NCBI GenBank assembly: GCA_038327925.1
Contig: JBBQLM010000020.1
Coordinates: 9,569-73,568 of the forward strand
Source: Burkholderiales bacterium
GTDB taxonomy: Bacteria; Pseudomonadota; Gammaproteobacteria; Burkholderiales; Burkholderiaceae_C
Length of the DNA stretch: 64,000 bases
Direction of reading: 5' to 3'
Shown: positions 1 through 64,000 of the stretch, piece after piece
How positions within the stretch are numbered: position 1 is the first letter of the stretch
Layout of the letters: every line of letters begins with the position of its first letter
Program-made: the position numbers and the translations under genes
Notes under the pieces: model-generated
The model's input: the letters and a program-made list of their open reading frames with translations, nothing else
Database searches by the model: none
Told to the model about the DNA's origin: nothing

Positions 1-97
1 TGCTTGGTAAAAATAATTGGACTGTTCGGCGGTGCATGCGCGCCCCCGCAGCGAACAGACCAGCGAGGGAGCCCAAAAAGGACTGCACTGTAGACAA

Positions 98-149
98 TTG
101 TCTGTCCCCAGTTCTTGCGACAGACAAAGCCGCCCGGTTGCGACATACT
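98..149 (+). promoter_or_regulatory. Putative operator + promoter upstream of sensor kinase 1
   Basis: Perfect inverted repeat TTGTCTGTC (98-106) / GACAGACAA (119-127) with a 12-nt spacer, preceded by the palindrome AGACAATTGTCT (92-103). GACAGACA is followed by N17 and CATACT (144-149). Six other sites in the window share this geometry. Confidence 0.6.
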
Positions 150-204
150 GCGCCCCCGACGCTGCCGCGAACCGCGCCAGACCACCACGCACCAACACCG
201 GACA

Positions 205-2133
205 ATGCGCAAGTTCGCCTCTCTGATCGCTTTCATGATGGTCTTCGGGCAAATGGCAGCCCATGCGGGCGAGCCCATGCACATCACCCGCGCGGATGTG
301 CTGGAAATCGATGGCCAGGGCTATACGCCCGCGCCATACGCCATCGCGTCCGAGGGACCGAAGGGCGACTGGGCATCGGAGCCCTTGCCCCGTGCCCCAC
401 GTCCACGGCACGCGCTGGGGCGCTTGCCCCAGGAAAGCGAGGCTCCGACCCGCACCACCTGGTACCGCGCGCAGCTTGTGGCTCCGGCGGACGCCGCCAC
501 CGCCGCGCCCACCTTCAATGGGGCGGACACGCCGCTTTACCTCTACATCCCGCGCTGGAAGTCGGACGGCTCCATCGCCGTGTATGGCAATGGCCGGCTG
601 CTCTACCAGTCCAAGGCAAACCTGCAATGGAACGGATCCAACCACCCGCTATTCATCGCGTTGGACACCACCGCCGATGCGCCGCCGCCGCGCGAGCTGC
701 TGATCCGCCTGCAGCACTTGCGCGGCATCGGTGGCGCGCTGTCGTCCCTGTGGGTTGGGCAGCATGCCGATCTGGCCTGGCGCTACACCATCCGCGAATG
801 GCTGCAAACCCAATTGCCGTTCATGTGCAGCGCGGCCTTTCTGTCCATCGGCGTCTTCGCCTGTCTGGTCTGGCGCAAGCATCGCCACAAAAAGCTGTAT
901 CTGCTGTTCTTCCTGATGTCGCTGGCGGCCTTCGTCCGCACGCTGCACGAACACGCCGGCGTGGAGCGCCTGCCGATCAGCGACGCGTGGTTTGGCTGGC
1001 TGACCGTCAACGCCTTGTTCTGGCTGCTCGCCCTCTCCCACCTGTTCCTGGTCCAGTTGCATGGCCGCGCGCGGCCCTGGTTGGCGAGGCTGGTGTTGCT
1101 GGTCGCAGCAGCCAGCACGCTCATCACCCTGCCACTGCCTGGCATGCCGGACGCAACCCTGGTTGCCGCCTTCCTCTACATCGCGCTGCTCCTGGTTGGC
1201 GGCGTGGCTTTCGCGCTGGACTGGCACGACGCGCGGCGCAGCCGCTCAAAAGACGGCATGCTGCTGGCCGGCTGGAGCCTGATGTTCATCCCGCTCGGCA
1301 TCTATGACTGGCTGCTGCAAAACAACCTGCGCAACATCGAAGGGACGTTTCTGACCAGCTACTCCAACATGGGCGCATTCATCCTGTTCTCCTACGCCCT
1401 GTTCCATCGCTACCGGATGGCCATCGCCGAAGTGGAGCACGTCAACGCCAGCCTGGAGAGCCGCTTGCAGGCGCGCGAGGCAGAGCTGACGCTGAGCCAC
1501 CAGCGCCTGCGCGAGATCGAGCAGCGCCAAACCCTGGCGCAGGAGCGCCAGCGCCTGATGCAGGACATGCACGACGGCCTGGGCTCTTCGCTGGCCAGCG
1601 CGCTGCGCGTGGTCGAGAAGGGCCGCCTGGGCGAGGCCGACGTGGCCCAGGTGCTCAAGGGTTGCATCGACGACCTGAAGCTGGCCATCGATTCCATGGA
1701 GCCGGTCGACGCCGACTTGCTGCTGTTGCTGGCCACGCTGCGCTTTCGCCTAGGGCCACGATTGGAGAGCACCGGGATTGCGTTGCGTTGGGAGGTAAAC
1801 AGCGTGCCGCCACTGGACTGGCTGGACCCCAAGCACGCGTTGCACATACTGCGCATCCTGCAAGAGGCGTTTACCAACATCATCAAGCACACCCAGGCCA
1901 CCGAGATCCACCTCAGCACCGCCGTGGAAAGCGACTGGGTGGTGGTGCGCATCACCGACAACGGCCAGGGCTTCGCGGTGGAGCAGGCCCTTCAAGGCGG
2001 CGGCAAGGGCCTGTCCAACCAGCAGCGCCGCGCGCAGGCCATTGGCGCCAAAGTGGATTGGGAAACAAGCATCGCGGGAACTTGCTTCCACCTCCATCTA
2101 CCTCTGCAACCCAGCGCAAACGGCATGCTGTAG
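205..2133 (+). CDS. Sensor histidine kinase, 7TM (7TMR-DISM-like) sensor, HisKA_3/HATPase_c transmitter (paralog 1)
   Basis: ORF 115..2133, with the start moved to ATG 205 (MRKFASLIAFMMVFGQMAAHA, signal-like) because the operator/promoter lies at 98-149. A ~190-aa periplasmic region is followed by about 7 hydrophobic segments. H-box DMHDGLGSSL and ATPase motifs NIIKHT, DNGQGF, GKGLSN are present. Confidence 0.85.
   Translation: MRKFASLIAFMMVFGQMAAHAGEPMHITRADVLEIDGQGYTPAPYAIASEGPKGDWASEPLPRAPRPRHALGRLPQESEAPTRTTWYRAQLVAPADAATAAPTFNGADTPLYLYIPRWKSDGSIAVYGNGRLLYQSKANLQWNGSNHPLFIALDTTADAPPPRELLIRLQHLRGIGGALSSLWVGQHADLAWRYTIREWLQTQLPFMCSAAFLSIGVFACLVWRKHRHKKLYLLFFLMSLAAFVRTLHEHAGVERLPISDAWFGWLTVNALFWLLALSHLFLVQLHGRARPWLARLVLLVAAASTLITLPLPGMPDATLVAAFLYIALLLVGGVAFALDWHDARRSRSKDGMLLAGWSLMFIPLGIYDWLLQNNLRNIEGTFLTSYSNMGAFILFSYALFHRYRMAIAEVEHVNASLESRLQAREAELTLSHQRLREIEQRQTLAQERQRLMQDMHDGLGSSLASALRVVEKGRLGEADVAQVLKGCIDDLKLAIDSMEPVDADLLLLLATLRFRLGPRLESTGIALRWEVNSVPPLDWLDPKHALHILRILQEAFTNIIKHTQATEIHLSTAVESDWVVVRITDNGQGFAVEQALQGGGKGLSNQQRRAQAIGAKVDWETSIAGTCFHLHLPLQPSANGML
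1462..2090 (+). repeat. Long direct repeat: transmitter-domain coding segment near-identical to 19900..20530
   Basis: Compared by eye, only scattered substitutions. The encoded peptide LQAREAELTLSHQRLREIEQRQTLAQERQRLMQDMHDGLGSS...ATLRFRLGPRLE is identical in both kinases. Confidence 0.85.
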
Positions 2134-2150
2134 CCAACGCCACCCCAGCC

Positions 2151-2200
2151 GTCTGTCCCCAAAACTAGCGACAGACAGACCCGCAATATTGCGGCACCAT
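2151..2200 (+). promoter_or_regulatory. Putative operator + promoter upstream of small secreted protein gene
   Basis: GTCTGTC (2151-2157), 12-nt spacer, GACAGAC (2170-2176). GACAGACA is followed by N17 and CACCAT (2195-2200). Confidence 0.55.
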
Positions 2201-2236
2201 GCGCCCGTCCTTCAACCATTCGAGAAAGCAATCACC

Positions 2237-2599
2237 ATGAAACACTCCCCACGCACCACCTCGCACCGCAGCCTGGCAGCCACCGGTCTGTTGGCACTTG
2301 CCTTACTGGGCGGCAGCATCGCGGCCAGCGCCCAGCAGTGGTACTTCTATGTCAAGAACGACTCCAGCCAAGCCATCGTAGGCTTGTACACATCGGAGAA
2401 TGGCAGCAAGTGGGGACGCTTCAATCTGGGCTCCGGCATCGCCTCGGGCAAGAAGGTCAAGCTGACCTGGAACGCATCGACCAACAACCAGGATTGCAAC
2501 CAATACGTCAAGGCGGTGTTTGCCGATGGCAGCGAAGTCAAGACGGCCAAGATGGACTTCTGCGACGACCTGGACGAGCCCATTGTGTTCTCCGACTGA
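2237..2599 (+). CDS. Small secreted protein, unknown function (120 aa)
   Basis: ATG 2237 lies inside ORF 2042..2599. Signal peptide MKHSPRTTSHRSLAATGLLALALLGGSIAASAQQ; two Cys. No family recognised. It has its own operator copy. Confidence 0.65.
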   Translation: MKHSPRTTSHRSLAATGLLALALLGGSIAASAQQWYFYVKNDSSQAIVGLYTSENGSKWGRFNLGSGIASGKKVKLTWNASTNNQDCNQYVKAVFADGSEVKTAKMDFCDDLDEPIVFSD

Positions 2600-2606
2600 T
2601 CACCCA

Positions 2607-3980
2607 TCAGGGTTTCACCGTCAACCCCTGGGTGGCATTGCGGAACGCATGGACCCGGTAGGTCCAGTTGGAGCCACCGCCCCAGAGGCTGTCAGCCCAA
2701 TGCTCCGCAGGCACCGTGCCCAGGGTCAGGGCCGGTGTCACCACTGAGGACCGCGTGGCCCCGTTCGCAGTCGTGGTCAGCAAACCCGTCCCATCGGTTT
2801 GAATGACAAAGGAGACAAAGCCCGGCATGCTTTCAATCAGCGCGACGCGCAAAGCATCCGGTTCCAGAAACGCCGGACGCAACACCTGCTCATCGCCCGC
2901 GCTGTCGGTGAAGCGGTACAGGCCGTCGCTACCCTGCTTGAGACTGGGCGCGCCTGGCGTGACCTTGGTCACCAGATGGTCGGGGTTGGCCGCATAGATG
3001 GTGCTGCCGCTCTGGACGGTGATCAGCCCCAGATCGTTGACCTTGGACGTCAAGCCCATGGAGGCCACGAGCGTGCCAAATTCGGTGTAGTTGAACCGCA
3101 CCGGTTCTGCGGAAAGGCTGCAATGCGGGACAGTCCATGTGATCACGATGGAGCCGTCACCACCTTTTGCACCCGGCGCGCCGCCATTGGATGCCACCGT
3201 GACCGCTCCACCGGTGCTTCCACCGCCACCACCACCGCCAAGCCAGGCGGCGCCGCCGCCGCCGCCGTAGCCGCCACCGCCGCCGCCGCCGAAGAGGCCA
3301 CCGGAGACGTTGAAATCAGCGAGGCAGTTGTGAAAAGCATCGCCGCTACCGCCGCTACCACCCCCGCTGCCAGCACCACCAATACCACCACTAATACTGC
3401 CGTCGATGACGTAGCCGTGGCTGTTGAGGTTGCCGCCACCGCCGCTACCACCGCTGCCACCGTTGCCGTTGCCGCCGTTTTGGCAGGAACCGACGAGGAC
3501 TCCGGGGCCACCATTGCCGCCGCTCCCACCGGCGCCCTGGCTGTAGCCGTAGCCCATGCCGCCGTCACCGCCGTTTCCGTCGCCACCGGCGCCCACGGCC
3601 CCGCCGCCGCCGCCGCCAGCTACAACTTGCTGTGTGGTTCCTGCATTCACCGTGCTGGAACCGCCGCCTCCACCGGCGAGCTGTCGCGTTGCGGCTCCTG
3701 CCTTCAAAACGTTGGAACCAGCGCCCCCGCCGCCGCCGACAAACAAGCTCAGCGTGGTGCCCCCTACGCCAGGCAACGTAGCGGTGACGACACCTCCCGC
3801 ACCACCGTTACCAACCCCGCCACCGCCACCTCCACCGGTGGCAACCACGTTGACCGAATACACGCCCGCGGGAATGGCGCAGGTCGCCGCGCCGGGAGTT
3901 GTGATGTTGCATGAGCCCGCATGGGCCGCCAAGCCGGTCAGGCCGGCAGCAAGGGCTAACAGAAGAGGTTTGAATTGCAT
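2607..3980 (-). CDS. Secreted glycine-rich protein (ALK/LTK-type Gly-rich domain-like) with diverged half-copy of the shared C-terminal module
   Basis: ORF 2607..4025, start moved to ATG 3980 (MQFKPLLLALAAGLTGLAAHAGS). Has beta-strand/poly-Gly alternation (VYSVNVVATGGGGGGG...TTLSLFVGGGGGAG). The C-terminus GSDGLYRFTDSAGDEQVLRPAFLEPDALRVAL...YRVHAFRNATQGLTVKP aligns to the distal ~140 aa of the module. Confidence 0.8.
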   Translation of the reverse strand: MQFKPLLLALAAGLTGLAAHAGSCNITTPGAATCAIPAGVYSVNVVATGGGGGGGVGNGGAGGVVTATLPGVGGTTLSLFVGGGGGAGSNVLKAGAATRQLAGGGGGSSTVNAGTTQQVVAGGGGGGAVGAGGDGNGGDGGMGYGYSQGAGGSGGNGGPGVLVGSCQNGGNGNGGSGGSGGGGNLNSHGYVIDGSISGGIGGAGSGGGSGGSGDAFHNCLADFNVSGGLFGGGGGGGYGGGGGAAWLGGGGGGGSTGGAVTVASNGGAPGAKGGDGSIVITWTVPHCSLSAEPVRFNYTEFGTLVASMGLTSKVNDLGLITVQSGSTIYAANPDHLVTKVTPGAPSLKQGSDGLYRFTDSAGDEQVLRPAFLEPDALRVALIESMPGFVSFVIQTDGTGLLTTTANGATRSSVVTPALTLGTVPAEHWADSLWGGGSNWTYRVHAFRNATQGLTVKP

Positions 3981-4033
3981 TGCGTTCTTTCGATGATCGA
4001 CAGGGTTCCAAGAGCGCACCCCCAACGCAGCGC

Positions 4034-4080
4034 ATCGTAGGGACTTGCGCCCCGCCTGTCTGTCCCCAGAACTAGTGACA
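4034..4080 (-). promoter_or_regulatory. Putative operator + promoter for 2607..3980
   Basis: Gene-sense reading is TGTCACTAGTTCTGGGGACAGACA, then N17, then TACGAT (plus-strand atcgta 4034-4039, tgtctgtc 4057-4064). Confidence 0.6.
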
Positions 4081-4124
4081 AGCCCCGCCCCACGGCTGTG
4101 CTAGCGCCGGCCAAGGACTAGTAG

Positions 4125-4181
4125 CCAAATAGGCCTCAAGCCCTCGTCATACCTGCGTATACAGCTATTGTTTTTATAGCA
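4125..4181 (-). repeat. Dispersed REP-like intergenic repeat, copy 1
   Basis: The reverse complement reads TGCTATAAAAACAATAGCTGTATACGCAGGTATGACGAGGGCTTGAGGCCTATTTGG. Nine related copies occur in the window. Confidence 0.8.
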
Positions 4182-4190
4182 TCCATACCA

Positions 4191-4949
4191 TCAAGGCTTC
4201 ACCGTCACCCCCTGCGCCGTGCCCAGCGGCTGGTTGTTGACCATGCGGTAGCGGGCTTTGCCGCCTTGCCCTGTGCCGTCTTGCCACACGCTCTGCCCCA
4301 CCCGCTCGGTGGGCACGCCCGAGACCGTCAGGTCTGGCACCAGCGTGTAGCGCTGGCCCTGGAACACGATGGTGGCGGTGCCGTCAAGCTGAATACTCAG
4401 CGTGGCGCTACCGTCCAGGCCCAGCAGAGCGTTGTGCAGCGCGGTCACATCGGCAAAGGCCGGGTACAGGATTTGGTGGTTGCCTTGGGCGTCGATGAAG
4501 TGCCAGTTGCCGTCAGCGCCTATGACCAATTGCGCGCTGCCCGTGGAGGGATCGAGTTGGACCTGCACACCGGGTTGCACCGCGTAGATCAGGCCGTTGA
4601 ACGTGGCAATCAGCACACCGTTGTCGGCCTGCCTGACCACCACGCCGGGCAAGAGGGCCAGCAGTTGGTCCAGGCTCACCAAAGCCGGGGTGATGACCAG
4701 CGACTGGCCGTTGCGCACGATCTGGTAGCGGCCATCGCCCAGGGGGTAGATGCCGTTGGCGCGCGGGTCACCGCTGCCTTGGTAGTTGCTGGGCACAAAG
4801 GCCAGCTTGCCACCGTTGAAGCCGCTCAGGGTGACGGTGCCCAGCGCGTTTTGGCCTATGGGTTGCAGCGGCTGGCCCAGCGCGTTGGAGAGCATGGCCA
4901 CCAGGTCGGCCAGGAAGGCCGGGCCTTCGCCAGCGGCCATGTTGACGAT
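4191..4949 (-). repeat. DNA repeat encoding shared C-terminal module (class 1)
   Basis: Near-identical at nucleotide level to 8534..9292 and clearly related to 12468..13220 and 16653..17408. Confidence 0.85.
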
Positions 4950-7900
4950 GGGCGGCAGCGCGGTGACGCCGGGGACGGTGACGGGCAACGGGGGAATGAC
5001 AGGCAGGGTGGGCGTGCTCACCGGGACCTGCACCGGGATGGCTTGCTTGAGGATGAAGCCATCCTGTTGACCGACCGCCGTCAGCGCCGGGGTGGTGAGA
5101 TTGCCGCCAAAACTCCCGCCCAGGGTGATATTGCCGACAGCATCCATGGCGATGGCATTGGCGTTGGCACTTGCCCCGCTGCCGCCGTAGTTCTTCGCCA
5201 AGCCAATGGCGCCGTTGGCGTCGAGCTTGAAGGCGAACACGTCTCTGTTGCCGATGAGCGTCAGCGCCGGGGTGGTGAGGTTGGTCGCGCTGCTGGCCTG
5301 CCCTGTGGAAAACACCCCGCCGAGGGCGACATTGCCAGCGGCATCGACGGCGATGGCATTCACCGAGGCATTCAACCCGCTGCCGCCAAAATTCTTGGCC
5401 CAGACGGCGGCGCCGGTGTTATCGAGCTTGAAGGCGAAGGCGTCTTGCGAGCCAATTTTGCTCAGCACCGGGGTGGTGAGGTCGCCAGACTCGAAATATC
5501 CACCCAGATAGACATTGCCGCTCCCATCCACCGCAATGCCGAAGGCCTCCGCAAACGCCCCGCTGCCGCCGAAGTTCTTGACCCAGAGGGTGGCGCCGCT
5601 GGCGTCGAGTTTGAGGGCGAAGGCGTCCCCCACGCCGATTTTCGTCAGCGCCGGGGTGGTCAGGTTGGCGGATTTGAAATTCCCGCCCAGATAGACATTG
5701 CCGCCGCCATCCACCGCGATGCCATAGCCGTAGGCCTTTGCCCCGCTGCCGCCGAAGTTCTTGGCCCAGGCGATGCTGCCGTCGGCATTCAGTTTGAAAG
5801 CAAAGGCATCGCTGTTGCCGAAGCTGGTCAGTGCTGGAGTGCCGAAGACACCGCCATTGAAATTCCCGCTGTTGCCAAAATCCCCGCCCAAATAAACCTT
5901 GCCGGAAGCATCCACCGCGATGCTTCGCGCATGGATAGTCGCCGCGCCGGCGAACCCCTGCGCCCAGACGGTAGCGCCGCCGGCATCGAGTTTGAGGGCG
6001 AAAGAAGCCCCCCAGGCGCTGAGCGGGCCCAAGGCCGGGGTGGTGAGACTGCCAGAGGTATCCCCTGTCAGATAAACATTGCCGGCGCCATCGACCGCGA
6101 TGGCTCTGGCAAGCGCACTCACGGGATCGTAGGCATAAGTCAGCCCGCTGTCGCCGAAATTCTTCGCCCACAGCACGCTACCGGCGGCGTTGATCTTGGC
6201 GGCGAAGGCATCCAGTGCGCCGATGCGGGTCAGGGTGGTGCCGCCCAGTGTCAGGCTGGCGCCAGCGAAAGAGCCGGCGATATAGGTGTTGCCCGCCGCA
6301 TCGACCGCCGTGGCGTTGATGCTGGTGAAGGCGCCGCTGCTGCCAAAGCTGCTGGCGGTAAAGCTGCTGGACGTGCTGACACTGGCCGAGGCGCTGGAGG
6401 CGCTGCTGTTGCCGATGCCGTTGGCCGCCGTCACGCGGAAGGTGTAGGCCGTGCCCAGCGCCAGGCCGACGATATGGTGGGTGGTGGCGGTGCTGCCGGC
6501 ATCCACATCCACCCCGCCTGCCGGGCTGGTGATCACCGTGTAGCCGGTGATCGCCGAGCCGTTGTCCGCCGGGGCGGTAAAGCTGACGGTGGCGACGTTA
6601 CCGGTGAGCGTGACGGTGGGCGCCGCCAGTTGCGACGGCGCACCGGCATAGGCGAACAAGCCGTTGCCGATGCCACCGGTGCCCGACGGGGTGGTCACGG
6701 TGACATCCACCGCACCGAAGCTCGTGGTGCTGGCGGGCACGGTGACGGTGATGGAGGTGGCGGAATTGACGGTCAAGGACGTGCCGGGGTTGGCACCGAA
6801 GTTCACCGCAGTGGCTCCGCTGAGGCTGTAACCGCTGAGGGTCACGACCGTGCCGCCGGAGACACCGCCACTGGCGGTGCTGAGGCTGTTGACAACCGGC
6901 AACACGGTCGTTTGCTTGAGGATGAGGGCGTCCGTCCTGCCATTCGGGGTAAAGGTCAAGGCAGGGCTGGTGAGGTTGCCGTTGTCGAAAGACCCGCCCA
7001 GATGAACGTTGCCCGAGACATCGACGGCAATGGCGAAAGCGTTGGCACTTACTCTATTGCCATAGCGATCCACACCGCCACCGCCGTAGTTCCTGGCCCA
7101 GGTGGTAGCGCCAAGGGAGTCGAGCTTGAGGGCGAAGGCATCTGTGCTGCCGATCTTGGTCAAAGCCGGGGTGGTGAGGTTGGCGCTGCTGAAATCCCCG
7201 CCCAGATAGACGTTGCCCAAGGCATCGACGGCGATGCCGGTCGCTGTGGCTATCGCCCCTGCGCTGCCGCCGTAGTTCCGGGCCCAGGCACCGGTGCCCG
7301 AAACGGAGCCGACCGAATCGAGCTTGAAGGCAAAGACGTCTCCCGTGCCGATCAGACTCAAGGCCGGGGTGGTGAGGTTGGCAGAATCGAAATTCCCGCC
7401 CAGATAAACGTTGCCCGAGGCATCGACGGCAATGGCATTGGCATAAGCACCCGCCCCGCTGCCGCCGTAGTTCCGGGCCCAGTCGGGGGAGCCATTGCTC
7501 GGATCGAGCTTGAGGGCGAAAGCATCCGCGCCACCGATCCTGGTCAAGGCCGGGTAGGTGAGGTTGGCGCTGTGGAGATAGCCAGCCAGATAAACATCGC
7601 CCCAGGTATCGACGGCGATGGCGTTGGCCCGCGTTGTCGCCCCGCTGCCGCCGTAGTTTTTGGCCCAGATGGTGGTGCCGTCGGCGGCATCGAGCTTGAG
7701 GGCGAAGGCATCCTGAACGCCGCGCACGATCTCCCCCAGGATGGAGGGGTTGGTTCCATTGCCAGAATACCCGCTCAAATAGACACCGCCCGTGCCATCG
7801 ACGGCGATGCCGGTGGTTTTGGTGTTTTGAACGGACGTGCCACCCAAAACTTTCGCCCAGAGGGTCGTGCCAGCGTCATCGAGCTTGATGACAAAGGGAC

Positions 7901-8333
7901 CGGCGGCCCCAGGCACGGACGGGGTGGTGAGGGGGGCAACGGTGTCACCGCTCAAATAGACATTGCCCGAGGTATCGACGGCGATGCCGGTAGCCTGGGT
8001 ATTCGCCGCCCCACCGCCCACGTACGATGATGTGATTCCGCCATAGTTCCTGGCCCACAACACCGTGCCGCCGACGTCGATCTTGGCGACGAAGGCATCT
8101 GACCCACCACCGTTGCGCACGAGGGTGGTGGAGCCCAGCGGCTGCGTGTAGTTGGTGAAATAGCCGGCGATGTAGGTGTTGCCGGTGTCATCGACCACCG
8201 TGGCGTTGATCCTGGCCCACTGTGCGGGCATACCGAAGCTCAGCGCCCAATCCGCCGCTGCCGCTGGCCGCGCAAAGAACAGAAGCGCCGCCAGCAAGAC
8301 CAGCAGCAGAGAGAGCGGAGCAACACGTTTCAT
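4191..8333 (-). CDS. Giant secreted repeat protein: two SBBP-type beta-propeller repeat arrays + IPT/TIG-like + FN3-like + shared C-terminal module
   Basis: 1380 aa with Sec signal MKRVAPLSLLLVLLAALLFFARPAAAADW. About 9 plus about 8 copies of a ~55-aa repeat (WA[RK]N[YF]GGSG..A.AIAVD..GNVYLGG.F...NLTTPAL...G..DAFA[FL]KLD). The central IPT/TIG-like and FN3-like segments are tentative. A Pro-rich linker is followed by the 252-aa module. Confidence 0.9.
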   Translation of the reverse strand: MKRVAPLSLLLVLLAALLFFARPAAAADWALSFGMPAQWARINATVVDDTGNTYIAGYFTNYTQPLGSTTLVRNGGGSDAFVAKIDVGGTVLWARNYGGITSSYVGGGAANTQATGIAVDTSGNVYLSGDTVAPLTTPSVPGAAGPFVIKLDDAGTTLWAKVLGGTSVQNTKTTGIAVDGTGGVYLSGYSGNGTNPSILGEIVRGVQDAFALKLDAADGTTIWAKNYGGSGATTRANAIAVDTWGDVYLAGYLHSANLTYPALTRIGGADAFALKLDPSNGSPDWARNYGGSGAGAYANAIAVDASGNVYLGGNFDSANLTTPALSLIGTGDVFAFKLDSVGSVSGTGAWARNYGGSAGAIATATGIAVDALGNVYLGGDFSSANLTTPALTKIGSTDAFALKLDSLGATTWARNYGGGGVDRYGNRVSANAFAIAVDVSGNVHLGGSFDNGNLTSPALTFTPNGRTDALILKQTTVLPVVNSLSTASGGVSGGTVVTLSGYSLSGATAVNFGANPGTSLTVNSATSITVTVPASTTSFGAVDVTVTTPSGTGGIGNGLFAYAGAPSQLAAPTVTLTGNVATVSFTAPADNGSAITGYTVITSPAGGVDVDAGSTATTHHIVGLALGTAYTFRVTAANGIGNSSASSASASVSTSSSFTASSFGSSGAFTSINATAVDAAGNTYIAGSFAGASLTLGGTTLTRIGALDAFAAKINAAGSVLWAKNFGDSGLTYAYDPVSALARAIAVDGAGNVYLTGDTSGSLTTPALGPLSAWGASFALKLDAGGATVWAQGFAGAATIHARSIAVDASGKVYLGGDFGNSGNFNGGVFGTPALTSFGNSDAFAFKLNADGSIAWAKNFGGSGAKAYGYGIAVDGGGNVYLGGNFKSANLTTPALTKIGVGDAFALKLDASGATLWVKNFGGSGAFAEAFGIAVDGSGNVYLGGYFESGDLTTPVLSKIGSQDAFAFKLDNTGAAVWAKNFGGSGLNASVNAIAVDAAGNVALGGVFSTGQASSATNLTTPALTLIGNRDVFAFKLDANGAIGLAKNYGGSGASANANAIAMDAVGNITLGGSFGGNLTTPALTAVGQQDGFILKQAIPVQVPVSTPTLPVIPPLPVTVPGVTALPPIVNMAAGEGPAFLADLVAMLSNALGQPLQPIGQNALGTVTLSGFNGGKLAFVPSNYQGSGDPRANGIYPLGDGRYQIVRNGQSLVITPALVSLDQLLALLPGVVVRQADNGVLIATFNGLIYAVQPGVQVQLDPSTGSAQLVIGADGNWHFIDAQGNHQILYPAFADVTALHNALLGLDGSATLSIQLDGTATIVFQGQRYTLVPDLTVSGVPTERVGQSVWQDGTGQGGKARYRMVNNQPLGTAQGVTVKP

Positions 8334-8373
8334 GAAAAGCCTTTGGAGGGAGCAAGCAAGGGATTGGCGCTGA

Positions 8374-8420
8374 ATGGTAGGGACTTGCGCCGCGCCTGTC
8401 TGTCCCCAGAACTAGTGACA
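8374..8420 (-). promoter_or_regulatory. Putative operator + promoter for 4191..8333
   Basis: Plus-strand atggta 8374-8379 (sense TACCAT), N17, tgtctgtccccagaactagtgaca 8397-8420. Confidence 0.6.
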
Positions 8421-8464
8421 AGCCCCGCCCCATGGCTGTGCTAGCGCCGGCCAAGGACTAGTAG

Positions 8465-8521
8465 CCAAATAGGCCTACAGCCCTCGTCATACCTGCGTAT
8501 ACCGCTATTGTTTATGTAGCA
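8465..8521 (-). repeat. REP-like repeat, copy 2
   Basis: ccaaataggcctacagccctcgtcatacctgcgtataccgctattgtttatgtagca. Confidence 0.8.
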
Positions 8522-8533
8522 AACAACTCGCCA

Positions 8534-9292
8534 TCACGGCTTCACCGTCACCCCCTGTGCCGTGCCCAGCGGCTGGTTGTTGACCATGCGGTAGCGGGCT
8601 TTGCCGCCTTGCCCTGTGCCGTCTTGCCACACGCTCTGCCCCAGCCGCTCGGTGGGCACACCGGCAAGCGTGAGGTCTGGCACCAGCGTGTAGCGCTGGC
8701 CCTGGAACACGATGGTGGCGGTGCCGTCCAACTGAATACTCAGCGTGGCGCTGCCGTCCAGGCCCAGCAGTGCGTTGTGCAGCGCGGTCGCATCGGCAAA
8801 GGCGGGGTACAGGATTTGGCTGTTGCCTTGGGCGTCGATGAAGTGCCAGTTGCCGTCAGCGCCCATGACCAGTTGCGCGGCGCCCGTGGCGCTGTCCGTT
8901 TGCACCTGCACTCCGGGTTGCACCACGTAGGTCACGCCGTTGAACGTGGCAATCAACACGCCGTTATCAGCCTGGCGCACGCTCACGCCGGGCAGGAGCG
9001 CCAGCAGTTGGTCCAGGCTCACCAGGGCCGGAGTAATAACCAGCGACTGGCCGTTGCGCACGATCTGGTAGCGGACATCGCCCAGGGGGTAGATGCCGTT
9101 GGCGCGCGGGTCGCCACCGCCTTGGTAGTTGCTGGGCACAAAGGCCAGCTTGCCACCGTTGAAGCCGCTCAGGGTCACGGTGCCCAGCGCGTTTTGGCCG
9201 ATGGGTTGCAGCGGCTGGCCCAGTGCGCTGGAGAGCATGGCCACCAGATCGGCCATGAAGGCCGGGCCTTCGCCAGCGGCCATGTTGACGAT
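8534..9292 (-). repeat. DNA repeat encoding shared C-terminal module (class 1)
   Basis: See 4191..4949. Confidence 0.85.
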
Positions 9293-9658
9293 GGGCGGTA
9301 GCAGGGTTGTGCCGGGAATGGCCACGGGCAGCGGGGGAATGACGGGAGTGGGAATGGTGGGCGTGACCGAGCCACCCGTCACAGCGGCGGATACGCCGGC
9401 CATGAAGCCGGCAGCAAGCTGCTGGTTGCCGTTGCCGGTGCCGCCGACAATGGCTTCGCCAAGACCCCCGACAAGGAGGAAGCCACCATCGCCCATGATG
9501 CCCGCGCCAGCGCCGATCAGTGTGCTGTCAATGCTGTAATTGCCATCATTCATCGCCGAGACCGAAGTCGACGCGGCCCCCAGGGCAAGCGCCAGAAGAG
9601 GCAGCAATAAGCAGCGTCGCGGCAAGCCGCAGAAGGGTGTTTGGCGGATGCGCTTCAT
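8534..9658 (-). CDS. Secreted protein: short Gly-rich N-region + shared C-terminal module
   Basis: 374 aa with a signal peptide (...LLALALGAASTSVSAMND). The 252-aa C-terminal module is almost identical to that of 4191..8333. Its ATG overlaps the stop of the upstream GT2 gene (ATGA at 9655-9658). Confidence 0.85.
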   Translation of the reverse strand: MKRIRQTPFCGLPRRCLLLPLLALALGAASTSVSAMNDGNYSIDSTLIGAGAGIMGDGGFLLVGGLGEAIVGGTGNGNQQLAAGFMAGVSAAVTGGSVTPTIPTPVIPPLPVAIPGTTLLPPIVNMAAGEGPAFMADLVAMLSSALGQPLQPIGQNALGTVTLSGFNGGKLAFVPSNYQGGGDPRANGIYPLGDVRYQIVRNGQSLVITPALVSLDQLLALLPGVSVRQADNGVLIATFNGVTYVVQPGVQVQTDSATGAAQLVMGADGNWHFIDAQGNSQILYPAFADATALHNALLGLDGSATLSIQLDGTATIVFQGQRYTLVPDLTLAGVPTERLGQSVWQDGTGQGGKARYRMVNNQPLGTAQGVTVKP

Positions 9659-10737
9659 TCGTTTGTCCTTGGTTTTGCGGCAAAGCCCAGATTGGCGACG
9701 ATCCGCAAGCGCTCACCCGGCGGCAGTTCACCGCCATCGAGCAGCGCTTGCCACAGTTGCCGGGCTTCGCTCACTCGACCGGTATAAAACGCGGTCAGCG
9801 CCAGTTCATCCCTGGCTCGCCAGGTGTAGGTGGCGACATCGACAAACAGCCGATCAACCGGCATGGAAATCGCCGCCGCCTTGCCGGCAAACAGCTCGGC
9901 GTTGTGCCATTCCTCGCGTTGGCGGAAATAGCGGGCCAGCTCGACCAGCGGCTCGGCGCGGCTTGGGCGACGTTCCCAGGTGGACAGATAGGCGGCAACG
10001 ATCTGCCCATGCGCATAGCCCAGCCGTTCCATCAACACCGCGCATTGCCAACCGGCATACCAGGCTTCTTCCTCCCAGCCGCCGAGGGTGACCCGCCGCT
10101 CATACTGCGCCAGTGCCTCTTCAAGCCGACCAGCGTCGCGGTAGCTTTGGGCCAGGTAGAAGACGTGGCGCGGATCGTTGGGATCATCGCGCAGCGCGGC
10201 TTCGAGGAGTGCCGCATCCTTGAGGTATTTGTCGGGGTCGCGCGAGCGGGCGCCCTCGGACCGCACCTCGATGGCCCAGCCAGGCAAACGCGGCTGCGCC
10301 ACTGGCTGCCCGGCATCCAGGAATTCGTGCACCACCCCTTGCCATCGCCAGGGCAACGCGGTGGACACTAGGCCGACCCGGTCGTAGCGCATGCTGCCGT
10401 AGCGGGCTTCCAGCGAATAGGCTGAACTGTCCAGCCGGGGCCGCTGGGTGCCAGAAGCAACGCTCAGGGTTTCGTCGGCGTCGATGAACAGCAGGTAGTC
10501 GGCACAGCCCCGCGCCAGTTCCAGCGCTTCGTTGCGGTTGTGGCCGAAATTGCGCCAGGGCCGGCGGGCCAGGGTGCCGGGGATGCCGTCGAGAGCCGCC
10601 CGCACCCGTGCCGGGGTATCGTCCGTCGAGCCGGTATCGACAATCAGCCAGTGGTCGATGAAGGGCCGCACCGAGGCCAGACAGCGCTCGATCACCGCCG
10701 CTTCGTCGCGCACGATCATGTTGAGGCAGAGCGTCAT
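9655..10737 (-). CDS. Family-2 glycosyltransferase with C-terminal TPR-like region
   Basis: N-terminus MTLCLNMIVRDEAAVIERCLASVRPFIDHWLIVDTGSTDDT...FIDADE is a GT2 signature. The C-terminal half is helical-repeat-like (YLAQSYRDAGRLEEALAQYERRV...). It lies 7 nt downstream of the collagen-like gene and overlaps the next gene. Confidence 0.85.
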   Translation of the reverse strand: MTLCLNMIVRDEAAVIERCLASVRPFIDHWLIVDTGSTDDTPARVRAALDGIPGTLARRPWRNFGHNRNEALELARGCADYLLFIDADETLSVASGTQRPRLDSSAYSLEARYGSMRYDRVGLVSTALPWRWQGVVHEFLDAGQPVAQPRLPGWAIEVRSEGARSRDPDKYLKDAALLEAALRDDPNDPRHVFYLAQSYRDAGRLEEALAQYERRVTLGGWEEEAWYAGWQCAVLMERLGYAHGQIVAAYLSTWERRPSRAEPLVELARYFRQREEWHNAELFAGKAAAISMPVDRLFVDVATYTWRARDELALTAFYTGRVSEARQLWQALLDGGELPPGERLRIVANLGFAAKPRTNE

Positions 10738-10744
10738 GGCGTGC

Positions 10745-12265
10745 CTAAGACGGGTAAAAGCCTCGTGTGCAGATCACATAGGTAAGGCCGTTCGGGGCGG
10801 CGGCACGCAGATCCGGCAAGGCGAAGGTGAGCGTATTGTCGCCACCGTAGGTGGCCCCCATAATCGCGTACAGCCCTGAGTTCTGGGCGATGGACAATAT
10901 CTGTCCCATCGCCCTTGTCCAATCTGCGGAATGGCGACCGGCTATCAATATCACCTGGCCAAGCATGCAACCGATCGCGTCTGGCTGGGTTCCCGCGACG
11001 GCATTGGATGTGCCCGTTCCGAACAGCGCCGCGGTACCCGCTGGGCCGGTGGCTCCCGTAGGCCCAACCACCCCTGCGGCACCCGCTGGACCGGTCGCAC
11101 CCGTCGCGCCAGCGGCACCGGCTGGGCCAGCGCTGCCGGTCGCCCCGGCAGGCCCCGTAGCACCTGCCAGTCCGGTCGCGCCGGTGGCACCAGTCGCTCC
11201 GGCCAGGCTGACGCCCGCCGGCCAGGTGCCGCCGGCCTTGGGGCCGAAGATCGCGCGGGTGGCGCTGTTGTAGTAGAAATCGCCGTTGTTGCCATCGCCG
11301 GCGGCGGGGTCCACCGTTCCCGTGAGCATCCCCGGCCCGGTCGCGCCGCTTGGGCCAGTGGCGCCGGTAGCACCTGCCGGACCGGCTGCACCGGTGGCGC
11401 CCGTCGCTCCGGCTAGGCTGACGCCCGCCGGCCAAGTGCCGCCGGCCTTGGGGCCGAAGATCGCGCGGGTGGTGCTGTTGTAGTAGGAATCGCCGTTGTT
11501 GCCATCGCCGGCGGCGGGGTCCACCGTTCCCGTAAGCATCCCCGCCCCGGTCGCGCCGCTTGGGCCAGTGGCGCCGGCTGCGCCAGTGGCCCCCGCCGGG
11601 CCAGTCGCTCCAGTCGCGCCAACTGCGCCGACTGGGCCAGCGCTGCCGGTCGTCCCGGCAGGCCCCGTGGCTCCTGCTGGCCCGCTTGGTCCGGTCGCGC
11701 CGGTCGCTCCGGTAGCGCCCGCAGGGCCGGTGGCCCCGGAGGCCCCACTGATCGTGCCGCAGGCCCAGCCGCTGGCGCCTTTGAGCAAAGTCTGGCCGGT
11801 GGCGCACGGTTCGCCAAGACTGGCGGCGGTGATCGCTCCGTTGGCCACGGTGGTAGCAGTATTGGCGGTGTTGGCCAACATCGCATAGGGCACCGATGAC
11901 AGCGCCTGGCGCGGCGTCATCTCGGCCCCGCTGCCGATCTGCACGCCCAGGTAATAGGGCGCGTCGAAGGCAAGATTGAGCGGCGTAACGCTACCCAGTT
12001 GCACCGCATAGAGCCCGTTGCCCACCGCAACCGACTGGGTTTCGCTCCACAGCATGGTGCCGCCACTGGCGGCGTCGTACAGCCTGAAGGTGATGCTCAG
12101 GGTGCTATTGACTGCCTGCCCGGCCTGGGTCAGCTTGCCTTGGTAGGAAATCTGCCGCACCGGCACCGTGGCCTGTGCTGCCCCGCCACACAACAACAAG
12201 GCTGAAACCAGCGCCAGCCGGCGGCAAGCGAAAAACCGGTGCGAAAAATGATCCGTGGCGGACAT
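10745..12265 (-). CDS. Secreted collagen-like triple-helix repeat protein with C-terminal phage-tail-collar domain
   Basis: ORF 10745..12310, start moved to ATG 12265 (MSATDHF..., GGAG 9 nt upstream) because the predicted -10 (12309-12314) lies downstream of 12310. Contains long G-X-Y tracts ([10 protein letters not shown]...). C-terminus ...[38 protein letters not shown]...GFYPS matches the tail-collar/MdpB-type pattern. Confidence 0.85.
11201..11585 (-). repeat. Tandem duplication (210-bp period) inside collagen-like gene
   Basis: 11201..11375 and 11411..11585 are near-identical. They encode two copies of [18 protein letters not shown](S/F)YYNS(T/A)[27 protein letters not shown]. Confidence 0.85.
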
Positions 12266-12308
12266 AAAGGGCAACTCCAATGGCAAAAGAGGCGGGGTGG
12301 GCACGCGC

Positions 12309-12355
12309 ATGGTAGGGACATCGAGCGCGCCTGTCTGTCCCTAGAACTAGTGACA
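12309..12355 (-). promoter_or_regulatory. Putative operator + promoter for collagen-like/GT2/module-protein operon
   Basis: Plus-strand atggta 12309-12314 (sense TACCAT), N17, tgtctgtccctagaactagtgaca 12332-12355. Confidence 0.6.
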
Positions 12356-12399
12356 AGCGCCAAGCGCCAACTGTGCTAGCGCCGGCCAAGGACTAGCAA

Positions 12400-12456
12400 C
12401 AAAATTGGCCGTTAGCCCTCGTAATACCTGCGTGGATAGCTACGATTTCAGTAGCA
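12400..12456 (-). repeat. REP-like repeat, copy 3
   Basis: caaaattggccgttagccctcgtaatacctgcgtggatagctacgatttcagtagca. Confidence 0.75.
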
Positions 12457-12467
12457 AACCACTCGCC

Positions 12468-13220
12468 TCATGGTTTCACCGTCAACCCCTGCGCCGTGCC
12501 CAGCGGCTGGTTGTTGACCACGCGGTAGCGGGCCGCGCCCTCTTGCCATGCGCTCTGCCCCACCCGCTCCGTGGGCACGCCGGCAAGCGTGGGGTCTGGC
12601 ACCAGCGTGTAGCGCTGGCCGTGGAACACGATGGCGGCGGTGCCGTCCAACTGGATGGCCGATGTGGCACCAAAGTCAAGGCCTAACAGCGCATTGCGCA
12701 GCGCCGCCGGGTCGGCAAAGGCGGGGTACAGCACCTGGTGGTTGCCCAGCGTGTCGATGAAGTGCCAGTTACCGTCAGCGCCCATCACCAGCCGTGCGTT
12801 GCCCGTTGCCGCGTCCAGTTGCACCTGCACGCCGGGTTGCACGACGTAGGTCACGCCGTTGAGGATGCCGGTGAGTACGCCGTTGTCGGCCTGCCTGGCC
12901 AGCAAACCGGGCAAGAGGGCAACGAGTTGCTCCACATGCACCAGCGCCGGGGCCAGCAGGATGGAATCGCCATTGCGCACCACCTGGTACTGGCCGTTGG
13001 CCAATGGGCTGGTCACGCGGTAGATGCCGTTGGCGCGTGTGTCACCGCTTTGGAACTTCAGCGGGATGAAGGCCAGCTTGCCGCCGTTGTAGCCACTCAG
13101 GGTGACGGTGCCGCACACGCCTTGTTCCACAAAGGCCAGGGGCTGGCCGACAGCAGCGGACAGCAGCGTGACCATGTCCGCCGTGAAGGCCGGGCCCAGG
13201 TCGGTGCCGAGGTTGAGGAT
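12468..13220 (-). repeat. DNA repeat encoding shared C-terminal module (class 2, with CGL...VCG cysteines)
   Basis: Closest to 16653..17408 and related to the class 1 copies. Confidence 0.8.
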
Positions 13221-14387
13221 GCCGGGCCAGGTGGCCAGCCCGCAACTGGGCGGCACGGCCAGCGGGGAAATGGTGGGGGCCGTTGGCGTTGGCGGTGGCC
13301 GTGGTGGTGGCGGTGGCGTCACCACCACGGCGATGCCAAACTTGCGCACGTTGTAGACAAAGAGGGCATCTCCCGCCTTGGTGGCGATGATGATGCAGTC
13401 GCCCACCGCCACGCCCGTCAGTGTGTTGCCGCTGACGGTGCAGTTGGCGGTGTCGGGCTCATAGGTGACCGCACCCGTTCCGCTGCCGCCCGTGGTGCTG
13501 AGCGTGACGCTGCCGCCCACGCTCACCGTGTCCGCGCTGGCGGACACCATGAGGCCGTTCTGGAAGTTCTTCTCGATGGTGAAGCTCTGCACGACTTGGG
13601 GTGCCGCGTCAAAGGTGGCGTTGCCCACCTGATCGGCAGTGATGGTGCAGGTGCCCGCCGTGACCGGGGTCAGCACATCATCGCTGGTGATGGTGCATAC
13701 CGCCGTGGTGGTGGATGCGAATGTCGGCGCCAGGCCGGACGATGCGGTGGCGCTCAGCGTGTGCGTGGTGCCCATGTTGAGCGCGCCTGGGTTGTCAAAG
13801 GTGATGGCCTGGGCGGTCAGCAGCGTCAGCCCGTCTAGCGCCGCCCCAGTCTGCCCGCCGCGCACCAGGCGGACATAGTTGGCGCCGGTCTTGGCGACCA
13901 AGTTGACGCCGCTGTACCAGAAGTCAATCGCCCACGCCTTGGTCGGGTCCCATGCGACCGTGGTGGAGGTCCAGGCGGCGCCCGCGCCCAACGCATCGCC
14001 TGACAAAGGCACGTTGGGGAAGGCAGTGGCATCTATCGCGGGGGAGCCCCATACGGCGTTGCCGATCAGGGTGATGGACTCCAGTTCCTTGATACTGGGC
14101 AGGCGCCAATCGTCAAAGCCCTTGTAGGCGGCGGTATTGGCCGCCACGGCGACGTTGAGTGCCTGCGCCCAGGTGGCCAACTGGCCCGTGCCCGTGGCGC
14201 ACGAGGCGTCGGAGAGGCCATAGGCGCAGTGGTCCCAGACCAGGCTGGTGGTGCTGTCACTGACCGTGCCATCGGCATTGACGGTAAGCGCGCCCCAGGC
14301 CGGCAAGGCCAGGCCCAGCACCAAGGTGGCAACGCTGGCCATGCCACGAAGCAGGCGCGTGAAGGAATGGGATGAAAGGGTGTGCAT
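12468..14387 (-). CDS. Secreted protein: DUF1566 (Lcl C-terminal-like) + Ig-like repeats + shared C-terminal module
   Basis: ORF 12468..14516, start moved to ATG 14387 (MHTLSSHSFTRLLRGMASVATLVLGLALPAWG). The DUF1566-type motif ...DDWRLPSIKELESI... is present. Two Ig-like repeats (tentative) and a poly-Pro linker (PPPPPRPPPTPTAP) precede the 250-aa module. Confidence 0.85.
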   Translation of the reverse strand: MHTLSSHSFTRLLRGMASVATLVLGLALPAWGALTVNADGTVSDSTTSLVWDHCAYGLSDASCATGTGQLATWAQALNVAVAANTAAYKGFDDWRLPSIKELESITLIGNAVWGSPAIDATAFPNVPLSGDALGAGAAWTSTTVAWDPTKAWAIDFWYSGVNLVAKTGANYVRLVRGGQTGAALDGLTLLTAQAITFDNPGALNMGTTHTLSATASSGLAPTFASTTTAVCTITSDDVLTPVTAGTCTITADQVGNATFDAAPQVVQSFTIEKNFQNGLMVSASADTVSVGGSVTLSTTGGSGTGAVTYEPDTANCTVSGNTLTGVAVGDCIIIATKAGDALFVYNVRKFGIAVVVTPPPPPRPPPTPTAPTISPLAVPPSCGLATWPGILNLGTDLGPAFTADMVTLLSAAVGQPLAFVEQGVCGTVTLSGYNGGKLAFIPLKFQSGDTRANGIYRVTSPLANGQYQVVRNGDSILLAPALVHVEQLVALLPGLLARQADNGVLTGILNGVTYVVQPGVQVQLDAATGNARLVMGADGNWHFIDTLGNHQVLYPAFADPAALRNALLGLDFGATSAIQLDGTAAIVFHGQRYTLVPDPTLAGVPTERVGQSAWQEGAARYRVVNNQPLGTAQGLTVKP

Positions 14388-14425
14388 GGCTGGGGTCTCA
14401 ATGAAGGGCAACATCGCGGGCACCA

Positions 14426-16423
14426 TCACGGACCGCTGCGCACAAGGCGCACAGCTAAGGACCCCGGCGGGGAGGACCGGTAGCCAGAGCCATTGAAGTC
14501 GAAGCCAACTACCCACACGAGCGTCGAACCAGGTGAGCGCGTTTCTGCTGTCCAGTAGAGGTTGCTCAGCGTGGAGGGGAAGTAGTCCACATCAATCAAC
14601 GGCGCGGCGCTTGCCCCGAAATGCACCAGCCCCATCAATTCGCGCCGGGTGGGCAGGCGCCAGCCGCTGCTGAAACCGCAACGGCTGGCGCTGTTGGTGG
14701 CCGCAGGCAGCGTGACCTGGGCATAGGTCGTCCACTCGCCCGTGCCGCTCTCCAGCGCCCAGACCAGGTTGGTCACGTTGTCCTTGGTGCAGGCCCAGTC
14801 GGTGCTTGCGTTGCCAGTGGCGGTGCCGCTGGTGTTGGCCACCAGTGTGCCGGTGCAGGTGCCGGCCCCTTGCAGATCGCCGTTGAAGCAAACCCTGGTG
14901 AAGTCAAAGCCCGCCACGCCGCCGCCCACCTTGGCGGGTGCCCCCACGTCACGGCCAAAGCGGCCGTCCTGGCGCGGCATGGCTGCGGCATCGCCCGTCG
15001 TGGCGGTGGTGCAGGCGGCCATCACGTTGCTGCCGTTGTCGCACAGCGTTTGCCCAGTGTCATTGAGCGCGCCAGTGGGGTGGCTGGCTTGGCCCACCGT
15101 GATGGCAACGGTGGCGGTGGCCGCTGTGTAGCTGGCGTCCGCCGCCTTGGTGGCGGTGATGGTGCAGCTACCGACCGCTGCTGCAGTCAAGGTCACGCCG
15201 CTGACCGTGCAGTTGGCGCTGTCGGATGCATAGGTCACCGCGCCCGTGCCGCTGCCACCCGTGGTGCTAAGCGTGGCGGTGCTGCCATAGGCGAGTGTTG
15301 TGTTGGTGGAAGACACACTCAACGCCGCCTGGTTGGCCTTGCCCACGGTGATGGCAACGGTGGCGGTGGCCGCTGTGTAGGTGGCGTCCGCCGCCTTGGT
15401 GGCGGTGATGGTGCAGCTACCTACCGCTGCTGCAGTCAAGGTCACGCCGCTGACCGTGCAATTGCTGCTGTTCGAGGCATACGTCACCGCGCCGCTGCCG
15501 CTGCCGCCCGTGGTGCCCAGCGTGGCCGTGTTGCCGTAGGCCGGCGTGGTGGTACTGGCATTCACCGCCAGCGCAGCCTGGACGGCCTTGGCCGCTGTAA
15601 TGGTGACGCTACGCGTGACCTCAATGCCGGCGCCATCGGTCACCGTCACAGAATAAGCACCCGCCGCCAGTCCGGTCGCGGTGGCTGCCGTTCCCCCGGA
15701 GGGCGACCAGCTGTAGGTGTAGGGCGTCCAGCCGCCGCTGGCCGTCACCGTGGCCGATGCATCGCTGGCACCGGCGGCGGAAGCCTGGGTGGCGCTGATG
15801 CTGGCAGAGAGTACCGGCGGTTGCACGATGGTCACGTTGCGCGTCATCACGCAGCTGTTGTAGTCGGTCACCGTCACCGTGTACGTACCCGCCCTCAATC
15901 CGGTGGCGGTACTGCTGCTCCCGCCGGAGGGGGACCAGCTGTACATATATCCGGGCGTCCCGCCATAGGCAGAGACACTGGCAGAGCCATTGCTGCCGCC
16001 GTTCACGGACACGTGGCTGATGCTGGTGGAAGCGGACAGGGCCGTCGGCTGGGTGATCGTGAACGAGCGCGTGGCCACGGTATTGACGCCATCGGTGACG
16101 GTGACGGTGTACGTCCCTGCGGACAGCCCCGTGGCATACAGAGAACTGCCCCCTGCGGGCGACCAGCTGTACGAATAGGGAGGCGTGCCGCCAGACGCGT
16201 TGACGGAGACCGCACCATTGGCGCCGCCGTTGCAGGCCACATGGGTCTGTATTCCCGTCACCGTTAGCGCGTAGGCCGGAGCCGACAGCGCGGCAAATAG
16301 GCTCAACAGGGGCACCAGCAGGCACCTGGCCGCGCAACGCAAGAAGCCGGTGAAGGAGCGGTCCGGCGACGCGCCGTTGATCGGGGTCGGCAACAGAGAC
16401 TTCAGAGGGTGTTTCATAGTCAT
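14426..16423 (-). CDS. Secreted protein: SprB-type repeats + Ig-like repeats + C-terminal DUF1566 domain (no shared module)
   Basis: 665 aa with a signal peptide ending ...SAPAYA. Three ~85-aa repeats fit the SprB-repeat pattern (V.CNGG.NG...V.A.GGTP.Y.YSWSP.GG....ATGL.AGTYTVTVTD). Two near-identical Ig-like repeats follow. C-terminus ...SSGWRLPTRRELMGLV... is DUF1566-like. Confidence 0.85.
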   Translation of the reverse strand: MTMKHPLKSLLPTPINGASPDRSFTGFLRCAARCLLVPLLSLFAALSAPAYALTVTGIQTHVACNGGANGAVSVNASGGTPPYSYSWSPAGGSSLYATGLSAGTYTVTVTDGVNTVATRSFTITQPTALSASTSISHVSVNGGSNGSASVSAYGGTPGYMYSWSPSGGSSSTATGLRAGTYTVTVTDYNSCVMTRNVTIVQPPVLSASISATQASAAGASDASATVTASGGWTPYTYSWSPSGGTAATATGLAAGAYSVTVTDGAGIEVTRSVTITAAKAVQAALAVNASTTTPAYGNTATLGTTGGSGSGAVTYASNSSNCTVSGVTLTAAAVGSCTITATKAADATYTAATATVAITVGKANQAALSVSSTNTTLAYGSTATLSTTGGSGTGAVTYASDSANCTVSGVTLTAAAVGSCTITATKAADASYTAATATVAITVGQASHPTGALNDTGQTLCDNGSNVMAACTTATTGDAAAMPRQDGRFGRDVGAPAKVGGGVAGFDFTRVCFNGDLQGAGTCTGTLVANTSGTATGNASTDWACTKDNVTNLVWALESGTGEWTTYAQVTLPAATNSASRCGFSSGWRLPTRRELMGLVHFGASAAPLIDVDYFPSTLSNLYWTAETRSPGSTLVWVVGFDFNGSGYRSSPPGSLAVRLVRSGP

Positions 16424-16492
16424 AGGAATAGGCTTTTGTTCTCTTGGTAACGCAGGGGGCCTCCCGAAACATCTTTGCCCGACCGGTGACGC

Positions 16493-16539
16493 ATCCTAGG
16501 AAAGGTTGGCGCGCCTGTCTGTCCCCAGAACTAGTGACA
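16493..16539 (-). promoter_or_regulatory. Putative operator + promoter for 14426..16423 / 12468..14387 operon
   Basis: Plus-strand atccta 16493-16498 (sense TAGGAT), N17, tgtctgtccccagaactagtgaca 16516-16539. Confidence 0.6.
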
Positions 16540-16584
16540 AGCCCCGCCCCACGGCTGTGCTAGCGTCGGCCAAGGACTAGTAGC

Positions 16585-16640
16585 CAAATAGGCCTCCAAC
16601 CCTCGTCATATCTACGCAAATAGCTATTGTTTTAGTAGCA
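16585..16640 (-). repeat. REP-like repeat, copy 4
   Basis: ccaaataggcctccaaccctcgtcatatctacgcaaatagctattgttttagtagca. Confidence 0.8.
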
Positions 16641-16652
16641 ATCCATTCTCTA

Positions 16653-17408
16653 TCAAGGCGTCACCGTCAGCCCCTGCGCCGTGCCCAGCGGCTGGTTATT
16701 GACCACGCGGTAGCGTGGCGCACCGCCTGGCCCCGCGCCCTCTGGCCACACCATCTGCCCCACCCGATCCGTGGGCACGCCGGCAAGCGTGAGGTCTGGA
16801 ACCAGCGTGTAGCGCTGACCGTGGAACACGATGGCGGCGGTGCCGTCCAACTGGATGGCCGATGTGGCACCAAAGTCAAGACCTAACAGCGCATTGCGCA
16901 GCGCGGTCACATCGGCAAAGGCGGGGTACAGGATTTGGTGGTTGCCTTGGGCGTCGATGAAGTGCCAGTTGCCGTCAGCGCCAATGACCAATTCCGCGCT
17001 GCCCGTCGCGCTGTCCAGTTGGACCTGCACACCGGGTTGCACCACGTAGATCAGGCCGTTGAACATGGCTATCAGCGCACCGTTGTCGGCCTGCCTGACC
17101 ACCACGCCGGGCAAGAGGGCGATGAGCTGCTCCACGTGCGCCAGCGCCGGCGCCAGCAGGATGGACTGGCCGCCTCGCACCACTTGGTATTGACCATTGG
17201 TCACGGGATAGATGCCGTTGGCGCGCGTGTCACCGCTTTGGAACTTCAGCGGGATGAAGGTCAGCTTGCCGCCGTGGTAGCCACTCAGGGTGACCGCGCC
17301 GCACACGCCTTGTTCCACAAAGGCCAGGGGCTGGCCCACGGCGGCGGACAGCAGCGTGACCATGTCCGCCGTGAAGGCCGGGCCCAGGTCGGTGCCGAGG
17401 TTGACGAT
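16653..17408 (-). repeat. DNA repeat encoding shared C-terminal module (class 2, mosaic)
   Basis: The flanks resemble 12468..13220. The central part (…GVVVRQADNG.LIA.FNGLIY.VQPGVQVQLD..TGSA.LVIGADGNWHFIDAQGNHQILYPAFADVTAL) matches 4191..4949. Confidence 0.8.
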
Positions 17409-17819
17409 GTCCGGCCAGATGGCGAGCCCGCAACTGGGTGGCACAGCCAGCGCGGTCATGGTGGGGGCTGCAACCGGTGGCGGCGGACTCACCGCCGCCT
17501 GCACCACAGTGATGGCAATCTTGCCGGTCGATACGGGGAAATTGGCGTCGGCCGCCTTGGTGACCGTGATAACGCAGCTACCAAGCGCAGTCGCCGTCAG
17601 GGTGCTGCCGCTGATTGCGCAGTTGGCGCTGTCGGACTCGTACGTGACTGCGCCTGTGCCGCCGCCGGTGGTGCTGAGCGTGACAGTGGTGCCGTAGGTC
17701 GGCGTGGTACTGGTGACAGACACGGCAATAGGGGATGCCGCCTGGGCAGCGCCCGCGTAGAGCAGCAAGGCGCTGGCCAAATGTGCGGCAAAAGCCGACA
17801 AAAGGGTGCAATGTTTCAT
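16653..17819 (-). CDS. Secreted protein: Ig-like repeat + shared C-terminal module
   Basis: 388 aa with signal MKHCTLLSAFAAHLASALLLYAGAAQA. One Ig-like repeat and a Pro-rich linker precede the 251-aa module ending GLTVTP. Confidence 0.85.
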   Translation of the reverse strand: MKHCTLLSAFAAHLASALLLYAGAAQAASPIAVSVTSTTPTYGTTVTLSTTGGGTGAVTYESDSANCAISGSTLTATALGSCVITVTKAADANFPVSTGKIAITVVQAAVSPPPPVAAPTMTALAVPPSCGLAIWPDIVNLGTDLGPAFTADMVTLLSAAVGQPLAFVEQGVCGAVTLSGYHGGKLTFIPLKFQSGDTRANGIYPVTNGQYQVVRGGQSILLAPALAHVEQLIALLPGVVVRQADNGALIAMFNGLIYVVQPGVQVQLDSATGSAELVIGADGNWHFIDAQGNHQILYPAFADVTALRNALLGLDFGATSAIQLDGTAAIVFHGQRYTLVPDLTLAGVPTDRVGQMVWPEGAGPGGAPRYRVVNNQPLGTAQGLTVTP

Positions 17820-17854
17820 GGGACTCCCTCAATGGGTCAAGACAATGGGGGGTG

Positions 17855-17928
17855 ATGCTATGTAGACCCGCGCGGTTTGTCTGTCCCTAGAACTAGTGAC
17901 AAGAATTGCGCGGCGATGTGGCACCATT
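17855..17928. promoter_or_regulatory. Divergent promoter region with operator, between 16653..17819 (-) and the response regulator (+)
   Basis: tgtctgtccctagaactagtgaca lies at 17878-17901. On the minus side there is N17 then sense TAGCAT (17855-17860). On the plus side GACAAGAA is followed by N16-17 and CACCAT/ACCATT (17922-17928). Confidence 0.55.
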
Positions 17929-17969
17929 GCCACCCACTACGTTGCCCCGACACAAAGCCCTACTTCCCC

Positions 17970-18659
17970 ATGCAACACACCCCAGAAAGCCTCCTCATTC
18001 GCGTAGCGCTGGTTGAGGACGACGTGAATTTTCAAAATGCGCTGACGGAGGCCATCCAGGCGGCGCCGGACATGGCACTACAGGGCGTGGCCGACACGCG
18101 GGCCCAGGGCTTGCAGATGTTGGAACGGATGCAAGTCGATGTGCTGCTGGTGGATCTGGGCTTGCCCGATGGTTCGGGCATTGACGTGATCCGTGCGGCG
18201 CATACGCTGCAACCCGGCTGCAACATCATGGTGAGCACCACCTTTGGCGACGAGACGAATGTGATGCAGTCGCTGGAAGCGGGCGCCGCCGGCTACCTGC
18301 TCAAGGACAGCGAGCCTCACAAAATGGTGGGCGAAATACGCAGCATGCACGCTGGCGGCAGTCCCATCAGCCCGTTGATCGCGCGCAAGATCCTGACGCG
18401 CTTTCACGACGACGGCCGCCCCGTCACGCCGCTGGAACAGCCAGCCGCCGACAAGCCGCGCGCTGCCCTGTCCCACCGCGAGAAAGAGGTGCTGGAGTTC
18501 ATCACCAAGGGTTTTACGTCGGACGAGATTGCGGGGCTGATGGCGGTGTCGCGCCACACGGTGCTAACCTTTGTGCGGCGCATTTACGCCAAGCTGGAAG
18601 TCAACTCAAAAGCCGAGGCCATTTTTGAAGCACGCAACCGGGGATTGTTGGAAGACTAG
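17970..18659 (+). CDS. Two-component response regulator, NarL/LuxR family
   Basis: ORF 17877..18659, start moved to ATG 17970 (MQHTPESLLIRVALVEDD...). Has a REC domain (LVDLGLPDGSG) and a LuxR-type HTH (LSHREKEVLEFITKGFTSDEIAGLMAVSRHTVLTFVRRIYAKLEV). Confidence 0.9.
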   Translation: MQHTPESLLIRVALVEDDVNFQNALTEAIQAAPDMALQGVADTRAQGLQMLERMQVDVLLVDLGLPDGSGIDVIRAAHTLQPGCNIMVSTTFGDETNVMQSLEAGAAGYLLKDSEPHKMVGEIRSMHAGGSPISPLIARKILTRFHDDGRPVTPLEQPAADKPRAALSHREKEVLEFITKGFTSDEIAGLMAVSRHTVLTFVRRIYAKLEVNSKAEAIFEARNRGLLED

Positions 18660-20550
18660 CCTCTCACAGGCCACCCTGCGGTGGCTGCTGGCGCTGGGCT
18701 GTGTGCTGGGCTGTGTCACGGCACAGGCGGCCGAGCCGCTGCATTTCACGACGGCAGAACTGTTGAATGTTGAGGGGCGGGGCTATTCGCCACCGCCCTA
18801 CTCCATGGACGCCAGCACCTTGCCGGGTATCTGGCAGGAAGTCGCCCTGCCCCATGCCGTGACGCCACAGCGCGTGGACGCCGCGCTGGAAGACGGCTCG
18901 GGCGAGCCCCGCACGGTGGTGAGCTGGTACCGCCTGCACATGCCGCCGCTGGCGCCCACTGCGCAGCCCCGCTATCTCTACATTCCACGTTGGAAGGCCG
19001 ATGGGCAACTGGCCGTGTACGGCGACAGCCGCCTGCTGTACCAGTCGCATGCCAGCATGGAGTGGAACAGCTGGAACCTGCCGCTGTGGATTGCGCTGGA
19101 CGAGACGGCGGATGCGGTGGCGCCACGGGTCATCTTGCTGCGCATGGAGCACCCGGTGCATGCGGGCGCGGGCCTGTCGTCGATGTGGTTGGGCGAGGAA
19201 AGCAGCCTGCACTGGCGCTACGGGCTGCGCGATATGCTGCAGGCACAGTTGCTCTTCATGAGCAGCGCCGCGTTCCTGGCGGTAGGCCTGTTCGCGCTGT
19301 TCGTGTGGCTGCGCCAGCGCGATCAACCGCTGTACCTGTTGTTCTTTGGTGTGTCGGCAACCTCGTTTCTGCGCAGCATGCATTTCTATGTGGGCGCGGA
19401 GCGCCTGCCAATTTCCGACGCCTGGTTCAGTTGGTTGACCGTGCACTCCATGTTTTGGCTGGTCACTCTGATGCATTTCTTTTTGAACCACCTGCACCGC
19501 CGCCCTCTGATCTGGCTCAACCGCGCGGTGCTGGGCATCACCGTGACCATGAGCATCGCCACGCTGCCGTTCTTCACGGCCCTGCCCAGTCTGTACGTGC
19601 TGTCGGCATTCGCCTACCTCATCCTGTTGGCCGTGGGCCTGGGGACCGCCACGGTGGGCTTGCGCAAGGCGCTGGGCGCCCATTCGCGCGAAGGCGCCAT
19701 GCTGGCTGCATGGGGCCTGCTGGGCATGCTGTTCGGCGTGTATGACTGGCTGATGCAAAACAACTACGTCAACATCGAAGGGCTGTATCTGGGGCCTTAT
19801 GCAACCGTGCTGGCCTTTCTGGTGTTCACCTACATCATGTTCCGCCGCTATGTGGACGCCGTGAACGACGTCAAGAAGGCCAACGCCACGCTGGAACAGC
19901 GCTTGCAGGCGCGCGAGGCAGAGCTGACGCTGAGCCACCAGCGCCTGCGCGAGATTGAGCAGCGCCAAACCCTGGCCCAAGAGCGCCAGCGCCTGATGCA
20001 GGACATGCACGACGGCCTGGGCTCCTCGCTGGCCAGCGCGCTGCGTGTGGTGGAGAAGGGGCGCCTGGGCGAGGCTGACGTGGCCCAGGTGCTCAAGGGC
20101 TGCATCGACGACCTGAAGCTGGCCATCGATTCCATGGAGCCGGTCGACGCCGACCTGCTGCTGTTGCTGGCCACGCTGCGCTTTCGCCTGGGGCCACGCC
20201 TGGAGGCCACCGGCATCGCGCTGCGCTGGGAGGTAAACAGCGTGCCGCCGCTGGACTGGCTGGACCCCAAGCACGCGTTGCACATACTGCGCATCCTGCA
20301 AGAGGCGTTTACCAACATCATCAAGCACACCCAGGCCACCGAGATCCACCTCAGCACCGCCGTGGAAGGCGACTGGGTGGTGGTGCGCATCACCGACAAC
20401 GGCCAGGGTTTCGCGGTGGAGCTGGCCCTTCAAGGCGGAGGCAAGGGCCTGTCCAACCAGCAGCGCCGGGCGCTGGCCATCGGTGCCGAGGTTCAATGGG
20501 AATCCGGTGCTCAGGGGACCTGCTTTAGCTTGCGGCTGCCCATCCGATAG
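18571..20550 (+). CDS. Sensor histidine kinase, 7TM sensor, HisKA_3/HATPase_c (paralog 2)
   Basis: Same architecture as 205..2133. The N-terminal sensor is diverged and the transmitter is near-identical. Start uncertain: ATG 18571 overlaps the regulator gene by 89 nt, and TTG 18625 is an alternative. The signal-like segment is LRWLLALGCVLGCVTAQA. Confidence 0.85.
   Translation: MCGAFTPSWKSTQKPRPFLKHATGDCWKTSLSQATLRWLLALGCVLGCVTAQAAEPLHFTTAELLNVEGRGYSPPPYSMDASTLPGIWQEVALPHAVTPQRVDAALEDGSGEPRTVVSWYRLHMPPLAPTAQPRYLYIPRWKADGQLAVYGDSRLLYQSHASMEWNSWNLPLWIALDETADAVAPRVILLRMEHPVHAGAGLSSMWLGEESSLHWRYGLRDMLQAQLLFMSSAAFLAVGLFALFVWLRQRDQPLYLLFFGVSATSFLRSMHFYVGAERLPISDAWFSWLTVHSMFWLVTLMHFFLNHLHRRPLIWLNRAVLGITVTMSIATLPFFTALPSLYVLSAFAYLILLAVGLGTATVGLRKALGAHSREGAMLAAWGLLGMLFGVYDWLMQNNYVNIEGLYLGPYATVLAFLVFTYIMFRRYVDAVNDVKKANATLEQRLQAREAELTLSHQRLREIEQRQTLAQERQRLMQDMHDGLGSSLASALRVVEKGRLGEADVAQVLKGCIDDLKLAIDSMEPVDADLLLLLATLRFRLGPRLEATGIALRWEVNSVPPLDWLDPKHALHILRILQEAFTNIIKHTQATEIHLSTAVEGDWVVVRITDNGQGFAVELALQGGGKGLSNQQRRALAIGAEVQWESGAQGTCFSLRLPIR
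19900..20530 (+). repeat. Long direct repeat partner of 1462..2090
   Basis: See 1462..2090. Confidence 0.85.
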
Positions 20551-20551
20551 G

Positions 20552-20575
20552 CTGCCCCCAAGAACCAGGGGGCAG
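20552..20575. terminator. Possible bidirectional hairpin between convergent genes
   Basis: Stem CTGCCCCC (20552-20559) / GGGGGCAG (20568-20575) with an 8-nt loop. There is no clear U-tract. Confidence 0.35.
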
Positions 20576-20580
20576 TGGTC

Positions 20581-20634
20581 AAATTAGCCTCTAGCCCTCG
20601 TATTTATTACCTATGTAGCTATTTTTTTATAGCA
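20581..20634 (-). repeat. REP-like repeat, copy 5
   Basis: aaattagcctctagccctcgtatttattacctatgtagctatttttttatagca. Confidence 0.75.
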
Positions 20635-20635
20635 A

Positions 20636-23416
20636 TCACTTTACTGGCACCGCAGCCGGGGTCAAGGTGCCCGCCTTGATCAGGACCATGGACTCGGGCT
20701 TGAGGTACTTCTTGATCGCAGCATTGACCTGTTGGTCGCTCAGTGCGTTGACCCTGGCGGGGTACTCGTCCAGCCAGCTCACGTCATAGCCGCGGCTCAC
20801 CGCGCCCAGCAGAGCGCCGGCCATGCCGCCGGTGGTGGCCAGGTTTACCTTGAACTCGCCAATCAGGTTGCTCTTGCGGGCGCTGATCTCGGCAGGTGTG
20901 GCGCCGGCGTCAAACCAGAGCTTGAGCTGGCGCTGGGTGGATGCAATGCCTTTGTCCAGCAGGCCGGGTGCAAAGCTGGCGGAGATGCGCCAGTCGCCAT
21001 CGTTGACCATGTCATTGCCCAGGCCGGCCCCCACGCCGTAGGTCAAGCCCTCCTTGTCGCGCACATTGGCCATCAGGCGCCCGGTGAAGCCGCTGCCCAG
21101 AATGGCGGTGGCCACGCGCAGAGCCTGGTAGTCCGGGTCTTGGTAGCGCAGACCGCTGGCCTGGCCCATCACCACGGAGACGCTGGTCTTGCCCGGCATT
21201 TCCACATCCAGCTTGCCCGCCACGGTGGCGGCTGCGGGTTGCGCCGCGCGCACCACGTCTTTGCCACCACTCCAGCCAGAGAAGGCGCGGTTGATTTCAC
21301 CCTGCAGGGCGGGCAGATCCAGATCGCCCACCAGCACCAGTTTCATGCCGGCCGGACCGTAGTTGGTCTGGTGGAAGGCCAGCACGTCCGCCAGCGTGGC
21401 CGATTCGATGGCGGCCAGCATGTCATCGGGCGCGACCCCGCGGTTGGGGTGACCTTGTGGGTAGATGGCACGGTTGAAGGCGTCCGCGGCGCGGAAGTCT
21501 GTGCTCTCCAGGCTGCGCTTGATACCGCCTGCCATTTGTTTCTTGGCTTTGGCAAACTCTTCCGGCGAGAAAGCCGGTGTGCGCAACTGCTCCGCGATCA
21601 GGCCCAGCACCAGGGGCGCGTCTTTTTTGAGCGAGCGGGCGCTGATGTCCAGCACATCGGTGCCAACCCGGAAGCTAATGGCCGCCCCCACAGACTCCAG
21701 CTTCTCGGCAATGGCGAACTTGTCCTGCGTCTTGGTGCCCTGGTCCAGCAGCATGCCGGTCAACACCGGAATGGCCGGGTTGCCCTTGGCTCCCAGTGCT
21801 CGGCCGGCGGGCAGCGAGGCACGCAGCGTCACCACGTCCTTCACGCCGGTGGGATAGGTAATCACGTCGATGCCGGCTATTCTGCTGCGCTGGGCGTTGG
21901 GAGCGATCTTGCTGCCGCCATCCACTGCGGCACCGCCCGCGGCCTCTTTGGCGGCTGCCAACGTGGGCTGCATGCCAGCGTTCAGGCGAGGATCGCGGTA
22001 GTAGTAGGGGCCATCGGACAGCGTGTCCTTGAAGCCGGCCTTGGCAGACACAACGGGAGCGGCCGCACCGGCGGTGGTCGGCACAAACCAGCCGGTGGTG
22101 CTGGAGTCTTCGACCAGGTACTTCTGCGCCACGCGCTGGATGTCGGCCACGGTGACCTTCTTCGCGGCTTCATCCAGGGAATAGAACAGTGTCCAGTCGC
22201 CGGCGGCAATGTACTCATTGATGTTGCCGGCAATGCCGAACGAGCCATCGAGCTTGAAGGCCGCATCCGCCGCGGTCTTGGCGGCGGCAGCCTGCAGTTC
22301 GGTCTCGGTCACGCCGTCCTTCTTCAGGCGCTCGATCTCCTGGTTGATGATCGTTTCCACCTCCTCATGCTTGGCGCCAGGCGCCAATGGGGCAAACACG
22401 ATGTGCATGCTGGGATCGTGGAAGATGCCCAGTTCGCCTTCCACACCGGTGGACAGGTTCTTGTTGGTGATCGCCTTGTACATGCGGCTGTTCTTGCCAT
22501 CGGACAGGATGGCGCTCATCAGCTGCACGGCGGCAAAGTCGGGGTGCGTGGCAGCGGGCACCTTGTGGGCCACGGCGACCACACCCAACTGACCCGCTCG
22601 CTTGACGATGGTGCGTCGCGCACCGTTCTGCGCGGGCTCCTCGGTGTACATGGCCGGAATCGGCTTGGGCGAACGCGGATACACACCAAACGACTTCTTC
22701 ACCAGCGCCAGCGCCTGGGCCGTGTCGAAATCGCCAATGATGGTGATGGTGGCGTTGTTGGGCCAGTAGAAGGTGTCGTAAAACTCGCGTAGCTTCTGGA
22801 TGGACACCTTCTCGATATCGCTGCGGTGGCCAATGGTGCTGTGGTGGTAGGGGTGGGCCACGAAGGCGGTCTGGTAGATCTCCTTGTACAGGGCCTGGAT
22901 GGGCGAGTTCTCGCCGCGCTCAAACTCGTTGCGCACCACGGTCATCTCAGGTCTACGGTCCTCATCACGCAGCAGCAGGTTGCGCATGCGGTCGGCTTCC
23001 ATGCCCATCACGGTGGCCAGGTGTTCGCTGCCCATGTTGGCGTAGTAGTTGGTGCGGTCCAGCCAGGTGGTGGCGTTGTACTTGGCGCCGGTGCGTTCCA
23101 GCAACTGGTCCACGTTGTTGCCCTTCTCGCGGGTGTGGTTTCGGGAGCCCTTGAACATCAGGTGTTCCAGTAGATGCGTGGCGCCGGTGGTGCCGGTGAC
23201 CTCGTTGCGCGAGCCCACGCGGTAGGTGACCATGAAGGTCAATGTGGGGTTGGAGTGCTCTGGCATGAGCAACACCTGCAGCCCGTTGGACTGCAGGGTG
23301 TACTCGTCGATGGTGCCCACGGTTTTGACATGGGTGTAGCCTTTGACCGTGACCGGCGCCGCTTGTAGCAGCACCGACGAGAGCAACAGGCCCGCAGTGA
23401 GAAGTAGTCGTTTCAT
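20636..23416 (-). CDS. M16 (pitrilysin/insulinase) family zinc peptidase, two tandem M16 units, secreted
   Basis: ORF 20636..23449, start moved to ATG 23416 (MKRLLLTAGLLLSSVLLQAAPV). The HxxEH motif HLLEHLMFKG is present. The length is consistent with a fused active plus inactive pair. Confidence 0.9.
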   Translation of the reverse strand: MKRLLLTAGLLLSSVLLQAAPVTVKGYTHVKTVGTIDEYTLQSNGLQVLLMPEHSNPTLTFMVTYRVGSRNEVTGTTGATHLLEHLMFKGSRNHTREKGNNVDQLLERTGAKYNATTWLDRTNYYANMGSEHLATVMGMEADRMRNLLLRDEDRRPEMTVVRNEFERGENSPIQALYKEIYQTAFVAHPYHHSTIGHRSDIEKVSIQKLREFYDTFYWPNNATITIIGDFDTAQALALVKKSFGVYPRSPKPIPAMYTEEPAQNGARRTIVKRAGQLGVVAVAHKVPAATHPDFAAVQLMSAILSDGKNSRMYKAITNKNLSTGVEGELGIFHDPSMHIVFAPLAPGAKHEEVETIINQEIERLKKDGVTETELQAAAAKTAADAAFKLDGSFGIAGNINEYIAAGDWTLFYSLDEAAKKVTVADIQRVAQKYLVEDSSTTGWFVPTTAGAAAPVVSAKAGFKDTLSDGPYYYRDPRLNAGMQPTLAAAKEAAGGAAVDGGSKIAPNAQRSRIAGIDVITYPTGVKDVVTLRASLPAGRALGAKGNPAIPVLTGMLLDQGTKTQDKFAIAEKLESVGAAISFRVGTDVLDISARSLKKDAPLVLGLIAEQLRTPAFSPEEFAKAKKQMAGGIKRSLESTDFRAADAFNRAIYPQGHPNRGVAPDDMLAAIESATLADVLAFHQTNYGPAGMKLVLVGDLDLPALQGEINRAFSGWSGGKDVVRAAQPAAATVAGKLDVEMPGKTSVSVVMGQASGLRYQDPDYQALRVATAILGSGFTGRLMANVRDKEGLTYGVGAGLGNDMVNDGDWRISASFAPGLLDKGIASTQRQLKLWFDAGATPAEISARKSNLIGEFKVNLATTGGMAGALLGAVSRGYDVSWLDEYPARVNALSDQQVNAAIKKYLKPESMVLIKAGTLTPAAVPVK

Positions 23417-23523
23417 GGTTTCCTGGGAGTCAAAAAAGACAAGCCGCAAACCTTAGCACAGGCGCATTGCGCTGTGCATCCGGGAAACCATTGACCCCGC
23501 GCGCCCCTCGGGTCGGGGCTCAA

Positions 23524-24669
23524 TCAGTCTTCGAAATACCAGTACCCGGCGTTGACCCATTGGGTCAGCGCCTCCACAAACGCCGGCAGCTTCAGCGCCG
23601 CGCGCAGCGGGGCGTGGGTCAGCGAGTCACGGTCGCACAGGGCCTTGACCGCGGCCTGCGCCTTGGTGCCAAAGGCATGGCGCTCACCATCCACATAGCA
23701 AACACCGTCCGCCACCGTCTGGTCCACGTAGAAGCAGCGCAGACCGCCGGTGCGCACAAGAGGTTGCCGCTGGAGTGTGTCGATCAGTTCGTTCGCATCC
23801 AACGGCTCGTCCAGCGCCTGCAGGTCCAACTGGCATTTGGTGCGGGACAAAAAGCTGCCAGCAAAGTCGGCCACCAGCGTGTCGTTATCCAGCAGCGCCT
23901 GCAACTGCGCCTTGATGCGGGCCAAGTCGCTGGTGTTGATCTGGCCCTGGTTGTGGTGGATGGGGCGGCCGGGGTCGCTCAGCAGCGCGCTGCCCAGCTC
24001 CTTGTCGATGACGTAGTCCGCCAGGCCACTGAGCATGTCGCAGGCGGACTTGGCCCGAAAGCCCACCGAGAAGCTCATGGACGTTTCGAGCGACACGCCA
24101 TCGTGCGGAAAGCCCGGCGGGATGTAGAGGATGTCACCGGGCAGCAGCTCCACGTCGATGATGGCCTCGAACGGGTCCACATGCAGCAGCGCCGCATGCG
24201 CCGCAAACTGGCGGTGGTTGCCGCGATCTCCGACCCGCCACTGGCGGCGCCCCGAGCCCTGGCAGATGAACACGTCGTACAGGTCAATGTGCGGCCCCAC
24301 CCCACCCTGCGGGCGCGAGTAGCTGATCATCACATCGTCCAGCCGCCACTTGGGGATGAAGTCAAACGGCTTGACCAGCTCGGCCACTTCGGGCGACCAG
24401 TGGTTGACCGCCTGCACGATCAGCGACCAGCCGGTCTTGCCCAGGTGGTCGTACGACTCAAATGGCCCGTTCTCGGCCTGCCACTTGCCGCGCTTCTTGT
24501 AGACCAGGCGCGAATCCACCGCTTCCTCGCAGGCCAGCCCGGCCAGTTCCTCGGGGCTTATCAGGTCCTGAAAGTGCTTGAAGCCCTGGCGGATGACCAC
24601 CGGCTTTTGCTGCCAGTAGTGCTGCATGAAGTGTTCGAGCGTGAAATCGGAAAGCGTGAGTTTGAGCAT
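23524..24669 (-). CDS. roxA: Ribosomal protein uL16 3-hydroxylase (JmjC/cupin-4; YcfD/RoxA)
   Basis: ORF 23524..24783, start moved to ATG 24669 (MLKLTLSDFTLEHFMQHYWQQKPVVIRQGF...). Collinear with my recollection of E. coli YcfD (…GPFESYDHLG…WSL[IL]VQAVNHW…GGVGPH.D.YDVFI.QG.GRR.WRVG…DILYIPPGFPH…GYW[YF]FE). Confidence 0.85.
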   Translation of the reverse strand: MLKLTLSDFTLEHFMQHYWQQKPVVIRQGFKHFQDLISPEELAGLACEEAVDSRLVYKKRGKWQAENGPFESYDHLGKTGWSLIVQAVNHWSPEVAELVKPFDFIPKWRLDDVMISYSRPQGGVGPHIDLYDVFICQGSGRRQWRVGDRGNHRQFAAHAALLHVDPFEAIIDVELLPGDILYIPPGFPHDGVSLETSMSFSVGFRAKSACDMLSGLADYVIDKELGSALLSDPGRPIHHNQGQINTSDLARIKAQLQALLDNDTLVADFAGSFLSRTKCQLDLQALDEPLDANELIDTLQRQPLVRTGGLRCFYVDQTVADGVCYVDGERHAFGTKAQAAVKALCDRDSLTHAPLRAALKLPAFVEALTQWVNAGYWYFED

Positions 24670-24896
24670 GGTGCGCGCGCAGGAAAGCGGCCCGTGGCGG
24701 GCCTGGGGTGCCGATGGTAGGTGCGTTCGGCTCAGCCTGCCGGCGAATCTGGCCATGTGTTGATGTGGCTCATACCGATGCACCCGTTTGCCACCGCCGT
24801 ATCGCCACAGTGCCCCGGTATGATCCCCGACGGCAACCCGGGAAGGCCTTGCGCGCTCCCGAAGGATTGCCTTGATTCAATCAGGGAGAAGCAATA

Positions 24897-26777
24897 ATGA
24901 AACTGATCCGCTATCTGGCGGCAGCATGCGTGTTCATCGCTGTTGGCCATCAACCGACCTGGGCTCAGGACGGAGATGACAAGAAGCTGCCTGTCATCTC
25001 CAAAAAGTGGCATCTGGTGTATGACGTGGAGCGCAACGGCCGCTCCACGCAGACCTTTGAGTCGCGCAACCAGGTTGTTCTGGCCAATGCGCTGGAGAGG
25101 ATGAAGACCTACAGCTTTTCATTCAGTACCAGCATCCAGACTGGCGAAGTGCTGGAGGCCTACACCGAGAAGAAAGACGGTCGCCGGCTGCCGGTCCCAT
25201 CCAACAACTTCCAGACGACCACCAACAACGGGCGGGCAGGTGCTGCCCCCATGTTCTCCGACCGGACCAGCATCTCCATCGTGTTTCCAGATCTGGCCGT
25301 TGGAGACACCGTCGGGGTTGTCTACAAGATCGTGGACAAGGAACCCATCTTCCCGGGCCAGTTCTCGATGATCCAGGGATTTTCGGCCTACGGGGTCTAC
25401 GAGGATATTGACGTCACCGTGCGCGCACCCGCCGATCTGAAACTCCATGTCGAGTCGCACCACGTGCAGGCCTTGCCCGTTCGGGAAGCGGCTGGCATTC
25501 GCACCTGGCAGTGGCACTACCAAAACCTCAAGCCCCTGGAGTGGAATGAAAGCGACAGCGGGATATGGCGTGTGGATGAAAGCCCTTCCATCCTCGCGTC
25601 CACGTTCGATAACTACGAGGCCATTGCAAAGGCCTACGGTGACCGGGCGCTGCCCAAGGCCGTGTCAACACCCCGGATCCGCGAATTGGCCGCGACGATT
25701 GTGGGGGACGCCAAGCAACCCATTGAACGCGCCCGTCGCCTGTATGAGTGGGTGTCCAGGAACATGACCTACGGTGGCAACTGCATCGGCATTGGCGCCG
25801 TGGTGCCACGCGATCTCGATGTGGTTCTGGACAACAAGATGGGGGATTGCAAGGACCATGCAACCCTGCTGCAGGCACTCTTGTCGGCCGCAGACATCCC
25901 GAGCGAACAGGTGCTGATCAACGCCGGCGATATGTATGACCTGGCGAAGACACCCGTGGTTTCCTCGGTCAACCATGTCATCAACTACATGCCCGAGTTC
26001 AAGACCTATCTGGACGCCACGGCCAAGGAGATTCCGTTTGGCTATTTGCCGATGAGTGCGTACGGCAAGCCAGTGATCCACGTGGGCAGCGCCACTGCGC
26101 TGGCCAGGACGCCGGACCAACGGTATGAACAAGCTGCCCAGAAACTGGGCATGCAGTTGAAAGTTGACAAGGACGGCAGCGCGACCGGCGAAATGCACGT
26201 TGCGCTGAAAGGACTGGCAGCCGCGGAGGCGCGCGCCTATCTGCGGGAACTCAGCAGCGACAACGAGCGGGATTTTGTGAAATGGGCCCTGAACGCAAAC
26301 GGCTTCAAGGGCAAAGGCAAACTGCTCAAAGGCGACACCAGCGGGATGTCGGATACCTATGAATTCAGCTTGCGCTTCGACATTTCCAACTACCTGGATG
26401 GTGGCGCCACCGGCGCATTTGTCCTGGCACCCGTCATCAGCACCCCGATGCCCATCATGAGCTATGCGGGCATCAAAGGCCGGGTGGAGCCCAACCGGCG
26501 CCATACCTGCTATGGCTTTGTGAGCCAGGAGAGCTACGACATCACCCTGGCACCGGGTTTGAAATTCACGTCCCTGCCGGCAACGGCGAAGATTCGATCG
26601 GAGGTATTCGACTACACGGCCAAGTACCAGCGCACCAAGACCGGCGTTCAGGTGACACGCGAAGTCCACGACAAGACGCCCGTGAGTGTCTGCACCGCAG
26701 CGATGGCTGCAGAGCTGCACAAACAGGCATTGCCAGCGGCGGAGAATTTGCGCACCCAGGTCTTGTACCGCCGTTGA
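24897..26777 (+). CDS. DUF3857-like + transglutaminase-like domain protein, secreted
   Basis: Signal MKLIRYLAAACVFIAVGHQPTWAQD. The transglutaminase-core motif GDCKDHATLLQALL is present. The DUF3857 assignment of the N-terminal half is tentative. Confidence 0.75.
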   Translation: MKLIRYLAAACVFIAVGHQPTWAQDGDDKKLPVISKKWHLVYDVERNGRSTQTFESRNQVVLANALERMKTYSFSFSTSIQTGEVLEAYTEKKDGRRLPVPSNNFQTTTNNGRAGAAPMFSDRTSISIVFPDLAVGDTVGVVYKIVDKEPIFPGQFSMIQGFSAYGVYEDIDVTVRAPADLKLHVESHHVQALPVREAAGIRTWQWHYQNLKPLEWNESDSGIWRVDESPSILASTFDNYEAIAKAYGDRALPKAVSTPRIRELAATIVGDAKQPIERARRLYEWVSRNMTYGGNCIGIGAVVPRDLDVVLDNKMGDCKDHATLLQALLSAADIPSEQVLINAGDMYDLAKTPVVSSVNHVINYMPEFKTYLDATAKEIPFGYLPMSAYGKPVIHVGSATALARTPDQRYEQAAQKLGMQLKVDKDGSATGEMHVALKGLAAAEARAYLRELSSDNERDFVKWALNANGFKGKGKLLKGDTSGMSDTYEFSLRFDISNYLDGGATGAFVLAPVISTPMPIMSYAGIKGRVEPNRRHTCYGFVSQESYDITLAPGLKFTSLPATAKIRSEVFDYTAKYQRTKTGVQVTREVHDKTPVSVCTAAMAAELHKQALPAAENLRTQVLYRR

Positions 26778-26882
26778 TCCGGTTTGGCGGGCGCGCTGCA
26801 CATAGTGCGCTGGCGCACTGACTGGATCCGGATGTTTCAGCACACTGCGACCTTGTAAGACTTCCACTTCAAGGAGAAACAT

Positions 26883-27032
26883 ATGCTCGAAACCGTCGCC
26901 ATTGTGTTGCTGATACTCTGGGCTCTCGGCATGGTGTCCTCGTACACCGTCGGGGGCTTTATCCACGTCCTGTTGGTGATTGCGGTTGTGGTGATCCTGG
27001 TCCGCATCATCCGCGGTCGCAGTCCTTTGTAG
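26883..27032 (+). CDS. Small membrane protein, lmo0937-family-like (49 aa; absent from ORF track)
   Basis: MLETVAIVLLILWALGMVSSYTVGGFIHVLLVIAVVVILVRIIRGRSPL. A strong SD (AAGGAGAAACATATG) precedes the start. Two TM helices with a GG.IH.LLVIAV core are typical of this small-protein family, from memory. Confidence 0.6.
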   Translation: MLETVAIVLLILWALGMVSSYTVGGFIHVLLVIAVVVILVRIIRGRSPL

Positions 27033-27043
27033 GGGCGCTGTCC

Positions 27044-27262
27044 ATGAATTCAATCAGACTGGTCGCCATCCTGTTGATCGTCGCAGGCGGCCTCGGTGCG
27101 ACCTACGGGGGCTTCAGCTACACCAAGGAAACCCACACCGCAGACATTGGCCCACTGCACATGCAGGTGTCGGAAAAGGAACGCGTCAACATTCCCATGT
27201 GGGCCGGACTGGGCGCTGTGGCGCTCGGACTGGTGCTACTGGTGGTTGCCCGCAAGGAGTAG
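27044..27262 (+). CDS. Small membrane protein (DUF3185-like, tentative)
   Basis: 72 aa with two TM segments flanking ...YGGFSYTKETHTADIGPLHMQVSEKERVNIPMW.... It starts 12 nt after the previous small ORF. Confidence 0.55.
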   Translation: MNSIRLVAILLIVAGGLGATYGGFSYTKETHTADIGPLHMQVSEKERVNIPMWAGLGAVALGLVLLVVARKE

Positions 27263-28804
27263 ACCCGCGGCAGCAGGCTTCGCGCCGGTGTCCCGACCGG
27301 CCGGCACCGGCACCATGCTGCCCGTGTCGCGGTAGCGCAGATGCCAGGAAAACGCCTCCTGGAGCACATGGGGCGTTTGCCCACCACCCTGGTTTGCCCG
27401 TGCCACGTAGTCCCGCAGCATGGCCTGGTAAGGCGGCGCCACACAGCGGTCAATGATGACCTGGGCGCGCTCCCGGGGCGCCAGGCCGCGCAGGTCGGCC
27501 AGACCGACCTCGGTGACGATGATGTCCACGTCATGCTCGGTGTGGTCCACATGCGAGACCATGGGCACGATGCTGGAAATGCGTCCATCCTTGGCCGTGG
27601 CCTTGGTCGCAAAAACCGATAGATAGGCATTGCGCGCAAAGTCGCCCGAGCCGCCAATGCCGTTCATCATGTGCGTGCCCTGCACATGGGTGGAGTTGAC
27701 GTTGCCATAAATGTCGGCCTCCAGCGCGGTGTTGATGGCGATGATGCCCAGGCGACGGATGATCTCCGGGTGGTTGCTGACCTCTTGCGGGCGCAGCACC
27801 AGGCGGTCCTTGTATTTGCCGATGTTGCCAAACACCTCCCGGCTCTTCTGGGGCGACAGGGTGATCGATGAGCCGGACGCGAAGTCGAGCTTGCCCGCAT
27901 CCATCAGGTCAAATGTCGAGTCCTGCAGCACCTCGGAATACATCGTCAGATGCTCAAACGGGCTGTCAATGAATCCCTGCATGACCGCATTGGCAATGGT
28001 GCCAATGCCGGCCTGCATGGGCAGCAGGCTCTTCGTCAGGCGACCGAAGTCCACTTCCTTCTTGAAAAAATCGACCAGATGCGCGGCGATGGCGGCGGTC
28101 TCGCCATCCGCCGGGAGGATGGTGGAAGCGCTGTCGAGCTTCTCGGTGATCACGATGGCCACAATCTTCTCCGGTGGAATCGCGATGGCCGTACTGCCAA
28201 TACGGTCCTGCACTGCCATCAGCGGCATGGGCTCGCGCCGGGGGCGGTGCTTGGGGATGAAGATGTCGTGCAGGCCTTCCAGCTCCAGCGATTGGCTGAG
28301 ATTGATCTCGACGATCACCTTGTCCGCCAGAATTGCAAAGCTGGCGCTGTTGCCCACCGACGTGGTGGGGATGATGGCGCCGGTCTCGGTGATGGCCACC
28401 GCCTCGATGATCGCCAGGTCAATGGGCGCCATTTGCCGGGTGCGCAGCAGCTCGACCGTTTCGGACAGGTGCTGGTCCACAAACATCACCTCCCCGCGGT
28501 TGATGGCCGCGCGCAGCACCGGGTCGGCCTGAAACGGCAGGCGGCGAGCCAGCACACCGGCTTCGGTCAACGTCCGGTCCACATCGCTGCCCAGCGAGGC
28601 GCCGGTCATCAGCGTGATCTTCAGATCCTCCTGGCGCGCCCGCTCGGCCAAGGCCATGGGCACGACCTTGGCGTCGCCGGCGCGGGTGAATCCGCTCATG
28701 CCGATGGTCATGCCATCCTGAATCCACTGCGCGGCCTCCGCCGCACTGGTCACACGCTCGCGCAACGCGGGAATACGGATTCGGTCCTGAAGATCGTCAT
28801 GCAT
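27236..28804 (-). CDS. Acetyl-CoA hydrolase/transferase family protein (succinate/acetate CoA-transferase-like)
   Basis: 522 aa. Family-typical segments are GMTIGMSGFTRAGDAKV, EVLQDS and MNGIGGSGDFARNAY. Confidence 0.85.
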   Translation of the reverse strand: MHDDLQDRIRIPALRERVTSAAEAAQWIQDGMTIGMSGFTRAGDAKVVPMALAERARQEDLKITLMTGASLGSDVDRTLTEAGVLARRLPFQADPVLRAAINRGEVMFVDQHLSETVELLRTRQMAPIDLAIIEAVAITETGAIIPTTSVGNSASFAILADKVIVEINLSQSLELEGLHDIFIPKHRPRREPMPLMAVQDRIGSTAIAIPPEKIVAIVITEKLDSASTILPADGETAAIAAHLVDFFKKEVDFGRLTKSLLPMQAGIGTIANAVMQGFIDSPFEHLTMYSEVLQDSTFDLMDAGKLDFASGSSITLSPQKSREVFGNIGKYKDRLVLRPQEVSNHPEIIRRLGIIAINTALEADIYGNVNSTHVQGTHMMNGIGGSGDFARNAYLSVFATKATAKDGRISSIVPMVSHVDHTEHDVDIIVTEVGLADLRGLAPRERAQVIIDRCVAPPYQAMLRDYVARANQGGGQTPHVLQEAFSWHLRYRDTGSMVPVPAGRDTGAKPAAAGLLLAGNHQ

Positions 28805-28833
28805 GGTGGTTTTCCTTCCGGTGGTTTGGGCCT

Positions 28834-29775
28834 TTAGGTCAGGCAGTAGTTGATGGGTGTGAGGGGGGCTGGAACCTGCGTGTCGTGCAGGGACTCACGC
28901 AGATTGATCTCGATGGTCCGGCAGATGGCGTCCAGCGGCAGGTCATTGGCGTCCAGGCCAAAAGGCTCCTCAATCTCATCGCCCAGGGCATCCAGGCCGA
29001 AGAAAGTGTAGGCGACGATGGACACGACAAAGGGCGTCATGAAGCCGATGGAGTCCACCAGCCCGAACGGCAGCAGAAAGCAATACAGATAGGCCGTGCG
29101 GTGCAGCAGCAGCGTGTAGGAAAACGGAATGGGGGTGCTCCTGATCCGCTCACAGCTGGCCGCCGCGGCGCTCAGGGCCGACAGCGTGGTGTCCATGGAC
29201 GTGGCCAGACAGGGATCAATCCGGCCTTCCTTCAGGCACAGCCCCAGGTCCTGTCCCATCCTCTGCATCAGGTAGTCGGGGGCGTTGGACGACTGCCGGG
29301 CACCGATCTGCTCCTCTGCGACCAGCAGCCCCTGGTACTCGGGCGCACTGCGCTCATCGCGCAGCAGGCGGCGCAGCGCGTGCGCAAACGCAATGGTTCG
29401 CAGCACCATGCGCACCCGCACATCGTCCAGACCCAAACTGGCCCGCACTGGCTCAGCACCCGCAATCAGGCTCTGGCACTGTCGCGCCAGGCTGCGGCTG
29501 CGCAGCAGCACCTCGCCCCACAGCTTGCGCCCCTCCCAGAACCGGTCGTAGGCAGCCGTATTGCGAAAGCCCAGGAAGATCGCAATCGGCAACCCGATCA
29601 GGGTGAACGGAATGGTCGTCAGCGTGATCTTCAGCGCAAACAGATCCCCATGGGATATCGTCACCAGAATGGCGATCAGCGTGGTGGCCACCAGGGATGG
29701 CAGAATCCTCGGCAGGATGGAGCCGCGCAGGAGCAGGAACATCCTGAAGCCGGATGGTCGGTCGCGAACAATCAT
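28834..29775 (-). CDS. Bestrophin-family (UPF0187/YneE) anion channel
   Basis: 313 aa. Motifs: ...AAYDRFWEGRKLWGE..., ...STPIPFSYTLLLHRTAYLYC..., ...LGDEIEEPFGLDANDLPLD.... Confidence 0.8.
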   Translation of the reverse strand: MIVRDRPSGFRMFLLLRGSILPRILPSLVATTLIAILVTISHGDLFALKITLTTIPFTLIGLPIAIFLGFRNTAAYDRFWEGRKLWGEVLLRSRSLARQCQSLIAGAEPVRASLGLDDVRVRMVLRTIAFAHALRRLLRDERSAPEYQGLLVAEEQIGARQSSNAPDYLMQRMGQDLGLCLKEGRIDPCLATSMDTTLSALSAAAASCERIRSTPIPFSYTLLLHRTAYLYCFLLPFGLVDSIGFMTPFVVSIVAYTFFGLDALGDEIEEPFGLDANDLPLDAICRTIEINLRESLHDTQVPAPLTPINYCLT

Positions 29776-29807
29776 TTTTTAATATTCACTAACATGCAAG
29801 TATTTTA

Positions 29808-29827
29808 ATCGCTAACATGTTAGCGAT
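29808..29827. promoter_or_regulatory. Perfect 20-bp palindrome ATCGCTAACATGTTAGCGAT in divergent promoter region
   Basis: Read directly from the sequence. It lies 13 nt upstream of the MarR-family gene start and 33 nt from the bestrophin gene start. A half-site-like CTAACATG recurs at 29788-29795. Confidence 0.6.
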
Positions 29828-29839
29828 GCTTGAAGCACA

Positions 29840-30319
29840 ATGAAACCCCAATCGACCCCACGGGTTAGCCACCACAACCTGCCGCAGCGCTTTCTGAAGG
29901 CCCGGGAATGCCTGATGGGCCATTTCCGCCCCATCCTCAACCACTTTGGCCTGACCGATCAGCAGTGGCGCATCCTGCGCCTGCTCGATGAATACGGGCA
30001 ACTCGAACCACGCGAACTCTGCGACCAGTGCCAGATCCACAGCGCCAGCATGGCCGGCATGCTGGCGCGCATGGAGGACCTGCAGATGATCGAGCGCAGC
30101 CGTGTGGAGGGTGATCTGCGACGCGTATCCGTGCGCCTGGCGCCCAAAGGGGATCAACTGGTCAACGACATGGCCCCCCTCATCGATTTGCAGTACCTGC
30201 TGATCGAAGAGGCCATTGGCAAGGACGTTCTGGAGAACCTTTTCAACTCCCTGGAAGCGTTCATTGGTGCGAAGAATGACCGGGTCCAGCAAATTGAACT
30301 TCCCGAGGGTGATGCGTGA
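29840..30319 (+). CDS. MarR-family transcriptional regulator (HpaR-like)
   Basis: 159 aa. ...FRPILNHFGLTDQQWRILRLLDE... and ...MAGMLARMEDLQMIERSR...DLRRV.V.L..KG resemble my recollection of E. coli HpaR. Confidence 0.75.
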   Translation: MKPQSTPRVSHHNLPQRFLKARECLMGHFRPILNHFGLTDQQWRILRLLDEYGQLEPRELCDQCQIHSASMAGMLARMEDLQMIERSRVEGDLRRVSVRLAPKGDQLVNDMAPLIDLQYLLIEEAIGKDVLENLFNSLEAFIGAKNDRVQQIELPEGDA

Positions 30320-30924
30320 AATCTGCCAGTGACAGCCTGTTCGATGCGGCCTACTACCAGCGCTACTACTTCAACAAGAAAACCAGCGTGGTGGACCCGG
30401 CCCATGTGGAGCGCCTGGGCGCCTTTGTCTGCAGCTACCTGCAGTTCCTGCGCGTGCCGGTGCGCCGTGTGCTGGACGTGGGTTGCGGCATTGGACTGTG
30501 GCGCGATGTGATCAAGCGGCACTACCCGCACGCGGAGTTTCATGGTGTGGAATACAGCCCCTACTTGTGCGAGCGCTATGGCTGGACGCGCGGATCGGTG
30601 GTTGACTACCAGACCGGCACCCCATTTGACCTGGTGATTTGCCAGGGTGTGCTGCCCTACCTGAGCGTTGCCGACGTTAAACGCGCCATGCGCAACCTGG
30701 GGCTGTTGAGCTGCGGCGCACTGTATGTGGAGGCGGTCGCGCGCGAGGACTGGGAGCAAGACGTTGTGGATGAGACCCTGACCGACCCCAGCCTGTTCAA
30801 ACACCCGGCGCAGTTGTACCGTCAGGGCCTGACACCGGGTTTCACCGAACTCGGCGGCGGCGTCTGGCTGAGCCGGCAGTCGGAACTTCCCCTGTTTGCG
30901 CTGGAGCATCTTGACGGCCGCTGA
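30316..30924 (+). CDS. Class I SAM-dependent methyltransferase
   Basis: GTG start overlaps the upstream stop (GTGA). Motif I is VLDVGCGIGLW. Confidence 0.7.
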   Translation: MKSASDSLFDAAYYQRYYFNKKTSVVDPAHVERLGAFVCSYLQFLRVPVRRVLDVGCGIGLWRDVIKRHYPHAEFHGVEYSPYLCERYGWTRGSVVDYQTGTPFDLVICQGVLPYLSVADVKRAMRNLGLLSCGALYVEAVAREDWEQDVVDETLTDPSLFKHPAQLYRQGLTPGFTELGGGVWLSRQSELPLFALEHLDGR

Positions 30925-30937
30925 TGACAAGCCATCC

Positions 30938-31660
30938 ATGATGCATGCCGTCTCCCGCCTGCGCACCGCCCGACTGGCCCGCAGCGCCAAACCCTTTCGC
31001 GCCCGCGGCGGACCACGCGGCGAGCGCTGTGCGGGCTGTCGTCTGGCCTTGAGCCACTGTACGTGTGCCCTGCGCCCGGTAGTGCCCACCACGGCGGGCG
31101 TGTGCCTGCTCATGGCCGACATTGAACCGCTCAAGCCCAGCAACACCGGCTGGCTGATTGCCGATGTGGTGCCGGAAACCTTTGCCTTTGGCTGGGCGCG
31201 CACCGAGGTTGACCCGGCGCTGCTGGCCCTGCTGGCCGACCCGCAGTGGCAACCCTTTGTGGTGTTCCCCGGAGAGTTTGTGGCGCCCGAACGCGTTGTG
31301 ACCGGTGTGCAGCCGGTGCCGGGCAAGCGCCCACTATTTGTGTTGCTGGACGCCACCTGGCCCGAGGCGCGCAAGATGTTCCGCAAGAGCCCCTATCTGA
31401 ACCACCTGCCGGTGCTGAGCCTGGCCTCGGAACAGATATCACGCTACAAGCTGCGCCGCTCCCGCCGTGATGACCACTTCTGCACCTCCGAGGTGGCTGC
31501 CCTGTGCATGGACCTGGCCGGCGAGCCGCTGGCAGCGCAGACGCTGGAAGCCTACCTGGATGTATTCACCCACCACTACCTGCAGGCCAAGAACCAGTTA
31601 CCAGTGGACCTGGAGGATGCTGCGCACCAGCGTTTGCGCAACCTGGGCGGCCCGCGCTAG
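30938..31660 (+). CDS. tapT: DTW-domain tRNA-uridine aminocarboxypropyltransferase (TapT/YfiP-like)
   Basis: ORF 30896..31660, start moved to ATG 30938. Has an N-terminal CxxC...CxC (RCAGCRLALSHCTC) and the DTW-type motif LLDATWPEARKM. Confidence 0.7.
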   Translation: MMHAVSRLRTARLARSAKPFRARGGPRGERCAGCRLALSHCTCALRPVVPTTAGVCLLMADIEPLKPSNTGWLIADVVPETFAFGWARTEVDPALLALLADPQWQPFVVFPGEFVAPERVVTGVQPVPGKRPLFVLLDATWPEARKMFRKSPYLNHLPVLSLASEQISRYKLRRSRRDDHFCTSEVAALCMDLAGEPLAAQTLEAYLDVFTHHYLQAKNQLPVDLEDAAHQRLRNLGGPR

Positions 31661-31749
31661 CACCTTGGTGACCGACAGCGCCGCGGTTTGCTTCTAAGCT
31701 TGTGGGCTTCACCAACCCACCCACAACAAGCATTCCAGGAGCAGCGCAA

Positions 31750-32517
31750 ATGAACGAACTCTTTTCCCTCAAGGGCCGCACGGCACTCATCACCGGCGGC
31801 TCGCGCGGCATTGGCCGCATGATTGCCGAGGGCTTTTTGAAGCAAGGCGCCAAGGTCTACATCAGCGCCCGCAAGGCCGCGGCCTGCGACCAGACCGCCG
31901 CCGAGCTGTCCGCACTGGGCACCTGCGTGTCCCTGCCGGCGGACGTGTCCACCGTGGAAGGTGCACGTGCGCTGGTGGCGGCCTATTCGCAACATGAAGA
32001 CCAGCTCGACATCCTGGTCAACAACGCCGGCGCCGCCTGGGGCGCGCCGTTTGACGACTTCCCCGAGAGCGGCTGGGACAAGGTCGTGGACCTGAACCTG
32101 AAGACCCCGTTCTTCCTGACCCAGGCCCTGCACGGTCATCTGACCAAAGCCGGCAAGAGCCATGTGGCCAAGGTGATCAACATCGCGTCCATCGATGGCG
32201 TTTCGGTGAACCCGATGGAAACCTATTCGTATGCGGCCAGCAAGGCCGGGCTGATCCACCTGACACGCCGCATGGCGCTGCGCCTGGCCAAGGACAACAT
32301 CGTCGTCACGGCAATTGCCCCCGGCGCCTTTGCATCCGAGATGAACAAGGACGCGCGTGACCACGAAGCCGAAGTCTCTGCACGCATTCCCGCCGGCCGC
32401 GTCGGCACGGTGGAAGACATGGCTGGCGCCGCGATTTACCTGGCATCGCGCGCGGGGGACTATGTGGTGGGCTCGACGCTGGTGGTGGATGGGGGAGTAA
32501 CCCACGCGCGGGGGTAA
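31750..32517 (+). CDS. SDR-family oxidoreductase
   Basis: Start moved to ATG 31750 (MNELFSLKGRTALITGGSRGIG). The catalytic YxxxK is YAASKAG. Confidence 0.85.
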   Translation: MNELFSLKGRTALITGGSRGIGRMIAEGFLKQGAKVYISARKAAACDQTAAELSALGTCVSLPADVSTVEGARALVAAYSQHEDQLDILVNNAGAAWGAPFDDFPESGWDKVVDLNLKTPFFLTQALHGHLTKAGKSHVAKVINIASIDGVSVNPMETYSYAASKAGLIHLTRRMALRLAKDNIVVTAIAPGAFASEMNKDARDHEAEVSARIPAGRVGTVEDMAGAAIYLASRAGDYVVGSTLVVDGGVTHARG

Positions 32518-32894
32518 ACGGTGCGCGTCAGTCTACAGTCGGGCATAGCTGGCGACCGACTGCTTTCTGGCAGTCTGGTTCGCTACCCGTCGGAAGCTGG
32601 TCTTTGTTGTTCGGGTCAGTGCCCTTAGCCGAATTTCAGTTTTCTGAAACGCCAGCCAGAGACCGGTCGTAGAACCCAACACGAGATACTCACCGGATTG
32701 ACTACAGAATTTCACAAGGCTGAGCGGGATCATGTCGGTGGTTATCGTGGTGCACGCTCTGTCCGTGAGACCCGCGATCGCATTGCAGTCCCGGGTAAAG
32801 AAGTGCACGAAGAACTTGTCCTGATAAGTGACACCGGTGTAGCAGTTGCCGTTACCCGCCTGCGTTGCAAGTCCAGAGGACATGGATGGATTGG

Positions 32895-33167
32895 CGCCTT
32901 GTAGATGCTGACAACGGCAAGCCACTGGTGGGTACGAGCGACTGCTAGCGCGCGCCGGCTTGAAAAGTCAGAGCGTTCGGCTTTGAGCACATCCAGGTAG
33001 ATGCCTTCACCTGTTGAAAACCGTACGCGGGCAAGACGAGCAACCTCGCGATTTGCCGCTGACTCACGCACACGAAACCCAAGTGTGCTGCGCGCGGCGC
33101 CATAGGCTTTGAAGGCATCGTCAGTTTCCTGCTGAGCACGCAACACGGTCTGGCCGTAGACGATCAA
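32895..33167 (-). pseudogene. C-terminal fragment of an outer-membrane efflux factor (OMF/NodT-type) gene
   Basis: ...ARVRFSTGEGIYLDVLKAERSDFSSRRALAVARTHQWLAVVSIYKA matches OMF C-termini (.YLDVL.A.R......L......Q...V.LYKALGGG). It lacks the rest of the gene and runs into lower-G+C sequence. Confidence 0.55.
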
Positions 33168-33226
33168 CGCCTCTTTGGTACGTGCCTAGCTCGCAGCGAT
33201 TCGGGCGGTCCGGTTCGATCGACCCG

Positions 33227-34609
33227 TCACCCCGGCGTCCCGGTGCCGCCACCGAGGCCCTTGAACACCGCCACCAGATGCTGGCGTTGCTGCATCAGCG
33301 CGTGCGCCAGCGCCGCCCGCGACTGCCGGGAGGTACGCTGGGCATCCAGCAACTCCAGCAGGTCGGTGGCCCCGGCCTCGAAGCGCACGCGTGACAGGCG
33401 CTCGGCTTGCGCCGCATGCTGAGCCCGGCGCTGCAGCGCACTGAATTGCTGCTGGCCCGCGCTGTAGCGTGCCAGGGCATTTTCCACTTCTTCGGTGGCC
33501 AGCAGAATGCGTTGCCGGTAGGCGCTCAGCGCCTCCTTCTGGTCGGCCTTGGCCACGGCCAGCCGGGCTTCAATGCGCGGTCGATCAAACAGGGGCGCCA
33601 TCAGCGCGGGCGCACTGAGCCAGGACACGCTGCCGGCCGAGCCCAGCCCGCTGACCGAGCCGGCCAGGAAGCCGAGCACGCCCGTGATCGACAGCCGGGG
33701 GTAGAACTCCGCCCGCACCGCCCTCACGTCGAGCGCGCGCGCACGCAGCTCGGCTTCCTGCGCCAGGATGTCCGGGCGGCGCGCCAGCCACACCGCCGCC
33801 TCGGGCACCTGCAGCGCCACCGCGCCCGGCTGCACGGTGTCGGCACTGGGCAGCTCGAAGCCCGCCGGCGAGCTGCCGGTGAGCACGGCCAGCCGATGCA
33901 ACGCCACCCGTGCGGCCGCCTCTTGGAGCGGAATGTCCGCCAACGCGGCCTCGAGTTCGCCTTGCGCGCGCAGGTCGTCAATCGGGGCGGCCAGCCCGCC
34001 TTGGGCCCGGGCCTGCACCAGCTTGAGCGTGCGTTGCCGGTTCTCGGCGACGGTGCGGGCCAGTTGCAGTTGCTCGCGCGCCTCGATCAGCGAGAAGTAG
34101 GCGTGGGCAATCTCGGCGCTGACCGCCAGTCGCACGCCTTGTGCCTGCACCTCGGTCGCTGTCAGGCGCTCCCTGGCCGCAGTCGATTGCGCGCCGAGCC
34201 GGCCGAACAGGTCGATCTCCCAACTGAATTCAAGACCCAGTTGCACGCTGTTGCTGCGGCGTTGGGCCGCCGACATCCCGGGCGCCTCGGTCTCGCTGGC
34301 CTGCGCGGCCCGGCCCTGCAAGCCCGCCGCGCCGGACGGCCTGGCAGCGGCTTCGGCACTGTTTAGCAGGGCTTGCGAACGGCCAATCCGTTCGCGGGCC
34401 TGCGTGATGTCCAGGTTGCCGTCCAGCCCCTTCTGGATCAGGGCTGACAGCGCCGGGTCCCCTAGCGCCACCCACCATGCGGCCGCGCTTTCGGCACTCG
34501 CTTGTGTCGCAGTGGCTGTAGTCGCCACTGCCTGGGTCTGCTGGGCGATGCCGGGGGCGGCCCATAGGGCTGCGGCCAGCGCGAGTGCGGTTAATTTGAA
34601 GTTGCGCAT
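33227..34609 (-). CDS. RND-system outer membrane efflux protein (TolC/OprM family)
   Basis: Real start is ATG 34609 (MRNFKLTALALAAALWAAPGIAQQ, SD AAGGAA upstream). The 721-aa track ORF is an artefactual 5' extension over the RND pump gene. The protein ends ...VAVFKGLGGG.... Confidence 0.85.
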   Translation of the reverse strand: MRNFKLTALALAAALWAAPGIAQQTQAVATTATATQASAESAAAWWVALGDPALSALIQKGLDGNLDITQARERIGRSQALLNSAEAAARPSGAAGLQGRAAQASETEAPGMSAAQRRSNSVQLGLEFSWEIDLFGRLGAQSTAARERLTATEVQAQGVRLAVSAEIAHAYFSLIEAREQLQLARTVAENRQRTLKLVQARAQGGLAAPIDDLRAQGELEAALADIPLQEAAARVALHRLAVLTGSSPAGFELPSADTVQPGAVALQVPEAAVWLARRPDILAQEAELRARALDVRAVRAEFYPRLSITGVLGFLAGSVSGLGSAGSVSWLSAPALMAPLFDRPRIEARLAVAKADQKEALSAYRQRILLATEEVENALARYSAGQQQFSALQRRAQHAAQAERLSRVRFEAGATDLLELLDAQRTSRQSRAALAHALMQQRQHLVAVFKGLGGGTGTPG

Positions 34610-34620
34610 GTGAATTTCCT

Positions 34621-37600
34621 TCAAGCGGGCTCGGCCGCGTTTTGTGTCGGTTGAACGGAGCGGCCGCGTTGCAGCAGCACATAGAAAATCGGGGTGAACA
34701 ACAAGCCGGCCAGGGTCACGGCCAGCATCCCCGCGAACACCGCGATGCCGACCGCCTGGCGCATCTCGGCACCGGCGCCGCTGGCGAACACCAGCGGCAG
34801 CACACCCATGACGAACGCCAGCGAGGTCATCAGGATCGGGCGCAGGCGCAGGCGGGCGGCCTGCACCACGGCGTCGCGGGCACTCAAACCCTGATGTTGC
34901 AGGCGCCGTGCGAATTCCACGATCAGAATCGAGTTCTTGGTCGCCAGCCCAATCAGCACCACGAAGGCGATCTGCGTGAACAGGTTGTTGTCGCCCCGGG
35001 TGACCCAGACGCCGGCCAGCGCGCCGAGCAACACCGTCGGCACGATCGCCAGCACCGACAGCGGCAGGGCCCAGCTCCCGTACATCGCAGCCAGGATCAG
35101 GAAAGCCAGGCCCACCGCCAGCGGGAACACCAGCAGGCCGCTCGAACCCTCGCGCTGCTGCTGGTAGGTCAGGTCGGTCCATTCGTAACCGAAGCCGGTC
35201 GGCAGCTCGCGCGCCAGGATCTTCTCCATCGCGGCAACCGCGTCGCCGGCGCTGACGCCGGGCGCCGGGCCGCCCGACAGGTCGGCGGACGCAAACCCGT
35301 TGTAGCGGCTGATCGGGTCCGGCCCAGTGGTTTCGCGCAGGTTCACGAGCGAGGCCAGCGGCACCATCTGGCCGCCGCCATTGCGCGTCCACAGGCGGGA
35401 CACCGCGTCGGCATCGGTGCGGAAGCTGGCGTCGGCCTGCACGTTGACCTGCCAGGCGCGGCCCAGGTAGTTGAAGTCGTTGACGTAGAGCGAGCCCAGG
35501 TAGACCTGCATCGCTTCAGCCAGCGCATTCAGCGGAACCCCCATGGCCTTGGCCTTCTCGCGGTCGATCTCGGCCGAGAGTTGCGGCACCTGGGCCTGGT
35601 AGCCCGACATCAGGCCGGCCAGGCGCGGGTCCTTGCCGGCGGCGACCATGACGCGCTGCAGGGCTTTTTCGAGTTCCTGGGGTCCGAGTCGCGCCTTGTC
35701 CTGGATCTGTAGCTTGAAGCCGCCGGTCTGGCCCAGACCGGGCACCGGTGGCGGCGGGAAGATGGCCACGAAACCCTCGTCGATGACGCCGAACTTGCCA
35801 TTCAGGCTGCCGGCAATCGCGCCCGCGGCCAGGCTCTTGTCCTTGCGTTGCTCGAACGGGTCGAGCATCGCGAACACCACGGCGGCGCTCGGGCTGTTGA
35901 CGAAGCCATTGATCGACAGGCCGGGGAAGGCCACCACGCTTTCGACCCCAGGATGTTCGAGCGTGATGCGTGTCATTTCGCGCGTGACTGCCTCGGTGCG
36001 GTCCAGTGAGGCGCCGGGCGGCAATTGCACGATCCCGACCAGGAAATATTTGTCCTGTGCCGGCACGAAGCCGGTCGGCGTGGCACGGAAGGCGAACACG
36101 GTCAATCCCACCAGCGCCGCATAGAGCAGCAACAGGCGGGAACTGCGACGCACCGCCTGGCCAGTGAACGCGCCATAGCGAGCCGACAGCGTGTCAAAGC
36201 CCCGGTTGAAGGCACCGAACCAGCGCGTCAGCGCGTTGTGCGGCGCTTGCGCGGCGTGCGGCTTGAGCAGCAGCGCAGCCAGTGCCGGGCTCAGCGTCAG
36301 CGAGTTGATGGCCGAGAGCACGGTGGAAATCGCGATGGTCAGGGCGAACTGCCGGTAGAACTGGCCCGACAGGCCCGGCATGAAGGCGGTCGGAATGAAG
36401 ACCGCGGCCAGCACGGCGGTGATGGCCAGGATCGGGCCGGTCACCTCCTGCATCGCCCGCAAGGCGGCATCGCGCGGCTTCAGGCCGTTGGCGAGGTGCC
36501 GCTCCACGTTCTCCACCACCACGATGGCGTCGTCCACCACGATGCCGATCGACAGCACCAGACCGAACAACGACAGCGTGTTGAGCGAAAAGCCGAACAG
36601 TTGCATGGCCGCCAGCGTGCCGACCAGCGACACCGGCACCGCCGCGATCGGGATCAGCGCGGCGCGCCAGTTCTGCAGGAACAGCAGCACCACCAGCACC
36701 ACCAGCGCGACCGCTTCGGCCAGCGTCTGCAGCACGTTGCTGATGGAGGCCTTGACGAACAGCGTGGGGTCGTAGGCGACGCGGTGTTCGATGCCCTGCG
36801 GAAAGTCCTGCTGCATTTTCTGCATCGCCGCGCGCACGTCGGAGGCCACTTTCAGGGCGCTGGCCGAGGCGGTCTGCGTGATCTGCAACGCCACGGCGGG
36901 CTGGTTGTCGAGCAGGCTGCGCAGGCTGTACTGGCTGGCGCCGAGCTCGATGCGCGCCACGCTGGAGAGCTTGAGCTGCTCGCCTTGCGCGCCGGTGCGA
37001 ATCACGATGTCGCCGAACGCTTCCAGCGAAGTCAGGCGCCCGGTGACAGACAGCGGCAACTGCTGGCGCGAACTGGCGTCCGGCTGGCCGACCGAGCCGG
37101 CTGCCACCTGCATGTTCTGCTCGCGAATGGCTGCCACCACATCGCCGGCGGTCAGGCCAAAGGCCAGCATGCGCTCGGGGTCGAGCCAGACGCGCAGGCT
37201 GTATTCACCGGCGCCCCAGACCGCCACGCTTTGCACGCCCGGCACGCGCAACAAGGTGTCGCGGATGTTCAGTTGCGCAAAGTTTGACAAATGCAGCAGG
37301 TCGTAGCGCTGGTCCGGCGACACCAGATGCACCACCATCAGCATGTCGGGCGACACTTTCTCGCTGATCACGCCGATGCGCTGAACCTCTGCCGGAAGCC
37401 GGGGCAGCGCGCGCGAGACCCGGTTTTGCACCTCGGTCTCGGCGCGGGCCGGGTCCACGCCCTGCTCAAAGGTCAGCTTGAGCGTGTAGCGGCCGTCGCC
37501 GGTCGATTGCGAACCCATGTACTGCAGACCGGTCAAGCCGTTGAGCTCGGTTTCCAGCGGCGTGGCGACGGTGTCGGCGATGACGGCGGGGTTGGCGCCG

Positions 37601-37755
37601 GGGTACGTCGCGACAACGTTGACCGTGGGCGGCATCACGTTGGGGTACTCGGTGAGCGGCAGTCGTCCCATGCTGGCCAGGCCGGCCAGCAGAATCATGA
37701 GCGACAGCACGATCGAGATGATCGGGCGGTCGATGAAAAGGCGTGCGAATTTCAT
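34621..37755 (-). CDS. RND efflux transporter permease (AcrB/HAE1 type)
   Basis: 1044 aa. N-terminus MKFARLFIDRPIISIVLSLMILLAGL... is typical, as is the 12-TM, two-large-loop layout. Confidence 0.95.
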   Translation of the reverse strand: MKFARLFIDRPIISIVLSLMILLAGLASMGRLPLTEYPNVMPPTVNVVATYPGANPAVIADTVATPLETELNGLTGLQYMGSQSTGDGRYTLKLTFEQGVDPARAETEVQNRVSRALPRLPAEVQRIGVISEKVSPDMLMVVHLVSPDQRYDLLHLSNFAQLNIRDTLLRVPGVQSVAVWGAGEYSLRVWLDPERMLAFGLTAGDVVAAIREQNMQVAAGSVGQPDASSRQQLPLSVTGRLTSLEAFGDIVIRTGAQGEQLKLSSVARIELGASQYSLRSLLDNQPAVALQITQTASASALKVASDVRAAMQKMQQDFPQGIEHRVAYDPTLFVKASISNVLQTLAEAVALVVLVVLLFLQNWRAALIPIAAVPVSLVGTLAAMQLFGFSLNTLSLFGLVLSIGIVVDDAIVVVENVERHLANGLKPRDAALRAMQEVTGPILAITAVLAAVFIPTAFMPGLSGQFYRQFALTIAISTVLSAINSLTLSPALAALLLKPHAAQAPHNALTRWFGAFNRGFDTLSARYGAFTGQAVRRSSRLLLLYAALVGLTVFAFRATPTGFVPAQDKYFLVGIVQLPPGASLDRTEAVTREMTRITLEHPGVESVVAFPGLSINGFVNSPSAAVVFAMLDPFEQRKDKSLAAGAIAGSLNGKFGVIDEGFVAIFPPPPVPGLGQTGGFKLQIQDKARLGPQELEKALQRVMVAAGKDPRLAGLMSGYQAQVPQLSAEIDREKAKAMGVPLNALAEAMQVYLGSLYVNDFNYLGRAWQVNVQADASFRTDADAVSRLWTRNGGGQMVPLASLVNLRETTGPDPISRYNGFASADLSGGPAPGVSAGDAVAAMEKILARELPTGFGYEWTDLTYQQQREGSSGLLVFPLAVGLAFLILAAMYGSWALPLSVLAIVPTVLLGALAGVWVTRGDNNLFTQIAFVVLIGLATKNSILIVEFARRLQHQGLSARDAVVQAARLRLRPILMTSLAFVMGVLPLVFASGAGAEMRQAVGIAVFAGMLAVTLAGLLFTPIFYVLLQRGRSVQPTQNAAEPA

Positions 37756-37764
37756 GACAACTCC

Positions 37765-38958
37765 TCAGCTTTGGGTGGACGTGGCAGGCCGGGCCTGTGC
37801 CGAAACGGGCTTGGCGTCAACCGGCTGCGGCTGAACCTTCATGCCCGGGCGCACCTTCATCAGCCCGGAGACGATGACCTGCTCGCCGGCTTTCAGGCCA
37901 CTGTTGACGATGCGCTGCTCACCGTGCTGCGCGCCGACCTTGACAAAGCGGTGCTCCACTTGCTGGTCCTTGACCACCATCACGAAGCGCTGTCCCTGGT
38001 CGCTCGCAATCGCCTTTTCGGGGACCAGCAGGCTGTCGCGCGCCGCGCCGGCGAGCTGGACCCGAACGAATTGCCCGGGCACCAACGTATTGCCCGGCTT
38101 GTCGATGCGCGCCCGCAGCCGCAAGGTTCCGGCCTGGCTGGCGATCTCGCTGTCAACAAAGTCGATAGGCGCCGTGGCCAGTTCGGCGTCGCTGTGCGAG
38201 TCCAGGATGCGGGCCTGCCACTTTTGGCCCTTGCGATCCGCGGTCAGTTGGCTGATCACGGCCGGATCGCCCGCGTCGAAGTAAACATGAAGGGGTGCCG
38301 TGCCAGTCAAGGTTGCCAGTGGCGCCTGGGCCGAACCCACGCCGACGTAGTTGCCGGCCGTGACGAAGGCCCGGCCGATGCGGCCGTCCACCTGTGCTTT
38401 GACCAGCGCGAATTCTCGATCCAGGGCAGCCACTTGGACGGCTGCCTGCGCTGCGGCGCTGCGGGCCTGTGCTTCAGCCAGCGCGGCGACGCGGCGCTCG
38501 GCCTCCTCGGCGGCGATGGCCTGTTCTTGCTGCAGGCGCTGCGCGCGCTGGGCCTCGCTGCGTGCCAGCGTTTCTTTCGCCAGTGCCAGTTGCAGATCGG
38601 CTTGTGCGCGGGCCAACGCGGCGTCGAACGGACGCGTGTCGATGCGGAACAGCGCCTGGCCAGCGCGAACCATCTCGCCTTCGCGGAACAGCACCGCGTC
38701 GATGTAGCCGGCCACGCGCGGACGGATCTCTACCCGCTGGGACGCCTCGACGCGCCCGACCTGGGCAAACTGCGGCTCGACCGCGCGTTGCACGACCGGC
38801 ACGACCGTGACCGCCGGCGCGGCAGCGGCCTCGGGCAGGCCGGCCTGGGCCGTGCCAACCGTTGGCTGGCACGCAGTGATGGTCGCCGCGGCGGCGATGG
38901 CTAGCGCAGTCTTGTGGAAGGCGGCCCGCAGCGCGGGCTTGGAGGAACGGTTGTGCAT
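37765..38958 (-). CDS. RND efflux periplasmic adaptor (membrane fusion protein), lipoprotein
   Basis: ORF 37765..39105, start moved to ATG 38958 (MHNRSSKPALRAAFHKTALAIAAAATITAC, lipobox, SD GGAG upstream). Has a coiled-coil hairpin (AEEAERRVAALAEAQARSAAAQ). Confidence 0.85.
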   Translation of the reverse strand: MHNRSSKPALRAAFHKTALAIAAAATITACQPTVGTAQAGLPEAAAAPAVTVVPVVQRAVEPQFAQVGRVEASQRVEIRPRVAGYIDAVLFREGEMVRAGQALFRIDTRPFDAALARAQADLQLALAKETLARSEAQRAQRLQQEQAIAAEEAERRVAALAEAQARSAAAQAAVQVAALDREFALVKAQVDGRIGRAFVTAGNYVGVGSAQAPLATLTGTAPLHVYFDAGDPAVISQLTADRKGQKWQARILDSHSDAELATAPIDFVDSEIASQAGTLRLRARIDKPGNTLVPGQFVRVQLAGAARDSLLVPEKAIASDQGQRFVMVVKDQQVEHRFVKVGAQHGEQRIVNSGLKAGEQVIVSGLMKVRPGMKVQPQPVDAKPVSAQARPATSTQS

Positions 38959-38991
38959 GGAGGACTCCGGGTTGGTTAAGAAGGCCTCCAT

Positions 38992-39065
38992 GCTTGACCT
39001 TGACGCGATGGCAAGGTCAAGCGCCGCGTGCGTTTTATTTTGTCCTTGACCTTGCCATCGCGTCA
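38992..39065. promoter_or_regulatory. Nested/alternative inverted repeats between RND operon and DUF1127 gene
   Basis: An 11-bp perfect inverted repeat GCTTGACCTTG (38992-39002) / CAAGGTCAAGC (39012-39022). In addition, the 21-nt segment 39001-39021 is exactly reverse-complementary to 39045-39065. The intervening loop contains TTTTATTTT. Confidence 0.5.
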
Positions 39066-39124
39066 GGGATGAACCTTGCGTCTGGTCACACCGACCGATC
39101 GTCACTTACCGCAAGGAGCGCTTC

Positions 39125-39316
39125 ATGAATACGACCCTCATCCTCTCGCGCTTTGGCGCCTGGTTTTCACGCCTGCTGTGCCAGTGGCGCGAAGCGCGCC
39201 GTTTGCAACGCGGCCTGGCCGAATTGGCCACCATGAGCGGGCACGAACTGCGCGACATTGGTATCTCGCACGCCTCGGTGGCAGCCACTGCGCGCCGGGA
39301 AACCTGTTGTGCCTGA
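39125..39316 (+). CDS. DUF1127-domain small protein
   Basis: 63 aa with SD AAGGAG upstream. ...RRLQRGLAELATMSGHELRDIGISH... fits the DUF1127 pattern. Confidence 0.6.
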   Translation: MNTTLILSRFGAWFSRLLCQWREARRLQRGLAELATMSGHELRDIGISHASVAATARRETCCA

Positions 39317-39318
39317 GA

Positions 39319-39570
39319 AGCGTGCACCACCAATCCCTGCATTACTTCGTCGCCAAAGCGCAATGGAGCGATCAGGAGCTGCTGCGACGTGTGGCCCAGT
39401 GGGTAGTGCCGCAAATGGACTTCAGCACTGGCGGCTGGTGGATCATTGATGACACCGGTTTCCCCAAGAAGGGCCGCCATTCGGTGGGCGTAACCCGCCA
39501 ATACTGCGGCGTACTGGGCGAACAAGGCAGTCTGCCGGTGGCCTGGCAACTGTACTTGCCGCACAACTGG
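39319..39570 (+). pseudogene. IS701-family transposase remnant (N-terminal fragment with internal deletion)
   Basis: ...HQSLHYFVAKAQWSDQELLRRV...WWIIDDTGFPKKGRHSVGVTRQYCGVLGEQ|GSLPVAWQLYLPHNW. This is the characteristic IS701-type DDE N-region. There is no catalytic C-terminal half and I found no inverted repeats. Confidence 0.6.
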
Positions 39571-39729
39571 GTGAAAGCCTGGCCCTGGCCAAACGCGCTC
39601 ATTCCATTTGACAAAATCATCGCTACATTGCCGACCGCCGTACCCCGCATTGAATGACCGGTTTAGAGCGAGCTCAACGGAAAGGCGACGAGCCGCACGG
39701 AGCCCCCCCATTTCTGGTCTTGCGCAGCC

Positions 39730-40398
39730 CTACAGCGGCACGGTTTTGATTCGCGCGCTGCGAAACGTCAGGTTGATGCGCCGGCGCCCCAGCAGCGCAT
39801 GCACACCCTCCTCCAGCGGCTGTACGCCGTGGTAGGCCAGGCGCGATTGCCCGCCCCACACCACCACATCGCCGTGCACCAGCCGGTAACGCCGCGGGCG
39901 GTCCTTGCGCACCGGCGTGCCGAACAGGAACACGGCGCTCAGACCCAGCGACACGGACACGATGGGGGCGGACAGGTCCTTCTCGTCCTTGTCCTGGTGC
40001 AGCGACAGCTTGGCACCGGGCACATACTGGTTGATCAGGCAGGCCTCGGGCTGGAAGTTCGCATAGCCGGCCTCAAGGGCGGCGTCTTGCGCCAGCGCCA
40101 GCAAACACGGCGGCATGGCGGGCCAGGGCAGACGCGTCTGCGGGTCTTGCGCAGCATAGCGGTAGCCATGCGGGTCCGAAACCCAGCCTAAAGCGCCGCA
40201 ACTGGTGGTGGCCACCGACATGGTGTAGCCACCGGGCGTCTGCATGTGGCGCAGCGGCGCCTGCGTGATGACGGCTTCAACGGCCTGCAGCAGGGCCACG
40301 TCCGCATCACGCGCCCAGCCGCGCAGCAGCACGGCGCCGGGTGCCAGGGCCAGGCGCGCGCTGTCGGGGTGCGGCGGGAGATCGTCGAAGAGATCCAC
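39730..40398 (-). CDS. alkB: Alpha-ketoglutarate-dependent DNA dioxygenase AlkB
   Basis: 222 aa with a GTG start. Motifs: ...HGYRY...WPAMP..., ...INQYVPGAKLSLHQDKDE... (HxD), ...RLAYHGVQPL.... Confidence 0.85.
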   Translation of the reverse strand: MDLFDDLPPHPDSARLALAPGAVLLRGWARDADVALLQAVEAVITQAPLRHMQTPGGYTMSVATTSCGALGWVSDPHGYRYAAQDPQTRLPWPAMPPCLLALAQDAALEAGYANFQPEACLINQYVPGAKLSLHQDKDEKDLSAPIVSVSLGLSAVFLFGTPVRKDRPRRYRLVHGDVVVWGGQSRLAYHGVQPLEEGVHALLGRRRINLTFRSARIKTVPL

Positions 40399-40410
40399 GG
40401 GGAGTTAAAT

Positions 40411-40467
40411 TGCTACTATTTTGATAGCTATCTACGCAATATCCACGAGGGCTAGTGGCCAATTTTG
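40411..40467 (+). repeat. REP-like repeat, copy 6
   Basis: tgctactattttgatagctatctacgcaatatccacgagggctagtggccaattttg. Confidence 0.8.
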
Positions 40468-40539
40468 CATAAAACCACTTGGGAACCTGATTGCAGTGTA
40501 GCCAAACTGCAGCACAAGGGAATAGCGGACAATCCGTGG

Positions 40540-41430
40540 ATGAAAGCTCCCCCCAGACTCCAGTCCCTGATCGAAGAAGGCCTGATCGACACCGTTGTGC
40601 GCCAGCTCATGAGTGGCAAGGAAGCCATGGTGTTTGTGGTGCGCTGCACGCACGCCGGCATCAGTGAGACGCGTTGCGCCAAGATCTACAAGGAGGCCAA
40701 CAACCGCAGCTTCCGCCAGGCCGTCGATTACACCGAAAACCGCAAGGTCAAGAACTCACGATCCGCCCGCGCCATCGCCAAGGGCAGCCGGTTTGGCCGC
40801 CAGGAGCAGGAGGCTGCCTGGCAGAGTGCCGAGGTGGACGCGCTGTACCGCCTGGCCGCCGCCGGCGTGCGCGTGCCGCAGCCCTACAACTTTCACGATG
40901 GTGTGCTGCTGATGGAACTAGTGACCGACGCGCACGGCGACGCCGCCCCGCGCCTGAACGATGTGGCCTTCACAGCGAGCCAAGCGCGCGCCCACCACGC
41001 CACGCTGATTGCCGAGGTGGTGCGCATGCTGTGCGCGGGGGTGGTGCACGGGGACCTGTCGGAGTTCAACATCCTGCTGGCGCACACGCCGGGTGCGGAT
41101 GGTGCGGACGGCATCGACGAGCCGGTGATCATTGACCTGCCGCAGGCGGTGGACGCTGCCGGCAACAACCACGCCCAGCGCATGCTGCTGCGCGATGTGG
41201 CCAACCTGCGTGACTTCTTTGGCCAGTTTGCCCCGGAGCTGCTAACCACCCAGTTCGGTCCCGAGATCTGGAGCCTGTACCAGGCCGGCCTGCTGAGCAA
41301 TGAGACCGCACTCACCGGCCATTTTGAGCGCGCCCATGCCGATGTGGACATGCAAGGCGTGCTGCGCGAGATTGACGATGCCCGGGCCGAAGACGCCGCG
41401 CGGCGTCTTCGCATGGCAACGCCCACCTGA
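40540..41430 (+). CDS. RIO1-family serine protein kinase
   Basis: ORF 40465..41430, start moved to ATG 40540 because the longer start lies inside the REP copy. Motifs: ...SGKEAMVFVV..., ...VHGDLSEFNILL..., ...IIDLPQAVD.... Confidence 0.8.
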   Translation: MKAPPRLQSLIEEGLIDTVVRQLMSGKEAMVFVVRCTHAGISETRCAKIYKEANNRSFRQAVDYTENRKVKNSRSARAIAKGSRFGRQEQEAAWQSAEVDALYRLAAAGVRVPQPYNFHDGVLLMELVTDAHGDAAPRLNDVAFTASQARAHHATLIAEVVRMLCAGVVHGDLSEFNILLAHTPGADGADGIDEPVIIDLPQAVDAAGNNHAQRMLLRDVANLRDFFGQFAPELLTTQFGPEIWSLYQAGLLSNETALTGHFERAHADVDMQGVLREIDDARAEDAARRLRMATPT

Positions 41431-41438
41431 GGATCGGG

Positions 41439-41876
41439 TCAGCGCGTAATCGCCACCAGCACGCTGCACGGAGCCTGTGCGATCAGCGCCTTGGAGACCG
41501 AACTCTTCCACCAGCGCGCGGCCCAGCCATCCAGGTGCTTGTGGCCGACGACGATGAGGTCCGCGTCGATTTTCTTGGCGTAGTCCGTTATCTCGTCCAC
41601 CGTGTCCCCCGTCAACAGCGCGCCTTTGGCCTGATGGCCGGCAACCTGGAGGCGATGCAGGCCTTCGTCCAGCACGGCCTGCATGGTCTGCTTTTCGCGC
41701 TCCATCATGCCGCTGTCATAAACGCCGCCTTCGGTGGAGACCAGGCCGATGTTGATGGGCAGCACCGCCACCAGCGACAGCTCGGCCTGGGACCACTGCG
41801 CCAGGTCCTGGCAATCCAGCAGTGCCTTCTGGCCGCTCTGCGAGCCGTCATATGCCAACAGAATGCGCTTGTACAT
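41439..41876 (-). CDS. Universal stress protein (UspA family)
   Basis: 145 aa. MYKRILLAYDGS... and ...ADLIVVGHKH...SVSKALIAQAPCSVLV. Confidence 0.85.
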   Translation of the reverse strand: MYKRILLAYDGSQSGQKALLDCQDLAQWSQAELSLVAVLPINIGLVSTEGGVYDSGMMEREKQTMQAVLDEGLHRLQVAGHQAKGALLTGDTVDEITDYAKKIDADLIVVGHKHLDGWAARWWKSSVSKALIAQAPCSVLVAITR

Positions 41877-42044
41877 GGTGACCTCCTGTTTTGTCGTATT
41901 GGGGGAATGTGATGGACCGTCGCTGTGAGCATAGGCGCAGGCGCGTGCATGCGCAAGCCCTGCCGGTCAAGGCCCAGCGCTACGTGGCCGAGGCCCAGCG
42001 CCTGCAAGTGCGCGCGGGCTGGCGATTCCCGCAAGCTCCTGAAT

Positions 42045-42088
42045 TGATAGCAACTGAAGCATATTCCACGAGGGCCAGGGCCGAAAAT
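42045..42088 (+). repeat. REP-like repeat, copy 7 (partial)
   Basis: tgatagcaactgaagcatattccacgagggccagggccgaaaatg. Confidence 0.6.
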
Positions 42089-42168
42089 GACCAAAAACCA
42101 TTTGGGGTGGCGGCCATCCACCCGGTTCGGTCAGCCCGCGCTATATAGTGACGCACCAAGGAGTCCCC

Positions 42169-42447
42169 ATGTCCAAAGCTTCCCTCGTTTCCGCCATCGT
42201 CGCCGGGTCCATCGTGGCCCTGGCCTTTGTCCTCAACCCGTCTCCCGAACAGCACCGCACCAAGATCAAGGAGGCCATCGCCGAGCGCAGCCCGTTGGCC
42301 GGGATGCTGGGCATGGGCGCGCTCGCGGCATTCAGCTCGACCTACCACCCGCTGGGCGTGGCGTCCTACACCACGGTGAATGACCGCACCGTCTCCATCG
42401 GCGCATTGGGCATGGTGTTCTTCATACAGCCGTCGCAGGACAAGTGA
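42169..42447 (+). CDS. Small membrane protein, unknown function
   Basis: Start moved to ATG 42169 (SD AAGGAG upstream). Has an N-terminal TM segment (SLVSAIVAGSIVALAFVL). Its stop overlaps the next gene start. Confidence 0.55.
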   Translation: MSKASLVSAIVAGSIVALAFVLNPSPEQHRTKIKEAIAERSPLAGMLGMGALAAFSSTYHPLGVASYTTVNDRTVSIGALGMVFFIQPSQDK

Positions 42448-43529
42448 AAACCCGCGCTGCAATCGCCTGTGCCGCGCTGGCAGTCGCCTGGCTGGTGGCG
42501 GGCTGCACGGACACGCGCTACCTGCTGCAGTCCGCCACCGGGCATCTGCAGATCATGCAGGCGGCCCGCCCGGTGGATGACTGGCTGGGTGACGACAACA
42601 CGCCACCAACACTGAAGCAACGCCTGCAACAGGCACAGGAGATTCGGCGCTTTGCGGTGAGCGCGCTGCACCTGCCGGACAACGCCAGCTACCAGCGCTA
42701 TGCGCAGTTGCAGCGCCGCGCCGTAGTGTGGAACGTGGTGGCGGCGCCGCCCTATTCGCTGACACTCAAGACCTGGTGCTTTCCGGTGACGGGTTGCGTG
42801 GGTTACCGCGGCTACTTTGACGAGCGCGATGCGCAGGCGCTGGCCACCGAGCTGCGCGCACAGGATGGGCTGGAGGCGCGTGTCTATGGCGTGCCGGCCT
42901 ACTCGACCCTGGGCTGGACCAACTGGCTGGGTGGTGACCCGCTGCTGAGCACCTTCATCGACTACCCGCAGGGAGAACTGGCGCGCATGGTCTTCCACGA
43001 GCTGGCGCACCAGGTGCTGTATGTGAAAGACGACACCGCGTTCAACGAGTCGTTTGCCACGGCGGTGGAGCGCCTGGGCAGTGCCGCCTGGCTCGCCAGC
43101 CAGGCCGGCGCCGCGGCCCAGGCGGAATACACCGCCTTCGATGTGCGACGTCAGGCATTTCGGGCCCTGGCTGCGCGCACGCGCCAGACGCTGCTGGCGG
43201 TCTATGCACCGGATCGCCTGCCCCAGCCCAGCGCCGAGCAACTGGCAGCGCAAAAGGCCGTCGCCTATGCCGAGTTCCGCCAGGCCTATGCCGAGCTCAA
43301 GGCCCGTTGGGGCGGCTACGACCGCTATGACGCCTGGGTCGCCACCGCCAACAACGCCGCCTTTGGCGCACTGGCCGCGTATGACGAATGGGTTGGCGCG
43401 TTCGAGGCCCTGTTCCACGCCGGGTCGGACAACTGGCCGGCCTTTTACGCGGCCACCCGGCAGTTGGCCGCGTTGCCGCGCGAGGAGCGAACCGCGCGCC
43501 TGCAACAACTGAAGGCCGGGGACCGCTAG
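42444..43529 (+). CDS. Putative zinc aminopeptidase lipoprotein
   Basis: Lipobox ...AWLVAGC and HExxH (FHELAHQV). Assignment to the 'predicted aminopeptidase' family is tentative. Confidence 0.7.
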   Translation: MKTRAAIACAALAVAWLVAGCTDTRYLLQSATGHLQIMQAARPVDDWLGDDNTPPTLKQRLQQAQEIRRFAVSALHLPDNASYQRYAQLQRRAVVWNVVAAPPYSLTLKTWCFPVTGCVGYRGYFDERDAQALATELRAQDGLEARVYGVPAYSTLGWTNWLGGDPLLSTFIDYPQGELARMVFHELAHQVLYVKDDTAFNESFATAVERLGSAAWLASQAGAAAQAEYTAFDVRRQAFRALAARTRQTLLAVYAPDRLPQPSAEQLAAQKAVAYAEFRQAYAELKARWGGYDRYDAWVATANNAAFGALAAYDEWVGAFEALFHAGSDNWPAFYAATRQLAALPREERTARLQQLKAGDR

Positions 43530-43575
43530 GCCATCAGGGACAGGCGACCCAGTTGGCCGCGTGTTTACCCAATTA

Positions 43576-43631
43576 AGCTACTAGTTTGATAGCTGCATAG
43601 GCATATTCCACGAGGGCTATAGGCCGATTTG
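43576..43631 (+). repeat. REP-like repeat, copy 8
   Basis: agctactagtttgatagctgcataggcatattccacgagggctataggccgatttg. Confidence 0.8.
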
Positions 43632-43711
43632 ACTAAGAATCGCTTGGCAAACCGGGACACCAGCCACCGGCCGTCCACGGCGCAGTCTCCGTTGTAAACT
43701 TTGCAACGACC

Positions 43712-44182
43712 ATGACGCCCACCGAGTTCGCCCTCTTCAAATACCAGCATGCCGACGCGGCCATCCGCAGCCCCGCGCGGCGCTGGTTCACCGGCATCAG
43801 CTTCGGCGTGGCGCTGCTGCTCATCGCCACCGGGTTCATCGTGTTCCCTGTGAGTCTGTTCGCCCTGCTGGTTCCCGTCCTGGCCTGGACCACGGCCAGC
43901 CGCCAGTTGCTGCTGGGGCCGCGCTACCTGCTGTGCGGCCAGACCATCGTCTATTACGCCAACGTCAAGCGCCTGACCCTGTCGCGCGGCACCGGCACGC
44001 TGCGCGTGCAGTCGCACAACGGCAAGAGCTTTTTGCTGGAGCGCGACAAGTTCCCCACCAACGCGCGCAAGACCGACAAGATCAAAAAGAACAAGGCCGC
44101 CAAGTTCGACAAGGTGGCCGACAAGATCATCGAGAAAGTGCGCAACGCCAGCCCCAACGCGGACGTGATCGGCGCCGGGTGA
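43712..44182 (+). CDS. Membrane protein (2 TM + soluble Lys-rich C-region), unknown function
   Basis: 156 aa with TM segments FTGISFGVALLLIATGFIVF and VSLFALLVPVLAW. The C-region RYLLCGQTIVYYANVKRLTLSRGTGTLRVQSHNGKSFLLERDKF could be bacterial-PH-like, which is speculative. The stop shares a nucleotide with the next start (TGATG). Confidence 0.6.
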   Translation: MTPTEFALFKYQHADAAIRSPARRWFTGISFGVALLLIATGFIVFPVSLFALLVPVLAWTTASRQLLLGPRYLLCGQTIVYYANVKRLTLSRGTGTLRVQSHNGKSFLLERDKFPTNARKTDKIKKNKAAKFDKVADKIIEKVRNASPNADVIGAG

Positions 44183-45981
44183 TGATGGACCGCGCCATCC
44201 ATCTGCTGTATGTGCCCACGCTGTGCTGCAACCTGAGCTGCAGCTACTGCTACCTGGGCAAGCAGACGACCGAGGCCGCACTCAAGACCGACGCAGGGCG
44301 CGCCGTGCAGACGCTGCGCCACACGCTGGACGCGCTCCAGGCGGCGGGCGTGCTGGCCTTCAACGTCTCGCTGCACGGCGGCGAGGTGACGACACTGCCG
44401 CCGCCCGTGCTGGACGAGCTGTTCGGAATGATCCGCGCCCACTACCTGCAGCACTTCGACGCGCTCAACGCACTGGGCCACAAGAAGTCGGCGCCGCACA
44501 TCAAGACCAACCTGTTCAAGTTCGCACCGTTCTACGAGCTGTTTGACCGGCACAAGGTGTCGATCAGCGCCAGCATCGACCTGCCGCTGTCCCTGCACGC
44601 GCGCCACCGCACCACGCGCGGTGGCACCGACTGGTTGCCGCGCACGCTGGACAACATCCGCCTGCTGGCACGCTACCCGCATGCCAAGAAGATATCCGCC
44701 ACACTCAGCAGCGAACACCTGGCCGACATCCCGGCGCTGGTGAAGGACATCTGGTACATCCACCGCGAGCTGGGCTTTGACATGAACCAGTTCAACCTGA
44801 TGTTCGCCTTCGGCTCCGAGCTGAACCGCGCGGCCAAGGGCGAGGCAGTGCTCACGCCATGCGCACCCGCGCAGCAGCAGGCGTTGTACGACGTTCTGTC
44901 CAAGGAGTTCATGGGCACCGAACTGGAAGATGGGCTCAAACGCAACTGGTTCGACGAGTTCAAGCCCAGCTACTGCACCAACGCCCGCAACTGCGGCGAG
45001 CGCTTCTACCTGCTGCAAAGCGATGGCGCCGTCTACTCCTGCGTGCGCGGCCAGGGCATGGAGGCCTTTCGCTATGGCAATGTGTTCGACGACCCCATCC
45101 TGGATATTCTGGACAACGGCGCACGCAAGATCCGCCAGATCCACCAGGCGCAGGGCTTTGACTCCGACTGCCAAGCCTGTGACCACTTGAGCACCTGCAA
45201 CACCGGCTGTGCCGTCGTCAAGGTCCAGAACCAGAGCGGCAAGTCCTACACCTGCGGTTTGCAAAAGACCATCTACCGCGACAACCCGCTGTCCTACCCT
45301 GCCGATACACCCGCCGCGCGGCGCGAATATGCCCTGCACTACCAGCAGACCACGCACCCCAGCCTGGCCTTTGCGCAGCCGCCGGTGGCGCCGGACCAGC
45401 CACAGTTCATGCTGCCCAACGACATCGCCGAGCCCAAGAACACCCTGGGCGCGCTGATCGCCGCCGACCCGGTGCTGCAGGCGCTGTTCAGCGACAACGC
45501 CTTTGTGCTGGAGCTGCGCGGTGAGCTGCTGGCGCTGGACTCGCAACTCTTCAAGCAGCGGCGCACCCTGCATACGCTGGTAAACGGTGACCCACTGGTG
45601 CTGCACCTGCGCCGCGATGTGCTGCAGGCCAATTGCCCGGAAGCCATTCGCAACACGCTGTACCTGCAGCTGTTGCGTGACACGCCGGTGGTTTACGGCG
45701 ACGAGCAGCGCACCAAGCAGGAGCACATCTTCACCTACCAGCTCTACGCCAACTGCCTGGAGTCCAGCACCCGGCTGGGGGACGATTACCTGCAGTGCGA
45801 CCTGACCGGCCTGCTGGCGCTGCACCGCGCGCACTTCCAGCGTGGCGTACTCAACAACCTGTTTGTGACCACGCTGTTCCTGCGTGAGTACCACTACAGC
45901 AAGCAAAAGGCCAACGCCTTCTACCATGTGCAAACGGCCAACCTGCCGTTTCAGAACTTCGAGTTCCACTACCTGCCATGA
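44182..45981 (+). CDS. Radical SAM / SPASM-domain enzyme with unrecognised ~200-aa C-terminal extension
   Basis: Start at ATG 44182 within ORF 43933..45981. CX3CX2C motif (C16-NLS-C20-SY-C23 in MMDRAIHLLYVPTLCCNLSCSYCYLG). Cys-rich SPASM-like region (SYCTNARNCGERFYLLQSDGAVYSCVRG...DSDCQACDHLSTCNTGCAVV...SYTCG). Confidence 0.85.
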   Translation: MMDRAIHLLYVPTLCCNLSCSYCYLGKQTTEAALKTDAGRAVQTLRHTLDALQAAGVLAFNVSLHGGEVTTLPPPVLDELFGMIRAHYLQHFDALNALGHKKSAPHIKTNLFKFAPFYELFDRHKVSISASIDLPLSLHARHRTTRGGTDWLPRTLDNIRLLARYPHAKKISATLSSEHLADIPALVKDIWYIHRELGFDMNQFNLMFAFGSELNRAAKGEAVLTPCAPAQQQALYDVLSKEFMGTELEDGLKRNWFDEFKPSYCTNARNCGERFYLLQSDGAVYSCVRGQGMEAFRYGNVFDDPILDILDNGARKIRQIHQAQGFDSDCQACDHLSTCNTGCAVVKVQNQSGKSYTCGLQKTIYRDNPLSYPADTPAARREYALHYQQTTHPSLAFAQPPVAPDQPQFMLPNDIAEPKNTLGALIAADPVLQALFSDNAFVLELRGELLALDSQLFKQRRTLHTLVNGDPLVLHLRRDVLQANCPEAIRNTLYLQLLRDTPVVYGDEQRTKQEHIFTYQLYANCLESSTRLGDDYLQCDLTGLLALHRAHFQRGVLNNLFVTTLFLREYHYSKQKANAFYHVQTANLPFQNFEFHYLP

Positions 45982-46412
45982 AACCCCAAGACCTGCAACG
46001 CACCGCCTACACCGTGGAATGTTTCCTGAACGCCCTGCGTCTGGAGGACGGCAACGACCGCACCGAGGTGGAAGAGGCGCTGGTGCGCTGGCTGCTGGAC
46101 GACGCCCGCCGCAAGGACGACCACCTGATCTACCAGGACCAGACCGTTTCCTGCTACAGCCGGGGCCACGTCACCCAAAATTTTGCCGTGCCGCTGGCGC
46201 GCCAGAAGCAAACCATCTGGTGCAACGCCGACAAGCTGTCCACCATCGACGGCGCCGCGTTCAAGGACCAGGGCAAACTGGTCATGCTCGGCACCGCCGG
46301 CCTGCTGCTGGGCATGCCCGGCCTGGTAGCGGCCCAGCAGGATCGCAAGGACCGACAACGCAGCAGTAATAACAACAATAACAATAACAACAACAATAAC
46401 AACAACGGGTAG
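45978..46412 (+). CDS. Hypothetical protein with C-terminal hydrophobic segment and N13 tail
   Basis: ATGA start/stop overlap with the rSAM gene. 144 aa, ending ...LVMLGTAGLLLGMPGLVAAQQDRKDRQRSS-N13-G. No family recognised. Confidence 0.65.
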   Translation: MKPQDLQRTAYTVECFLNALRLEDGNDRTEVEEALVRWLLDDARRKDDHLIYQDQTVSCYSRGHVTQNFAVPLARQKQTIWCNADKLSTIDGAAFKDQGKLVMLGTAGLLLGMPGLVAAQQDRKDRQRSSNNNNNNNNNNNNNG

Positions 46413-46455
46413 CCCCACACGCTGGACATGGCCCCATGCGTGTGCGATGCGATAG

Positions 46456-47589
46456 CTAGCTTGCAGCAACTACGGTGTTGCGGCCCTGCTGTTTGGCCTG
46501 GTACAGCGCACCATCGACCCGCCGGAACCATTCAGCGTGGTTTTCCGCCGGCTTGAGCTCGGCAACGGCGAAGGATGCAGGCAGCAACACGGTGTTTGCA
46601 CCGTCCGCAATGGAGGTTGTGGCCAGCGTCTGGCGCAAGCGCTCGGCCAATTGCAGCGCCGCCGCCATCTCCGTCATGGGCAACAGGACCAGAAATTCCT
46701 CACCCCCCACACGTCCCAACAGGTCGCCATCCCTCAACTGCGCACCCACTGCCCGAACCGCCTCGCGCAAAGCGCGGTCCCCCGCGGGGTGGCCGTAGGT
46801 GTCGTTGATGGCTTTGAAGTGGTCCAGATCGAACATGATCAGGGAGGCACTGGTCCCGTGCCGCAGGCGTGTTGACACCAGGGTTTCCATTTGCTCCAGG
46901 GTGTGACGTCGGCTGTAGGCCCCGGTGAGCTGGTCGTGAATGACCAGGTCATTGAGCCGCTCGACCAGCGCCGCGTTGCGCGCATGATGCTCGGCATCCC
47001 GCAGGACCACCAACCCCAACGAACGCGTATAAGCCAGCTGAACGGCCAGCCCCGCCACCAAGCCCACCACCATGATGTTCGTCAATGGGCCGGCGAACTG
47101 CACAACGTGCAGCAGCGGAACCAGGTACATGCCGGCAAAGAACAATAGTGCGGCCTTGGCGTATGAGGACATGGTCACCATGCTGACGCCGGCCACGCCC
47201 ACCAGAATCGTCATCGTGGCCAGGTAGGACAGGACATCCCCTTCGCGCCAGACAAACCACACCGCGGAACCCCAGACCATGCCGCACAGGCCCGCCAGGA
47301 CAAAGTGGGTGTTCTTGCATGCCTGGCTGTCACCGTGGCTCTCCAGCGCCTTGCGACAGCGCATGCCGACCAGGAAAATGGCAGCCTCGCCGGCCGTGAT
47401 CAGCAGGGCCCAGGTTAAGGCAGGCGTCAGTCCGGCAGAGACCCACAAGACCCAGGACAACAACGCAATGCCGGCAAAGGCACTGAGCGCCCCCGTCATC
47501 GCGCGTTCATTGAAAACCCGCAGGCGTTCCGACGAAACCGCCAGGGCGATGGCCCCTTCATTCAATTCGTGGTGCGAACAGCTCTGCAT
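46456..47589 (-). CDS. Diguanylate cyclase (GGDEF) with N-terminal multi-TM sensor
   Basis: 377 aa with ~6 hydrophobic segments followed by a GGDEF domain (...YSRRHTLEQM..., RVGGEEFLVLL). Confidence 0.85.
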   Translation of the reverse strand: MQSCSHHELNEGAIALAVSSERLRVFNERAMTGALSAFAGIALLSWVLWVSAGLTPALTWALLITAGEAAIFLVGMRCRKALESHGDSQACKNTHFVLAGLCGMVWGSAVWFVWREGDVLSYLATMTILVGVAGVSMVTMSSYAKAALLFFAGMYLVPLLHVVQFAGPLTNIMVVGLVAGLAVQLAYTRSLGLVVLRDAEHHARNAALVERLNDLVIHDQLTGAYSRRHTLEQMETLVSTRLRHGTSASLIMFDLDHFKAINDTYGHPAGDRALREAVRAVGAQLRDGDLLGRVGGEEFLVLLPMTEMAAALQLAERLRQTLATTSIADGANTVLLPASFAVAELKPAENHAEWFRRVDGALYQAKQQGRNTVVAAS

Positions 47590-47688
47590 ACATCATGGAG
47601 TCCGCCACTAGCGAACCCTCTATGTCATTGTAGGCATCCCGGCCGGCGAAACCAAGCGGATAGGGTCGCCGCCGTTACCATAGCCACC

Positions 47689-48429
47689 ATGCAACCCAAA
47701 CCGCGCATCCTCCTGGTGGAAGACGAGTCCGGCATCGCCGACACGCTGCAGTACGTGCTGTCCACCGATGGCTTTGCGCCAGTGTGGTGCAGCACTGCCG
47801 CCGAGGCGCTGGTGCAGTTTGCCGCGGAACCGCCGGCCCTGGCGGTGCTGGATGTGGGCCTGCCCGATCTCAATGGGTTCGAGCTCTTTCGCCGTCTGCA
47901 GGCCCTGCCCGGCGGGCATCTGGTGCCGATGATTTTCCTGACGGCGCGCAGCGATGAGATCGACCGTGTGGTGGGCCTGGAGCTGGGCGCCGACGACTAC
48001 ATCGCCAAGCCGTTTTCGCCGCGCGAACTGGTGGCGCGGGTGCGCACCATCCTGCGCCGCAGTGCACGCCCGCTGGGTGGGCCCGTAGCGGCGGCGCCCG
48101 TTGCACCGGCGCCGCCCCCACCGGCTACGCCACCCGCCATCTGGCAGCTCGACGAAGAACGCCACCTGATCCGCTACCACGGCCGCGCGCTGGATCTGTC
48201 CCGCTACGAATACGGCGTGCTGCGCCTTTTGGTGCAGCGCCCCGGCAAGGTGTTCACGCGCGACGAGCTGCTGCTCAAGGTCTGGGGCGATGACAACGCC
48301 AGTTTTGACCGCACGGTGGACGCCCACATCAAGACCCTGCGCGCCAAGCTCAAGGCCGTGGCGCCCAACCATGAGCCCATCCGCACCCTGCGCGGCACCG
48401 GCTACGCGCTCAACGAAAACCTGACTTGA
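47689..48429 (+). CDS. creB: OmpR-family response regulator CreB
   Basis: Start moved to ATG 47689 (MQPKPRILLVEDESGIADTLQYVL...). Collinear with my recollection of E. coli CreB (LDVGLPD..GFEL.R.L...P..FLTARS.E.DR..GLE.GADDY.AKPFSPRE...RVRT.LRR; DRTVD.HIKTLRAKL). Confidence 0.85.
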   Translation: MQPKPRILLVEDESGIADTLQYVLSTDGFAPVWCSTAAEALVQFAAEPPALAVLDVGLPDLNGFELFRRLQALPGGHLVPMIFLTARSDEIDRVVGLELGADDYIAKPFSPRELVARVRTILRRSARPLGGPVAAAPVAPAPPPPATPPAIWQLDEERHLIRYHGRALDLSRYEYGVLRLLVQRPGKVFTRDELLLKVWGDDNASFDRTVDAHIKTLRAKLKAVAPNHEPIRTLRGTGYALNENLT

Positions 48430-49913
48430 GCAAGCGCACCCGCATCTTCCTGGGCATCCTGCTGATCTACGCGATCGGCATTGCCGCCGTGCTCTACCTG
48501 GTGGTGACGGACATCGACCCGCGCTACCGCGAGTCGGCCGAGGAATCGCTGGTGGAAACCTCCCAGGTGCTGGCCACCCTGGTGGAGCTGGATGTGCAGG
48601 GCGGCGTGATCGACACCGCGCGGCTGGACACGCTGTTCAAGGCCGTCTACGCCCGCAGCTTCGAGGCCCAGATCTTCAGCGTCAACAAGACCAAGGTCGA
48701 GCTGCGCGCCTACGTCACCGACCGGCGCGGCACCGTGGTTTACGACTCGACCGGTCAGTCGGTGGGCAAGGACTTCTCGCAGTGGCGCGACGTGCGCATG
48801 ACCCTGCGCGGCGAGTACGGCGCACGCACCTCGCTGGACATCCCCGGCGACCCCGACTCCGCCGTGATGTACATGGCCGCGCCGGTGCGCTGGACCGACA
48901 ACACCCAGGGGCCCGGCACGGGCGAGATCATCGGCGCCGTCACCGTGGGCAAGCCGGTGCAAACCTTTGGCCAGTTCGTGGCCGCCGCGCGCAGCCGCAC
49001 GCTGTACGTGGGCCTGCTGTCGGTGGTGGCGGTGCTGGTGCTGGCCGTCACCGTGTCGGTGTGGCTGGTGCGGCCGTTCGGGTTGATCGGCGACTACGCG
49101 CGCTACGTCAAGGCCCAGCCCGGCTTCTACCCCATGCGCCTGCTACGCCGCGCGCTGGCCCTGCTGCGCGCCGCCTACGACGAGATGCGCGACGCCCTGG
49201 CCGGGCGCAACTACGTGGCCGACTATGTGCAGACCCTCACGCACGAGGTCAAGAGCCCGCTGTCGGCCATCCGCGGCGCCGCGGAGCTCTTGCAGGAGCC
49301 CATGGAAGAGGCGCAGCGCCAGCGCTTTCTGGGCAACATCCAGCGCGAGACCCAACGCATCCAGGAAATGGTGGACCGCATGCTGGAACTCACCGCGCTG
49401 GAAACGCGCCGCGTGCTCGACAGCACCCAGCCCGTGGCTCTGGCGCCGCTGCTGGAGGAACTGGCGCACGCCGCGCAGGGCGTGGCCACGCAGCGGCGCA
49501 TCACCCTGACGGTGACCACCGACACCGACGCCACGGTGGAGGCCGACCCCTTCCTGCTGCGCCGCGCCGTGAGCAACCTGCTGGACAATGCGCTGGACTT
49601 TTCGCCCGAGGGCGGCCAGGTGGCACTGGGCCTGAGCCTGCAGGGGCGCTGGGCCTGCATCACCGTCTGCGACCTGGGCCCCGGCATTCCTGCGTACGCA
49701 CAGGACAAGGTGTTCGAGAAGTTCTACTCCCTGGCACGGCCGCACTCGCGCAAGAAGAGCACGGGACTGGGATTGAGCTTTGTAAAGGAGATTGCCACCT
49801 TGCATCGTGGGCGGGTGGAACTGCGCAACCGCTCCGATGTAACTGGTGCGGCCCACGCCAGCGCCGGAGCTGTGGCCAGTCTGTGGCTGCCGTGTGGGCC
49901 GCGTGTGCACTGA
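48426..49913 (+). CDS. creC: Sensor histidine kinase CreC
   Basis: TTG start overlaps the creB stop. ...SQWRDVRMTLRGEYGARTSLDIPGDPDSAVMYMAAPV... and ...YVQTLTHEVKSPLSAIRGAAELL... match my recollection of E. coli CreC. Confidence 0.85.
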   Translation: MSKRTRIFLGILLIYAIGIAAVLYLVVTDIDPRYRESAEESLVETSQVLATLVELDVQGGVIDTARLDTLFKAVYARSFEAQIFSVNKTKVELRAYVTDRRGTVVYDSTGQSVGKDFSQWRDVRMTLRGEYGARTSLDIPGDPDSAVMYMAAPVRWTDNTQGPGTGEIIGAVTVGKPVQTFGQFVAAARSRTLYVGLLSVVAVLVLAVTVSVWLVRPFGLIGDYARYVKAQPGFYPMRLLRRALALLRAAYDEMRDALAGRNYVADYVQTLTHEVKSPLSAIRGAAELLQEPMEEAQRQRFLGNIQRETQRIQEMVDRMLELTALETRRVLDSTQPVALAPLLEELAHAAQGVATQRRITLTVTTDTDATVEADPFLLRRAVSNLLDNALDFSPEGGQVALGLSLQGRWACITVCDLGPGIPAYAQDKVFEKFYSLARPHSRKKSTGLGLSFVKEIATLHRGRVELRNRSDVTGAAHASAGAVASLWLPCGPRVH

Positions 49914-49928
49914 TCGCCAGGGTTCCTG

Positions 49929-49941
49929 GCAATTGAAGTCG
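49929..49941 (+). repeat. Left 13-bp terminal inverted repeat flanking low-G+C islet
   Basis: GCAATTGAAGTCG is the exact reverse complement of 51888..51900 (CGACTTCAATTGC). Confidence 0.6.
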
Positions 49942-49966
49942 AAGGCAGGGACCTAGTGATCAAGCG

Positions 49967-49990
49967 GGCTTTGCGGTGTGACGCAAAGCC
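49967..49990. terminator. Hairpin downstream of creC
   Basis: Stem GGCTTTGCG (49967-49975) / CGCAAAGCC (49982-49990) with a 6-nt loop. No U-tract. Confidence 0.3.
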
Positions 49991-50126
49991 GACAGCCAAT
50001 CAATATCTAAAACACTATTACCGCCACCAGTCACTGATATATCCCTTTTTGTAAAACTCGATTGATTTCACCTGCTTGCGCGAAAAGTCCACATTGACTG
50101 ATGAATTGATTGGCTGAAATCCGGCA

Positions 50127-50672
50127 TCAATCTTTACCAGTCCATTCTGGCAATTCTTCACCGGCCATGTCCGCCACTTTTCGATTGAAGTCGTCCCGCT
50201 CCTTGAGCTTTGCACAAATGAACTCTACGGCCTCGTCATCTCTAAAGATCACTAGGTGGTCACGTAACTTGGCGCGATTTCCAAGAATCCCGCCCGGTTG
50301 TGCTTTGGATCCACCATCGTTTGTTATGAGTGTGGCGCCATACTTGGCTGCTTCATAAACGACTTTGACATCGTTCTTCATATTTTGGGTCTGTGCGCCG
50401 CGAGGAAAAAGTGCACTCTCGATCTTGTTATAGAGTGGATCGCCTTCGGAAATGTCTTCATCAGTGAGGGTGAATATTTGAGCCAACGTCTTCTTGGTTC
50501 GGGCCCGATCATTTCCAACCAGTGCTTCTTTGAAGCTGACTCCCGACATGTTCACCTGAATGACTTCATCCGCTGCCCATTTCTCGATTCGATTCATGGA
50601 GGCGAGTTTGCCGCGCCCGTTAATGACGTTTGTGTCGATATGGAACACCGTGTAAAGCATTCGGCGCTGCAT
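50127..50672 (-). CDS. Hypothetical protein, possibly PIN-like nuclease fold (low-G+C islet)
   Basis: ORF 50127..50681 (TTG); ATG candidates at 50672 and 50660. N-terminus ...VFHIDTNVINGRG... and ...ATLITNDGG... are reminiscent of PIN acidic motifs. This is weak and not verified. Confidence 0.5.
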   Translation of the reverse strand: MQRRMLYTVFHIDTNVINGRGKLASMNRIEKWAADEVIQVNMSGVSFKEALVGNDRARTKKTLAQIFTLTDEDISEGDPLYNKIESALFPRGAQTQNMKNDVKVVYEAAKYGATLITNDGGSKAQPGGILGNRAKLRDHLVIFRDDEAVEFICAKLKERDDFNRKVADMAGEELPEWTGKD

Positions 50673-50750
50673 TTTGATCAACTAAGTGCTTCCTGATATG
50701 TTCAACGCAAGAATTGAAATTTGTTGGTGCTGCAGCCCAACTGCCGCACA

Positions 50751-51101
50751 CTAACCTGCAAGCGTTGCGGAATCGATGACCCACCTTTCGACAGGAGGGA
50801 TTTCATGCATCGGCACGTAGTGCGCCGGGTCGAATTGTGCTAATCGCAGTGTAAGAAATGCACGAATTCTTCGACCTGCGCCGCTTTGATTGGCCACCGA
50901 CGCGCTTTTGAAGTCCGACAACGCGTCATGCGTTACGCAAATTTCAATAGTTTTTGAATTCTTACTCGGCCGTTCGGGATCATCTTGGAGTGCCCAATCG
51001 ACACGGAGAATCAGTTCACGAGCACTTGGCACTCGCCGAACGTCTGCGTTCGCAGGCATCGTCTCTGCAACAATTTGAATGAACTGACCTTCAAAGGACA
51101 T
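50751..51101 (-). CDS. Hypothetical protein (low-G+C islet)
   Basis: 116-aa ORF with codon usage matching its AT-richer neighbours. No family recognised. Confidence 0.45.
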   Translation of the reverse strand: MSFEGQFIQIVAETMPANADVRRVPSARELILRVDWALQDDPERPSKNSKTIEICVTHDALSDFKSASVANQSGAGRRIRAFLTLRLAQFDPAHYVPMHEIPPVERWVIDSATLAG

Positions 51102-51151
51102 GAGGCCCCCTGCCTGTGAGTAACGAATTTATCAACTGAGCGACTTCTGGC

Positions 51152-51772
51152 TCATTGTTTTTCATCCCTATCAGTAACGCCAACTGGTAGAGGATAAGAC
51201 GGGTCGTAGATACCAAAAATCTCTACCTTATCCGTGCTTAATCCAAAGAAAATTTGAGAATCCGGAAACGCATAGAGTCTTGTCAGTCCATCCTTGGACG
51301 ACGTGATCAAAGCACTATCTCCGAATCGATCAGTTATTTGCTTGGACGTGTCGCCAAATCGGATACCTTGCAGTTCACGATACGGCGAGTCACTCTGCAC
51401 CCCATACAAAATAACCCCTCGGACTTTTTCATTTTTAAACCTCACCGATGCAAGAGCAGATTCACTGAGCTTGTAGATATACGAAAGCCCGGTTTCTGGA
51501 TTTCTTTCTTCGGTTGGCAGACCCTTTTTGAAGCGTACATCTTGTAGGGGATCGCCTAACTTGACGCCCCATAGTTCAGATTGTTTGAATGGTCTTTCTG
51601 AATACCACGTCCATGCCCACTCCGATAGCCAACCGATTGCGATAGCGCAAACAGCGACAGCAAGTCCCCGCATGGCAACTGTGCGCCAGTTCCATCTATC
51701 TTTTGCAGCAACGAAAAGTGCAACCATCGCGATGATGGCCCCTCCCGCAAATAATCCGGTCCCAATGTTCAT
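51152..51772 (-). CDS. Hypothetical membrane protein (2 TM + soluble domain; low-G+C islet)
   Basis: 206 aa with TM segments LFAGGAIIAMVALFVAA and GLAVAVCAIAIGWL. The C-domain has repeated G(V/I)(K/R)(L/F)GD...V/I motifs, BamE/SmpA-like at best. Confidence 0.55.
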   Translation of the reverse strand: MNIGTGLFAGGAIIAMVALFVAAKDRWNWRTVAMRGLAVAVCAIAIGWLSEWAWTWYSERPFKQSELWGVKLGDPLQDVRFKKGLPTEERNPETGLSYIYKLSESALASVRFKNEKVRGVILYGVQSDSPYRELQGIRFGDTSKQITDRFGDSALITSSKDGLTRLYAFPDSQIFFGLSTDKVEIFGIYDPSYPLPVGVTDRDEKQ

Positions 51773-51887
51773 GGCATCACCGCGTTTATGAATCTAATGG
51801 CAAGACTATAGCCCGACAGACCACGTACCCAAAAGGCCGCTATCACCCATAGGGGTCGGTTATAGGCTCGTACATGAAGCGCGCATG

Positions 51888-51900
51888 CGACTTCAATTGC
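51888..51900 (-). repeat. Right 13-bp terminal inverted repeat flanking low-G+C islet
   Basis: CGACTTCAATTGC; see 49929..49941. Confidence 0.6.
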
Positions 51901-52043
51901 GCAGAGCAATCCGCGCACCGTTACGTTCTTCACGCGGACTTCACACAAACTTCACACAGCCCCCCGCAGGCTTCCAACAGCCTTCGCCTCTCGGCGGGAT
52001 GCTTCCTCCACCGTGCAATCACGCACGCCCATCGGAGGAAACC

Positions 52044-54131
52044 ATGGCCCTGGCCACCACCCAACCCGTCTTACCCGCAGCACCGGAGCGTCTCTCGCGC
52101 TGGCTGTGGCTGGCTACCACCACCTTGTCCGCCGTCTGCTTCGTGGCGCTGGTCCACACACCGGCCCGCGCACAGGACCGCGACGCCGCCCCGCGCCAGA
52201 AGACCGAGAGCCCTTACTTCTTCATCAAAAGCAATGACCCCGCGGTGGACCAGTTGCCGCTGAAGTCCACCCGGGTCGATGTGCGCGTCAGCGGCGTGAT
52301 TGCCGACGTCACCGTGGTGCAGACCTACAAGAACGAAGGCCAGCGCGCCATTGAGGCCAAGTACGTCTTCCCCGGCTCCACCCGCGCGGCGGTGCACGGC
52401 ATGAACGTGCGCCTGGCCGATCGCCTGATCACTGCCAAGATCCGCGAGAAGCAACAGGCCCGCATCGAGTACGACGCGGCCAAGAAGGAAGGCAAGACCG
52501 CCGCTCTGCTGGAGCAGCACCTGCCCAATGTATTCCAGATGAACGTGGCCAACATCCTGCCCGGCGACGACGTGAAGGTGGAGCTGCGCTACACCGAGCT
52601 GCTGGTGCCCACGGATGGCAACTACCAGTTCGTATTTCCCACCGTGGTCGGACCGCGCTACAACAGCCCGCAGAGTAGCCAGGCCAACGCCACCTGGGTG
52701 GCTCAGCCCTACCTGCCCAAGGGCCAGCAAACGCCCAGCAGTGCCGATGCGCCTGCCTTCGACATCCACGTCACGCTGAACACGCCCATCGCCGTCAAGG
52801 AAGTGCGCTCCAGCTCGCACGACATCAACAGTTTCCGCGAACAGGGCGGCACCACGGTCATTGGGCTCAAGCCCGGGGCCGAGCCGGCCAACAACCGCGA
52901 CTTCATCCTGGACTACCGCCTGGCCGGTGCGGCAATAGAGAGCGGCGTGATGCTCTACAAGGGCCAGGACGAGAACTTCTTCCTGGCCATGGTGGAGCCG
53001 CCCAAGGCCCCACCACCCACAGCCATCAGCCCGCGTGACTACATCTTTGTCGTGGACATTTCCGGCTCCATGCATGGCTTCCCGCTCGACACGGCCAAGA
53101 CCCTGCTGCGCGAGCTGATTGGCGGCCTGCGCCCCAGCGACACCTTCAACGTGTTGCTGTTCTCGGGCAGCAACCGCTTCCTCAATGCCCACTCGGTTCC
53201 GGCCAGCCGTGCCAATATCGAACAGGCGATCCGCACCATCGACCAGATGGGTGGTGGCGGGGGCACCGAGCTGATTCCGGCGCTCAAACGTGTCTACGCC
53301 GAGCCCAAGGCGGCCGACGTGTCGCGCAGCGTGGTGGTGGTGACCGACGGCTATGTGACCGTCGAGCGCGAGGCCTTTGAGCTGGTGCGCAACAACCTGT
53401 CCAAGGCCAATGTGTTTTCCTTTGGCATTGGCTCCAGCGTGAACCGCCACCTGATGGAAGGCCTGGCCCGCGCCGGCATGGGTGAGCCCTTCATCATCAC
53501 CAAGCCGGCCGAGGCCGCCGAGCAGGCCACCCGCTTTCGGAAAATGATTGATTCACCGGTGCTGACCAACGTGAAGCTGCGCTTTGACGGCATGGATGTC
53601 TACGACGTGGAACCGCGCAACCTGCCCGACCTGCTGGCCCAGCGCCCGGTCATCGTGTTCGGCAAATGGCGTGGCGAGGCCAAGGGCAAGCTGGTGCTGG
53701 AAGGCCAGGCAGCCAACGGCCCTCTGCAACTGAGCATGGATGTGAGCGCCAGTCGCGGCACCGATACCGCTGCCCTGCGCCACCTGTGGGCCCGCCACCG
53801 TATTGCGTCCCTGAGCGACCAGGAGTCGCTGGAGGGGGGCGACGCCTTCAGCAAGGCCATCACCGAGTTGGGCCTGAAATACAGCCTGCTCACGCAGTAC
53901 ACCAGCTTCCTCGCCGTGGACCAGGTGGTGCGCAATCTGGCGCCCGCAGACAGCACCAGCGTGAACCAGCCCAGCCCCCTGCCGCAGGGTGTGGAGAACA
54001 CTGCGCTGGGTGCCGAAGTGCCCAGCACGCCCGAGCCCGCCACCTGGGGCGCGATGCTGGTCACGCTGTCGGTGCTGGCCATGCTGGCCACCCGCCGCCG
54101 CCGTGCCCGTAGCGAACACTTCACGAGTTGA
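52044..54131 (+). CDS. VIT + von Willebrand factor A domain protein with PEP-CTERM sorting signal
   Basis: ORF 51885..54131, start moved to ATG 52044 (SD GGAGGA; MALATTQPVLPAAPERLSRWLWLATTTLSAVCFVALV). VIT-like N-region (...LKSTRVDVRVSGVIADVTVVQTYKNEG...AKYVFP). vWA MIDAS motif (FVVDISGSM). C-terminus VPSTPEPATWGAMLVTLSVLAMLATRRRRARS gives PEP, a TM segment and an Arg cluster (54018-54128). Confidence 0.85.
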   Translation: MALATTQPVLPAAPERLSRWLWLATTTLSAVCFVALVHTPARAQDRDAAPRQKTESPYFFIKSNDPAVDQLPLKSTRVDVRVSGVIADVTVVQTYKNEGQRAIEAKYVFPGSTRAAVHGMNVRLADRLITAKIREKQQARIEYDAAKKEGKTAALLEQHLPNVFQMNVANILPGDDVKVELRYTELLVPTDGNYQFVFPTVVGPRYNSPQSSQANATWVAQPYLPKGQQTPSSADAPAFDIHVTLNTPIAVKEVRSSSHDINSFREQGGTTVIGLKPGAEPANNRDFILDYRLAGAAIESGVMLYKGQDENFFLAMVEPPKAPPPTAISPRDYIFVVDISGSMHGFPLDTAKTLLRELIGGLRPSDTFNVLLFSGSNRFLNAHSVPASRANIEQAIRTIDQMGGGGGTELIPALKRVYAEPKAADVSRSVVVVTDGYVTVEREAFELVRNNLSKANVFSFGIGSSVNRHLMEGLARAGMGEPFIITKPAEAAEQATRFRKMIDSPVLTNVKLRFDGMDVYDVEPRNLPDLLAQRPVIVFGKWRGEAKGKLVLEGQAANGPLQLSMDVSASRGTDTAALRHLWARHRIASLSDQESLEGGDAFSKAITELGLKYSLLTQYTSFLAVDQVVRNLAPADSTSVNQPSPLPQGVENTALGAEVPSTPEPATWGAMLVTLSVLAMLATRRRRARSEHFTS

Positions 54132-54967
54132 TCATGGCGCTGCCCCGCTTATTGCAGATGCCGCGCTTTGTGCGCTTCGGCATCGCCATCGACACTGCCC
54201 CCGAGTGGCGCTGGCTGGCCCTGCTGACGGTCGCGCTGTGGCCCACCTGGTGGTGGATGGGCCAGCGCATGGTCGATGGCTCTGACGACCCGCTGGGTGT
54301 GCTGGCCCTGGCCGCCCTGGGTGGGCTGCTGTGGCAGCAACGCCAGCGCCTGCGTGCCGCACCGCGCCTGGGCTTCCAGGTAGTTGCCCTGACAGGCGCG
54401 GTGCTGACCACATCACTGCACGGCCATGTGCCTGACCTGCTGGGCGCACTGGTGGGCGTGCTGTCACTCGCCGCCGGCCTGATTGCCTTTCTGCCAGCAC
54501 GGGTGGCCACCGCGCCGGTGTGGGGCCTGTCGGTGCTGTCGCTGCCGCTGCTGGCATCGCTGCAGTTCTACGCCGGCTTTCCACTGCGGGTGGTCACGGC
54601 CGAGGCCAGCCGCTGGCTGCTGTCGCTGGCCCACACCGTGGAGCGCAGCGGCAGCGCGCTGGTGGTCGACGGCCAGCTCATCATCGTGGATGCGCCCTGC
54701 TCCGGCGTGCAAATGGTGTGGCTGGGCTACTTCACCGCCTGCGTGGTGGCCCTGGCTACCGACCGTGACAACCGCGCCTTCCTGCTGCGCCTGCCCGTCG
54801 TGGGCGTGTTGGTGCTGCTGGGCAATGTGCTGCGTAACACCGTGCTGGTGGCCGCACAGGCATCCAGCGCACCCCTGCCAGGCTGGGGCCATGACGCCGT
54901 TGGCCTGCTGGTGCTGGCCGCCGTCTGCACCGGCATCGCCTGGACCATGGCCCGCCATACCCGTTGA
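54128..54967 (+). CDS. Exosortase (exosortase/archaeosortase family transpeptidase)
   Basis: TTG 54128 (overlapping the upstream stop) or ATG 54134. Polytopic membrane protein with signature residues: Cys in VDAPCSGVQM, Arg in LGNVLRNTV, His in GWGHDAVG. Confidence 0.85.
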   Translation: MIMALPRLLQMPRFVRFGIAIDTAPEWRWLALLTVALWPTWWWMGQRMVDGSDDPLGVLALAALGGLLWQQRQRLRAAPRLGFQVVALTGAVLTTSLHGHVPDLLGALVGVLSLAAGLIAFLPARVATAPVWGLSVLSLPLLASLQFYAGFPLRVVTAEASRWLLSLAHTVERSGSALVVDGQLIIVDAPCSGVQMVWLGYFTACVVALATDRDNRAFLLRLPVVGVLVLLGNVLRNTVLVAAQASSAPLPGWGHDAVGLLVLAAVCTGIAWTMARHTR

Positions 54968-55551
54968 ACCTTCAATCCGCCATGAAACTCTTAGAGAACC
55001 GCTTTCTGAACCGTGTGCTGCACAAGACCCTGTGGGCCACGCTGCTGCCGCTGTGCGCGCTGGCCGGAATGGCGCACAGTGTGATGGACCACCGCCGCGC
55101 AGCCAACGACGCGGACAACCGCGCGCCGGCTGCACAAGCCGCCGAGCTGCCCGGTCAGTGGCGCGGCGCACCGCTGCGCCCGCTGGCACTCAGCGAGGTG
55201 GAGCTGCGCTTTGCCGCCCACTTCCCTGGAACCGTGTCGCGCATGACCGATGGCCGCCAGGTGCTGGTGCTGCGCACCGTCAACCAGCCGACCCGCATGC
55301 TGCACCCGGCCACCGACTGCTACCGTGGCCTGGGCTACCGCATCCGCAACGAACAACTGGAAGTGCAGGCCGACCACGCGCGCTGGCGCTGTTTTGTGGC
55401 CCAGCGTGGTGCGCGCCAGGTGCGGGTCTGCGAGCAGATTGAGGACGCCCAGGGCCAGGGCTTTACCGATGCCTCCGCCTGGTACTGGGCCGCGCTGGCC
55501 GGCCAGTCGCGCGGTCCGTGGAAGGCCACCACCGTGGCCACCGTGCTGTGA
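54964..55551 (+). CDS. Exosortase-associated EpsI-family-like protein
   Basis: TTG 54964 (overlapping the upstream stop) or ATG 54982. Has an N-terminal TM segment. The motif HPATDCYRGLGY resembles the EpsI H-[ST]-P-x-x-C-x-x-G-x-G-W motif. Confidence 0.6.
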   Translation: MNLQSAMKLLENRFLNRVLHKTLWATLLPLCALAGMAHSVMDHRRAANDADNRAPAAQAAELPGQWRGAPLRPLALSEVELRFAAHFPGTVSRMTDGRQVLVLRTVNQPTRMLHPATDCYRGLGYRIRNEQLEVQADHARWRCFVAQRGARQVRVCEQIEDAQGQGFTDASAWYWAALAGQSRGPWKATTVATVL

Positions 55552-56780
55552 CCCGCGCCGCCACACTCCACGCCCTGCGCAGAGTGGCCTATTGGCTGGG
55601 CGTGGTCAGCGCGGCCAGCCTGTGCGCCGTGCTGGCGCTGCTGCTGGTCGCACGCGAAGCCCTTCGCCCCGCACCCGATGCGTGGGCCACGACGCTGCCC
55701 ATCGGCCCGATGAAGGTCGAGATCGGCGTGCCGTCGCTGATCTGGCTGGCCACCACACCCTGGCTGGCGCAGCGGCTGGACGGCTACACCCTGCCCTCGC
55801 GCATGGGCCCGCTGCACCTGGGCTGGAGCGCGGCGGAGCAGGCGCTGACCCTGCAATGCCAGCCCTGCAGTGTGCGCAACGCCAGCTGGGGTGGTCAGGC
55901 TCTGCAACTGGCGGCGGTGCGCGTGAGCGTGCGCCGCGAAGGCATGGCCCTGCAGGGCAGCCTGGTGTCCGGCGCGCTGCATGCCACCTGGCGCGGGCAG
56001 CTCACGCACAACCGGCTGCTGCTTGACCTGGACCTGCCACCCAGCCCGATCCGCGACGGCTATGCGCTGTTTGCTGCCTCTATCCCGGAGCTGGCCACGG
56101 CGCAAATCGACGGCAGCTTTGCGCTGCGCGCCCGCCTGGATCTGCCGTCGCGCGTGCTCTCGCTGCGGCCCCGCGTGGAGGGCATGGCGGTGCAGGGGCT
56201 GGGCACCGACCAGTGGACCCATGCCCGCAGCGTCTGCAGCCGCAACCTGACGCCCGTGCAGGCCGCAGCCCTGCCCGGCCCCAGCAGCCTGCTGGCGCGC
56301 GCAGTGATTGCCGCCGAGGACCAGCGCTTCTTTGAACACCCCGGTTTTGATCTGGTGGAGATGACGCAGGCCCTGCACAGCAACCAACGCGCCGAGCCGG
56401 CGCTGCGCGGGGCCAGCACGCTGTCACAGCAGGTGGCCAAGTTGCTAGTCACCGGCGGCGAACGCTCACCGGTGCGCAAGCTGCGCGAGTTGCTCTACGC
56501 GGTGGAGATGGAGCAGACGCTGGGCAAGGCCCGCATCCTGCGCCTGTACCTGGAGAACGCGCCCTGGGGCGCCACGGTTTGCGGCGCGCAGGCTGCGGCC
56601 CACACCTACTTTGGCAAACGCGCCGATCGGCTCACATCCACCGAGGCCCTCTGGCTGGCCGCGATGCTACACAACCCCGCCTTGGAGGCGCGACGCTGGG
56701 CGGCCACCGGCCAGATCAATGAGCAGCGGGTGCGCTGGGTGGCCCGCAGCATGCCGCGCCGGCTCTTAATCTCGCGCTAA
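55548..56780 (+). CDS. GT51 peptidoglycan glycosyltransferase domain protein with ~230-aa N-terminal extension
   Basis: ORF from 55518; GTG 55548 overlaps the upstream stop (GTGA). Has a TM segment (VAYWLGVVSAASLCAVLALLLV). The C-terminal GT51 motifs are AVIAAEDQRFFEHPGFD, GASTLSQQVAKLL and RKLRELLYAVEMEQTLGKARILRLYLENAPWG. Confidence 0.8.
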   Translation: MTRAATLHALRRVAYWLGVVSAASLCAVLALLLVAREALRPAPDAWATTLPIGPMKVEIGVPSLIWLATTPWLAQRLDGYTLPSRMGPLHLGWSAAEQALTLQCQPCSVRNASWGGQALQLAAVRVSVRREGMALQGSLVSGALHATWRGQLTHNRLLLDLDLPPSPIRDGYALFAASIPELATAQIDGSFALRARLDLPSRVLSLRPRVEGMAVQGLGTDQWTHARSVCSRNLTPVQAAALPGPSSLLARAVIAAEDQRFFEHPGFDLVEMTQALHSNQRAEPALRGASTLSQQVAKLLVTGGERSPVRKLRELLYAVEMEQTLGKARILRLYLENAPWGATVCGAQAAAHTYFGKRADRLTSTEALWLAAMLHNPALEARRWAATGQINEQRVRWVARSMPRRLLISR

Positions 56781-56850
56781 GACTGGCTTCCTACCATTCA
56801 CTCCAACACGTCGTCGATGCGTTCCATCGATTCACTCAGGAGGTTCCGTC

Positions 56851-57687
56851 ATGCCAAAGAAAAGTCCCTTGTCCGCACTGCTGGTCAGTGTCTTCGCATT
56901 GTCCCTGTCCACGGCTGTGCTCGCCGACGACGACAACGGTCGTGACCACAACGAGTCCGGAGACGAGATCAGCGAGCATGGTGCCAACGGCGTAGATCTG
57001 GACCATGTCGCCACACAGGTTGGGGGCACGTCCACCCGCGTGAGCACCCGCAGCGACGGCAGCTATGAGGTCACGCTCGCTACTGGCTCGGTGGTACTCG
57101 TCAAGCCCACGGGCAACACACGCATTCACACACGCCGCACGGGCGTCAACTCGGCGGATGTTGATAGCGATGGGCATCTGCATCTGCAAACTGCCGACGG
57201 CTACGAAATGACGGTTGAATCCGCGCCGCACAATGAATCTGAAACCCACCACATTCTGGGACAAAACGGCCTGAGCAATGTGACGACCACCGGAGGCCGG
57301 GTCACTGGCACCCGACGCGACGGCTCACAGGTCAGCCTGGAAGCCGACTACGGGGTGAGCCGCAACGCAACATCCGGTGCCGTGCGCTACCAGGAGAACG
57401 AAACCGGCGTGGATATCGACTACGCCGACGGCACACGCCAGCGCTTCCATGGCGCAGCTGTTGACACCACCCAGTTGCGCACCAGCGCCCAATCCATGGG
57501 CTACACCGTCACCTTCAACAGCGATGGCAGCGCCAGCGCACGTTCCAGCAGCGTGAACTGCACGGTCAGGCTATCGCCCACCCTCACGCAGGGGCTCGCC
57601 CCTCAACCCGGCCTGCGCGTGCAGAACGGCCGGGTCATCATGCAATACCAAAGCGGACAGGAGCAGGAAGTCATCGTCGTGCAATAA
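56851..57687 (+). CDS. Secreted hypothetical protein
   Basis: SD AGGAGG upstream. Signal MPKKSPLSALLVSVFALSLSTAVLADD. Rich in Thr/Ser/Gly/Asp. No family recognised. Confidence 0.6.
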   Translation: MPKKSPLSALLVSVFALSLSTAVLADDDNGRDHNESGDEISEHGANGVDLDHVATQVGGTSTRVSTRSDGSYEVTLATGSVVLVKPTGNTRIHTRRTGVNSADVDSDGHLHLQTADGYEMTVESAPHNESETHHILGQNGLSNVTTTGGRVTGTRRDGSQVSLEADYGVSRNATSGAVRYQENETGVDIDYADGTRQRFHGAAVDTTQLRTSAQSMGYTVTFNSDGSASARSSSVNCTVRLSPTLTQGLAPQPGLRVQNGRVIMQYQSGQEQEVIVVQ

Positions 57688-57704
57688 GTCTCGACGCGCC
57701 CGCC

Positions 57705-58559
57705 TCAATCCACAAAGAAGTCGGGCAAGAAGTTGGTGTTGCCGGGTGTCACGGCATAGCGGTCCAGATCGGTGACGCCGTGCGCGGCCAGCACGGTGTC
57801 ATCGATGTAGAAATTGCCGGTCTCGAAGCTGCTGCTGGTCAGCACGCAGTAGGCGGCATCGGCCATGATCTCGGGTGTGCGGCACAGCGCCAAGTCCACA
57901 CCGGGAATCATCTGCATGGCGGCGGTCGCAATCGCTGTGCGAGGCCACAGGCTGTTGACGGCGATGCCCAGTTTTTTGAATTCACCCGCATGGCCCAGCG
58001 TACACATGCTCATGCCGTACTTGGCCATGGTGTAGGCGGTGTGCGGCGCAAACCAATGCGTCTTCATCGACAGCGGCGGTGACAGCGTCAGCACCTGGGG
58101 GTTGCGCCCGGCGGCGGCCGACTTCTTGAGCTCGGACAGGCAGGTCGCCGTGCACAGGTAAGTGCCACGGGCGTTGATGCCATTCATCAGATCGAAGCGC
58201 TTCATCGGTGTGGCTTCGGTGTTGGTCAGGCTGATGGCGCTGGCGTTGTTGACCAGGATGTCGATACCACCAAAGGTCTGCACCGCCTTGTCCACCGCCG
58301 CGAACACCGCGTCATCGTCGCGGATGTCCACCGCCAACGGCAGCGCCTTGCCGCCAGCGGCTTCAATCTCTTTTGCTGCGCTGTAGATGGTGCCGGGCAG
58401 CTTGGGATTGGGGTCCGTGGTCTTGGCCAGGATGACGATGTTGGCACCGTCCGCCGCCGCACGCTTGGCAATGGCCAGGCCAATGCCGCGCGAGGCGCCG
58501 GTGATGAACAGGGTCTTGCCCTGCAGGGTGCGGGCGGTGGATGCAGAAGCGGTTGTCAT
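57705..58559 (-). CDS. SDR-family oxidoreductase
   Basis: 284 aa. TGASRGIG motif and YxxxK (YTMAKYG). Confidence 0.85.
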   Translation of the reverse strand: MTTASASTARTLQGKTLFITGASRGIGLAIAKRAAADGANIVILAKTTDPNPKLPGTIYSAAKEIEAAGGKALPLAVDIRDDDAVFAAVDKAVQTFGGIDILVNNASAISLTNTEATPMKRFDLMNGINARGTYLCTATCLSELKKSAAAGRNPQVLTLSPPLSMKTHWFAPHTAYTMAKYGMSMCTLGHAGEFKKLGIAVNSLWPRTAIATAAMQMIPGVDLALCRTPEIMADAAYCVLTSSSFETGNFYIDDTVLAAHGVTDLDRYAVTPGNTNFLPDFFVD

Positions 58560-58590
58560 GGTGTCTCCTGGGTCAGGGTGGGCGTGGATT

Positions 58591-58646
58591 TGCTACTCTT
58601 TTGGTAGCTATACACGTAATATCGACGAGGGCTAGAGGCCTATTTG
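58591..58646 (+). repeat. REP-like repeat, copy 9
   Basis: tgctactcttttggtagctatacacgtaatatcgacgagggctagaggcctatttg. Confidence 0.8.
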
Positions 58647-58651
58647 ATCCA

Positions 58652-59416
58652 TCATGTCTTGGTAAAATCCGGTTTTCGCTTCTCCAGAAAGGCGGTAAAC
58701 GCCTCCTTGGCGGCCGGCTCCTGCAACAGGCGGGCAAAGCTGGCGCCCTCCTCGGCCATCTGCGCCAGCACCTGGGCCATCTGGCCCTTCTTCATCAGGC
58801 GTTTGGTCTCCACCAGCGAACCCAGCGGCTTGGCCGCGAGCTTGCGCGCCTGGGCCTGGGCCACGGCATTGGCTTCGGTGGGTGGCACGATGCGGTTGAC
58901 CAGGCCCACTTCCAGCGCGGCCTCGGCCATGAAGGGTTCGCCCAGCAGCAGGGCTTCGGCGGCACGGTGGTAACCCATCATCTGCGGCACCAGCAGGCTG
59001 GACGCGGCTTCCGGGCACAGACCCAGGTTCACAAAGGGCATGGAGAAGGCCGCGTTGTCACCGGCATAGACCAGGTCGCAGTGGAACAGCAGCGTGGTGC
59101 CAATGCCCACGGCCGGCCCGCACACAGCGGCGATGATGGGTTTGGGGTGCTGGGCAATGGCGTGCAGGAAGCCAAACACGGGCGACTCCTGCGTGGCCGG
59201 TTTGCGCTGCAAAAAGTCGCCAATGTCGTTGCCGGCGCTGAACACGGTGATGTCACCCTGGATGACGGTGACGCGAATGGCCGGGTCATTCTTGGCCTGC
59301 TCCAGACCTTCGGCCATGGCGGCGTACATGGCCGGCGTGAAGGAGTTCTTCTTGTCCAGGCGGTTGATGGTCAGCGTGAGCACGCCATCGGCGATGTGGG
59401 TCAGGATGTCTTGCAT
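58652..59416 (-). CDS. Enoyl-CoA hydratase/isomerase (crotonase) family protein
   Basis: 254 aa. ...VFSAGNDIGDF..., ...KPIIAAVCGPAVGIGTTLLFHCDLVYA.... Confidence 0.85.
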   Translation of the reverse strand: MQDILTHIADGVLTLTINRLDKKNSFTPAMYAAMAEGLEQAKNDPAIRVTVIQGDITVFSAGNDIGDFLQRKPATQESPVFGFLHAIAQHPKPIIAAVCGPAVGIGTTLLFHCDLVYAGDNAAFSMPFVNLGLCPEAASSLLVPQMMGYHRAAEALLLGEPFMAEAALEVGLVNRIVPPTEANAVAQAQARKLAAKPLGSLVETKRLMKKGQMAQVLAQMAEEGASFARLLQEPAAKEAFTAFLEKRKPDFTKT

Positions 59417-59447
59417 GGGGTGTCTCCTCAGACAGTGGTTGGAATGT

Positions 59448-60254
59448 TCAGTTCTTGTAGTACACGACCTGGTGCGTGGTCACCAGCAGCACGCCGGCCT
59501 CGTTCCACAACTGCGCCGTGTGGTCGAAGTAGCCGTTGCGAAACGCTTGCGCGCGTGCCTGGGCCAGCAGGTAGCTGGTGCCGCTGGCTTGTAGTTGCGC
59601 GCTGTCGGCGTGGAAGTACACGGTCAGCGTCACGGTGCCCACCGGCACCAGCGTGGCGCGGCGCACAAACACGCGCGGGAAGAACACGTCCGACAGCGCG
59701 GTCAGCGAGGCAAAGTCCAGCGGACGCGGCGGGTTGTCGCGCACCCACAGTTGCGTCAGGCTGGTGTCGCCGCTGCCGTCCCAGACCTGCGGCATCTTGC
59801 CGGCGATGGGGCGCATGTCGTACTGCTTGAGCCACTCCATGGGCATGGGGCCCTCGCCGTGGGGCACCTGCTGTGGTGATGCAACCGTGGGCATGGCCTC
59901 CTCGTCCAGGCTCCAGGTCTCGCGGCGCAGCGCGGTGAAGGCGGTGCCGGTCAGCACGGTCTCGCCGGCCTGCAGCACCTCGATGATCCAGTGCTGCGTG
60001 GAGCGGTTGGTGCGCGCCGCGCGGGCCTGCACCGTGAACGGCCCATGCGCCAACGCGGCGGCAAAGTTGACGGTCAGCGACACCGGCTCGCCCAGACGAT
60101 CCGGGTGCAGCAGCACCGCGTTCATCATCTGCGCCGCGCTGATGCCGCCATAGGGGCCGACCATGTTGGCATAGGCTGCGCTGGTGTGGCCGGCAAAGCT
60201 GCCATCGGCCTGTCGCTCCAGGGCAATGGCCTGGTCGAATGCGTGTGGGTTCAT
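59448..60254 (-). CDS. Acyl-CoA thioesterase (TesB-like double hotdog)
   Basis: ORF 59448..60308, start moved to ATG 60254, which overlaps the stop of the upstream gene (ATGA). ...NMVGPYGGISAAQMM.... Confidence 0.75.
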   Translation of the reverse strand: MNPHAFDQAIALERQADGSFAGHTSAAYANMVGPYGGISAAQMMNAVLLHPDRLGEPVSLTVNFAAALAHGPFTVQARAARTNRSTQHWIIEVLQAGETVLTGTAFTALRRETWSLDEEAMPTVASPQQVPHGEGPMPMEWLKQYDMRPIAGKMPQVWDGSGDTSLTQLWVRDNPPRPLDFASLTALSDVFFPRVFVRRATLVPVGTVTLTVYFHADSAQLQASGTSYLLAQARAQAFRNGYFDHTAQLWNEAGVLLVTTHQVVYYKN

Positions 60255-61159
60255 GTTGTCGGTACCTCGTGGGGTAGGTTGTGCAGGTAGTGCGCCAGGC
60301 GCGGCCACAGGCCGCTGGCGTGTTCGCGCCGGAAGGCGCCTAGATGGCCGATGCGGCGCACGCCCACGTCCTGCGGGGCGACGCGCTGCATGCGCCGGGG
60401 GGCGTTGGCGTACAGGTTCATCAGGCTCAGGATGCCGGCCTCGGTCATCATTTCGTCGTCCTGGATGGAGAGCGACAGTACCGGGAACCGGGCCTTTTCA
60501 TACGACTGGCGCACAGCGCCGCCCTCAGCACCGGCGCTGTACTGCGGGTGCAGGCACCACTTGCGCCACTGGCGGATCACGCCATTGGGCAGGTCGCCCA
60601 CGGCACCCAGGCGTTTGCCCGGAAAGTAGCCAAACAGGCGCGTGGTCACCGGCACCAGGAAGTACCACATGAAGGGCACGCGCCGACGTAAGCGTGGTGC
60701 GTTCTGCTTCCAATAGCCGCTGCCCCCGGCCACGCCCAGCAGGCCGCTGACCTTGTGTCCATTGCGCAGCATGCCCGGCAATTGCGCACCCAGGCTGTGC
60801 CCGATCAGGTACAGCGGCGCGCCCGGCTGCAAGGCGGCGGCCCAATCGACCACGGCCTCGTAGTCGCGGGCCCAATCGAACAGGTTGGCCTGGAAGCCCC
60901 GCAGCCCCTGGTGCGGCGTGGTCGGCAACGAGGCGCCGGAGCCCCGGTAGTCGAAGGTGACCACCTGCCAGCCCTGGCCCGCCAGCCAGCGGGCAAAGTC
61001 GGCGTAGTAGGCCTGGGGCACGCCCATGGCGGCACCGATGACCACGGTGCCGTGGGTCGCATCGGCCGCCGCAAAGTGGCGCACCTGGACCTGGCCGGCG
61101 CCTTCGCTCGTGAGTGCCTGCGCCGTCTCCGCAACCTCGGCGCTGCGCTGTGTTGTCAT
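60251..61159 (-). CDS. Alpha/beta-fold hydrolase
   Basis: ORF 60251..61189 (GTG); ATG 61159 preferred. The nucleophile elbow is GHSLG. Confidence 0.75.
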   Translation of the reverse strand: MTTQRSAEVAETAQALTSEGAGQVQVRHFAAADATHGTVVIGAAMGVPQAYYADFARWLAGQGWQVVTFDYRGSGASLPTTPHQGLRGFQANLFDWARDYEAVVDWAAALQPGAPLYLIGHSLGAQLPGMLRNGHKVSGLLGVAGGSGYWKQNAPRLRRRVPFMWYFLVPVTTRLFGYFPGKRLGAVGDLPNGVIRQWRKWCLHPQYSAGAEGGAVRQSYEKARFPVLSLSIQDDEMMTEAGILSLMNLYANAPRRMQRVAPQDVGVRRIGHLGAFRREHASGLWPRLAHYLHNLPHEVPTT

Positions 61160-61262
61160 AGCCCTCGCTCCATGAAAAGTGGCCCCCACGCTCCACCGCT
61201 ACGCGGGTCGCTGCCCGGCGATGAAAAAAGCCACCCGCAGGTGGCTTGCTGTGAATGCGTGC

Positions 61263-62456
61263 CTAGACGCGCTCAAAGATGCCTGCGGCACCCTGACCCG
61301 TGCCCACGCACATGGTCACCATGCCGTACTTCAGATTATGGCGACGCAGCGCGTGAATCACTGTCGCGGCCCGGATAGCACCGGTGGCGCCCAGCGGGTG
61401 GCCCAGGGCGATGGCGCCTCCCATGGGGTTGACCTTGGCGGGGTCCAGGCCCAGCGTGTTGACCACGGCCAACGACTGCGCGGCAAAGGCTTCGTTCAGC
61501 TCGAACCAGTCGATGTCGCTGTGCTGCAGGCCGGCGTAACGCAGCGCGGCGGGGATCGCCTCGATGGGGCCAATGCCCATGAGCTCGGGCGGCACGCCGC
61601 GCGCGGCGTAGGACACAAAGCGCGCCAGCGGCGTCAGGCCAAACTGCTTGACCGCCTTTTCGCTGGCCAGGATCAGCGCACCGGCGCCGTCGCTGGTCTG
61701 CGAGCTGTTGCCGGCGGTGACGCTGCCGCGCGCCGCAAATACCGGGCGCAGCTTGGCCAGGCCTTCGAGCGAGGTGTCAGGGCGTGGGCCTTCGTCCAGG
61801 CTCACGGTGCGGGTCTTGGTACGGACTTCGCCGGTGGCCAGGTCGGGCGTGCGTTCGATGACGTCGATGGGGGTGATCTCATCGGTGAACTCGCCGGCCT
61901 GCTGGGCCTTGATGGCACGCAGGTGGGATTCCAGCGCGAAGGCGTCTTGCGCCTCGCGGCTGACCTTCCACTGCTGGGCCACCTTTTCCGCGGTCAGGCC
62001 CATGCCGTAGGCGATGCCGATGTTCTCGTCACGCTCGAAGATCGCGGGGTTGAAGGAGGTCTTGTTGCCGCCCATGGGCACCATGCTCATGGACTCGGCA
62101 CCACCGGCAATCATGACGTCGGCCTCGCCCACGCGGATGCGGTCGGCGGCCATCTGGATGGCGGTCACGCCGGAGGCGCAGAAGCGGTTGACGGTGACGC
62201 CGCCCACTGGGTTGGCGAAGGCCAGGCCAGTGGCGATGCGGGCCATGTTCATGCCCTGCTCGCCCTCGGGGAAGGAGCAACCGATGATGGCGTCTTCAAT
62301 CGCCTTGGGGTCCAGCGTGGGCACCTGCAGCATGGCGCTGCGGATGGCGGCCACCAGCAGTTCGTCGGGGCGGGTGTTGCGGAAGTAGCCGCGACCGGAA
62401 CGCCCGATGGGCGTGCGGGTGGCCGCAACGATGTAGGCGTCTTGCACTTGTTTCAT
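61263..62456 (-). CDS. Acetyl-CoA C-acyltransferase (3-ketoacyl-CoA thiolase)
   Basis: ORF 61263..62591, start moved to ATG 62456 (MKQVQDAYIVAATRTPIGRS). Motifs: active-site Cys in NRFCASG, GHPLGATG, CVGTGQG. Confidence 0.9.
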   Translation of the reverse strand: MKQVQDAYIVAATRTPIGRSGRGYFRNTRPDELLVAAIRSAMLQVPTLDPKAIEDAIIGCSFPEGEQGMNMARIATGLAFANPVGGVTVNRFCASGVTAIQMAADRIRVGEADVMIAGGAESMSMVPMGGNKTSFNPAIFERDENIGIAYGMGLTAEKVAQQWKVSREAQDAFALESHLRAIKAQQAGEFTDEITPIDVIERTPDLATGEVRTKTRTVSLDEGPRPDTSLEGLAKLRPVFAARGSVTAGNSSQTSDGAGALILASEKAVKQFGLTPLARFVSYAARGVPPELMGIGPIEAIPAALRYAGLQHSDIDWFELNEAFAAQSLAVVNTLGLDPAKVNPMGGAIALGHPLGATGAIRAATVIHALRRHNLKYGMVTMCVGTGQGAAGIFERV

Positions 62457-62493
62457 GGAGTAACTCCTTTGGGATTCTGTAGAGGCCCCGGGC

Positions 62494-63027
62494 TCACGCC
62501 GGGACGCTGGAGGGATTGGGAGCTGCCGACTTCTTGGTCGGCACCCAGGCCCAGATGAATTCACACACAATGGGCTGTTCGCCCGAGGCATCGGTCACGG
62601 TCACGGGGACCACCACCTCGCCCTTGTCCTGGCTCTGCATCAGCTGGCGCTGCTGCGCACTCAGGTGCGCCACGGCGCGCATGTCGCCCTGGGTGCGGCG
62701 TTTGAACTGCACCTTGAGTTCCTTGGCCAGCGGCAGGCAGTCATCGCGCACATTCATGCCCACCACCATGCCGGTGGCGGTTTCCGCCAGCAGGGTCATG
62801 GCCGCGGCATGCACGCCCTGGATGTGGTTCTGCACACGGCGCTGGTTGGCAATGGCGATTTCCACCTTCTCGGGTGTCATCACGGCAAAGTCCAGACGCG
62901 CCGTACCGGTAAAGGGCACGGCACGACGCAACACGAGGTTGCGCACAAGCGAGCGCAACGGCGCGGGGACGGCCTCCAGTCGGGCCAGCGTGCGCGCCAG
63001 GCGGTTGGGGCGGGCGGTCGTGGACAT
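62494..63027 (-). CDS. Hotdog-fold protein (DUF4442/PaaI-like thioesterase, tentative)
   Basis: 177 aa. ...NHIQGVHAAAMTLLAETATG... is hotdog-like. It sits between the thiolase and the fadB-like gene. Confidence 0.6.
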   Translation of the reverse strand: MSTTARPNRLARTLARLEAVPAPLRSLVRNLVLRRAVPFTGTARLDFAVMTPEKVEIAIANQRRVQNHIQGVHAAAMTLLAETATGMVVGMNVRDDCLPLAKELKVQFKRRTQGDMRAVAHLSAQQRQLMQSQDKGEVVVPVTVTDASGEQPIVCEFIWAWVPTKKSAAPNPSSVPA

Positions 63028-63028
63028 G

Positions 63029-64000
63029 TCAGTTGCGCACGGGCTTGCCGGTGCTCATCATGCCCATGATGCGCTCTTGCGTCTTGGGATGGTTGAGCAG
63101 GCTGCAGAAGGCCTTGCGTTCCATGGCCATGAGGTATTCCTCGCTGACCAGGGTTCCGGCGTCCACCTGGCCACCACACACCACCTCGGCAATCAGCTTG
63201 CCAATGTGGAAGTCGTGCGCGCTGATGAAACCGCCGTCACGCATATTGACCAGTTGCGCCGAAATGGTGGCGATGCCGCTGCGGCCGGCCACCGGGAACA
63301 GGCGCTTGTGCGGTGCACGGTAGCCACCGGCAAACAGGGCCTTGGCCTCGTTGATGGCGACAAACAGCAGCTCGTCCTTGTGCGGCACGATGACGTCGCT
63401 CTCCAGCAGATAGCCCAGCTTGCGGCTTTCCAGCGCGCTGGTGCCAACCTTGGCCATGGCGGCGCCGGTGAAGCCTTCGGTCAGGAAGGGCAGCAGGTCC
63501 TTGGAGGTGGACAGTGCCATATTTTCAGCAGCGCGGCGGGCGATATAGGTCAGGCCACCGGCGCCGGGCACCAGGCCCACGCCCACTTCGACCAGACCGA
63601 TGTAACTCTCCATGGCCACGACACGACGGCTGGAATACACGGCCAGTTCGCAGCCGCCACCCAGGGCCAGGCCGCGCACGGCGGAGATGACCGGCACATT
63701 GGAGTAACGCAGCTTCAGCATGGCCTGCTGCATTTCTTCTTCCGCGCCACCGATGGCGGCGGCACCGCCCATCATGAAGGCCGGCAGCATGGATTGCAGA
63801 TCGGCGCCGGCGGAGAACATCTCGTCAGGCGACCAGATCACCAGACCCTGGTAGTCCTTCTCGGCCAGCGCCTGGCCTTGCAGCAGACCTTCGACGACAC
63901 CGGGGCCAATGGCGTGCATCTTGGTCTTGATGCTGGCGATCAGCACTTCGTTATCCAGCGTCCACAGGCGGATCGACTCGTCCTCGAACACGGTCGCACC
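63029..64000 (-). CDS. 3-hydroxyacyl-CoA dehydrogenase / enoyl-CoA hydratase multifunctional protein, C-terminal part (5' end outside window)
   Basis: The reading frame stays open to the window edge. It has a C-terminal crotonase-like domain (...FSAGADL..., ...VISAVRGLALGGGCELAV...). Confidence 0.8.
   Translation of the reverse strand, partial: GATVFEDESIRLWTLDNEVLIASIKTKMHAIGPGVVEGLLQGQALAEKDYQGLVIWSPDEMFSAGADLQSMLPAFMMGGAAAIGGAEEEMQQAMLKLRYSNVPVISAVRGLALGGGCELAVYSSRRVVAMESYIGLVEVGVGLVPGAGGLTYIARRAAENMALSTSKDLLPFLTEGFTGAAMAKVGTSALESRKLGYLLESDVIVPHKDELLFVAINEAKALFAGGYRAPHKRLFPVAGRSGIATISAQLVNMRDGGFISAHDFHIGKLIAEVVCGGQVDAGTLVSEEYLMAMERKAFCSLLNHPKTQERIMGMMSTGKPVRN

Follow-up and report, generated by a model that had tools for sequence, protein, structure and literature searches.

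Seven copies of one operator-promoter element in a 64-kb stretch of Burkholderiales DNA (the window) are probably the activator-dependent σ70-type promoters of a single regulon, with a class II, lux-box-like architecture and under the control of a two-component system that is uncharacterized but widespread. In the mechanism that the sequence suggests, two paralogous membrane kinases, on sensing a putative signal, would phosphorylate a NarL-family response regulator, which would bind the operator as a dimer and recruit RNA polymerase in the class II manner known for LuxR at the lux box. Predicted targets are five units that encode secreted, adhesin-like proteins, most of them with one common C-terminal domain (CTD), as well as the small secreted protein and kinase 1. 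The divergent regulator-kinase 2 operon would probably also be switched on from the opposite side of site 7, thereby creating positive feedback. The cluster probably represents a surface-protein regulon that switches itself on.

Window searches bore out the seven sites reported in a sequence-only reading of this DNA, with their sequences, their coordinates, and their 17-nt spacing to a TAnnAT-like hexamer (Table 1). The operator is a 20-bp dyad, TGTCCCYAGWWCTRGGGACA, and each of the seven sites lies within two mismatches of perfect symmetry. Searching the window with the refined 20-bp consensus (≤3 mismatches) returned only these seven sites, where chance predicts 0.02, and all lie in its first 18 kb. 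On the minus strand, the 25-mer TTGTCACTAGTTCTGGGGACAGACA occurs at 4057, 8397, 12332, 16516, and 17878 with 0 to 1 mismatch, where 100 shuffles led us to expect none. The GTCTGTC-N12-GACAGAC palindromes described earlier for the two plus-strand sites are present (100-125 and 2151-2176), and symmetry there reaches further out, to 26 to 30 bp. Palindromy is nonetheless not limited to those two sites, since all seven are near-perfect 20-bp dyads, and the element as originally written covers just the outer positions of the dyad.

Table 1. Genes and operator-promoter sites of the cluster (window coordinates).
Feature	Position	Strand	Details
Promoter/operator 1, before kinase 1	98..149	+	Dyad core 103-122 (TGTCCCCAGTTCTTGCGACA), symmetry to 98-127; CAGACA; 17-nt spacer; CATACT 144-149
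Sensor kinase 1, 642 aa	205..2133	+	Periplasmic N-terminal part, multi-pass membrane region, HATPase_c (PF02518)
Promoter/operator 2, before small secreted protein	2151..2200	+	Dyad core 2154-2173; CACCAT 2195-2200
Small secreted protein, 120 aa	2237..2599	+	Signal peptide, conserved Cys pair
Gly-rich secreted protein with shared CTD	2607..3980	-	
Promoter/operator 3	4034..4081	-	Dyad 4061-4080; TACGAT 4034-4039; within repeat 4031-4189
1380-aa secreted protein	4191..8333	-	SBBP beta-propeller repeats, TIG, fn3, CTD
Promoter/operator 4	8374..8421	-	Dyad 8401-8420; TACCAT 8374-8379; within repeat 8371-8529
Three-gene unit	8534..12265	-	Gene order shared with L001
Collagen-like protein with tail-collar domain (three-gene unit)	10745-12265	-	
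GT2 glycosyltransferase with TPR (three-gene unit)	9655-10737	-	
374-aa CTD protein (three-gene unit)	8534-9658	-	
Promoter/operator 5	12309..12356	-	Dyad 12336-12355; TACCAT 12309-12314; within repeat 12306-12464
Two-gene unit	12468..16423	-	Start codons checked
SprB-repeat and Lcl_C protein (two-gene unit)	14426-16423	-	
Lcl_C and CTD protein (two-gene unit)	12468-14387	-	
Promoter/operator 6	16493..16540	-	Dyad 16520-16539; TAGGAT 16493-16498; within repeat 16490-16648
388-aa secreted CTD protein	16653..17819	-	
Promoter/operator 7, divergent region	17855..17902	-	Dyad 17882-17901; TAGCAT 17855-17860; flanks unrelated to the four-copy repeat
Conserved block TGTGGCACCATTGCCACCC, regulator side of site 7	17917..17935	+	CACCAT 17922-17927, putative -10 of regulator-kinase 2 operon
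NarL/FixJ-family response regulator, 229 aa	17970..18659	+	REC and GerE HTH; candidate dyad binder
Sensor kinase 2	18625..20550	+	Overlaps regulator gene (operon); start TTG 18625 or GTG 18703, uncertain

Spacing from site to hexamer is exactly 17 nt in seven out of seven cases, equivalent to 21 nt from the end of the dyad, and each hexamer precedes a plausible start codon of one of seven transcription units by 28 to 70 nt. The -10 hexamers are recognizable (TAnnAT or CAnnAT/CAnnCT), and the GACA directly 3′ of the dyad contributes to a weak -35, CAGACA; the -35 hexamers are uniformly poor and contain no TTG. A σ70 consensus scan scored none of the seven promoters at 9/12 or above, as expected of promoters in which a weak -35 creates the need for an activator. 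If transcription starts 7 nt after the hexamer, the dyad would be centered at about -43.5, over the poor -35; class II activator sites are typically centered at around -41.5 to -43.5.

This geometry is not peculiar to the window. Scanning the genomes of 185,579 species yielded 32 stretches, 25 of them from Betaproteobacteria, and in nearly all of them the offset to a -10-like hexamer is unchanged. Since the scan pattern demanded GTC before TGTCCC, this sample is in part predetermined to show the GAC extension on the productive side, and we estimate that about ten matches to the pattern would arise by chance. Some chance matches may be found among the 7 non-betaproteobacterial stretches, which contain no regulator ortholog within 8 kb. 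Among 103 unique site-orientations, nAnnnT stands exactly 21 nt past the dyad in 48 and TAnnnT in 32, compared with 0 to 9 and 0 to 2, respectively, at the other offsets from 12 to 31. An orthologous, rearranged metagenomic locus (L001) has five sites before the same gene classes with the same spacing; it retains the orthologs of operator 1 (16512-16537, a near-perfect 26-bp palindrome) and operator 2 (14453-14478) and the order of the three-gene unit (7286-11110). Locus L005 has two sites and preserves promoter 6 together with its 5′ leader (14460-14585). Dyad and spacing are also kept in distant genera next to unrelated flanking genes, and the targets elsewhere encode adhesins and other secreted or surface-located proteins (TPS/FHA, cadherin-like, RTX, IPTL-CTERM, pilin, secretin, and Lcl_C).

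The earlier proposal of a dimeric activator seated over the -35 finds support in the 20-bp dyad and its base-fixed offset across genomes, with activation, as opposed to repression, being deduced from the geometry. NarL-family regulators can act as repressors, and the overlap of the dyad with the -35 position would also suit a repressor operator, on which the regulator or another dimeric factor blocks RNA polymerase until signaling brings about derepression. We consider such repression unlikely, given the uniformly poor -35 hexamers and the failure of the consensus promoter scan to detect any of the seven sites. The base-exact distance between dyad and -10 in 48 site-orientations from many genomes also fits an activator touching RNA polymerase, whereas a repressor needs mere promoter overlap. 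Bidirectional use, in which one dyad has a promoter on either side at equal offset, also speaks against a repressor.

Four of the sites (4057, 8397, 12332, and 16516) sit inside whole-intergenic repeats of ~160 nt each, which run on into the repeated 3′ ends (~750 nt) of the upstream genes to form units of ~0.9 kb. These promoters would have multiplied as cassettes, each carrying along the 3′ end of the gene before it. Because of this duplication, the seven sites count as about four independent witnesses; the sequence-only reading was correct in its seven identical spacings and overstated their independence when it called them unlikely by chance. Taken to the extreme, the repeats could be a mere by-product of segmental duplication or gene conversion and the motif devoid of regulatory function, a view with which the ~160-nt repeats joined to repeated gene ends and a gene-conversion-like tract in kinases 1 and 2 would agree. 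The conservation of dyad and spacing across distant genera contradicts this reading, which we hold to be almost certainly wrong. Operator identity is 96 to 100% in all site pairs, while upstream flanks are 66 to 85% identical among the four repeat copies and 21 to 23% identical to that of site 17878, the 17-nt spacers 24 to 94%, and the downstream DNA 17 to 50%. Inside the repeats, operator and T-A-n-n-A-T positions stay unchanged as spacer and flanks drift; selection on the operator is thus visible despite duplication. Moreover, sites 1, 2, and 7 have operator and spacing in common and are otherwise embedded in unrelated flanks.

Several observations connect the dyad of these predicted promoters to the regulator. 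Regulator orthologs (58 to 95% identity) adjoin it in L001, in L005, and in 15/32 motif-selected stretches, and a regulator or kinase ortholog does so in 17/32. In a reverse test, all four regulator orthologs picked by protein similarity alone turned out to have a dyad 92 to 100 nt upstream of the start codon, against a chance level of 0.04 to 0.12 matches per locus, and on the regulator side a hexamer stood at +20 or +21. Among 24 regulator orthologs, the recognition-helix region SRHTVLT[FY]VRRIY hardly varies, which we see as the counterpart of the invariant operator. Ortholog linkage, reverse test, and recognition helix together favor the NarL/LuxR-type regulator of the window as the likely dyad binder, as the first reading had suggested. 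Alternatively, the motif might be read by another protein, i.e., either a transcription factor encoded elsewhere or an alternative sigma factor using GGGACA/GACAGACA as a -35, with the two-component system as a target or bystander. About half of the motif-selected stretches have no regulator ortholog within 8 kb, and a few scan matches fall in Actinobacteria, Verrucomicrobiota, and Pseudomonas, both of which would be compatible with such a factor. Regulator-less stretches, however, often belong to genomes in which another part of the same contig or chromosome encodes a regulator (L020 with L014; L033 with L035), and the two-fold symmetry and bidirectional use of the dyad point to a dimeric HTH protein instead of a sigma factor. 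With the outcome of the reverse test, the frequent adjacency of the regulator, and the invariance of both helix and operator also against it, we judge another reader of the motif to be very unlikely.

The regulator, our candidate for binding the dyad, consists of a receiver domain (PF00072, 68.3 bits), whose acidic pocket, phospho-acceptor Asp, Thr, and Lys (D17, D18, D62, T90, and K112) are invariant in the 24 orthologs, and a GerE/LuxR-type helix-turn-helix (PF00196, 54.3 bits). Its nearest solved structures, matched full-length, are VraR, DesR, DevR, and NarL. It scored under every NCBIfam equivalog cut-off (best scores: MadR, 103.5 versus 300 bits; NarL, 97.4 versus 250; MctR, 84.2 versus 300), and the kinase reached 75 against the cut-off of 700 for MctS. 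The named NarL-family systems NarXL, NarQP, UhpAB, MadRS, MctRS, and GacA/UvrY were discarded on these equivalog scores. The C-terminal half of kinase 1 resembles NarQ/NarX/UhpB/LiaS-type kinases, and its membrane region weakly matches 7TMR-DISM_7TM (PF07695, 30.1 bits; cut-off, 29). Kinase 2 gave no 7TMR-DISM_7TM match at an E value of <0.01, and DISMED2 was not detected. The transmitters of the two kinases are ~99% identical, and their sensor parts differ; both genes carry the gene-conversion-like tract.

Control of their own genes is common among NarL/FixJ-family regulators, and the autoregulation anticipated in the sequence-only reading is likewise predicted by our data. Kinase 1 is preceded by its own site with canonical spacing, and site 7 is shared by the divergent regulator-kinase 2 operon, on whose side a conserved CACCAT lies 20 nt from the dyad (16-nt spacer). 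This putative -10 is weak and one base closer than canonical. The surrounding block, which also contains a GTGGCA-N4-TGCCAC palindrome, is identical in the window, L001, and L005, and a related regulator-side element occurs in L021, L023, and L032. Regulator and kinase genes overlap in L001 and L005 too. The regulator gene has a dyad upstream in these two loci, in the four orthologs of the reverse test, and, among the 15 motif-selected stretches with a regulator ortholog, in 14. In other genomes, a -10-like hexamer stands at +20 or +21 on the side facing the regulator. Just 40 nt separate the dyad from the regulator start codon in L023 and L032, so the geometry of the regulator-side promoter is not uniform.

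The closest architectural parallel is provided by LuxR/TraR class II promoters (lux box/tra box). Common traits are a 20-bp dyad bound by a GerE HTH dimer (predicted here), which overlaps and replaces a poor -35, is centered ~42 to 44 bp upstream of the start (a putative one in our case) ahead of a recognizable -10, and is able to serve divergent promoters. Unlike LuxR/TraR, the regulator has a phospho-receiver rather than an acyl-homoserine-lactone-binding domain, and the TGTCCCYAGWWCTRGGGACA dyad is unrelated in sequence to the lux box. A quorum-sensing LuxR/lux-box system was ruled out on the basis of this N-terminal receiver domain and the different dyad. The regulator shares its REC-GerE composition with NarL/NarP, UhpA, EvgA, and GacA, and its partner kinase has a NarX/UhpB/LiaS-like transmitter. 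In contrast to those systems, the operator is a contiguous 20-bp dyad instead of 7-2-7 heptamers, and the sensor is a multi-pass membrane kinase with a weak 7TMR-DISM match. In Burkholderia thailandensis, the NarL/FixJ-family regulator BubR of the BubSR system activates a pilus operon in addition to its own genes (PMC11661271), and the Pseudomonas aeruginosa two-component system PprAB confers a distinct biofilm signature (PMC3510237). Both resemble our system in overall logic and output class and are analogs, not orthologs. BubS is a kinase of another type, unorthodox and equipped with receiver and Hpt domains, and a hybrid-kinase system of the general BubSR kind is found at the CTD loci L003, L006, and L007, which have no dyad. 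To our knowledge, no operator is common to this regulon and BubSR or PprAB.

In many Betaproteobacteria, the dyad accompanies the same unnamed and highly conserved response regulator and marks a surface-protein regulon; between orders, the regulator retains 70 to 79% identity, and the operator scarcely changes. It is conceivable, although rather doubtful, that this pair constitutes an unnamed master switch for surface attachment across much of Betaproteobacteria and some Methylococcales, in which the regulon grows by plug-in cassettes and the CTD is a new secretion/anchoring module. In such a scenario, the ~0.9-kb unit comprising the rare CTD, the intergenic region, and the operator-promoter would have been copied in this lineage, and a new adhesin "head" placed between two units would gain regulator control and a CTD at once. 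Among 5.8 billion proteins, the CTD has only 37 relatives; it shows no recognizable fold and would represent a new module for secretion or cell-surface anchoring. The small secreted protein matches no Pfam family above the cut-off. It is 30% identical (E value, 1e-5) to a protein encoded downstream of a dyad in L016, which has relatives at 70% (L042) and 63% (L006) identity, and proteins of this type recur next to the regulator gene in other genomes as members of the regulon.

Seven operator-promoters in the first 18 kb of the window share one element. The 25-mer TTGTCACTAGTTCTGGGGACAGACA occurs on the minus strand at 4057, 8397, 12332, 16516 and 17878 with at most one mismatch (none expected by chance), and the palindromic form GTCTGTC-N12-GACAGAC lies at 100-125 and 2151-2176. 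Read in gene sense, exactly 17 nt separate operator and hexamer at all seven sites; start codons follow 28-70 nt downstream of the hexamers and open ORFs for signal-peptide-bearing proteins or a kinase. The sites, sequences, coordinates, spacing and hexamers claimed by the sequence-only reading proved correct in every detail that the sequence can tell. Its GTC/GAC palindrome stood in part: the arms are real but extend the true element, a 20-bp dyad carried by the operator sequence TGTCACTAGTTCTGGGGACA. All seven sites match the dyad consensus TGTCCCYAGWWCTRGGGACA within 2 mismatches, against 0.02 expected, so that the former "spacer" holds conserved symmetric bases; no further copy was found in the 64-kb window at up to 3 mismatches. 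GACA directly 3' of the dyad on the transcribed side makes CAGACA the -35 position. A LexA-like reading of the operator (CTGT-N8-ACAG) was rejected, the spacing here being N14.

The seven sites had also been taken as independent evidence. Their recurrence is real, but sites 3-6 lie within whole-intergenic repeats of ~160 nt, and the window thus provides only about four independent witnesses, i.e., sites 1, 2 and 7 plus one repeat family. Alignment of the repeat families (D2, D3, D8 and D10) indicates that the intergenic repeats extend over the final ~750 nt of the upstream genes. Each duplicated unit (~0.9 kb) joins the end of a gene, coding for a shared C-terminal domain, to the complete intergenic region and the promoter of the gene that follows, and likeness between units ends directly past the -10 hexamer. 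Judged from sequence comparison, the operator is under visible constraint despite this duplication. Its 25 nt are 96-100% identical in ten of ten pairs; pairwise identity is 24-94% for the 17-nt spacer, 17-50% for the DNA downstream and 66-85% for the upstream flank among the four repeat copies, falling to 21-23% between the flanks of these copies and that of site 7. In the same comparison of operator segments, variation of the -10 hexamers is confined to the two middle positions. Nothing in Rfam matched between 1 and 21 kb, so the long intergenic repeat does not correspond to a known RNA.

Features of the cluster and of related loci (gene assignments from Pfam and NCBIfam; window coordinates unless a locus is named)
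Feature	Coordinates	Strand	Remarks
Membrane sensor kinase 1	205-2133	+	HATPase_c, marginal 7TMR-DISM_7TM
120-aa secreted protein	2237-2599	+	
Gly-rich secreted protein	2607-3980	-	
SBBP / TIG / fn3 giant protein	4191-8333	-	
374-aa protein	8534-9658	-	
GT2 glycosyltransferase with TPR	9655-10737	-	
Collagen-like protein with tail collar	10745-12265	-	
Lcl_C protein	12468-14387	-	
SprB-repeat + Lcl_C protein	14426-16423	-	
388-aa protein	16653-17819	-	
NarL/FixJ-type response regulator	17970-18659	+	REC + GerE
Sensor kinase 2	~18625-20550	+	overlaps regulator gene
Site 1 hexamer	144-149		CATACT
Site 2 hexamer	2195-2200		CACCAT
Site 3 hexamer	4034-4039		TACGAT
Site 4 hexamer	8374-8379		TACCAT
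Site 5 hexamer	12309-12314		TACCAT
Site 6 hexamer	16493-16498		TAGGAT
Site 7 hexamer	17855-17860		TAGCAT
Intergenic repeats (~160 nt)	4031-4189, 8371-8529, 12306-12464, 16490-16648		sites 3-6
Duplicated units (~0.9 kb)	4031-5000, 8371-9300, 12306-13280, 16490-17460		
3' gene parts coding for the C-terminal domain	2607-3400, 4191-5000, 8534-9300, 12468-13280, 16653-17460	-	
Post-stop element, window	4085-4189, 8425-8529, 12371-12464, 16544-16648		
Post-stop element, related loci	L002 4681-4750; L003 11366-11431; L005 9799-9860, 11693-11760, 16778-16840		
GGGACCTAGGTCCC-type palindromes	L003 7100-7115, 13853-14010; L007 13707-13945		

A scan of 185,579 species, each represented by a single genome, with the pattern GTCTGTCCCYMRWWYTDGBGACA, for which we estimate ~10 chance matches, returned 32 stretches. 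Betaproteobacteria account for 25 of them (Polaromonas, Rhodoferax, Acidovorax, Xylophilus, Glaciimonas, Rugamonas, Methylophilaceae, Sideroxydans and Bordetella bronchiseptica). Since any one genome yields only one or two matches, the motif is no generic repeat scattered through genomes; had it been one, the proposal would have been refuted by a criterion of the sequence-only reading itself. In gene sense, nearly all matches are followed by A-R, 16 nt and a TAnnAT-like hexamer. Among the 103 unique site-orientations of all loci collected, nAnnnT stands exactly 21 nt past the dyad in 48 and TAnnnT in 32, other offsets from 12 to 31 giving 0-9 and 0-2, respectively. A regulator ortholog (58-78% identical by tblastn) was found inside 15 of the 32 stretches, each of at most 8 kb, and a kinase ortholog without the regulator in 2 more. 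In the commonest arrangement the regulator gene and a target gene diverge with the dyad in between, as in the window.

Dyads also turned up outside Proteobacteria, in two Microbacterium loci (L011 1377-1396, L029 3660-3679), Cellulomonas (L009) and Verrucomicrobiota (L031), as well as in Pseudomonas syringae (L039). No regulator ortholog was found within the 8 kb examined at these five loci, and their dyads may have arisen by chance or serve some unrelated factor whose site is similar; both Microbacterium loci have a TACGAT or TAGAAT hexamer at the right offset. The AT-rich sequence around the dyad of a MAG contig labeled Bordetella parapertussis (L018) is close to that of a Methylophilaceae locus (L035), and the taxonomic label of this contig looks doubtful.

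The reverse test started from the regulator protein. It belongs to a large group with tight conservation: the top 120 matches are at least 70% identical and include Rhodoferax, Glaciimonas, Sulfuriferula, Sideroxydans, Gallionellaceae and Methylobacter. In four of four contigs picked by length and taxon alone, hence without reference to the motif, a dyad matching at 17-19 of 20 positions lies 92-100 nt upstream of the regulator start codon, where chance would yield 0.04-0.12 matches per locus. On the regulator-facing side, nAnnnT stands at +21 in every one of them, and in three it does so on the opposite side as well; one (L043) has another dyad in front of a ShlB/TPS two-partner-secretion operon. 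The catalytic residues of the receiver domain and the recognition-helix region (SRHTVLT[FY]VRRIY.KL.V) vary little or not at all across 24 orthologs, which fits the unchanging operator. The nearest solved structures are VraR, DesR, DevR and NarL, and the protein falls below every NCBIfam equivalog cut-off.

A consensus sigma-70 scan found none of the seven promoters, which we therefore read as weak and activator-dependent; a terminator scan yielded nothing convincing between units. If transcription starts ~7 nt past the hexamer, the dyad spans -53 to -34, centered near -43.5, and overlaps a poor -35. The fixed offset, weak -35, 20-bp dyad and LuxR-type HTH protein together point to class II activation of the lux-box kind, a comparison that draws on what is established for LuxR/TraR and for the NarL family. 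Promoter geometry and analogy with these proteins thus make it quite probable that the phosphorylated regulator would activate the dyad promoters in this way, and repression, the main rival, appears rather unlikely. Activation would include autoregulation, first of kinase 1, which has a canonical site. The regulator-kinase 2 operon would probably be reached through the other face of site 7 (CACCAT at 17922-17927, 16-nt spacer). This is the weakest step, as the proposed -10 is poor and displaced by one base, and two other loci (L023 and L032) differ in regulator-side geometry.

Two closely related loci bear on this divergent region. L001 is orthologous but rearranged (regulator 95% identical), and its five dyads precede the gene classes known from the window, namely those of the 390-aa protein, the SBBP protein, the collagen operon, the small protein and kinase 1. 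In L005, whose regulator is 87% identical, there are two dyads, both followed by 17 nt and TATGAT or TACCAT; one is altered in its interior and retains TTGTC and TTCTGGGGACAGACA. A three-way alignment with the window reveals three conserved islands in otherwise diverged DNA, namely the dyad, the target-side -10 and a regulator-side block, TGTGGCACCATTGCCACCC (window 17917-17935), identical in all three at a fixed distance from the dyad and with related copies in L021, L023 and L032. This block holds the putative -10 of the regulator operon. It is also a GTGGCA-N4-TGCCAC palindrome, which could bind a second factor. A sigma-54 reading of the regulator-side TGGCACCATTGCC was rejected, the GG-to-GC spacing read from the sequence being wrong.

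The two kinases are ~45% identical in their sensor and membrane part and ~99% identical over ~190 residues of the DHp and catalytic domains. The near-identical tract suggests gene conversion and that both kinases signal to the same regulator. The small secreted protein of the window is distantly homologous (30% identity, E 1e-5) to a protein 3' of the dyad in locus L016, which itself has close relatives adjoining the regulator in L042 and in L006.

Five secreted proteins of the cluster close with a common C-terminal domain of ~250 residues ending GTAQG[VL]TV[KT]P. The domain is without any Pfam or NCBIfam match and rare (37 relatives among 5.8 billion proteins); the best protein-database match is 89% identical. 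On every contig long enough, such proteins adjoin a NarL-type regulator and a kinase. The AlphaFold model is moderate (mean pLDDT 62; two modules, each of helix plus sheet, reach 80-93), and a fold search against the PDB found no match (best E 0.008, TM about 0.12). The dyad is absent from the more distant loci encoding the domain (L002, L003, L004, L006 and L007), which have a different NarL-type regulator with a hybrid kinase. In L003 and L007, GGGACCTAGGTCCC-type palindromes (GGGAC-N4-GTCCC) lie upstream of the regulator gene in place of the dyad, and L003 has them in front of an Lcl_C gene as well. Just 3' of the stop codons of the domain-encoding genes is an element, TTGCTAC..AAA..TAGC..TACGCA..ACGAGGGCT..GGCC.ATTT, which had no Rfam match, is also found in distant dyad-less loci and recurs as a 23-nt piece at window 58624-58646. 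Co-duplication of the domain with the downstream promoter may represent a cassette-like recruitment of genes into the regulon. The analysis brings to light a rare domain family and, as a hypothesis, this way of regulon growth.

Elsewhere, the genes downstream of the dyad encode TPS/filamentous-haemagglutinin-type proteins, cadherin-like and Big_9 giant proteins, an RTX protein, an IPTL-CTERM protein, a TPR-secretin, an Lcl_C protein, a pilin-like protein with an N-methylation motif, orphan LuxR-type regulators and small secreted proteins. The nature of these genes suggests cell-surface and secreted adhesion machinery as the predicted output of the regulon. A search of openly accessible literature found no description of this operator or system, and a paper on stalk genes proved to have no bearing on it. 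BubSR of B. thailandensis, with a self-activating NarL-family regulator that controls a pilus (PMC11661271), is analogous in regulator family, self-activation and pilus control but differs in kinase architecture. Neither BubSR nor MgbTC is the system described here. Our finding is a well-defined, widely conserved operator-regulator pair with its regulon rather than a new regulatory principle. A widespread, unstudied two-component system, present in Polaromonas, Rhodoferax, Acidovorax, Glaciimonas, Methylophilaceae, Sideroxydans, Bordetella bronchiseptica and Methylobacter, gains a precise operator, a promoter geometry and a predicted regulon of adhesins, two-partner-secretion proteins, pilins, a secretin and small secreted proteins. 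This regulon can now be read from the sequence of carrier genomes, including environmental MAGs and a pathogen's relatives.

The window has no tRNA genes. Farther downstream is a low-GC island (~50100-51800; 49% versus 64.5% GC), in which three ORFs of 184, 116 and 206 aa lie on the minus strand. The island is flanked by a gene for a sensor kinase (48426-49913) on one side and, on the other, by a large gene (51885-54131) whose product has a C-terminal tail, hydrophobic and rich in Arg, resembling a sorting signal.

Follow-up and report, generated by a model that had tools for sequence, protein, structure and literature searches.

Radical-SAM/SPASM maturases are a main source of new peptide chemistry, and to our knowledge nearly all of those described act on short leader-bearing peptides with Cys, aromatic or Lys partner residues. 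DynA joins Trp to the β-carbon of Asn, NxxcB joins Cys to the Asn β-carbon, and in the three-residue cyclophane formers the third residue is often Asn; hydrogen abstraction at Asn Cβ therefore has precedent. The RiPP maturases have short, leader-dependent substrates that supply an aromatic or Cys partner. This is in contrast to the operon described here, where the candidate tag consists of Asn only and is carried on folded proteins, and where no RRE, transporter or protease is present. Likenesses are also found in the anaerobic sulfatase maturase anSME (PDB 4K36-4K39; TIGR03942), whose substrate is a protein rather than a leader-bearing peptide, and, in concept, in mycofactocin MftC with its chaperone MftB (TIGR03962), a SPASM enzyme that is assisted by a small accessory protein and targets the very C-terminal end of its substrate.

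The operon lies in a 64-kb stretch of DNA (the window, meaning the whole stretch that was analysed), and ORF calling resolves it into three translationally coupled genes:

43712-44182, plus strand: orf1, 156-aa membrane protein; FxxFKYQH at the cytoplasmic N-terminus, then a TM hairpin, about 50 β-rich residues and a Lys-rich C-terminal motif
44182-45981, plus strand: radical-SAM/SPASM enzyme gene (ATG at 44182), 599 aa, PHROG 1802 family
45978-46412, plus strand: orf3, 144 aa

An earlier, sequence-only reading of the window had placed TGATG at 44180-44184 in the overlap of orf1 with the enzyme gene and ATGA at 45978-45981 in that of the enzyme gene with orf3, and these coordinates hold. PHROG 1802 is labelled 'radical SAM domain-containing protein' and carries no functional annotation. 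On comparative grounds, and with no biochemical evidence, we consider it reasonably likely that the family represents a new group of protein maturases that recognise, and probably modify, a C-terminal poly-Asn tag. A bare tag of this kind on folded proteins would be a new substrate class and probably involve new chemistry; we found no precedent for it, and no literature on an Asn-tag maturase system.

The enzyme qualifies for both the radical SAM superfamily and the SPASM subfamily, as its CX3CX2C motif and Cys-rich region had led the sequence-only reading to propose. Its recognisable parts are:

44227-44250, plus strand: CX3CX2C radical-SAM cluster motif (C16, C20, C23), 15 residues from the N-terminus, invariant in the alignment
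44974-45255, plus strand: SPASM auxiliary-cluster region, C265 to C358, with eight invariant cysteines
45424-45978, plus strand: family-specific C-terminal β-sandwich, aa ~415-599, defined by conservation and an AlphaFold2 model and proposed as an Asn-tail recognition module

C16-x3-C20-x2-C23 is invariant in 12 aligned family sequences, down to 26% identity, and the complete SPASM set (C265, C271-x10-G282-x4-C287, C330-x2-C333-x5-C339-x3-C343 and C358) is likewise invariant. TIGR04085, the SPASM domain model, is passed at 40.7 bits (cutoff 27), and so is Pfam SPASM at 22.3 bits (cutoff 21.5). With Pfam Radical_SAM the window protein scores 18 bits (cutoff 29.5), whereas the homolog from Campylobacter phage CAM-P21 scores 45.6 bits. 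The PHROG 1802 match is full-length (E = 5.8e-44, residues 11-596 against profile positions 49-550 of 556) and takes in the C-terminal domain. The best solved-structure match of the family profile is anSME 4K36, with E = 6e-19 over aa 10-364. The enzyme shares with anSME a radical-SAM motif at the extreme N-terminus, a full SPASM domain with two auxiliary clusters and the absence of an RRE; it differs in an extra β-sandwich of ~185 aa and in having a partner with a poly-Asn terminus.

Assignment to a characterised family would have refuted the idea of an uncharacterised modification system, and no such assignment could be made. None of the NCBIfam equivalogs was reached, with scores of 25-70 bits against cutoffs of 265-650, and the best of these, TIGR04083, was rejected at 69.8 bits against 300. 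An anaerobic sulfatase maturase was rejected at 65, 39 and 39 bits against 349, 484 and 441 (TIGR03942, NF010308 and NF010321), and neither a sulfatase nor a C/S-x-P-x-R target was found near the enzyme. A leader-dependent RiPP maturase of the PqqE, SuiB or CteB type could also be set aside. The radical-SAM motif begins at residue 16 and so leaves no room for an N-terminal RRE, Pfam gave no PqqD match at E up to 1, and the partners are 144 and 156 aa long. The named peptide maturases DynA, DarE/DarW, PapB, AmcB, GrrM/OscB, YhhB, FxsB, XyeB, HxsB, CbpB, QhpD and MftC reached 25-64 bits against 265-650. Among the best partial matches were DynA (dynobactin, NF041298), PapB (NF047865) and the cyclophane formers AmcB, GrrM/OscB, YhhB, FxsB and XyeB, whose cutoffs are 310-450. 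MftC scored 25 bits against a cutoff of 265, and the C-terminus of MftA is Val-Tyr rather than an Asn run.

The C-terminal extension, which the sequence-only reading had put at ~200 aa and could not place, proved to be a real and conserved domain of ~185 aa. Thirteen of its residues are invariant in the alignment (N491, Y505, G506, K512, H515, T564, H571, N578, Y581, H582, Q584, N587 and P589), with the motifs YGDExRxKxxH and NAFYHxQxxNxP. AlphaFold2 models it as an all-β sandwich and not a winged helix (pLDDT 84.7). A PDB sequence search returned no match, and Foldseek against PDB and BFVD found none either (TM at most 0.3). That this domain binds the Asn tail is an inference resting on co-distribution only.

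The third gene encodes the proposed substrate, which divides as follows:

45978-46313, plus strand: folded carrier domain, aa 1-112, two helices and a β-sheet, with conserved RTAYTVECFLNALR, C59, W81-C82 and LVMLGTAGL
46314-46367, plus strand: disordered linker with a basic patch (…AAQQDRKDRQRSS), residues 113-130, pLDDT below 50
46368-46412, plus strand: poly-Asn tag of 13 Asn codons, Gly and stop, proposed to serve the enzyme as target or recognition tag

The C-terminus reads ...RKDRQRSS-N13-G-stop. Residues 1-110 are modelled with pLDDT above 90, with no PDB fold match for the carrier domain, and the linker and tail are modelled as disordered and attached to this confident globular domain. 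The linker differs in length and sequence among homologs; C15, C59 and C82 are near-invariant in the alignments. Of the features first ascribed to this protein, the basic patch and the N13-G end stand. The hydrophobic segment preceding them does not look like a clear TM helix, as AlphaFold2 gives a β-strand within the folded 110-aa domain, followed by the disordered linker. The tract uses 9 AAC and 4 AAT codons and is the sole run of at least four AAY codons in the window. AAT makes up 31% of the tract codons (4/13), against ~8% of Asn codons outside the tract in six window genes (5/60).

Lack of conserved synteny with either neighbour would have counted against the system, and the trio is in fact strongly conserved. 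The three genes occur together in ~34 of 36 genomes, and genomes with the module belong to Comamonadaceae, Rhodocyclaceae, Undibacterium and Fluviicoccus; one Desulfuromonadales locus has orf1 and the enzyme. Any other flanking gene is common to six loci at most, and no biosynthetic, transport, cofactor or sulfatase genes are among the conserved neighbours. The orf3 homologs keep the Asn-rich tail: N(6-27)-G-stop ends the protein in 33 of the 36 genome loci, in a protein that elsewhere falls to ~34% identity, and the synonymous codon patterns of the tract vary from locus to locus. These data show that the Asn tail is under selection at the protein level.

The membrane partner orf1 lies upstream of the enzyme in 35 of the 36 genome loci, and was not found in L007. 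Its 187 family clusters are all annotated 'hypothetical', with no match in Pfam, NCBIfam or PHROG. Two of its regions bear on the argument:

43784-43900, plus strand: hydrophobic residues ~25-63, interpreted as a TM hairpin of two helices; topology inferred
44051-44116, plus strand: Lys-rich motif F114-V135, FPTNARKTDKIKKNKAAKFDKV, consensus FPTxARKxxKIxxNKxxKFxKV

The description of orf1 as a two-TM protein with a Lys-rich tail is consistent with its single 39-residue hydrophobic stretch, where 19-residue Kyte-Doolittle windows exceed 1.6 across residues 25 to 45, and with the Lys-rich C-terminal region. In enzyme-containing loci F114, P115, T116, A118, R119, K123, I124, N127, K128, K131 and F132 of the motif are invariant or near-invariant in the alignment.

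A sister Rhodoferax-like clade shows a clean deletion of the enzyme gene. The seven enzyme-less loci, in four lineages, retain the AKR, response-regulator and histidine-kinase flanks of the enzyme-bearing loci L026, L009 and L035. Here orf1' and orf3' lie 2 nt apart and the Asn tail is absent; the Lys-rich motif of orf1 has degenerated to FPRSTRVAESLLKKPTTRFEEL and similar sequences, with the rest of orf1 kept. The motif, too, follows the presence of the enzyme, so orf1 is a genuine partner rather than a bystander. Both remaining genes are under purifying selection (dN/dS 0.11-0.38), which indicates that the pair has a function not needing modification, and the conserved cysteines of orf3' are still present. 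The co-loss is probably a single evolutionary event, and the seven loci are therefore not statistically independent. The clade provides a natural comparison for studying what the system does physiologically.

Distant members of the enzyme family (26-43% identity) also adjoin proteins with Asn-run C-termini. Such loci occur in Firmicutes-like genomes, in Campylobacter prophages and in metagenome and virome contigs of phage-like character, one of which has Mu-like head genes. Beside members at 31-43% identity, the neighbouring proteins end in TWT-N10-G in L046, N14-G in L042, SSS-N12-16-R in the Firmicutes-like L070-73, NNNGNNNNSCSGGW in L074, SSNNNNNNRG in L056, GPNNNF in L044, GNNNSKCSG in L045 and YNNNNNGNNH in L041. 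Campylobacter prophage tail fibres, which differ in length and sequence, end in [ST]-x-N2-4-[YFS] (e.g. …STNNNNY). Across the 13 phage-like loci, 8 of 260 six-frame ORFs have an N run of at least three in the last 12 residues, and all eight are encoded on the same strand as the enzyme, with their ends 248-645 nt upstream of it. The Asn-tagged carriers are folded proteins of 76-689 aa. When the profiles of the proteobacterial and the Firmicutes-like carriers are compared with each other, only the S-N-run aligns, and no relatedness of carriers was detectable outside the Asn tail. Taking as the definition of an 'Asn-tag maturase' a radical-SAM/SPASM core with the β-sandwich motifs and a neighbour with an Asn-run end, the window qualifies, as do 33 of the 36 genome loci and about ten further lineages. 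An adjacent run is missing in three family lineages: L055 has a Cys-rich C-terminus in its place, in L037-40 a 2OG oxygenase and a second radical-SAM protein take the place of the Asn-run protein, and L034 has no orf3.

Three independent comparative results, namely conservation of the tail, its loss with the enzyme and its recurrence in distant members, thus support the Asn-rich C-terminus as the likely target. They both strengthen and widen the original suggestion that a partner protein, and most attractively this terminus, is the substrate, again without biochemistry. Given that the same family stands beside Asn-run proteins in phages, the chromosomal trio can be read as the cellular form of a more widespread 'Asn-tag maturase' system.

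These data allow us to propose a mechanism in which the operon would be a self-contained protein-maturation module. The enzyme, predicted to hold one SAM cluster and two auxiliary [4Fe-4S] clusters in an anSME-like architecture without an RRE, would act in the cytoplasm on folded orf3. The recognised element would be the disordered extreme C-terminus of that protein, made up of small or hydroxyl residues, the Asn run and a lineage-specific last residue (Gly here). In this model the β-sandwich, through its invariant His, Tyr, Asn, Gln and Lys residues, would bind the run; a 5'-deoxyadenosyl radical would then take a hydrogen (Cα or Cβ) from residues in or beside it, and the product may be a crosslink, an epimerisation or an oxidation. 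As a third component, orf1 would probably anchor either the enzyme or the modified tail to the inner membrane. Since poly-Asn contains no Cys, Trp, Tyr or Lys, the residues that normally serve as crosslink partners, none of the known SPASM chemistries can be transferred to it directly. We suggest only tentatively that an unknown modification of homopolymeric Asn tags, by serial C-C or C-N crosslinks or alternating epimerisation, may yield a rigid, protease-resistant tail with which phages finish or arm their tail fibres, and which bacteria may have co-opted together with a membrane partner. The system is directly testable, comprising three small genes and an easily followed tryptic peptide, SSN13G. 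If the proposal holds, the radical-SAM chemistry would be new, and phage tail-fibre assembly would gain its first maturation step carried out by a radical enzyme. A short tag that is genetically encoded and has a modifying enzyme of its own could also find use in protein engineering.

Sequence cannot separate a substrate from a docking tag, and the modified site, the tail-binding domain, the chemistry and the physiological role are all inferred. It is conceivable, though we think it unlikely, that the Asn run serves only as a docking tag (a 'follower') with the chemistry elsewhere, for example at the preceding Ser/Thr by an anSME-like oxidation to the aldehyde or at one of C15, C59 and C82 of orf3. 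The closest structural relative, anSME, does oxidise protein Ser or Cys residues, the position before the run is mostly taken by a small or hydroxyl residue (SSN, NSN, STN, SSSN, TWTN), and orf3 offers the three near-invariant cysteines. The pre-run residue, however, is not conserved across lineages (GPNNNF, GYNNNNN, IGINNN, TGNNF), and the carriers have no detectable common feature except the tail. The cysteines persist in the tail-less orf3' of enzyme-less loci and so are independent of the enzyme.

That the run is not the enzyme's target at all appears improbable. In that case it could sense the supply of Asn-tRNA during translation, act as a degron, promote aggregation as a 'polar zipper' or be a contingency repeat prone to slippage, with the enzyme making or modifying something unrelated such as a small molecule or a cofactor. 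Its length does range from 6 to 27 between genomes, as expected of a trinucleotide repeat, SPASM chemistry on poly-Asn is not known, and dN/dS indicates that tail-less orf3 is still functional. Against this, AAC and AAT are mixed in locus-specific orders, which damps slippage and shows amino-acid selection. The tract ends the last gene of the operon and is followed by a convergent gene, so there is nothing downstream to attenuate. It recurs at the C-terminus of carriers without detectable similarity, always beside members of this enzyme family, and is lost where the enzyme is lost, and biosynthetic, transport and cofactor genes are not conserved nearby.

Another possibility, which we regard as very improbable, is that orf1 is the substrate or a co-substrate, its Lys-rich motif being modified or crosslinked to the Asn tail, for instance by a Lys-Asn link fastening orf3 to the membrane protein. 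The streptide Lys-Trp crosslink provides a precedent for a SPASM enzyme acting on Lys, and the consensus is near-invariant with the enzyme and decays specifically on its loss. Yet orf1 is absent from L046, the Firmicutes-like loci and all phage loci, where the enzymes keep all invariant residues of both domains, and the phage helper described below is not homologous to it; orf1 is thus not the general substrate of the family.

A connection to phage tail fibres did not feature in the sequence-only reading. In Campylobacter phage CAM-P21 and related prophages a helper and the enzyme occupy the slot right after the tail-fibre gene, as in P2 G and Mu U', which is the usual place of fibre assembly factors. 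The enzyme lies two genes downstream of a tail-fibre gene with a short Asn run in the Campylobacter and related prophages, and two genes downstream of other Asn-run-ended proteins in other phage-like contigs. The helper between them, of 140-211 aa, recalls in concept the MftB chaperone of MftC, but it is not RRE-like by Pfam and shows no homology to orf1 or orf3. We found no sequence similarity between the genes in this slot and known Tfa families, and we know of no radical-SAM enzyme that serves as a tail-fibre chaperone. The window copy differs from these loci in being chromosomal, in having its tail-bearing gene downstream rather than two genes upstream, and in having a membrane partner instead of the helper. 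As fibres with swapped receptor-binding regions all keep the Asn tag, an enzymatic step in this host-recognition organelle may have gone unrecognised, with a bearing on phage host-range engineering.

The idea that the trio is a phage-derived conflict system, such as a decoy or inhibitor of tail-fibre maturation, rather than a housekeeping module, draws on the PHROG status of the family, its phage-borne deeper branches beside tail fibres and the varied genomic contexts of the module across genera, but is scarcely credible given that PADLOC returned only a 15.5-bit pVip match (residues 15-72) and nothing for orf1 or orf3, that the genes flanking it in the window (for an aminopeptidase, a GGDEF protein and a two-component system) are ordinary chromosomal ones, and that the module looks vertically inherited in Comamonadaceae, with flanks conserved in related genomes.

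The convergent neighbour 3' of the operon is, as first proposed, a GGDEF protein (Pfam 3e-39). The surroundings on the other side required correction: a gene for a PF10023 putative aminopeptidase lies 182 nt upstream on the same strand, in a linkage kept only in the closest relatives L001-L003. The 'REP copy' reported in the upstream spacer stands in part, as only a 17-23-nt segment of the spacer is repeated, at five other sites in the window.

The operon comprises three forward-strand genes, and both their coordinates and their overlapping junctions are as the sequence-only reading had described them: the stop codon of orf1 overlaps the start codon of the enzyme in TGATG, and the enzyme and orf3 overlap at an ATGA.

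Genes of the operon and its upstream neighbour
42444-43529, + strand (that of the operon), PF10023 putative aminopeptidase with an HExxH motif, 182 nt upstream of the operon
43712-44182, + strand, orf1, 2-TM protein of 156 aa
44182-45981, + strand, the enzyme, radical-SAM/SPASM protein of 599 aa, start ATG at 44182
45978-46412, + strand, orf3, poly-Asn-tailed protein of 144 aa

The nearest relatives are Rhodoferax-like MAGs (94-95% enzyme identity), which places the window in a Comamonadaceae genome. A Pfam match (3e-39) confirmed the convergent GGDEF gene. The 'REP copy' reported upstream was upheld in part: a short REP-like repeat is present in the spacer, while its full extent and structure remain undefined. 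A 17-23-nt piece of the spacer before orf1 (43601-43633; …ACGAGGGCTATAGGCCGATTTGA…) recurs on both strands at at least five other window sites (about 42059-42075, 58625-58647, 8466-8487, 20578-20601 and 4126-4147). Rfam (E up to 1), promoter and terminator scans of 43300-46700 returned nothing above chance. The upstream aminopeptidase was evaluated as the missing protease and rejected; its linkage to the operon is confined to the closest relatives, L001-L003, and so it probably lies outside the system.

In an alignment that extends down to 26% identity, the C16-x3-C20-x2-C23 motif near the N-terminus of the enzyme is invariant, as are eight more cysteines that form a complete SPASM motif, and the enzyme passes the TIGR04085 SPASM domain model, in agreement with the radical-SAM/SPASM-like assignment made from the sequence alone. 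It misses every NCBIfam equivalog by a wide margin, the best being TIGR04083 (70 bits vs a cutoff of 300), with the anaerobic sulfatase maturase (anSME) and DynA models at 65 vs 349 and 64 vs 450 bits, respectively. The nearest solved structure is anSME (family profile, aa 10-364, E = 6e-19), which acts on a protein substrate and shares the RRE-less layout of the enzyme; there is no N-terminal room for an RRE, and Pfam finds none. Among the curated families of Pfam, NCBIfam, PADLOC and PHROGs, the enzyme matches only generic domains and, over its full length, PHROG 1802, a radical-SAM family of phages that has no annotation (E = 6e-44). The family is small, with 52 clusters, many of them fragments, at E <= 1e-30 in a search of 1.8 billion representatives.

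The ~200-aa C-terminal extension, which the earlier reading could not place, is a real, family-specific domain (residues ~415-599) with 13 invariant positions, lying in the motifs YGDExRxKQEH and NAFYHxQxxNLPF. A confident AlphaFold2 model (pLDDT 84.7) folds it as a beta-sandwich. A sequence profile search of the PDB with this domain gave no match better than E = 0.4, and Foldseek of the model against the PDB and BFVD recovered generic Ig-like sandwiches only (TM <= 0.3).

Neither partner matches a family in Pfam, NCBIfam, PADLOC or PHROGs, and all homologs named in their sources are labelled 'hypothetical'. In orf3, aa 1-110 are modelled by AlphaFold2 as a confident globular domain of two helices and a beta-sheet, followed by a disordered linker and the tail. 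The conserved LVMLG forms a strand of this domain, and neither the model nor hydropathy supports the hydrophobic segment as a TM anchor. Foldseek of the orf3 fold against the PDB found no match (best E = 1). Conserved features of orf1 are FxxFKYQH at the N-terminus and the motif FPTxARKxxKIxxNKxxKFxKV; it also contains a hydrophobic hairpin of 39 residues and a beta-rich region. Since it tracks the enzyme yet is missing from other lineages, orf1 is an accessory specific to its lineage, and most likely serves as a membrane tether.

Synteny with both neighbours, on which the substrate proposal depended, is conserved across 36 enzyme-bearing genomes at species level. orf1 lies upstream of the enzyme in 35/36 and orf3 downstream in 35/36, with the trio intact in about 34 (a tally that includes L006, whose contig stops within orf3) and its genes mostly overlapping or no more than about 45 nt apart. 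The hosts include Rhodoferax, Ca. Aalborgicola, Simplicispira, Giesbergeria, Propionivibrio, Azonexus, Sterolibacterium, Undibacterium and Fluviicoccus, as well as one Desulfuromonadales MAG. The enzyme is the best-conserved member (60-95% identity, vs 33-97% for the partners). No other nearby gene is common to more than six loci and the flanks vary by genus, so the trio is a self-contained module. In the Desulfuromonadales MAG (L034, 3175-8186) orf1 is separated from the enzyme by two inserted genes, encoding a 251-aa unclassified protein and a 434-aa protein that is DprA/Smf-like by eye only; orf3 and an Asn run are absent, and a 95-aa signal-peptide protein takes that place.

In the 64-kb window, Asn codons stand four or more in a row only in the tail of orf3 (…AAQQDRKDRQRSS-N13-G-stop). 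An N(6-27)-Gly-stop terminus is found in 33/36 loci; in the other three, the contig ends (L006), the run is read through (L013) or orf3 is missing (L034). Most of the complete members among 89 clusters of metagenomic orf3 share this N-run-Gly ending. AAT makes up 31% of the window tract (4/13) and about 8% of Asn codons outside it (5/60; six window genes); the order of AAC and AAT varies by locus and the amino-acid run is kept. These sequences show selection on the tail at the protein level. A role for the Asn codons as an attenuator was rejected, as the run closes the operon and the next gene is convergent. The region is error-prone in assemblies: L021 has a gap within the run (about 4100-4183), in L013 the run is read through (N13-R…) for 40 extra codons (8178-8345), and in the long-read MAG L032 (1914-8067) the enzyme is frameshifted and the orf3 match lies 3.9 kb downstream of it.

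Asn-run C-termini recur in proteins neighbouring family members of only 26-43% identity, in bacterial and phage-like loci.

C-terminal ends of proteins encoded near distant relatives of the enzyme
L046 (43% identity, GC 58%): downstream 120-aa protein ending TWT-N10-G
L070-L073 (36-38% identity, GC 23-27%): downstream 120-124-aa protein ending SGGSSS-N12-16-R
L042/43: contig opening …N14-G-stop, with a 76-aa ORF between this end and the enzyme
L044 (Mu-like head genes): 173-aa protein ending GGGGGGSGPNNNF, then a 200-aa helper (PHROG 10241), the enzyme and a tape-measure protein
L045: neighbour ending …GNNNSKCSG
L041: collagen-like protein ending …YNNNNNGNNH
L056/57: neighbour ending …SSNNNNNNRG
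L074: neighbour ending …NNNGNNNNSCSGGW
Campylobacter phage CAM-P21: annotated tail fibre (Pfam Phage_tail_fib, 4e-40) ending GSTNNNNY, then a 211-aa helper and the enzyme

In six CAM-P21-related prophages the fibres are 296-689 aa long and differ in their distal sequences, and they end NSTNNNNY, GATNNNNY, GSSNNNNY, STGNNF, SMGNNS or SSGNNF. Across 13 phage-like loci, 8/260 six-frame ORFs have a run of at least three N in the last 12 residues, and all eight lie on the strand of the enzyme, which begins 248-645 nt after they end. Further viral scans with P0126 and P0133 gave no additional loci. In L070-L073 (e.g. L071 2055-7151) membrane proteins flank the enzyme and its carrier: one is of the BspA-type LRR kind and has a zinc ribbon, the other is a 2-TM protein of 340 aa with zinc ribbons. 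The two may be functional counterparts of proteobacterial orf1. Homology between the proteobacterial and Firmicutes-like carriers is unsupported. In profile-profile comparison the S-N-run alone aligns, and the tail is therefore the sole feature common to the partners. The phage helper was rejected as a homolog of orf1 or of the orf3 carrier domain (hhalign probabilities <1%).

Loci that have lost the enzyme show which features depend on it. A subgroup of orf3 homologs (122-145 aa) is tail-less, and their loci, L047-L053 (four lineages, in Rhodoferax-like genomes), encode an aldo-keto reductase, orf1' and orf3', in this order. The orf1'/orf3' pair (e.g. L047 4534-5372) has a gap of 2 nt between the orf1' stop and the orf3' start. 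The enzyme gene is absent from the 3-10 kb examined per locus. The same reductase (protein 95-98% identical) flanks the enzyme-bearing loci L026, L009 and L035, and L026 additionally shares downstream two-component genes with the enzyme-less loci. These shared flanks show that the enzyme-less state is derived, by a clean deletion. The linker and Asn tail of orf3' are gone, and the orf1' motif survives only in decayed forms such as FPRSTRVAESLLKKPTTRFEEL; apart from these, both proteins are retained. Faster decay after enzyme loss was not seen overall, dN/dS being similar either way (0.11-0.38 without the enzyme vs 0.05-0.31 with it). Because purifying selection persists without the enzyme, the orf1'/orf3' pair has an enzyme-independent function, and the features tied to the enzyme are the tail and the orf1 motif. 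The loss was probably a single event and so one data point, though maintained over substantial divergence.

These data allow us to propose a mechanism. The enzyme combines the cofactors of a SPASM maturase with the RRE-less layout of anSME, an enzyme whose substrate is a protein. We infer that the beta-sandwich may bind the Asn tail and pass it on to the active site, the simplest pairing, because the sandwich is the sole family-specific feature of the enzyme and the Asn run the sole feature common to its partners. The finding of the sequence-only reading stands, stronger and broader than it was put there, and its proposal that the Asn-rich C-terminus is the substrate is supported by the sequence comparisons. 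An action of the enzyme on or through the Asn tag is in our view fairly probable, and quite likely once the docking-tag variant is included. H abstraction at the Asn beta-carbon has precedent in dynobactin, NxxC thioether peptides and cyclophane peptides, in all of which the partner residue is Cys or aromatic. Unlike these cases, the Asn tag here is without such a residue. The chemistry cannot be named, the main options being epimerisation, crosslinks between residues of the run, or an oxidised residue just ahead of it. The last residue is fixed per lineage as G, R, or Y/F/S, which suggests that the free C-terminus is part of the recognised feature. What is known is the enzyme class; what is new is the inferred recognition domain, the partner set and the proposed class of substrate: folded proteins, phage tail fibres included, that carry a homopolymeric Asn tag. 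A full-text search for literature linking radical SAM/SPASM enzymes with poly-Asn tags, tail fibres or prophages returned no relevant paper, which does not exclude an existing report.

Besides L034, the exceptions lacking an Asn run are the distant loci L055 and L037-L040. In the IMG/VR phage contig L055 (3764-5004), the protein encoded two genes upstream of the enzyme has a Cys-rich end (…CALCASCSGCPCSYSFPACKRDIYYNRYEWR), which may represent an alternative substrate type for the family. The most distant member (about 26% identity; L037-L040, Trout Bog lake metagenomes, e.g. L038 33-5534) has no Asn-run neighbour. It is accompanied by a 156-228-aa protein, a 199-aa helper-like protein, a 2OG-Fe(II) oxygenase, a 259-aa protein and a second, 430-aa radical-SAM enzyme, and may form a variant multi-enzyme maturation cassette. 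In CAM-P21 (L054), a DUF1353 gene (10736-11122; Pfam 7e-18) overlaps the 3' end of the enzyme gene and is followed, before the sheath gene, by a gene for a 337-aa hypothetical protein.

Follow-up and report, generated by a model that had tools for sequence, protein, structure and literature searches.

Does the exosortase encoded beside a VIT-vWA PEP-CTERM protein in this 64-kb stretch of DNA (hereafter the window) belong to a dedicated sorting system, and if so, to which one? Taking the whole mechanism together, we consider it probable that the locus is an exosortase Q (XrtQ) sorting cassette, most likely controlled by CreBC, in which this small membrane enzyme most likely processes one neighboring adhesin-like surface protein. 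The enzyme family has already been named, while its constant partnership with a GT51 glycosyltransferase and with CreBC-type binding sites appears to be undescribed.

The window derives from a sediment metagenome and belongs to a Rhodoferax-like bacterium. The cassette consists of four tightly packed ORFs, all on the plus strand and at the positions originally predicted (Table 1), encoding in order a VIT and vWA PEP-CTERM protein (gene 1, the cargo), an exosortase (gene 2), a small bitopic protein (gene 3), and a GT51 transglycosylase that has an additional domain at its N terminus (gene 4). The strings from which overlapping stop and start codons had been proposed, TTGA at 54128, TTGA at 54964, and GTGA at 55548, were all found in the sequence. 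The overlap held for genes 3 and 4, where the GTGA is consistent with the 410-aa orthologues of gene 4, but not for genes 1/2 and 2/3 if the starts suggested by orthologues are used. Database orthologues place the start of gene 2 at the in-frame ATG 54134 (277 aa, as in P0001) and that of gene 3 at the in-frame ATG 54982 (189 aa, as in P0121), most homologues of the latter starting with MKLLENRF. These comparisons suggest that the two ATG codons are the real starts, so that the gene 1-2 and gene 2-3 junctions would be gaps of 2 nt and 14 nt, respectively, without overlap.

Table 1. Features of the XrtQ cassette and of the creBC region upstream of it (coordinates in the window).
Feature	Position	Strand	Description
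creB, OmpR-type response regulator	47689..48429	+	NF008296 equivalog, 295.7 bits (cutoff 273)
creC, sensor histidine kinase	48426..49913	+	NF008312 equivalog, 571.4 bits (cutoff 356)
Tandem cre/blr-tag TTCACGCGGACTTCACACAAACTTCAC, putative CreB binding site	51929..51955	+	Three TTCAC units with 6-base spacers (TTCACN6TTCACN6TTCAC)
Cargo protein (gene 1), 695 aa	52044..54131	+	VIT aa 73-183, vWA aa 334-480, C-terminal sorting signal
XrtQ-type PEP-CTERM sorting signal	54018..54131	+	VPSTPEP, TM helix, RRRR, conserved extension ending T-S
xrtQ, exosortase Q (gene 2)	54134..54967	+	NF012182 match; alternative TTG start 54128
XrtQ partner protein (gene 3)	54982..55551	+	One TM helix and an alpha/beta domain of ~130 aa; alternative TTG start 54964
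Membrane-anchored monofunctional GT51 (gene 4), 410 aa	55548..56780	+	TM helix, beta-rich domain aa ~47-216, GT51 aa ~246-402

The original prediction had recognized gene 2 as an exosortase with the Cys/Arg/His signature, leaving its subfamily open. Both the Pfam match (PF09721, 5.6e-25) and the conservation of Cys191 (100%), Arg236, and His255 (99% each) among 80 orthologues were in good agreement with this assignment, as was its nature as a multi-pass membrane protein of the exosortase/archaeosortase superfamily (TIGR04178, 42.2 bits; cutoff 23). A search of the NCBIfam/TIGRFAM subfamily models then assigned it to the named subfamily XrtQ, with NF012182 scoring 389.5 bits (cutoff 270) over model positions 1-256 of 256, and at the enzyme level no difference was seen between this family and the enzyme of the window. 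XrtA was rejected as its identity (32 bits; cutoff 208). Relatives of gene 2 already carry the label "exosortase Q" from PGAP/NCBI, and our literature search found no paper describing XrtQ; the family is thus named but not well described. Likewise, the content of its cassette (partner domain and GT51) and a link to CreBC were absent from the papers searched.

The cargo begins at ATG 52044, 7 nt downstream of a GGAGGA ribosome-binding site, with a segment that, judged by eye, resembles a signal peptide. The predicted VIT and vWA domains were borne out (Pfam VIT, 1.5e-34; VWA_3, 9e-19), and the MIDAS motif DISGS at residues 338-342 of the vWA domain was invariant in 79 orthologues. Its closest solved relatives are PARP4 and ITIH. 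The model for the marine proteobacterial sortase target (TIGR03788) covered the full length of the protein, but this candidate was rejected on its score (433.4 bits, under the cutoff of 551.65), the PEP-CTERM tail in place of LPXTG, and the exosortase neighbor. The tail had been called a PEP-CTERM signal, and TIGR02595 matched it at the extreme C-terminus with 17.9 bits (cutoff 16); Pfam PF07589 remained slightly under its cutoff (19.3 against 20.7 bits). The signal is nearly invariant at VPSTPEP and scores only marginally with such general PEP-CTERM models. The tripartite arrangement of motif, TM helix, and basic cluster was visible in all aligned cargo tails, and V659, P660, T662, P663, E664, P665, G669, and T694 were invariant in the 79 orthologues.

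We then assessed the conservation of the cassette in 80 genome loci, most of them from Comamonadaceae or near relatives. Its order was conserved in all 80, down to 43-60% protein identity, which argues that the arrangement is not due to chance. The tight pairing of cargo and exosortase proposed at the outset was confirmed, the cargo gene lying directly upstream in 80/80 genome loci and in 15/15 testable loci of the more distant tier-A metagenome set, where the GT51 gene was also kept (16/18 testable).

The cassette had further been proposed to serve one substrate in the absence of EPS genes. This stood locally: the cargo tail is the sole PEP-CTERM-like tail in the window, and no EPS genes were found within about -17 kb to +7 kb of the cassette, whose neighbors encode RND efflux, AlkB-like, RIO kinase, GGDEF, and CreBC proteins and metabolic enzymes. 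Genome-wide, single-substrate status is doubtful for some Rhodoferax on the basis of the literature, as 14 PEP-CTERM domains were listed for Rhodoferax ferrireducens and 3 for Polaromonas naphthalenivorans (Haft 2006, PMC1569441, Table 4). Such numbers speak for XrtQ being a general exosortase that also acts on PEP-CTERM proteins encoded elsewhere, with the adjacent cargo just one of many substrates, as does a single locus (L016) with a second VIT-containing PEP-CTERM ORF 4 kb downstream. However, L016 was the sole exception, the other 79 of the 80 genome loci having no second PEP-CTERM-like ORF within 10 kb, and XrtQ strictly adjoins one cargo family whose near-invariant VPSTPEP is marginal on the general PEP-CTERM models. 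Moreover, PEP-CTERM-rich genomes usually encode an XrtA-type enzyme for those proteins. We consider a general role of XrtQ very unlikely; the enzyme may be dedicated to the adjacent cargo.

Gene 3 had been described as EpsI-like. Its score with PF11984 (DUF3485) was only 15.8 bits (cutoff 26.1), and TIGR02914 gave no match at E <= 10. Within the gene 3 family only 4 of 38 members reached E <= 10 with PF11984, and none of 66 distant relatives did so at E <= 0.01. The resemblance is one of arrangement, in that the protein adjoins the exosortase or is fused to its C-terminus; gene 3 is not a demonstrable member of the EpsI family. The domain carries invariant LHPxxDCY..G, WRCF, and RVCE motifs (alignment A1), and its AF2 model (pLDDT 82.5) found no match in a PDB fold search. 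Gene 3 adjoins xrtQ in 79/80 genome loci, the contig of the remaining one (L040) stopping before gene 3. Furthermore, 52 of 65 sampled relatives carry this domain as a C-terminal fusion to an XrtQ-type exosortase, as seen in Comamonas, Lampropedia, Aquabacterium, and Agitococcus; gene 3 is thus the free-standing form of a domain that other lineages have joined to XrtQ. Because of these fusions, which the original prediction had overlooked, the gene 3 product may well be an obligate partner of XrtQ, probably facing the periplasm.

The assignment of gene 4 to GT51 was well supported (PF00912, 1.3e-43, 148.9 bits; cutoff 27). The motifs EDxRFxxHxG, GASTLSQQ, and RKxxE were invariant, as were E257, D258, H264, G266, R310, K311, and E314 in 66 orthologues. 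Like MtgA, the protein combines a GT51 domain having all the catalytic motifs with a single N-terminal anchor and lacks a transpeptidase domain; unlike MtgA, it has an additional beta-rich domain of about 170 aa without known relatives, which is confidently folded in the structure model and had no match in Pfam, PDB sequences, or PDB folds. The MtgA equivalog was rejected on this extra domain and on its score (TIGR02070, 148.3 bits against 182.65). Of the 80 genome loci, 69 had a GT51 match, which in 68 of them immediately followed gene 3 and in one (L060) lay about 6 kb downstream, displaced by a 6-kb insertion; in five loci none was found within 10 kb. A median of 7 bp separated gene 3 from the GT51 gene.

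Upstream of the cassette lie creB and creC, the start of creC overlapping the stop of creB, and creB is found upstream in most loci. Between them and the cargo gene, ending 89 bp before its ATG, is the tandem cre-tag, which has the TTCACnnnnnnTTCAC consensus given for such tags (PMC3660660); this link to CreBC had also been overlooked. In the window, TTCACN6TTCAC occurred twice, both times within the tag, against an expectation of 0.06. Across 1.46 Mb of genome loci, all 103 exact matches were on the plus strand directly upstream of the cargo gene, and the remaining genome loci had one-mismatch versions at the same site. Among the distant metagenome loci, 12 of the 14 testable ones carried the exact tag, and the gammaproteobacterial Agitococcus-type locus L081 also has a tag; in all, the tag was conserved at the cargo-upstream site across 160 loci. 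Two tier-A loci with cargo and fused XrtQ (L082 and L083) had no tag. In Rhodoferax-type loci the cassette lies directly downstream of creC and no creD was found within 10 kb; with creBC next to it and creD missing from the vicinity, the tag there can serve only the cassette operon. In Variovorax, the tag lies between the cargo gene and a divergent creD, whose product passes the equivalog cutoff, and it could primarily serve creD. A simple scan detected no sigma-70-like promoter, and a look through RNA runs found none that contained this sequence.

The exceptions among these loci bear on whether GT51 and CreBC belong to the system at all. The functional unit might be limited to cargo, XrtQ, and gene 3, the GT51 and CreBC/cre-tag having no sorting role and reflecting either shared ancestry in one lineage or a separate Cre-controlled cell-wall response. 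The predominance of Comamonadaceae and near relatives among the loci agrees with this, as do the five loci without GT51 and the displaced gene in L060, the locus L083, which combines cargo and fused XrtQ with neither a tag nor a GT51 gene within 10 kb (the contig of L082 ends too early to judge), and the Variovorax region, where the tag is common to creD and a PBP1A gene is also present. Nevertheless, the GT51 gene stays closely behind gene 3 even though its sequence has diverged as far as about 31-45% identity and the neighbors downstream of it change completely between loci; its N-terminal domain co-travels in those 16 of 18 distant loci; and the strand of the tag and its distance to the cargo gene are kept in loci without creD. 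We therefore regard a three-gene unit as unlikely and retain GT51 and CreBC in the proposed system, although, judging from the five loci without GT51 within 10 kb, sorting does not strictly require GT51 or Cre control.

The motif and its conservation suggest that phosphorylated CreB would bind the tandem TTCAC repeats, which lie about 90-115 bp before the start codon of the cargo gene, and activate a single transcript of cargo, xrtQ, gene 3, and GT51. As judged from its sequence, the cargo would be exported by Sec and remain anchored in the inner membrane through its C-terminal helix, leaving the RRRR cluster on the cytoplasmic side. By analogy with sortases and archaeosortases, the Cys/Arg/His residues of XrtQ would cleave at VPSTPEP and hand the cargo to an acceptor, and the mature protein, with its intact MIDAS, may mediate metal-dependent binding or adhesion at the cell surface. 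GT51, from its association with the cassette, might supply or remodel lipid-II-derived glycan within the same envelope response; CreBC/BlrAB have been linked to peptidoglycan perturbation (PMC3660660).

Compared with the Cre regulons of E. coli, Aeromonas, Pseudomonas, and Stenotrophomonas, the locus shares the CreB/CreC equivalogs and the exact tag in the promoter region but differs in having a sorting cassette with GT51 behind the tag; in the Cre literature that we found, such a cassette was not reported as a Cre target. Classical XrtA/EPS membership was rejected, there being no EPS locus around the cassette, an XrtA score of 32 against 208 bits, and an OmpR-type CreB rather than PrsK/PrsR. 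With the XrtA (EpsH)/EpsI system and its PrsK/PrsR, the locus nonetheless shares the enzyme superfamily, the Cys/Arg/His signature, an associated two-component regulator, and an accessory domain adjoining or fused to the exosortase, as EpsI is (PMC1569441). It differs in that its single cargo adjoins the enzyme, whereas those of the classical system are many and dispersed; in addition, EPS genes are lacking nearby, the accessory domain fails the EpsI models, and CreBC with a TTCAC direct repeat takes the place of a sigma-54 activator.

The original prediction had drawn a parallel with the sortase and VIT-vWA LPXTG pairs. The cargo proteins are indeed homologous (TIGR03788, 433 bits), but the idea had already been published, the occurrence of the same cargo family with interchangeable tails having been stated in general form by Haft & Varghese (2011; PMC3237569, Fig. 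2C legend). That Gram-negative system, composed of the TIGR03784 sortase, the TIGR03788 target, and the TIGR03785/03787 two-component system, likewise places one enzyme beside one cargo in association with an OmpR-type two-component system. In the present cassette, however, PEP-CTERM replaces LPXTG, an exosortase replaces the sortase, the cargo falls under the TIGR03788 cutoff, CreBC takes the place of the dedicated pair, and there is an additional GT51 gene as well as a partner protein.

The four genes of the cassette are tightly packed, and the overlap strings claimed in the original prediction (TTGA at 54128, TTGA at 54964 and GTGA at 55548) are all present in the sequence. Since the public orthologues of the exosortase and the gene 3 product are 277 aa and 189 aa long, respectively, the ATG codons at 54134 and 54982 are probably the true starts of genes 2 and 3; with these starts, gaps of 2 nt (gene 1/gene 2) and 14 nt (gene 2/gene 3) are left, and only genes 3 and 4 truly overlap, by 4 nt. 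Whichever starts are real, the four genes are, as judged from their layout, packed as one operon, and the median gaps at the successive junctions in 80 related genome loci were 18, −20, and 7 bp. A promoter scan of the locus found no sigma-70-like site, and no terminator was found by a scan after gene 4.

Features of the cassette and its surroundings (window positions)
Feature	Position	Strand	Remark
GGDEF diguanylate cyclase gene	46456-47589	−	divergent from creB
creBC, two-component system	47689-49913		
Insert	49929-51900		18-nt inverted repeat, 49929-49946/51883-51900
Tandem cre-tag TTCACGCGGACTTCACACAAACTTCAC	51929-51955		ends 89 bp before the cargo ATG
Leader	51956-52043		between tag and ATG
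Gene 1, cargo	52044-54131	+	
Gene 2, exosortase	54128 or 54134 to 54967	+	
Gene 3	54964 or 54982 to 55551	+	
Gene 4, GT51	55548-56780	+	
DUF6188 protein gene	56851-57687	+	directly downstream of the cassette

The gene 2 product scored 389.5 bits against the NCBIfam exosortase Q model, and its signature residues Cys191, Arg236, and His255 are conserved. As this score exceeds the cutoff of 270, the subfamily that the original prediction could not name is XrtQ. Gene 3 is labelled "hypothetical" by all sources, with no Pfam domain assigned by any of them. In its product, a single TM helix is joined through a variable linker to a conserved domain having the invariant motifs LHPxxDCY..G, WRCF, and RVCE. 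Its structure was predicted confidently (pLDDT 82.5); the fold gave no PDB match with E < 0.1, and thus no inference was drawn from it. The initial description of this protein as EpsI-like was not borne out by the EpsI models, as PF11984 gave 15.8 bits against a cutoff of 26.1 and TIGR02914 did not match. The protein matched the XrtT and XrtU models in their C-terminal parts. When 1.84 billion representative proteins were searched by profile, 885 relatives were obtained, among which 52 of the 65 sampled also carry an exosortase domain. The best NCBIfam match of these exosortase-carrying relatives was XrtQ (2.4e-103), and fused proteins from Comamonas serinivorans, Lampropedia, Aquabacterium, and the gammaproteobacterium Agitococcus are named "exosortase Q" by NCBI. 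Because the homologous domain is fused to XrtQ-type exosortases elsewhere, homology clearly marks gene 3 as a free-standing version of the XrtQ C-terminal domain, and the fusions provide Rosetta-stone evidence suggesting that XrtQ and the gene 3 product act together. Gene 3 therefore deserves the label of exosortase partner domain instead of "hypothetical". The gene 3 orthologue of R. saidenbachensis (P0130) bears the UniRef label "CNP1-like uncharacterized domain-containing protein", and the scans gave no such Pfam match. In addition, a partial 937-aa protein from a Candidatus Riflebacteria MAG (P0487), named archaeosortase/exosortase family protein by its source, shows a vWA cargo match (TIGR03788, 8.4e-74) and a gene-3-type domain at its C-terminal end (aa 799-930); this protein is either a genuine triple fusion or a gene-calling artefact.

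The window originates from a Rhodoferax-like organism of a sediment metagenome, and its sequence turned up exclusively in DNA metagenome runs; the cassette was also found in culturable Variovorax and Rhodoferax isolates. Synteny, which the original prediction had put forward for checking, proved to be conserved, with the order cargo-XrtQ-gene 3 kept in 80/80 genome loci from Rhodoferax, Curvibacter, Polaromonas, Xylophilus, and Variovorax. Likewise, its statement that EPS genes are lacking holds within about −17 to +7 kb of the cassette. Genomes such as that of R. ferrireducens may also carry an XrtA-type enzyme. The 14 PEP-CTERM domains counted in R. ferrireducens (Haft 2006, PMC1569441) favor a reading in which XrtQ has many substrates encoded elsewhere; set beside the constant cargo-XrtQ pairing, we consider this reading improbable.

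A GT51 match was present in 69 of the 80 genome loci and directly follows gene 3 in 68 of them; in L060, the GT51 gene is 6 kb away, beyond an inserted AraC/ABC-transporter block, and five loci have no GT51 within 10 kb. The genes further downstream are not conserved among these loci, and thus the cassette ends at gene 4. The DUF6188 protein next to the cassette in the window is apparently secreted, as judged by eye from an N-terminal hydrophobic segment, and none of the 80 genome loci contains a counterpart of its gene. In one locus without GT51 (L021), a gene for a secreted FG-GAP repeat protein (11446-12480) comes after gene 3. A metagenome scan seeded by distant fused XrtQ proteins provided 80 further loci, which were assigned to tier A (≥45% XrtQ identity to the window) or tier B (<45%). 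In tier A, the cargo gene was directly upstream in 15/15 testable loci, and GT51 with its N-terminal domain was downstream in 16/18; the corresponding values in tier B, where the proteins were mostly fused (31/33), were 5/24 and 3/25. Tier B probably comprises other subfamilies having the partner domain in common.

Every catalytic motif of the GT51 domain of gene 4 is invariant. Between the membrane anchor and GT51, the protein has an extra beta-rich domain of approximately 170 aa, whose fold was predicted confidently and which has no relative in Pfam, PDB sequences, or PDB folds; the N-terminal half gave no Pfam match at E ≤ 10. The GT51 half was modelled poorly (pLDDT < 50), probably owing to a shallow alignment. 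A lipocalin- or avidin-like beta-barrel identity was rejected, as the fold matches were weak and non-significant. Identity with the housekeeping MtgA was also rejected in view of a score below the MtgA equivalog cutoff and the extra domain, and annotating the cassette GT51 protein as an ordinary MtgA is inappropriate.

According to HMM matches, gene 1 encodes a VIT domain, a vWA domain, and, at the C-terminus, a PEP-CTERM signal; its closest solved relatives are PARP4 and the heavy chains of the inter-alpha-trypsin inhibitor. The cargo showed full-length homology to TIGR03788 (marine proteobacterial sortase target), scoring 433 bits, below the cutoff of 551.65, and 79 orthologues show no variation in the MIDAS motif DISGS. 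The VPSTPEP core of the sorting signal is retained down to approximately 46% XrtQ identity. Beyond the basic cluster, the cargo runs 8-15 residues further to a conserved end (Y/F)T(S/A) (window 54090-54131; L001-L080), and 79 sequences all have Thr694. The cytoplasmic extension, unusual for PEP-CTERM tails, is confined to the Comamonadaceae-like clade. Among the genome loci, L016 alone has another PEP-CTERM-like ORF within 10 kb (14229-17027); its 932-aa product likewise contains a VIT domain (aa 409-512) and resembles the TIGR02921 PEP-CTERM family in layout.

The original prediction missed the link of the cassette to CreBC and a cre-tag. The two-component system upstream scored above the CreB and CreC equivalog cutoffs, and TTCACGCGGACTTCACACAAACTTCAC contains the cre/blr-tag TTCACnnnnnnTTCAC twice, in overlapping copies; the tag consensus is given in PMC3660660, which cites Avison 2001. 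These tag matches are the only ones in the window (0.06 expected). Both strands of the 80 genome loci (1.46 Mb) together gave 103 exact tags, all of which (103/103) are on the cargo strand just 5′ of the cargo gene. Six loci have upstream sequence but no exact tag, and five of them show a one-mismatch version in the same place; the tag of L005 is more degenerate, and L031, having no upstream sequence, was outside the count. The exact tag was also found in 12/14 testable tier-A metagenome loci, including the Agitococcus-type L081. In the favored reading, CreB would bind the tag and activate the cassette. In Variovorax, the layout is creBC, a PBP1A-family gene (−), creD (−), tag, and cassette; creC and the cassette are here separated by the two minus-strand genes (L050, 3745-7661, and 37 other loci), so that two GT51-domain proteins and creD flank one cre-tag, which may serve both the divergent creD and the cargo gene. 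In all the other genera and the window, there is no creD within 10 kb and creBC is co-directional and directly upstream, and hence the tag can serve the cassette alone. Although some loci have no GT51 nearby, these tag positions and the usual place of GT51 behind gene 3 make it unlikely that GT51 and Cre are no more than neighbours inherited together with the cassette.

The leader is conserved across genera, for instance in GCTTCAAACTG.CTTCTC and CCGTGCAATACCGCACGC, and gave no credible match in Rfam; its first conserved element resembles a degenerate additional TTCAx-N6-TTCxC pair. The insert between creC and the tag in the window (2 kb, GC 0.49) carries three orphan minus-strand ORFs (184, 116, and 206 aa), and the tag is intact 29 nt past the right-hand repeat. 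These ORFs had no Pfam, NCBIfam, or PADLOC (defence-system) match, and none of the 80 genome loci has the insert or a match to any of its ORFs. The closest relative, L001 (97% XrtQ identity), has a different, lower-GC insert at the same site (3526-7458), encoding, on the minus strand, a 1062-aa P-loop protein and a partner of 247 aa; the PADLOC defence models, the only ones applied to it, gave no match. Because the creC-to-tag spacer varies from approximately 0 to 4.5 kb among relatives (Rhodoferax loci), it looks like an insertion hotspot.

We consider it likely that the locus is a CreBC-controlled XrtQ cassette with GT51 in the same envelope programme. The cargo would be exported and then retained by its C-terminal helix, XrtQ with the partner domain would cleave it at VPSTPEP and hand it to an acceptor, and the GT51 enzyme would work within the same envelope programme. 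No molecule is known to us as the acceptor of exosortase substrates, and beyond beta-lactamase control little is understood of what CreBC does physiologically. The one-enzyme, one-cargo cassette with a constant lipid-II-polymerising neighbour offers a testable acceptor candidate, peptidoglycan or its precursor, and its promoter a conserved, easily assayed candidate Cre target. A more specific and rather improbable proposal is that XrtQ couples the cargo covalently to a peptidoglycan precursor, e.g. at the free amine of lipid II, and that the dedicated GT51 polymerises the loaded precursor into the sacculus. If true, this would name the first acceptor for any exosortase and constitute a Gram-negative counterpart to sortase-mediated cell-wall anchoring, turned on by the CreBC envelope-stress system.

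Literature searches gave nothing relevant for XrtQ or exosortase Q, only Haft 2011 for VIT or vWA with PEP-CTERM, and no paper linking an exosortase to CreBC. The enzyme family is already known and named (XrtQ); the constant GT51 partner with its novel domain, the exosortase/partner-domain fusions that define gene 3, and the cre-tag/CreBC association of an exosortase cassette appear to be new. The parallel drawn originally, the same cargo with a different sorting enzyme, is real but was already published in 2011, when VIT/vWA proteins were reported to exchange GlyGly-CTERM, PEP-CTERM, and LPXTG tails, the LPXTG form being adjoined by a dedicated Gram-negative sortase (PMC3237569). Finally, gene 3 and XrtQ resemble EpsI and EpsH (PMC1569441) in arrangement, whereas the EpsI models did not place gene 3 in the EpsI family.
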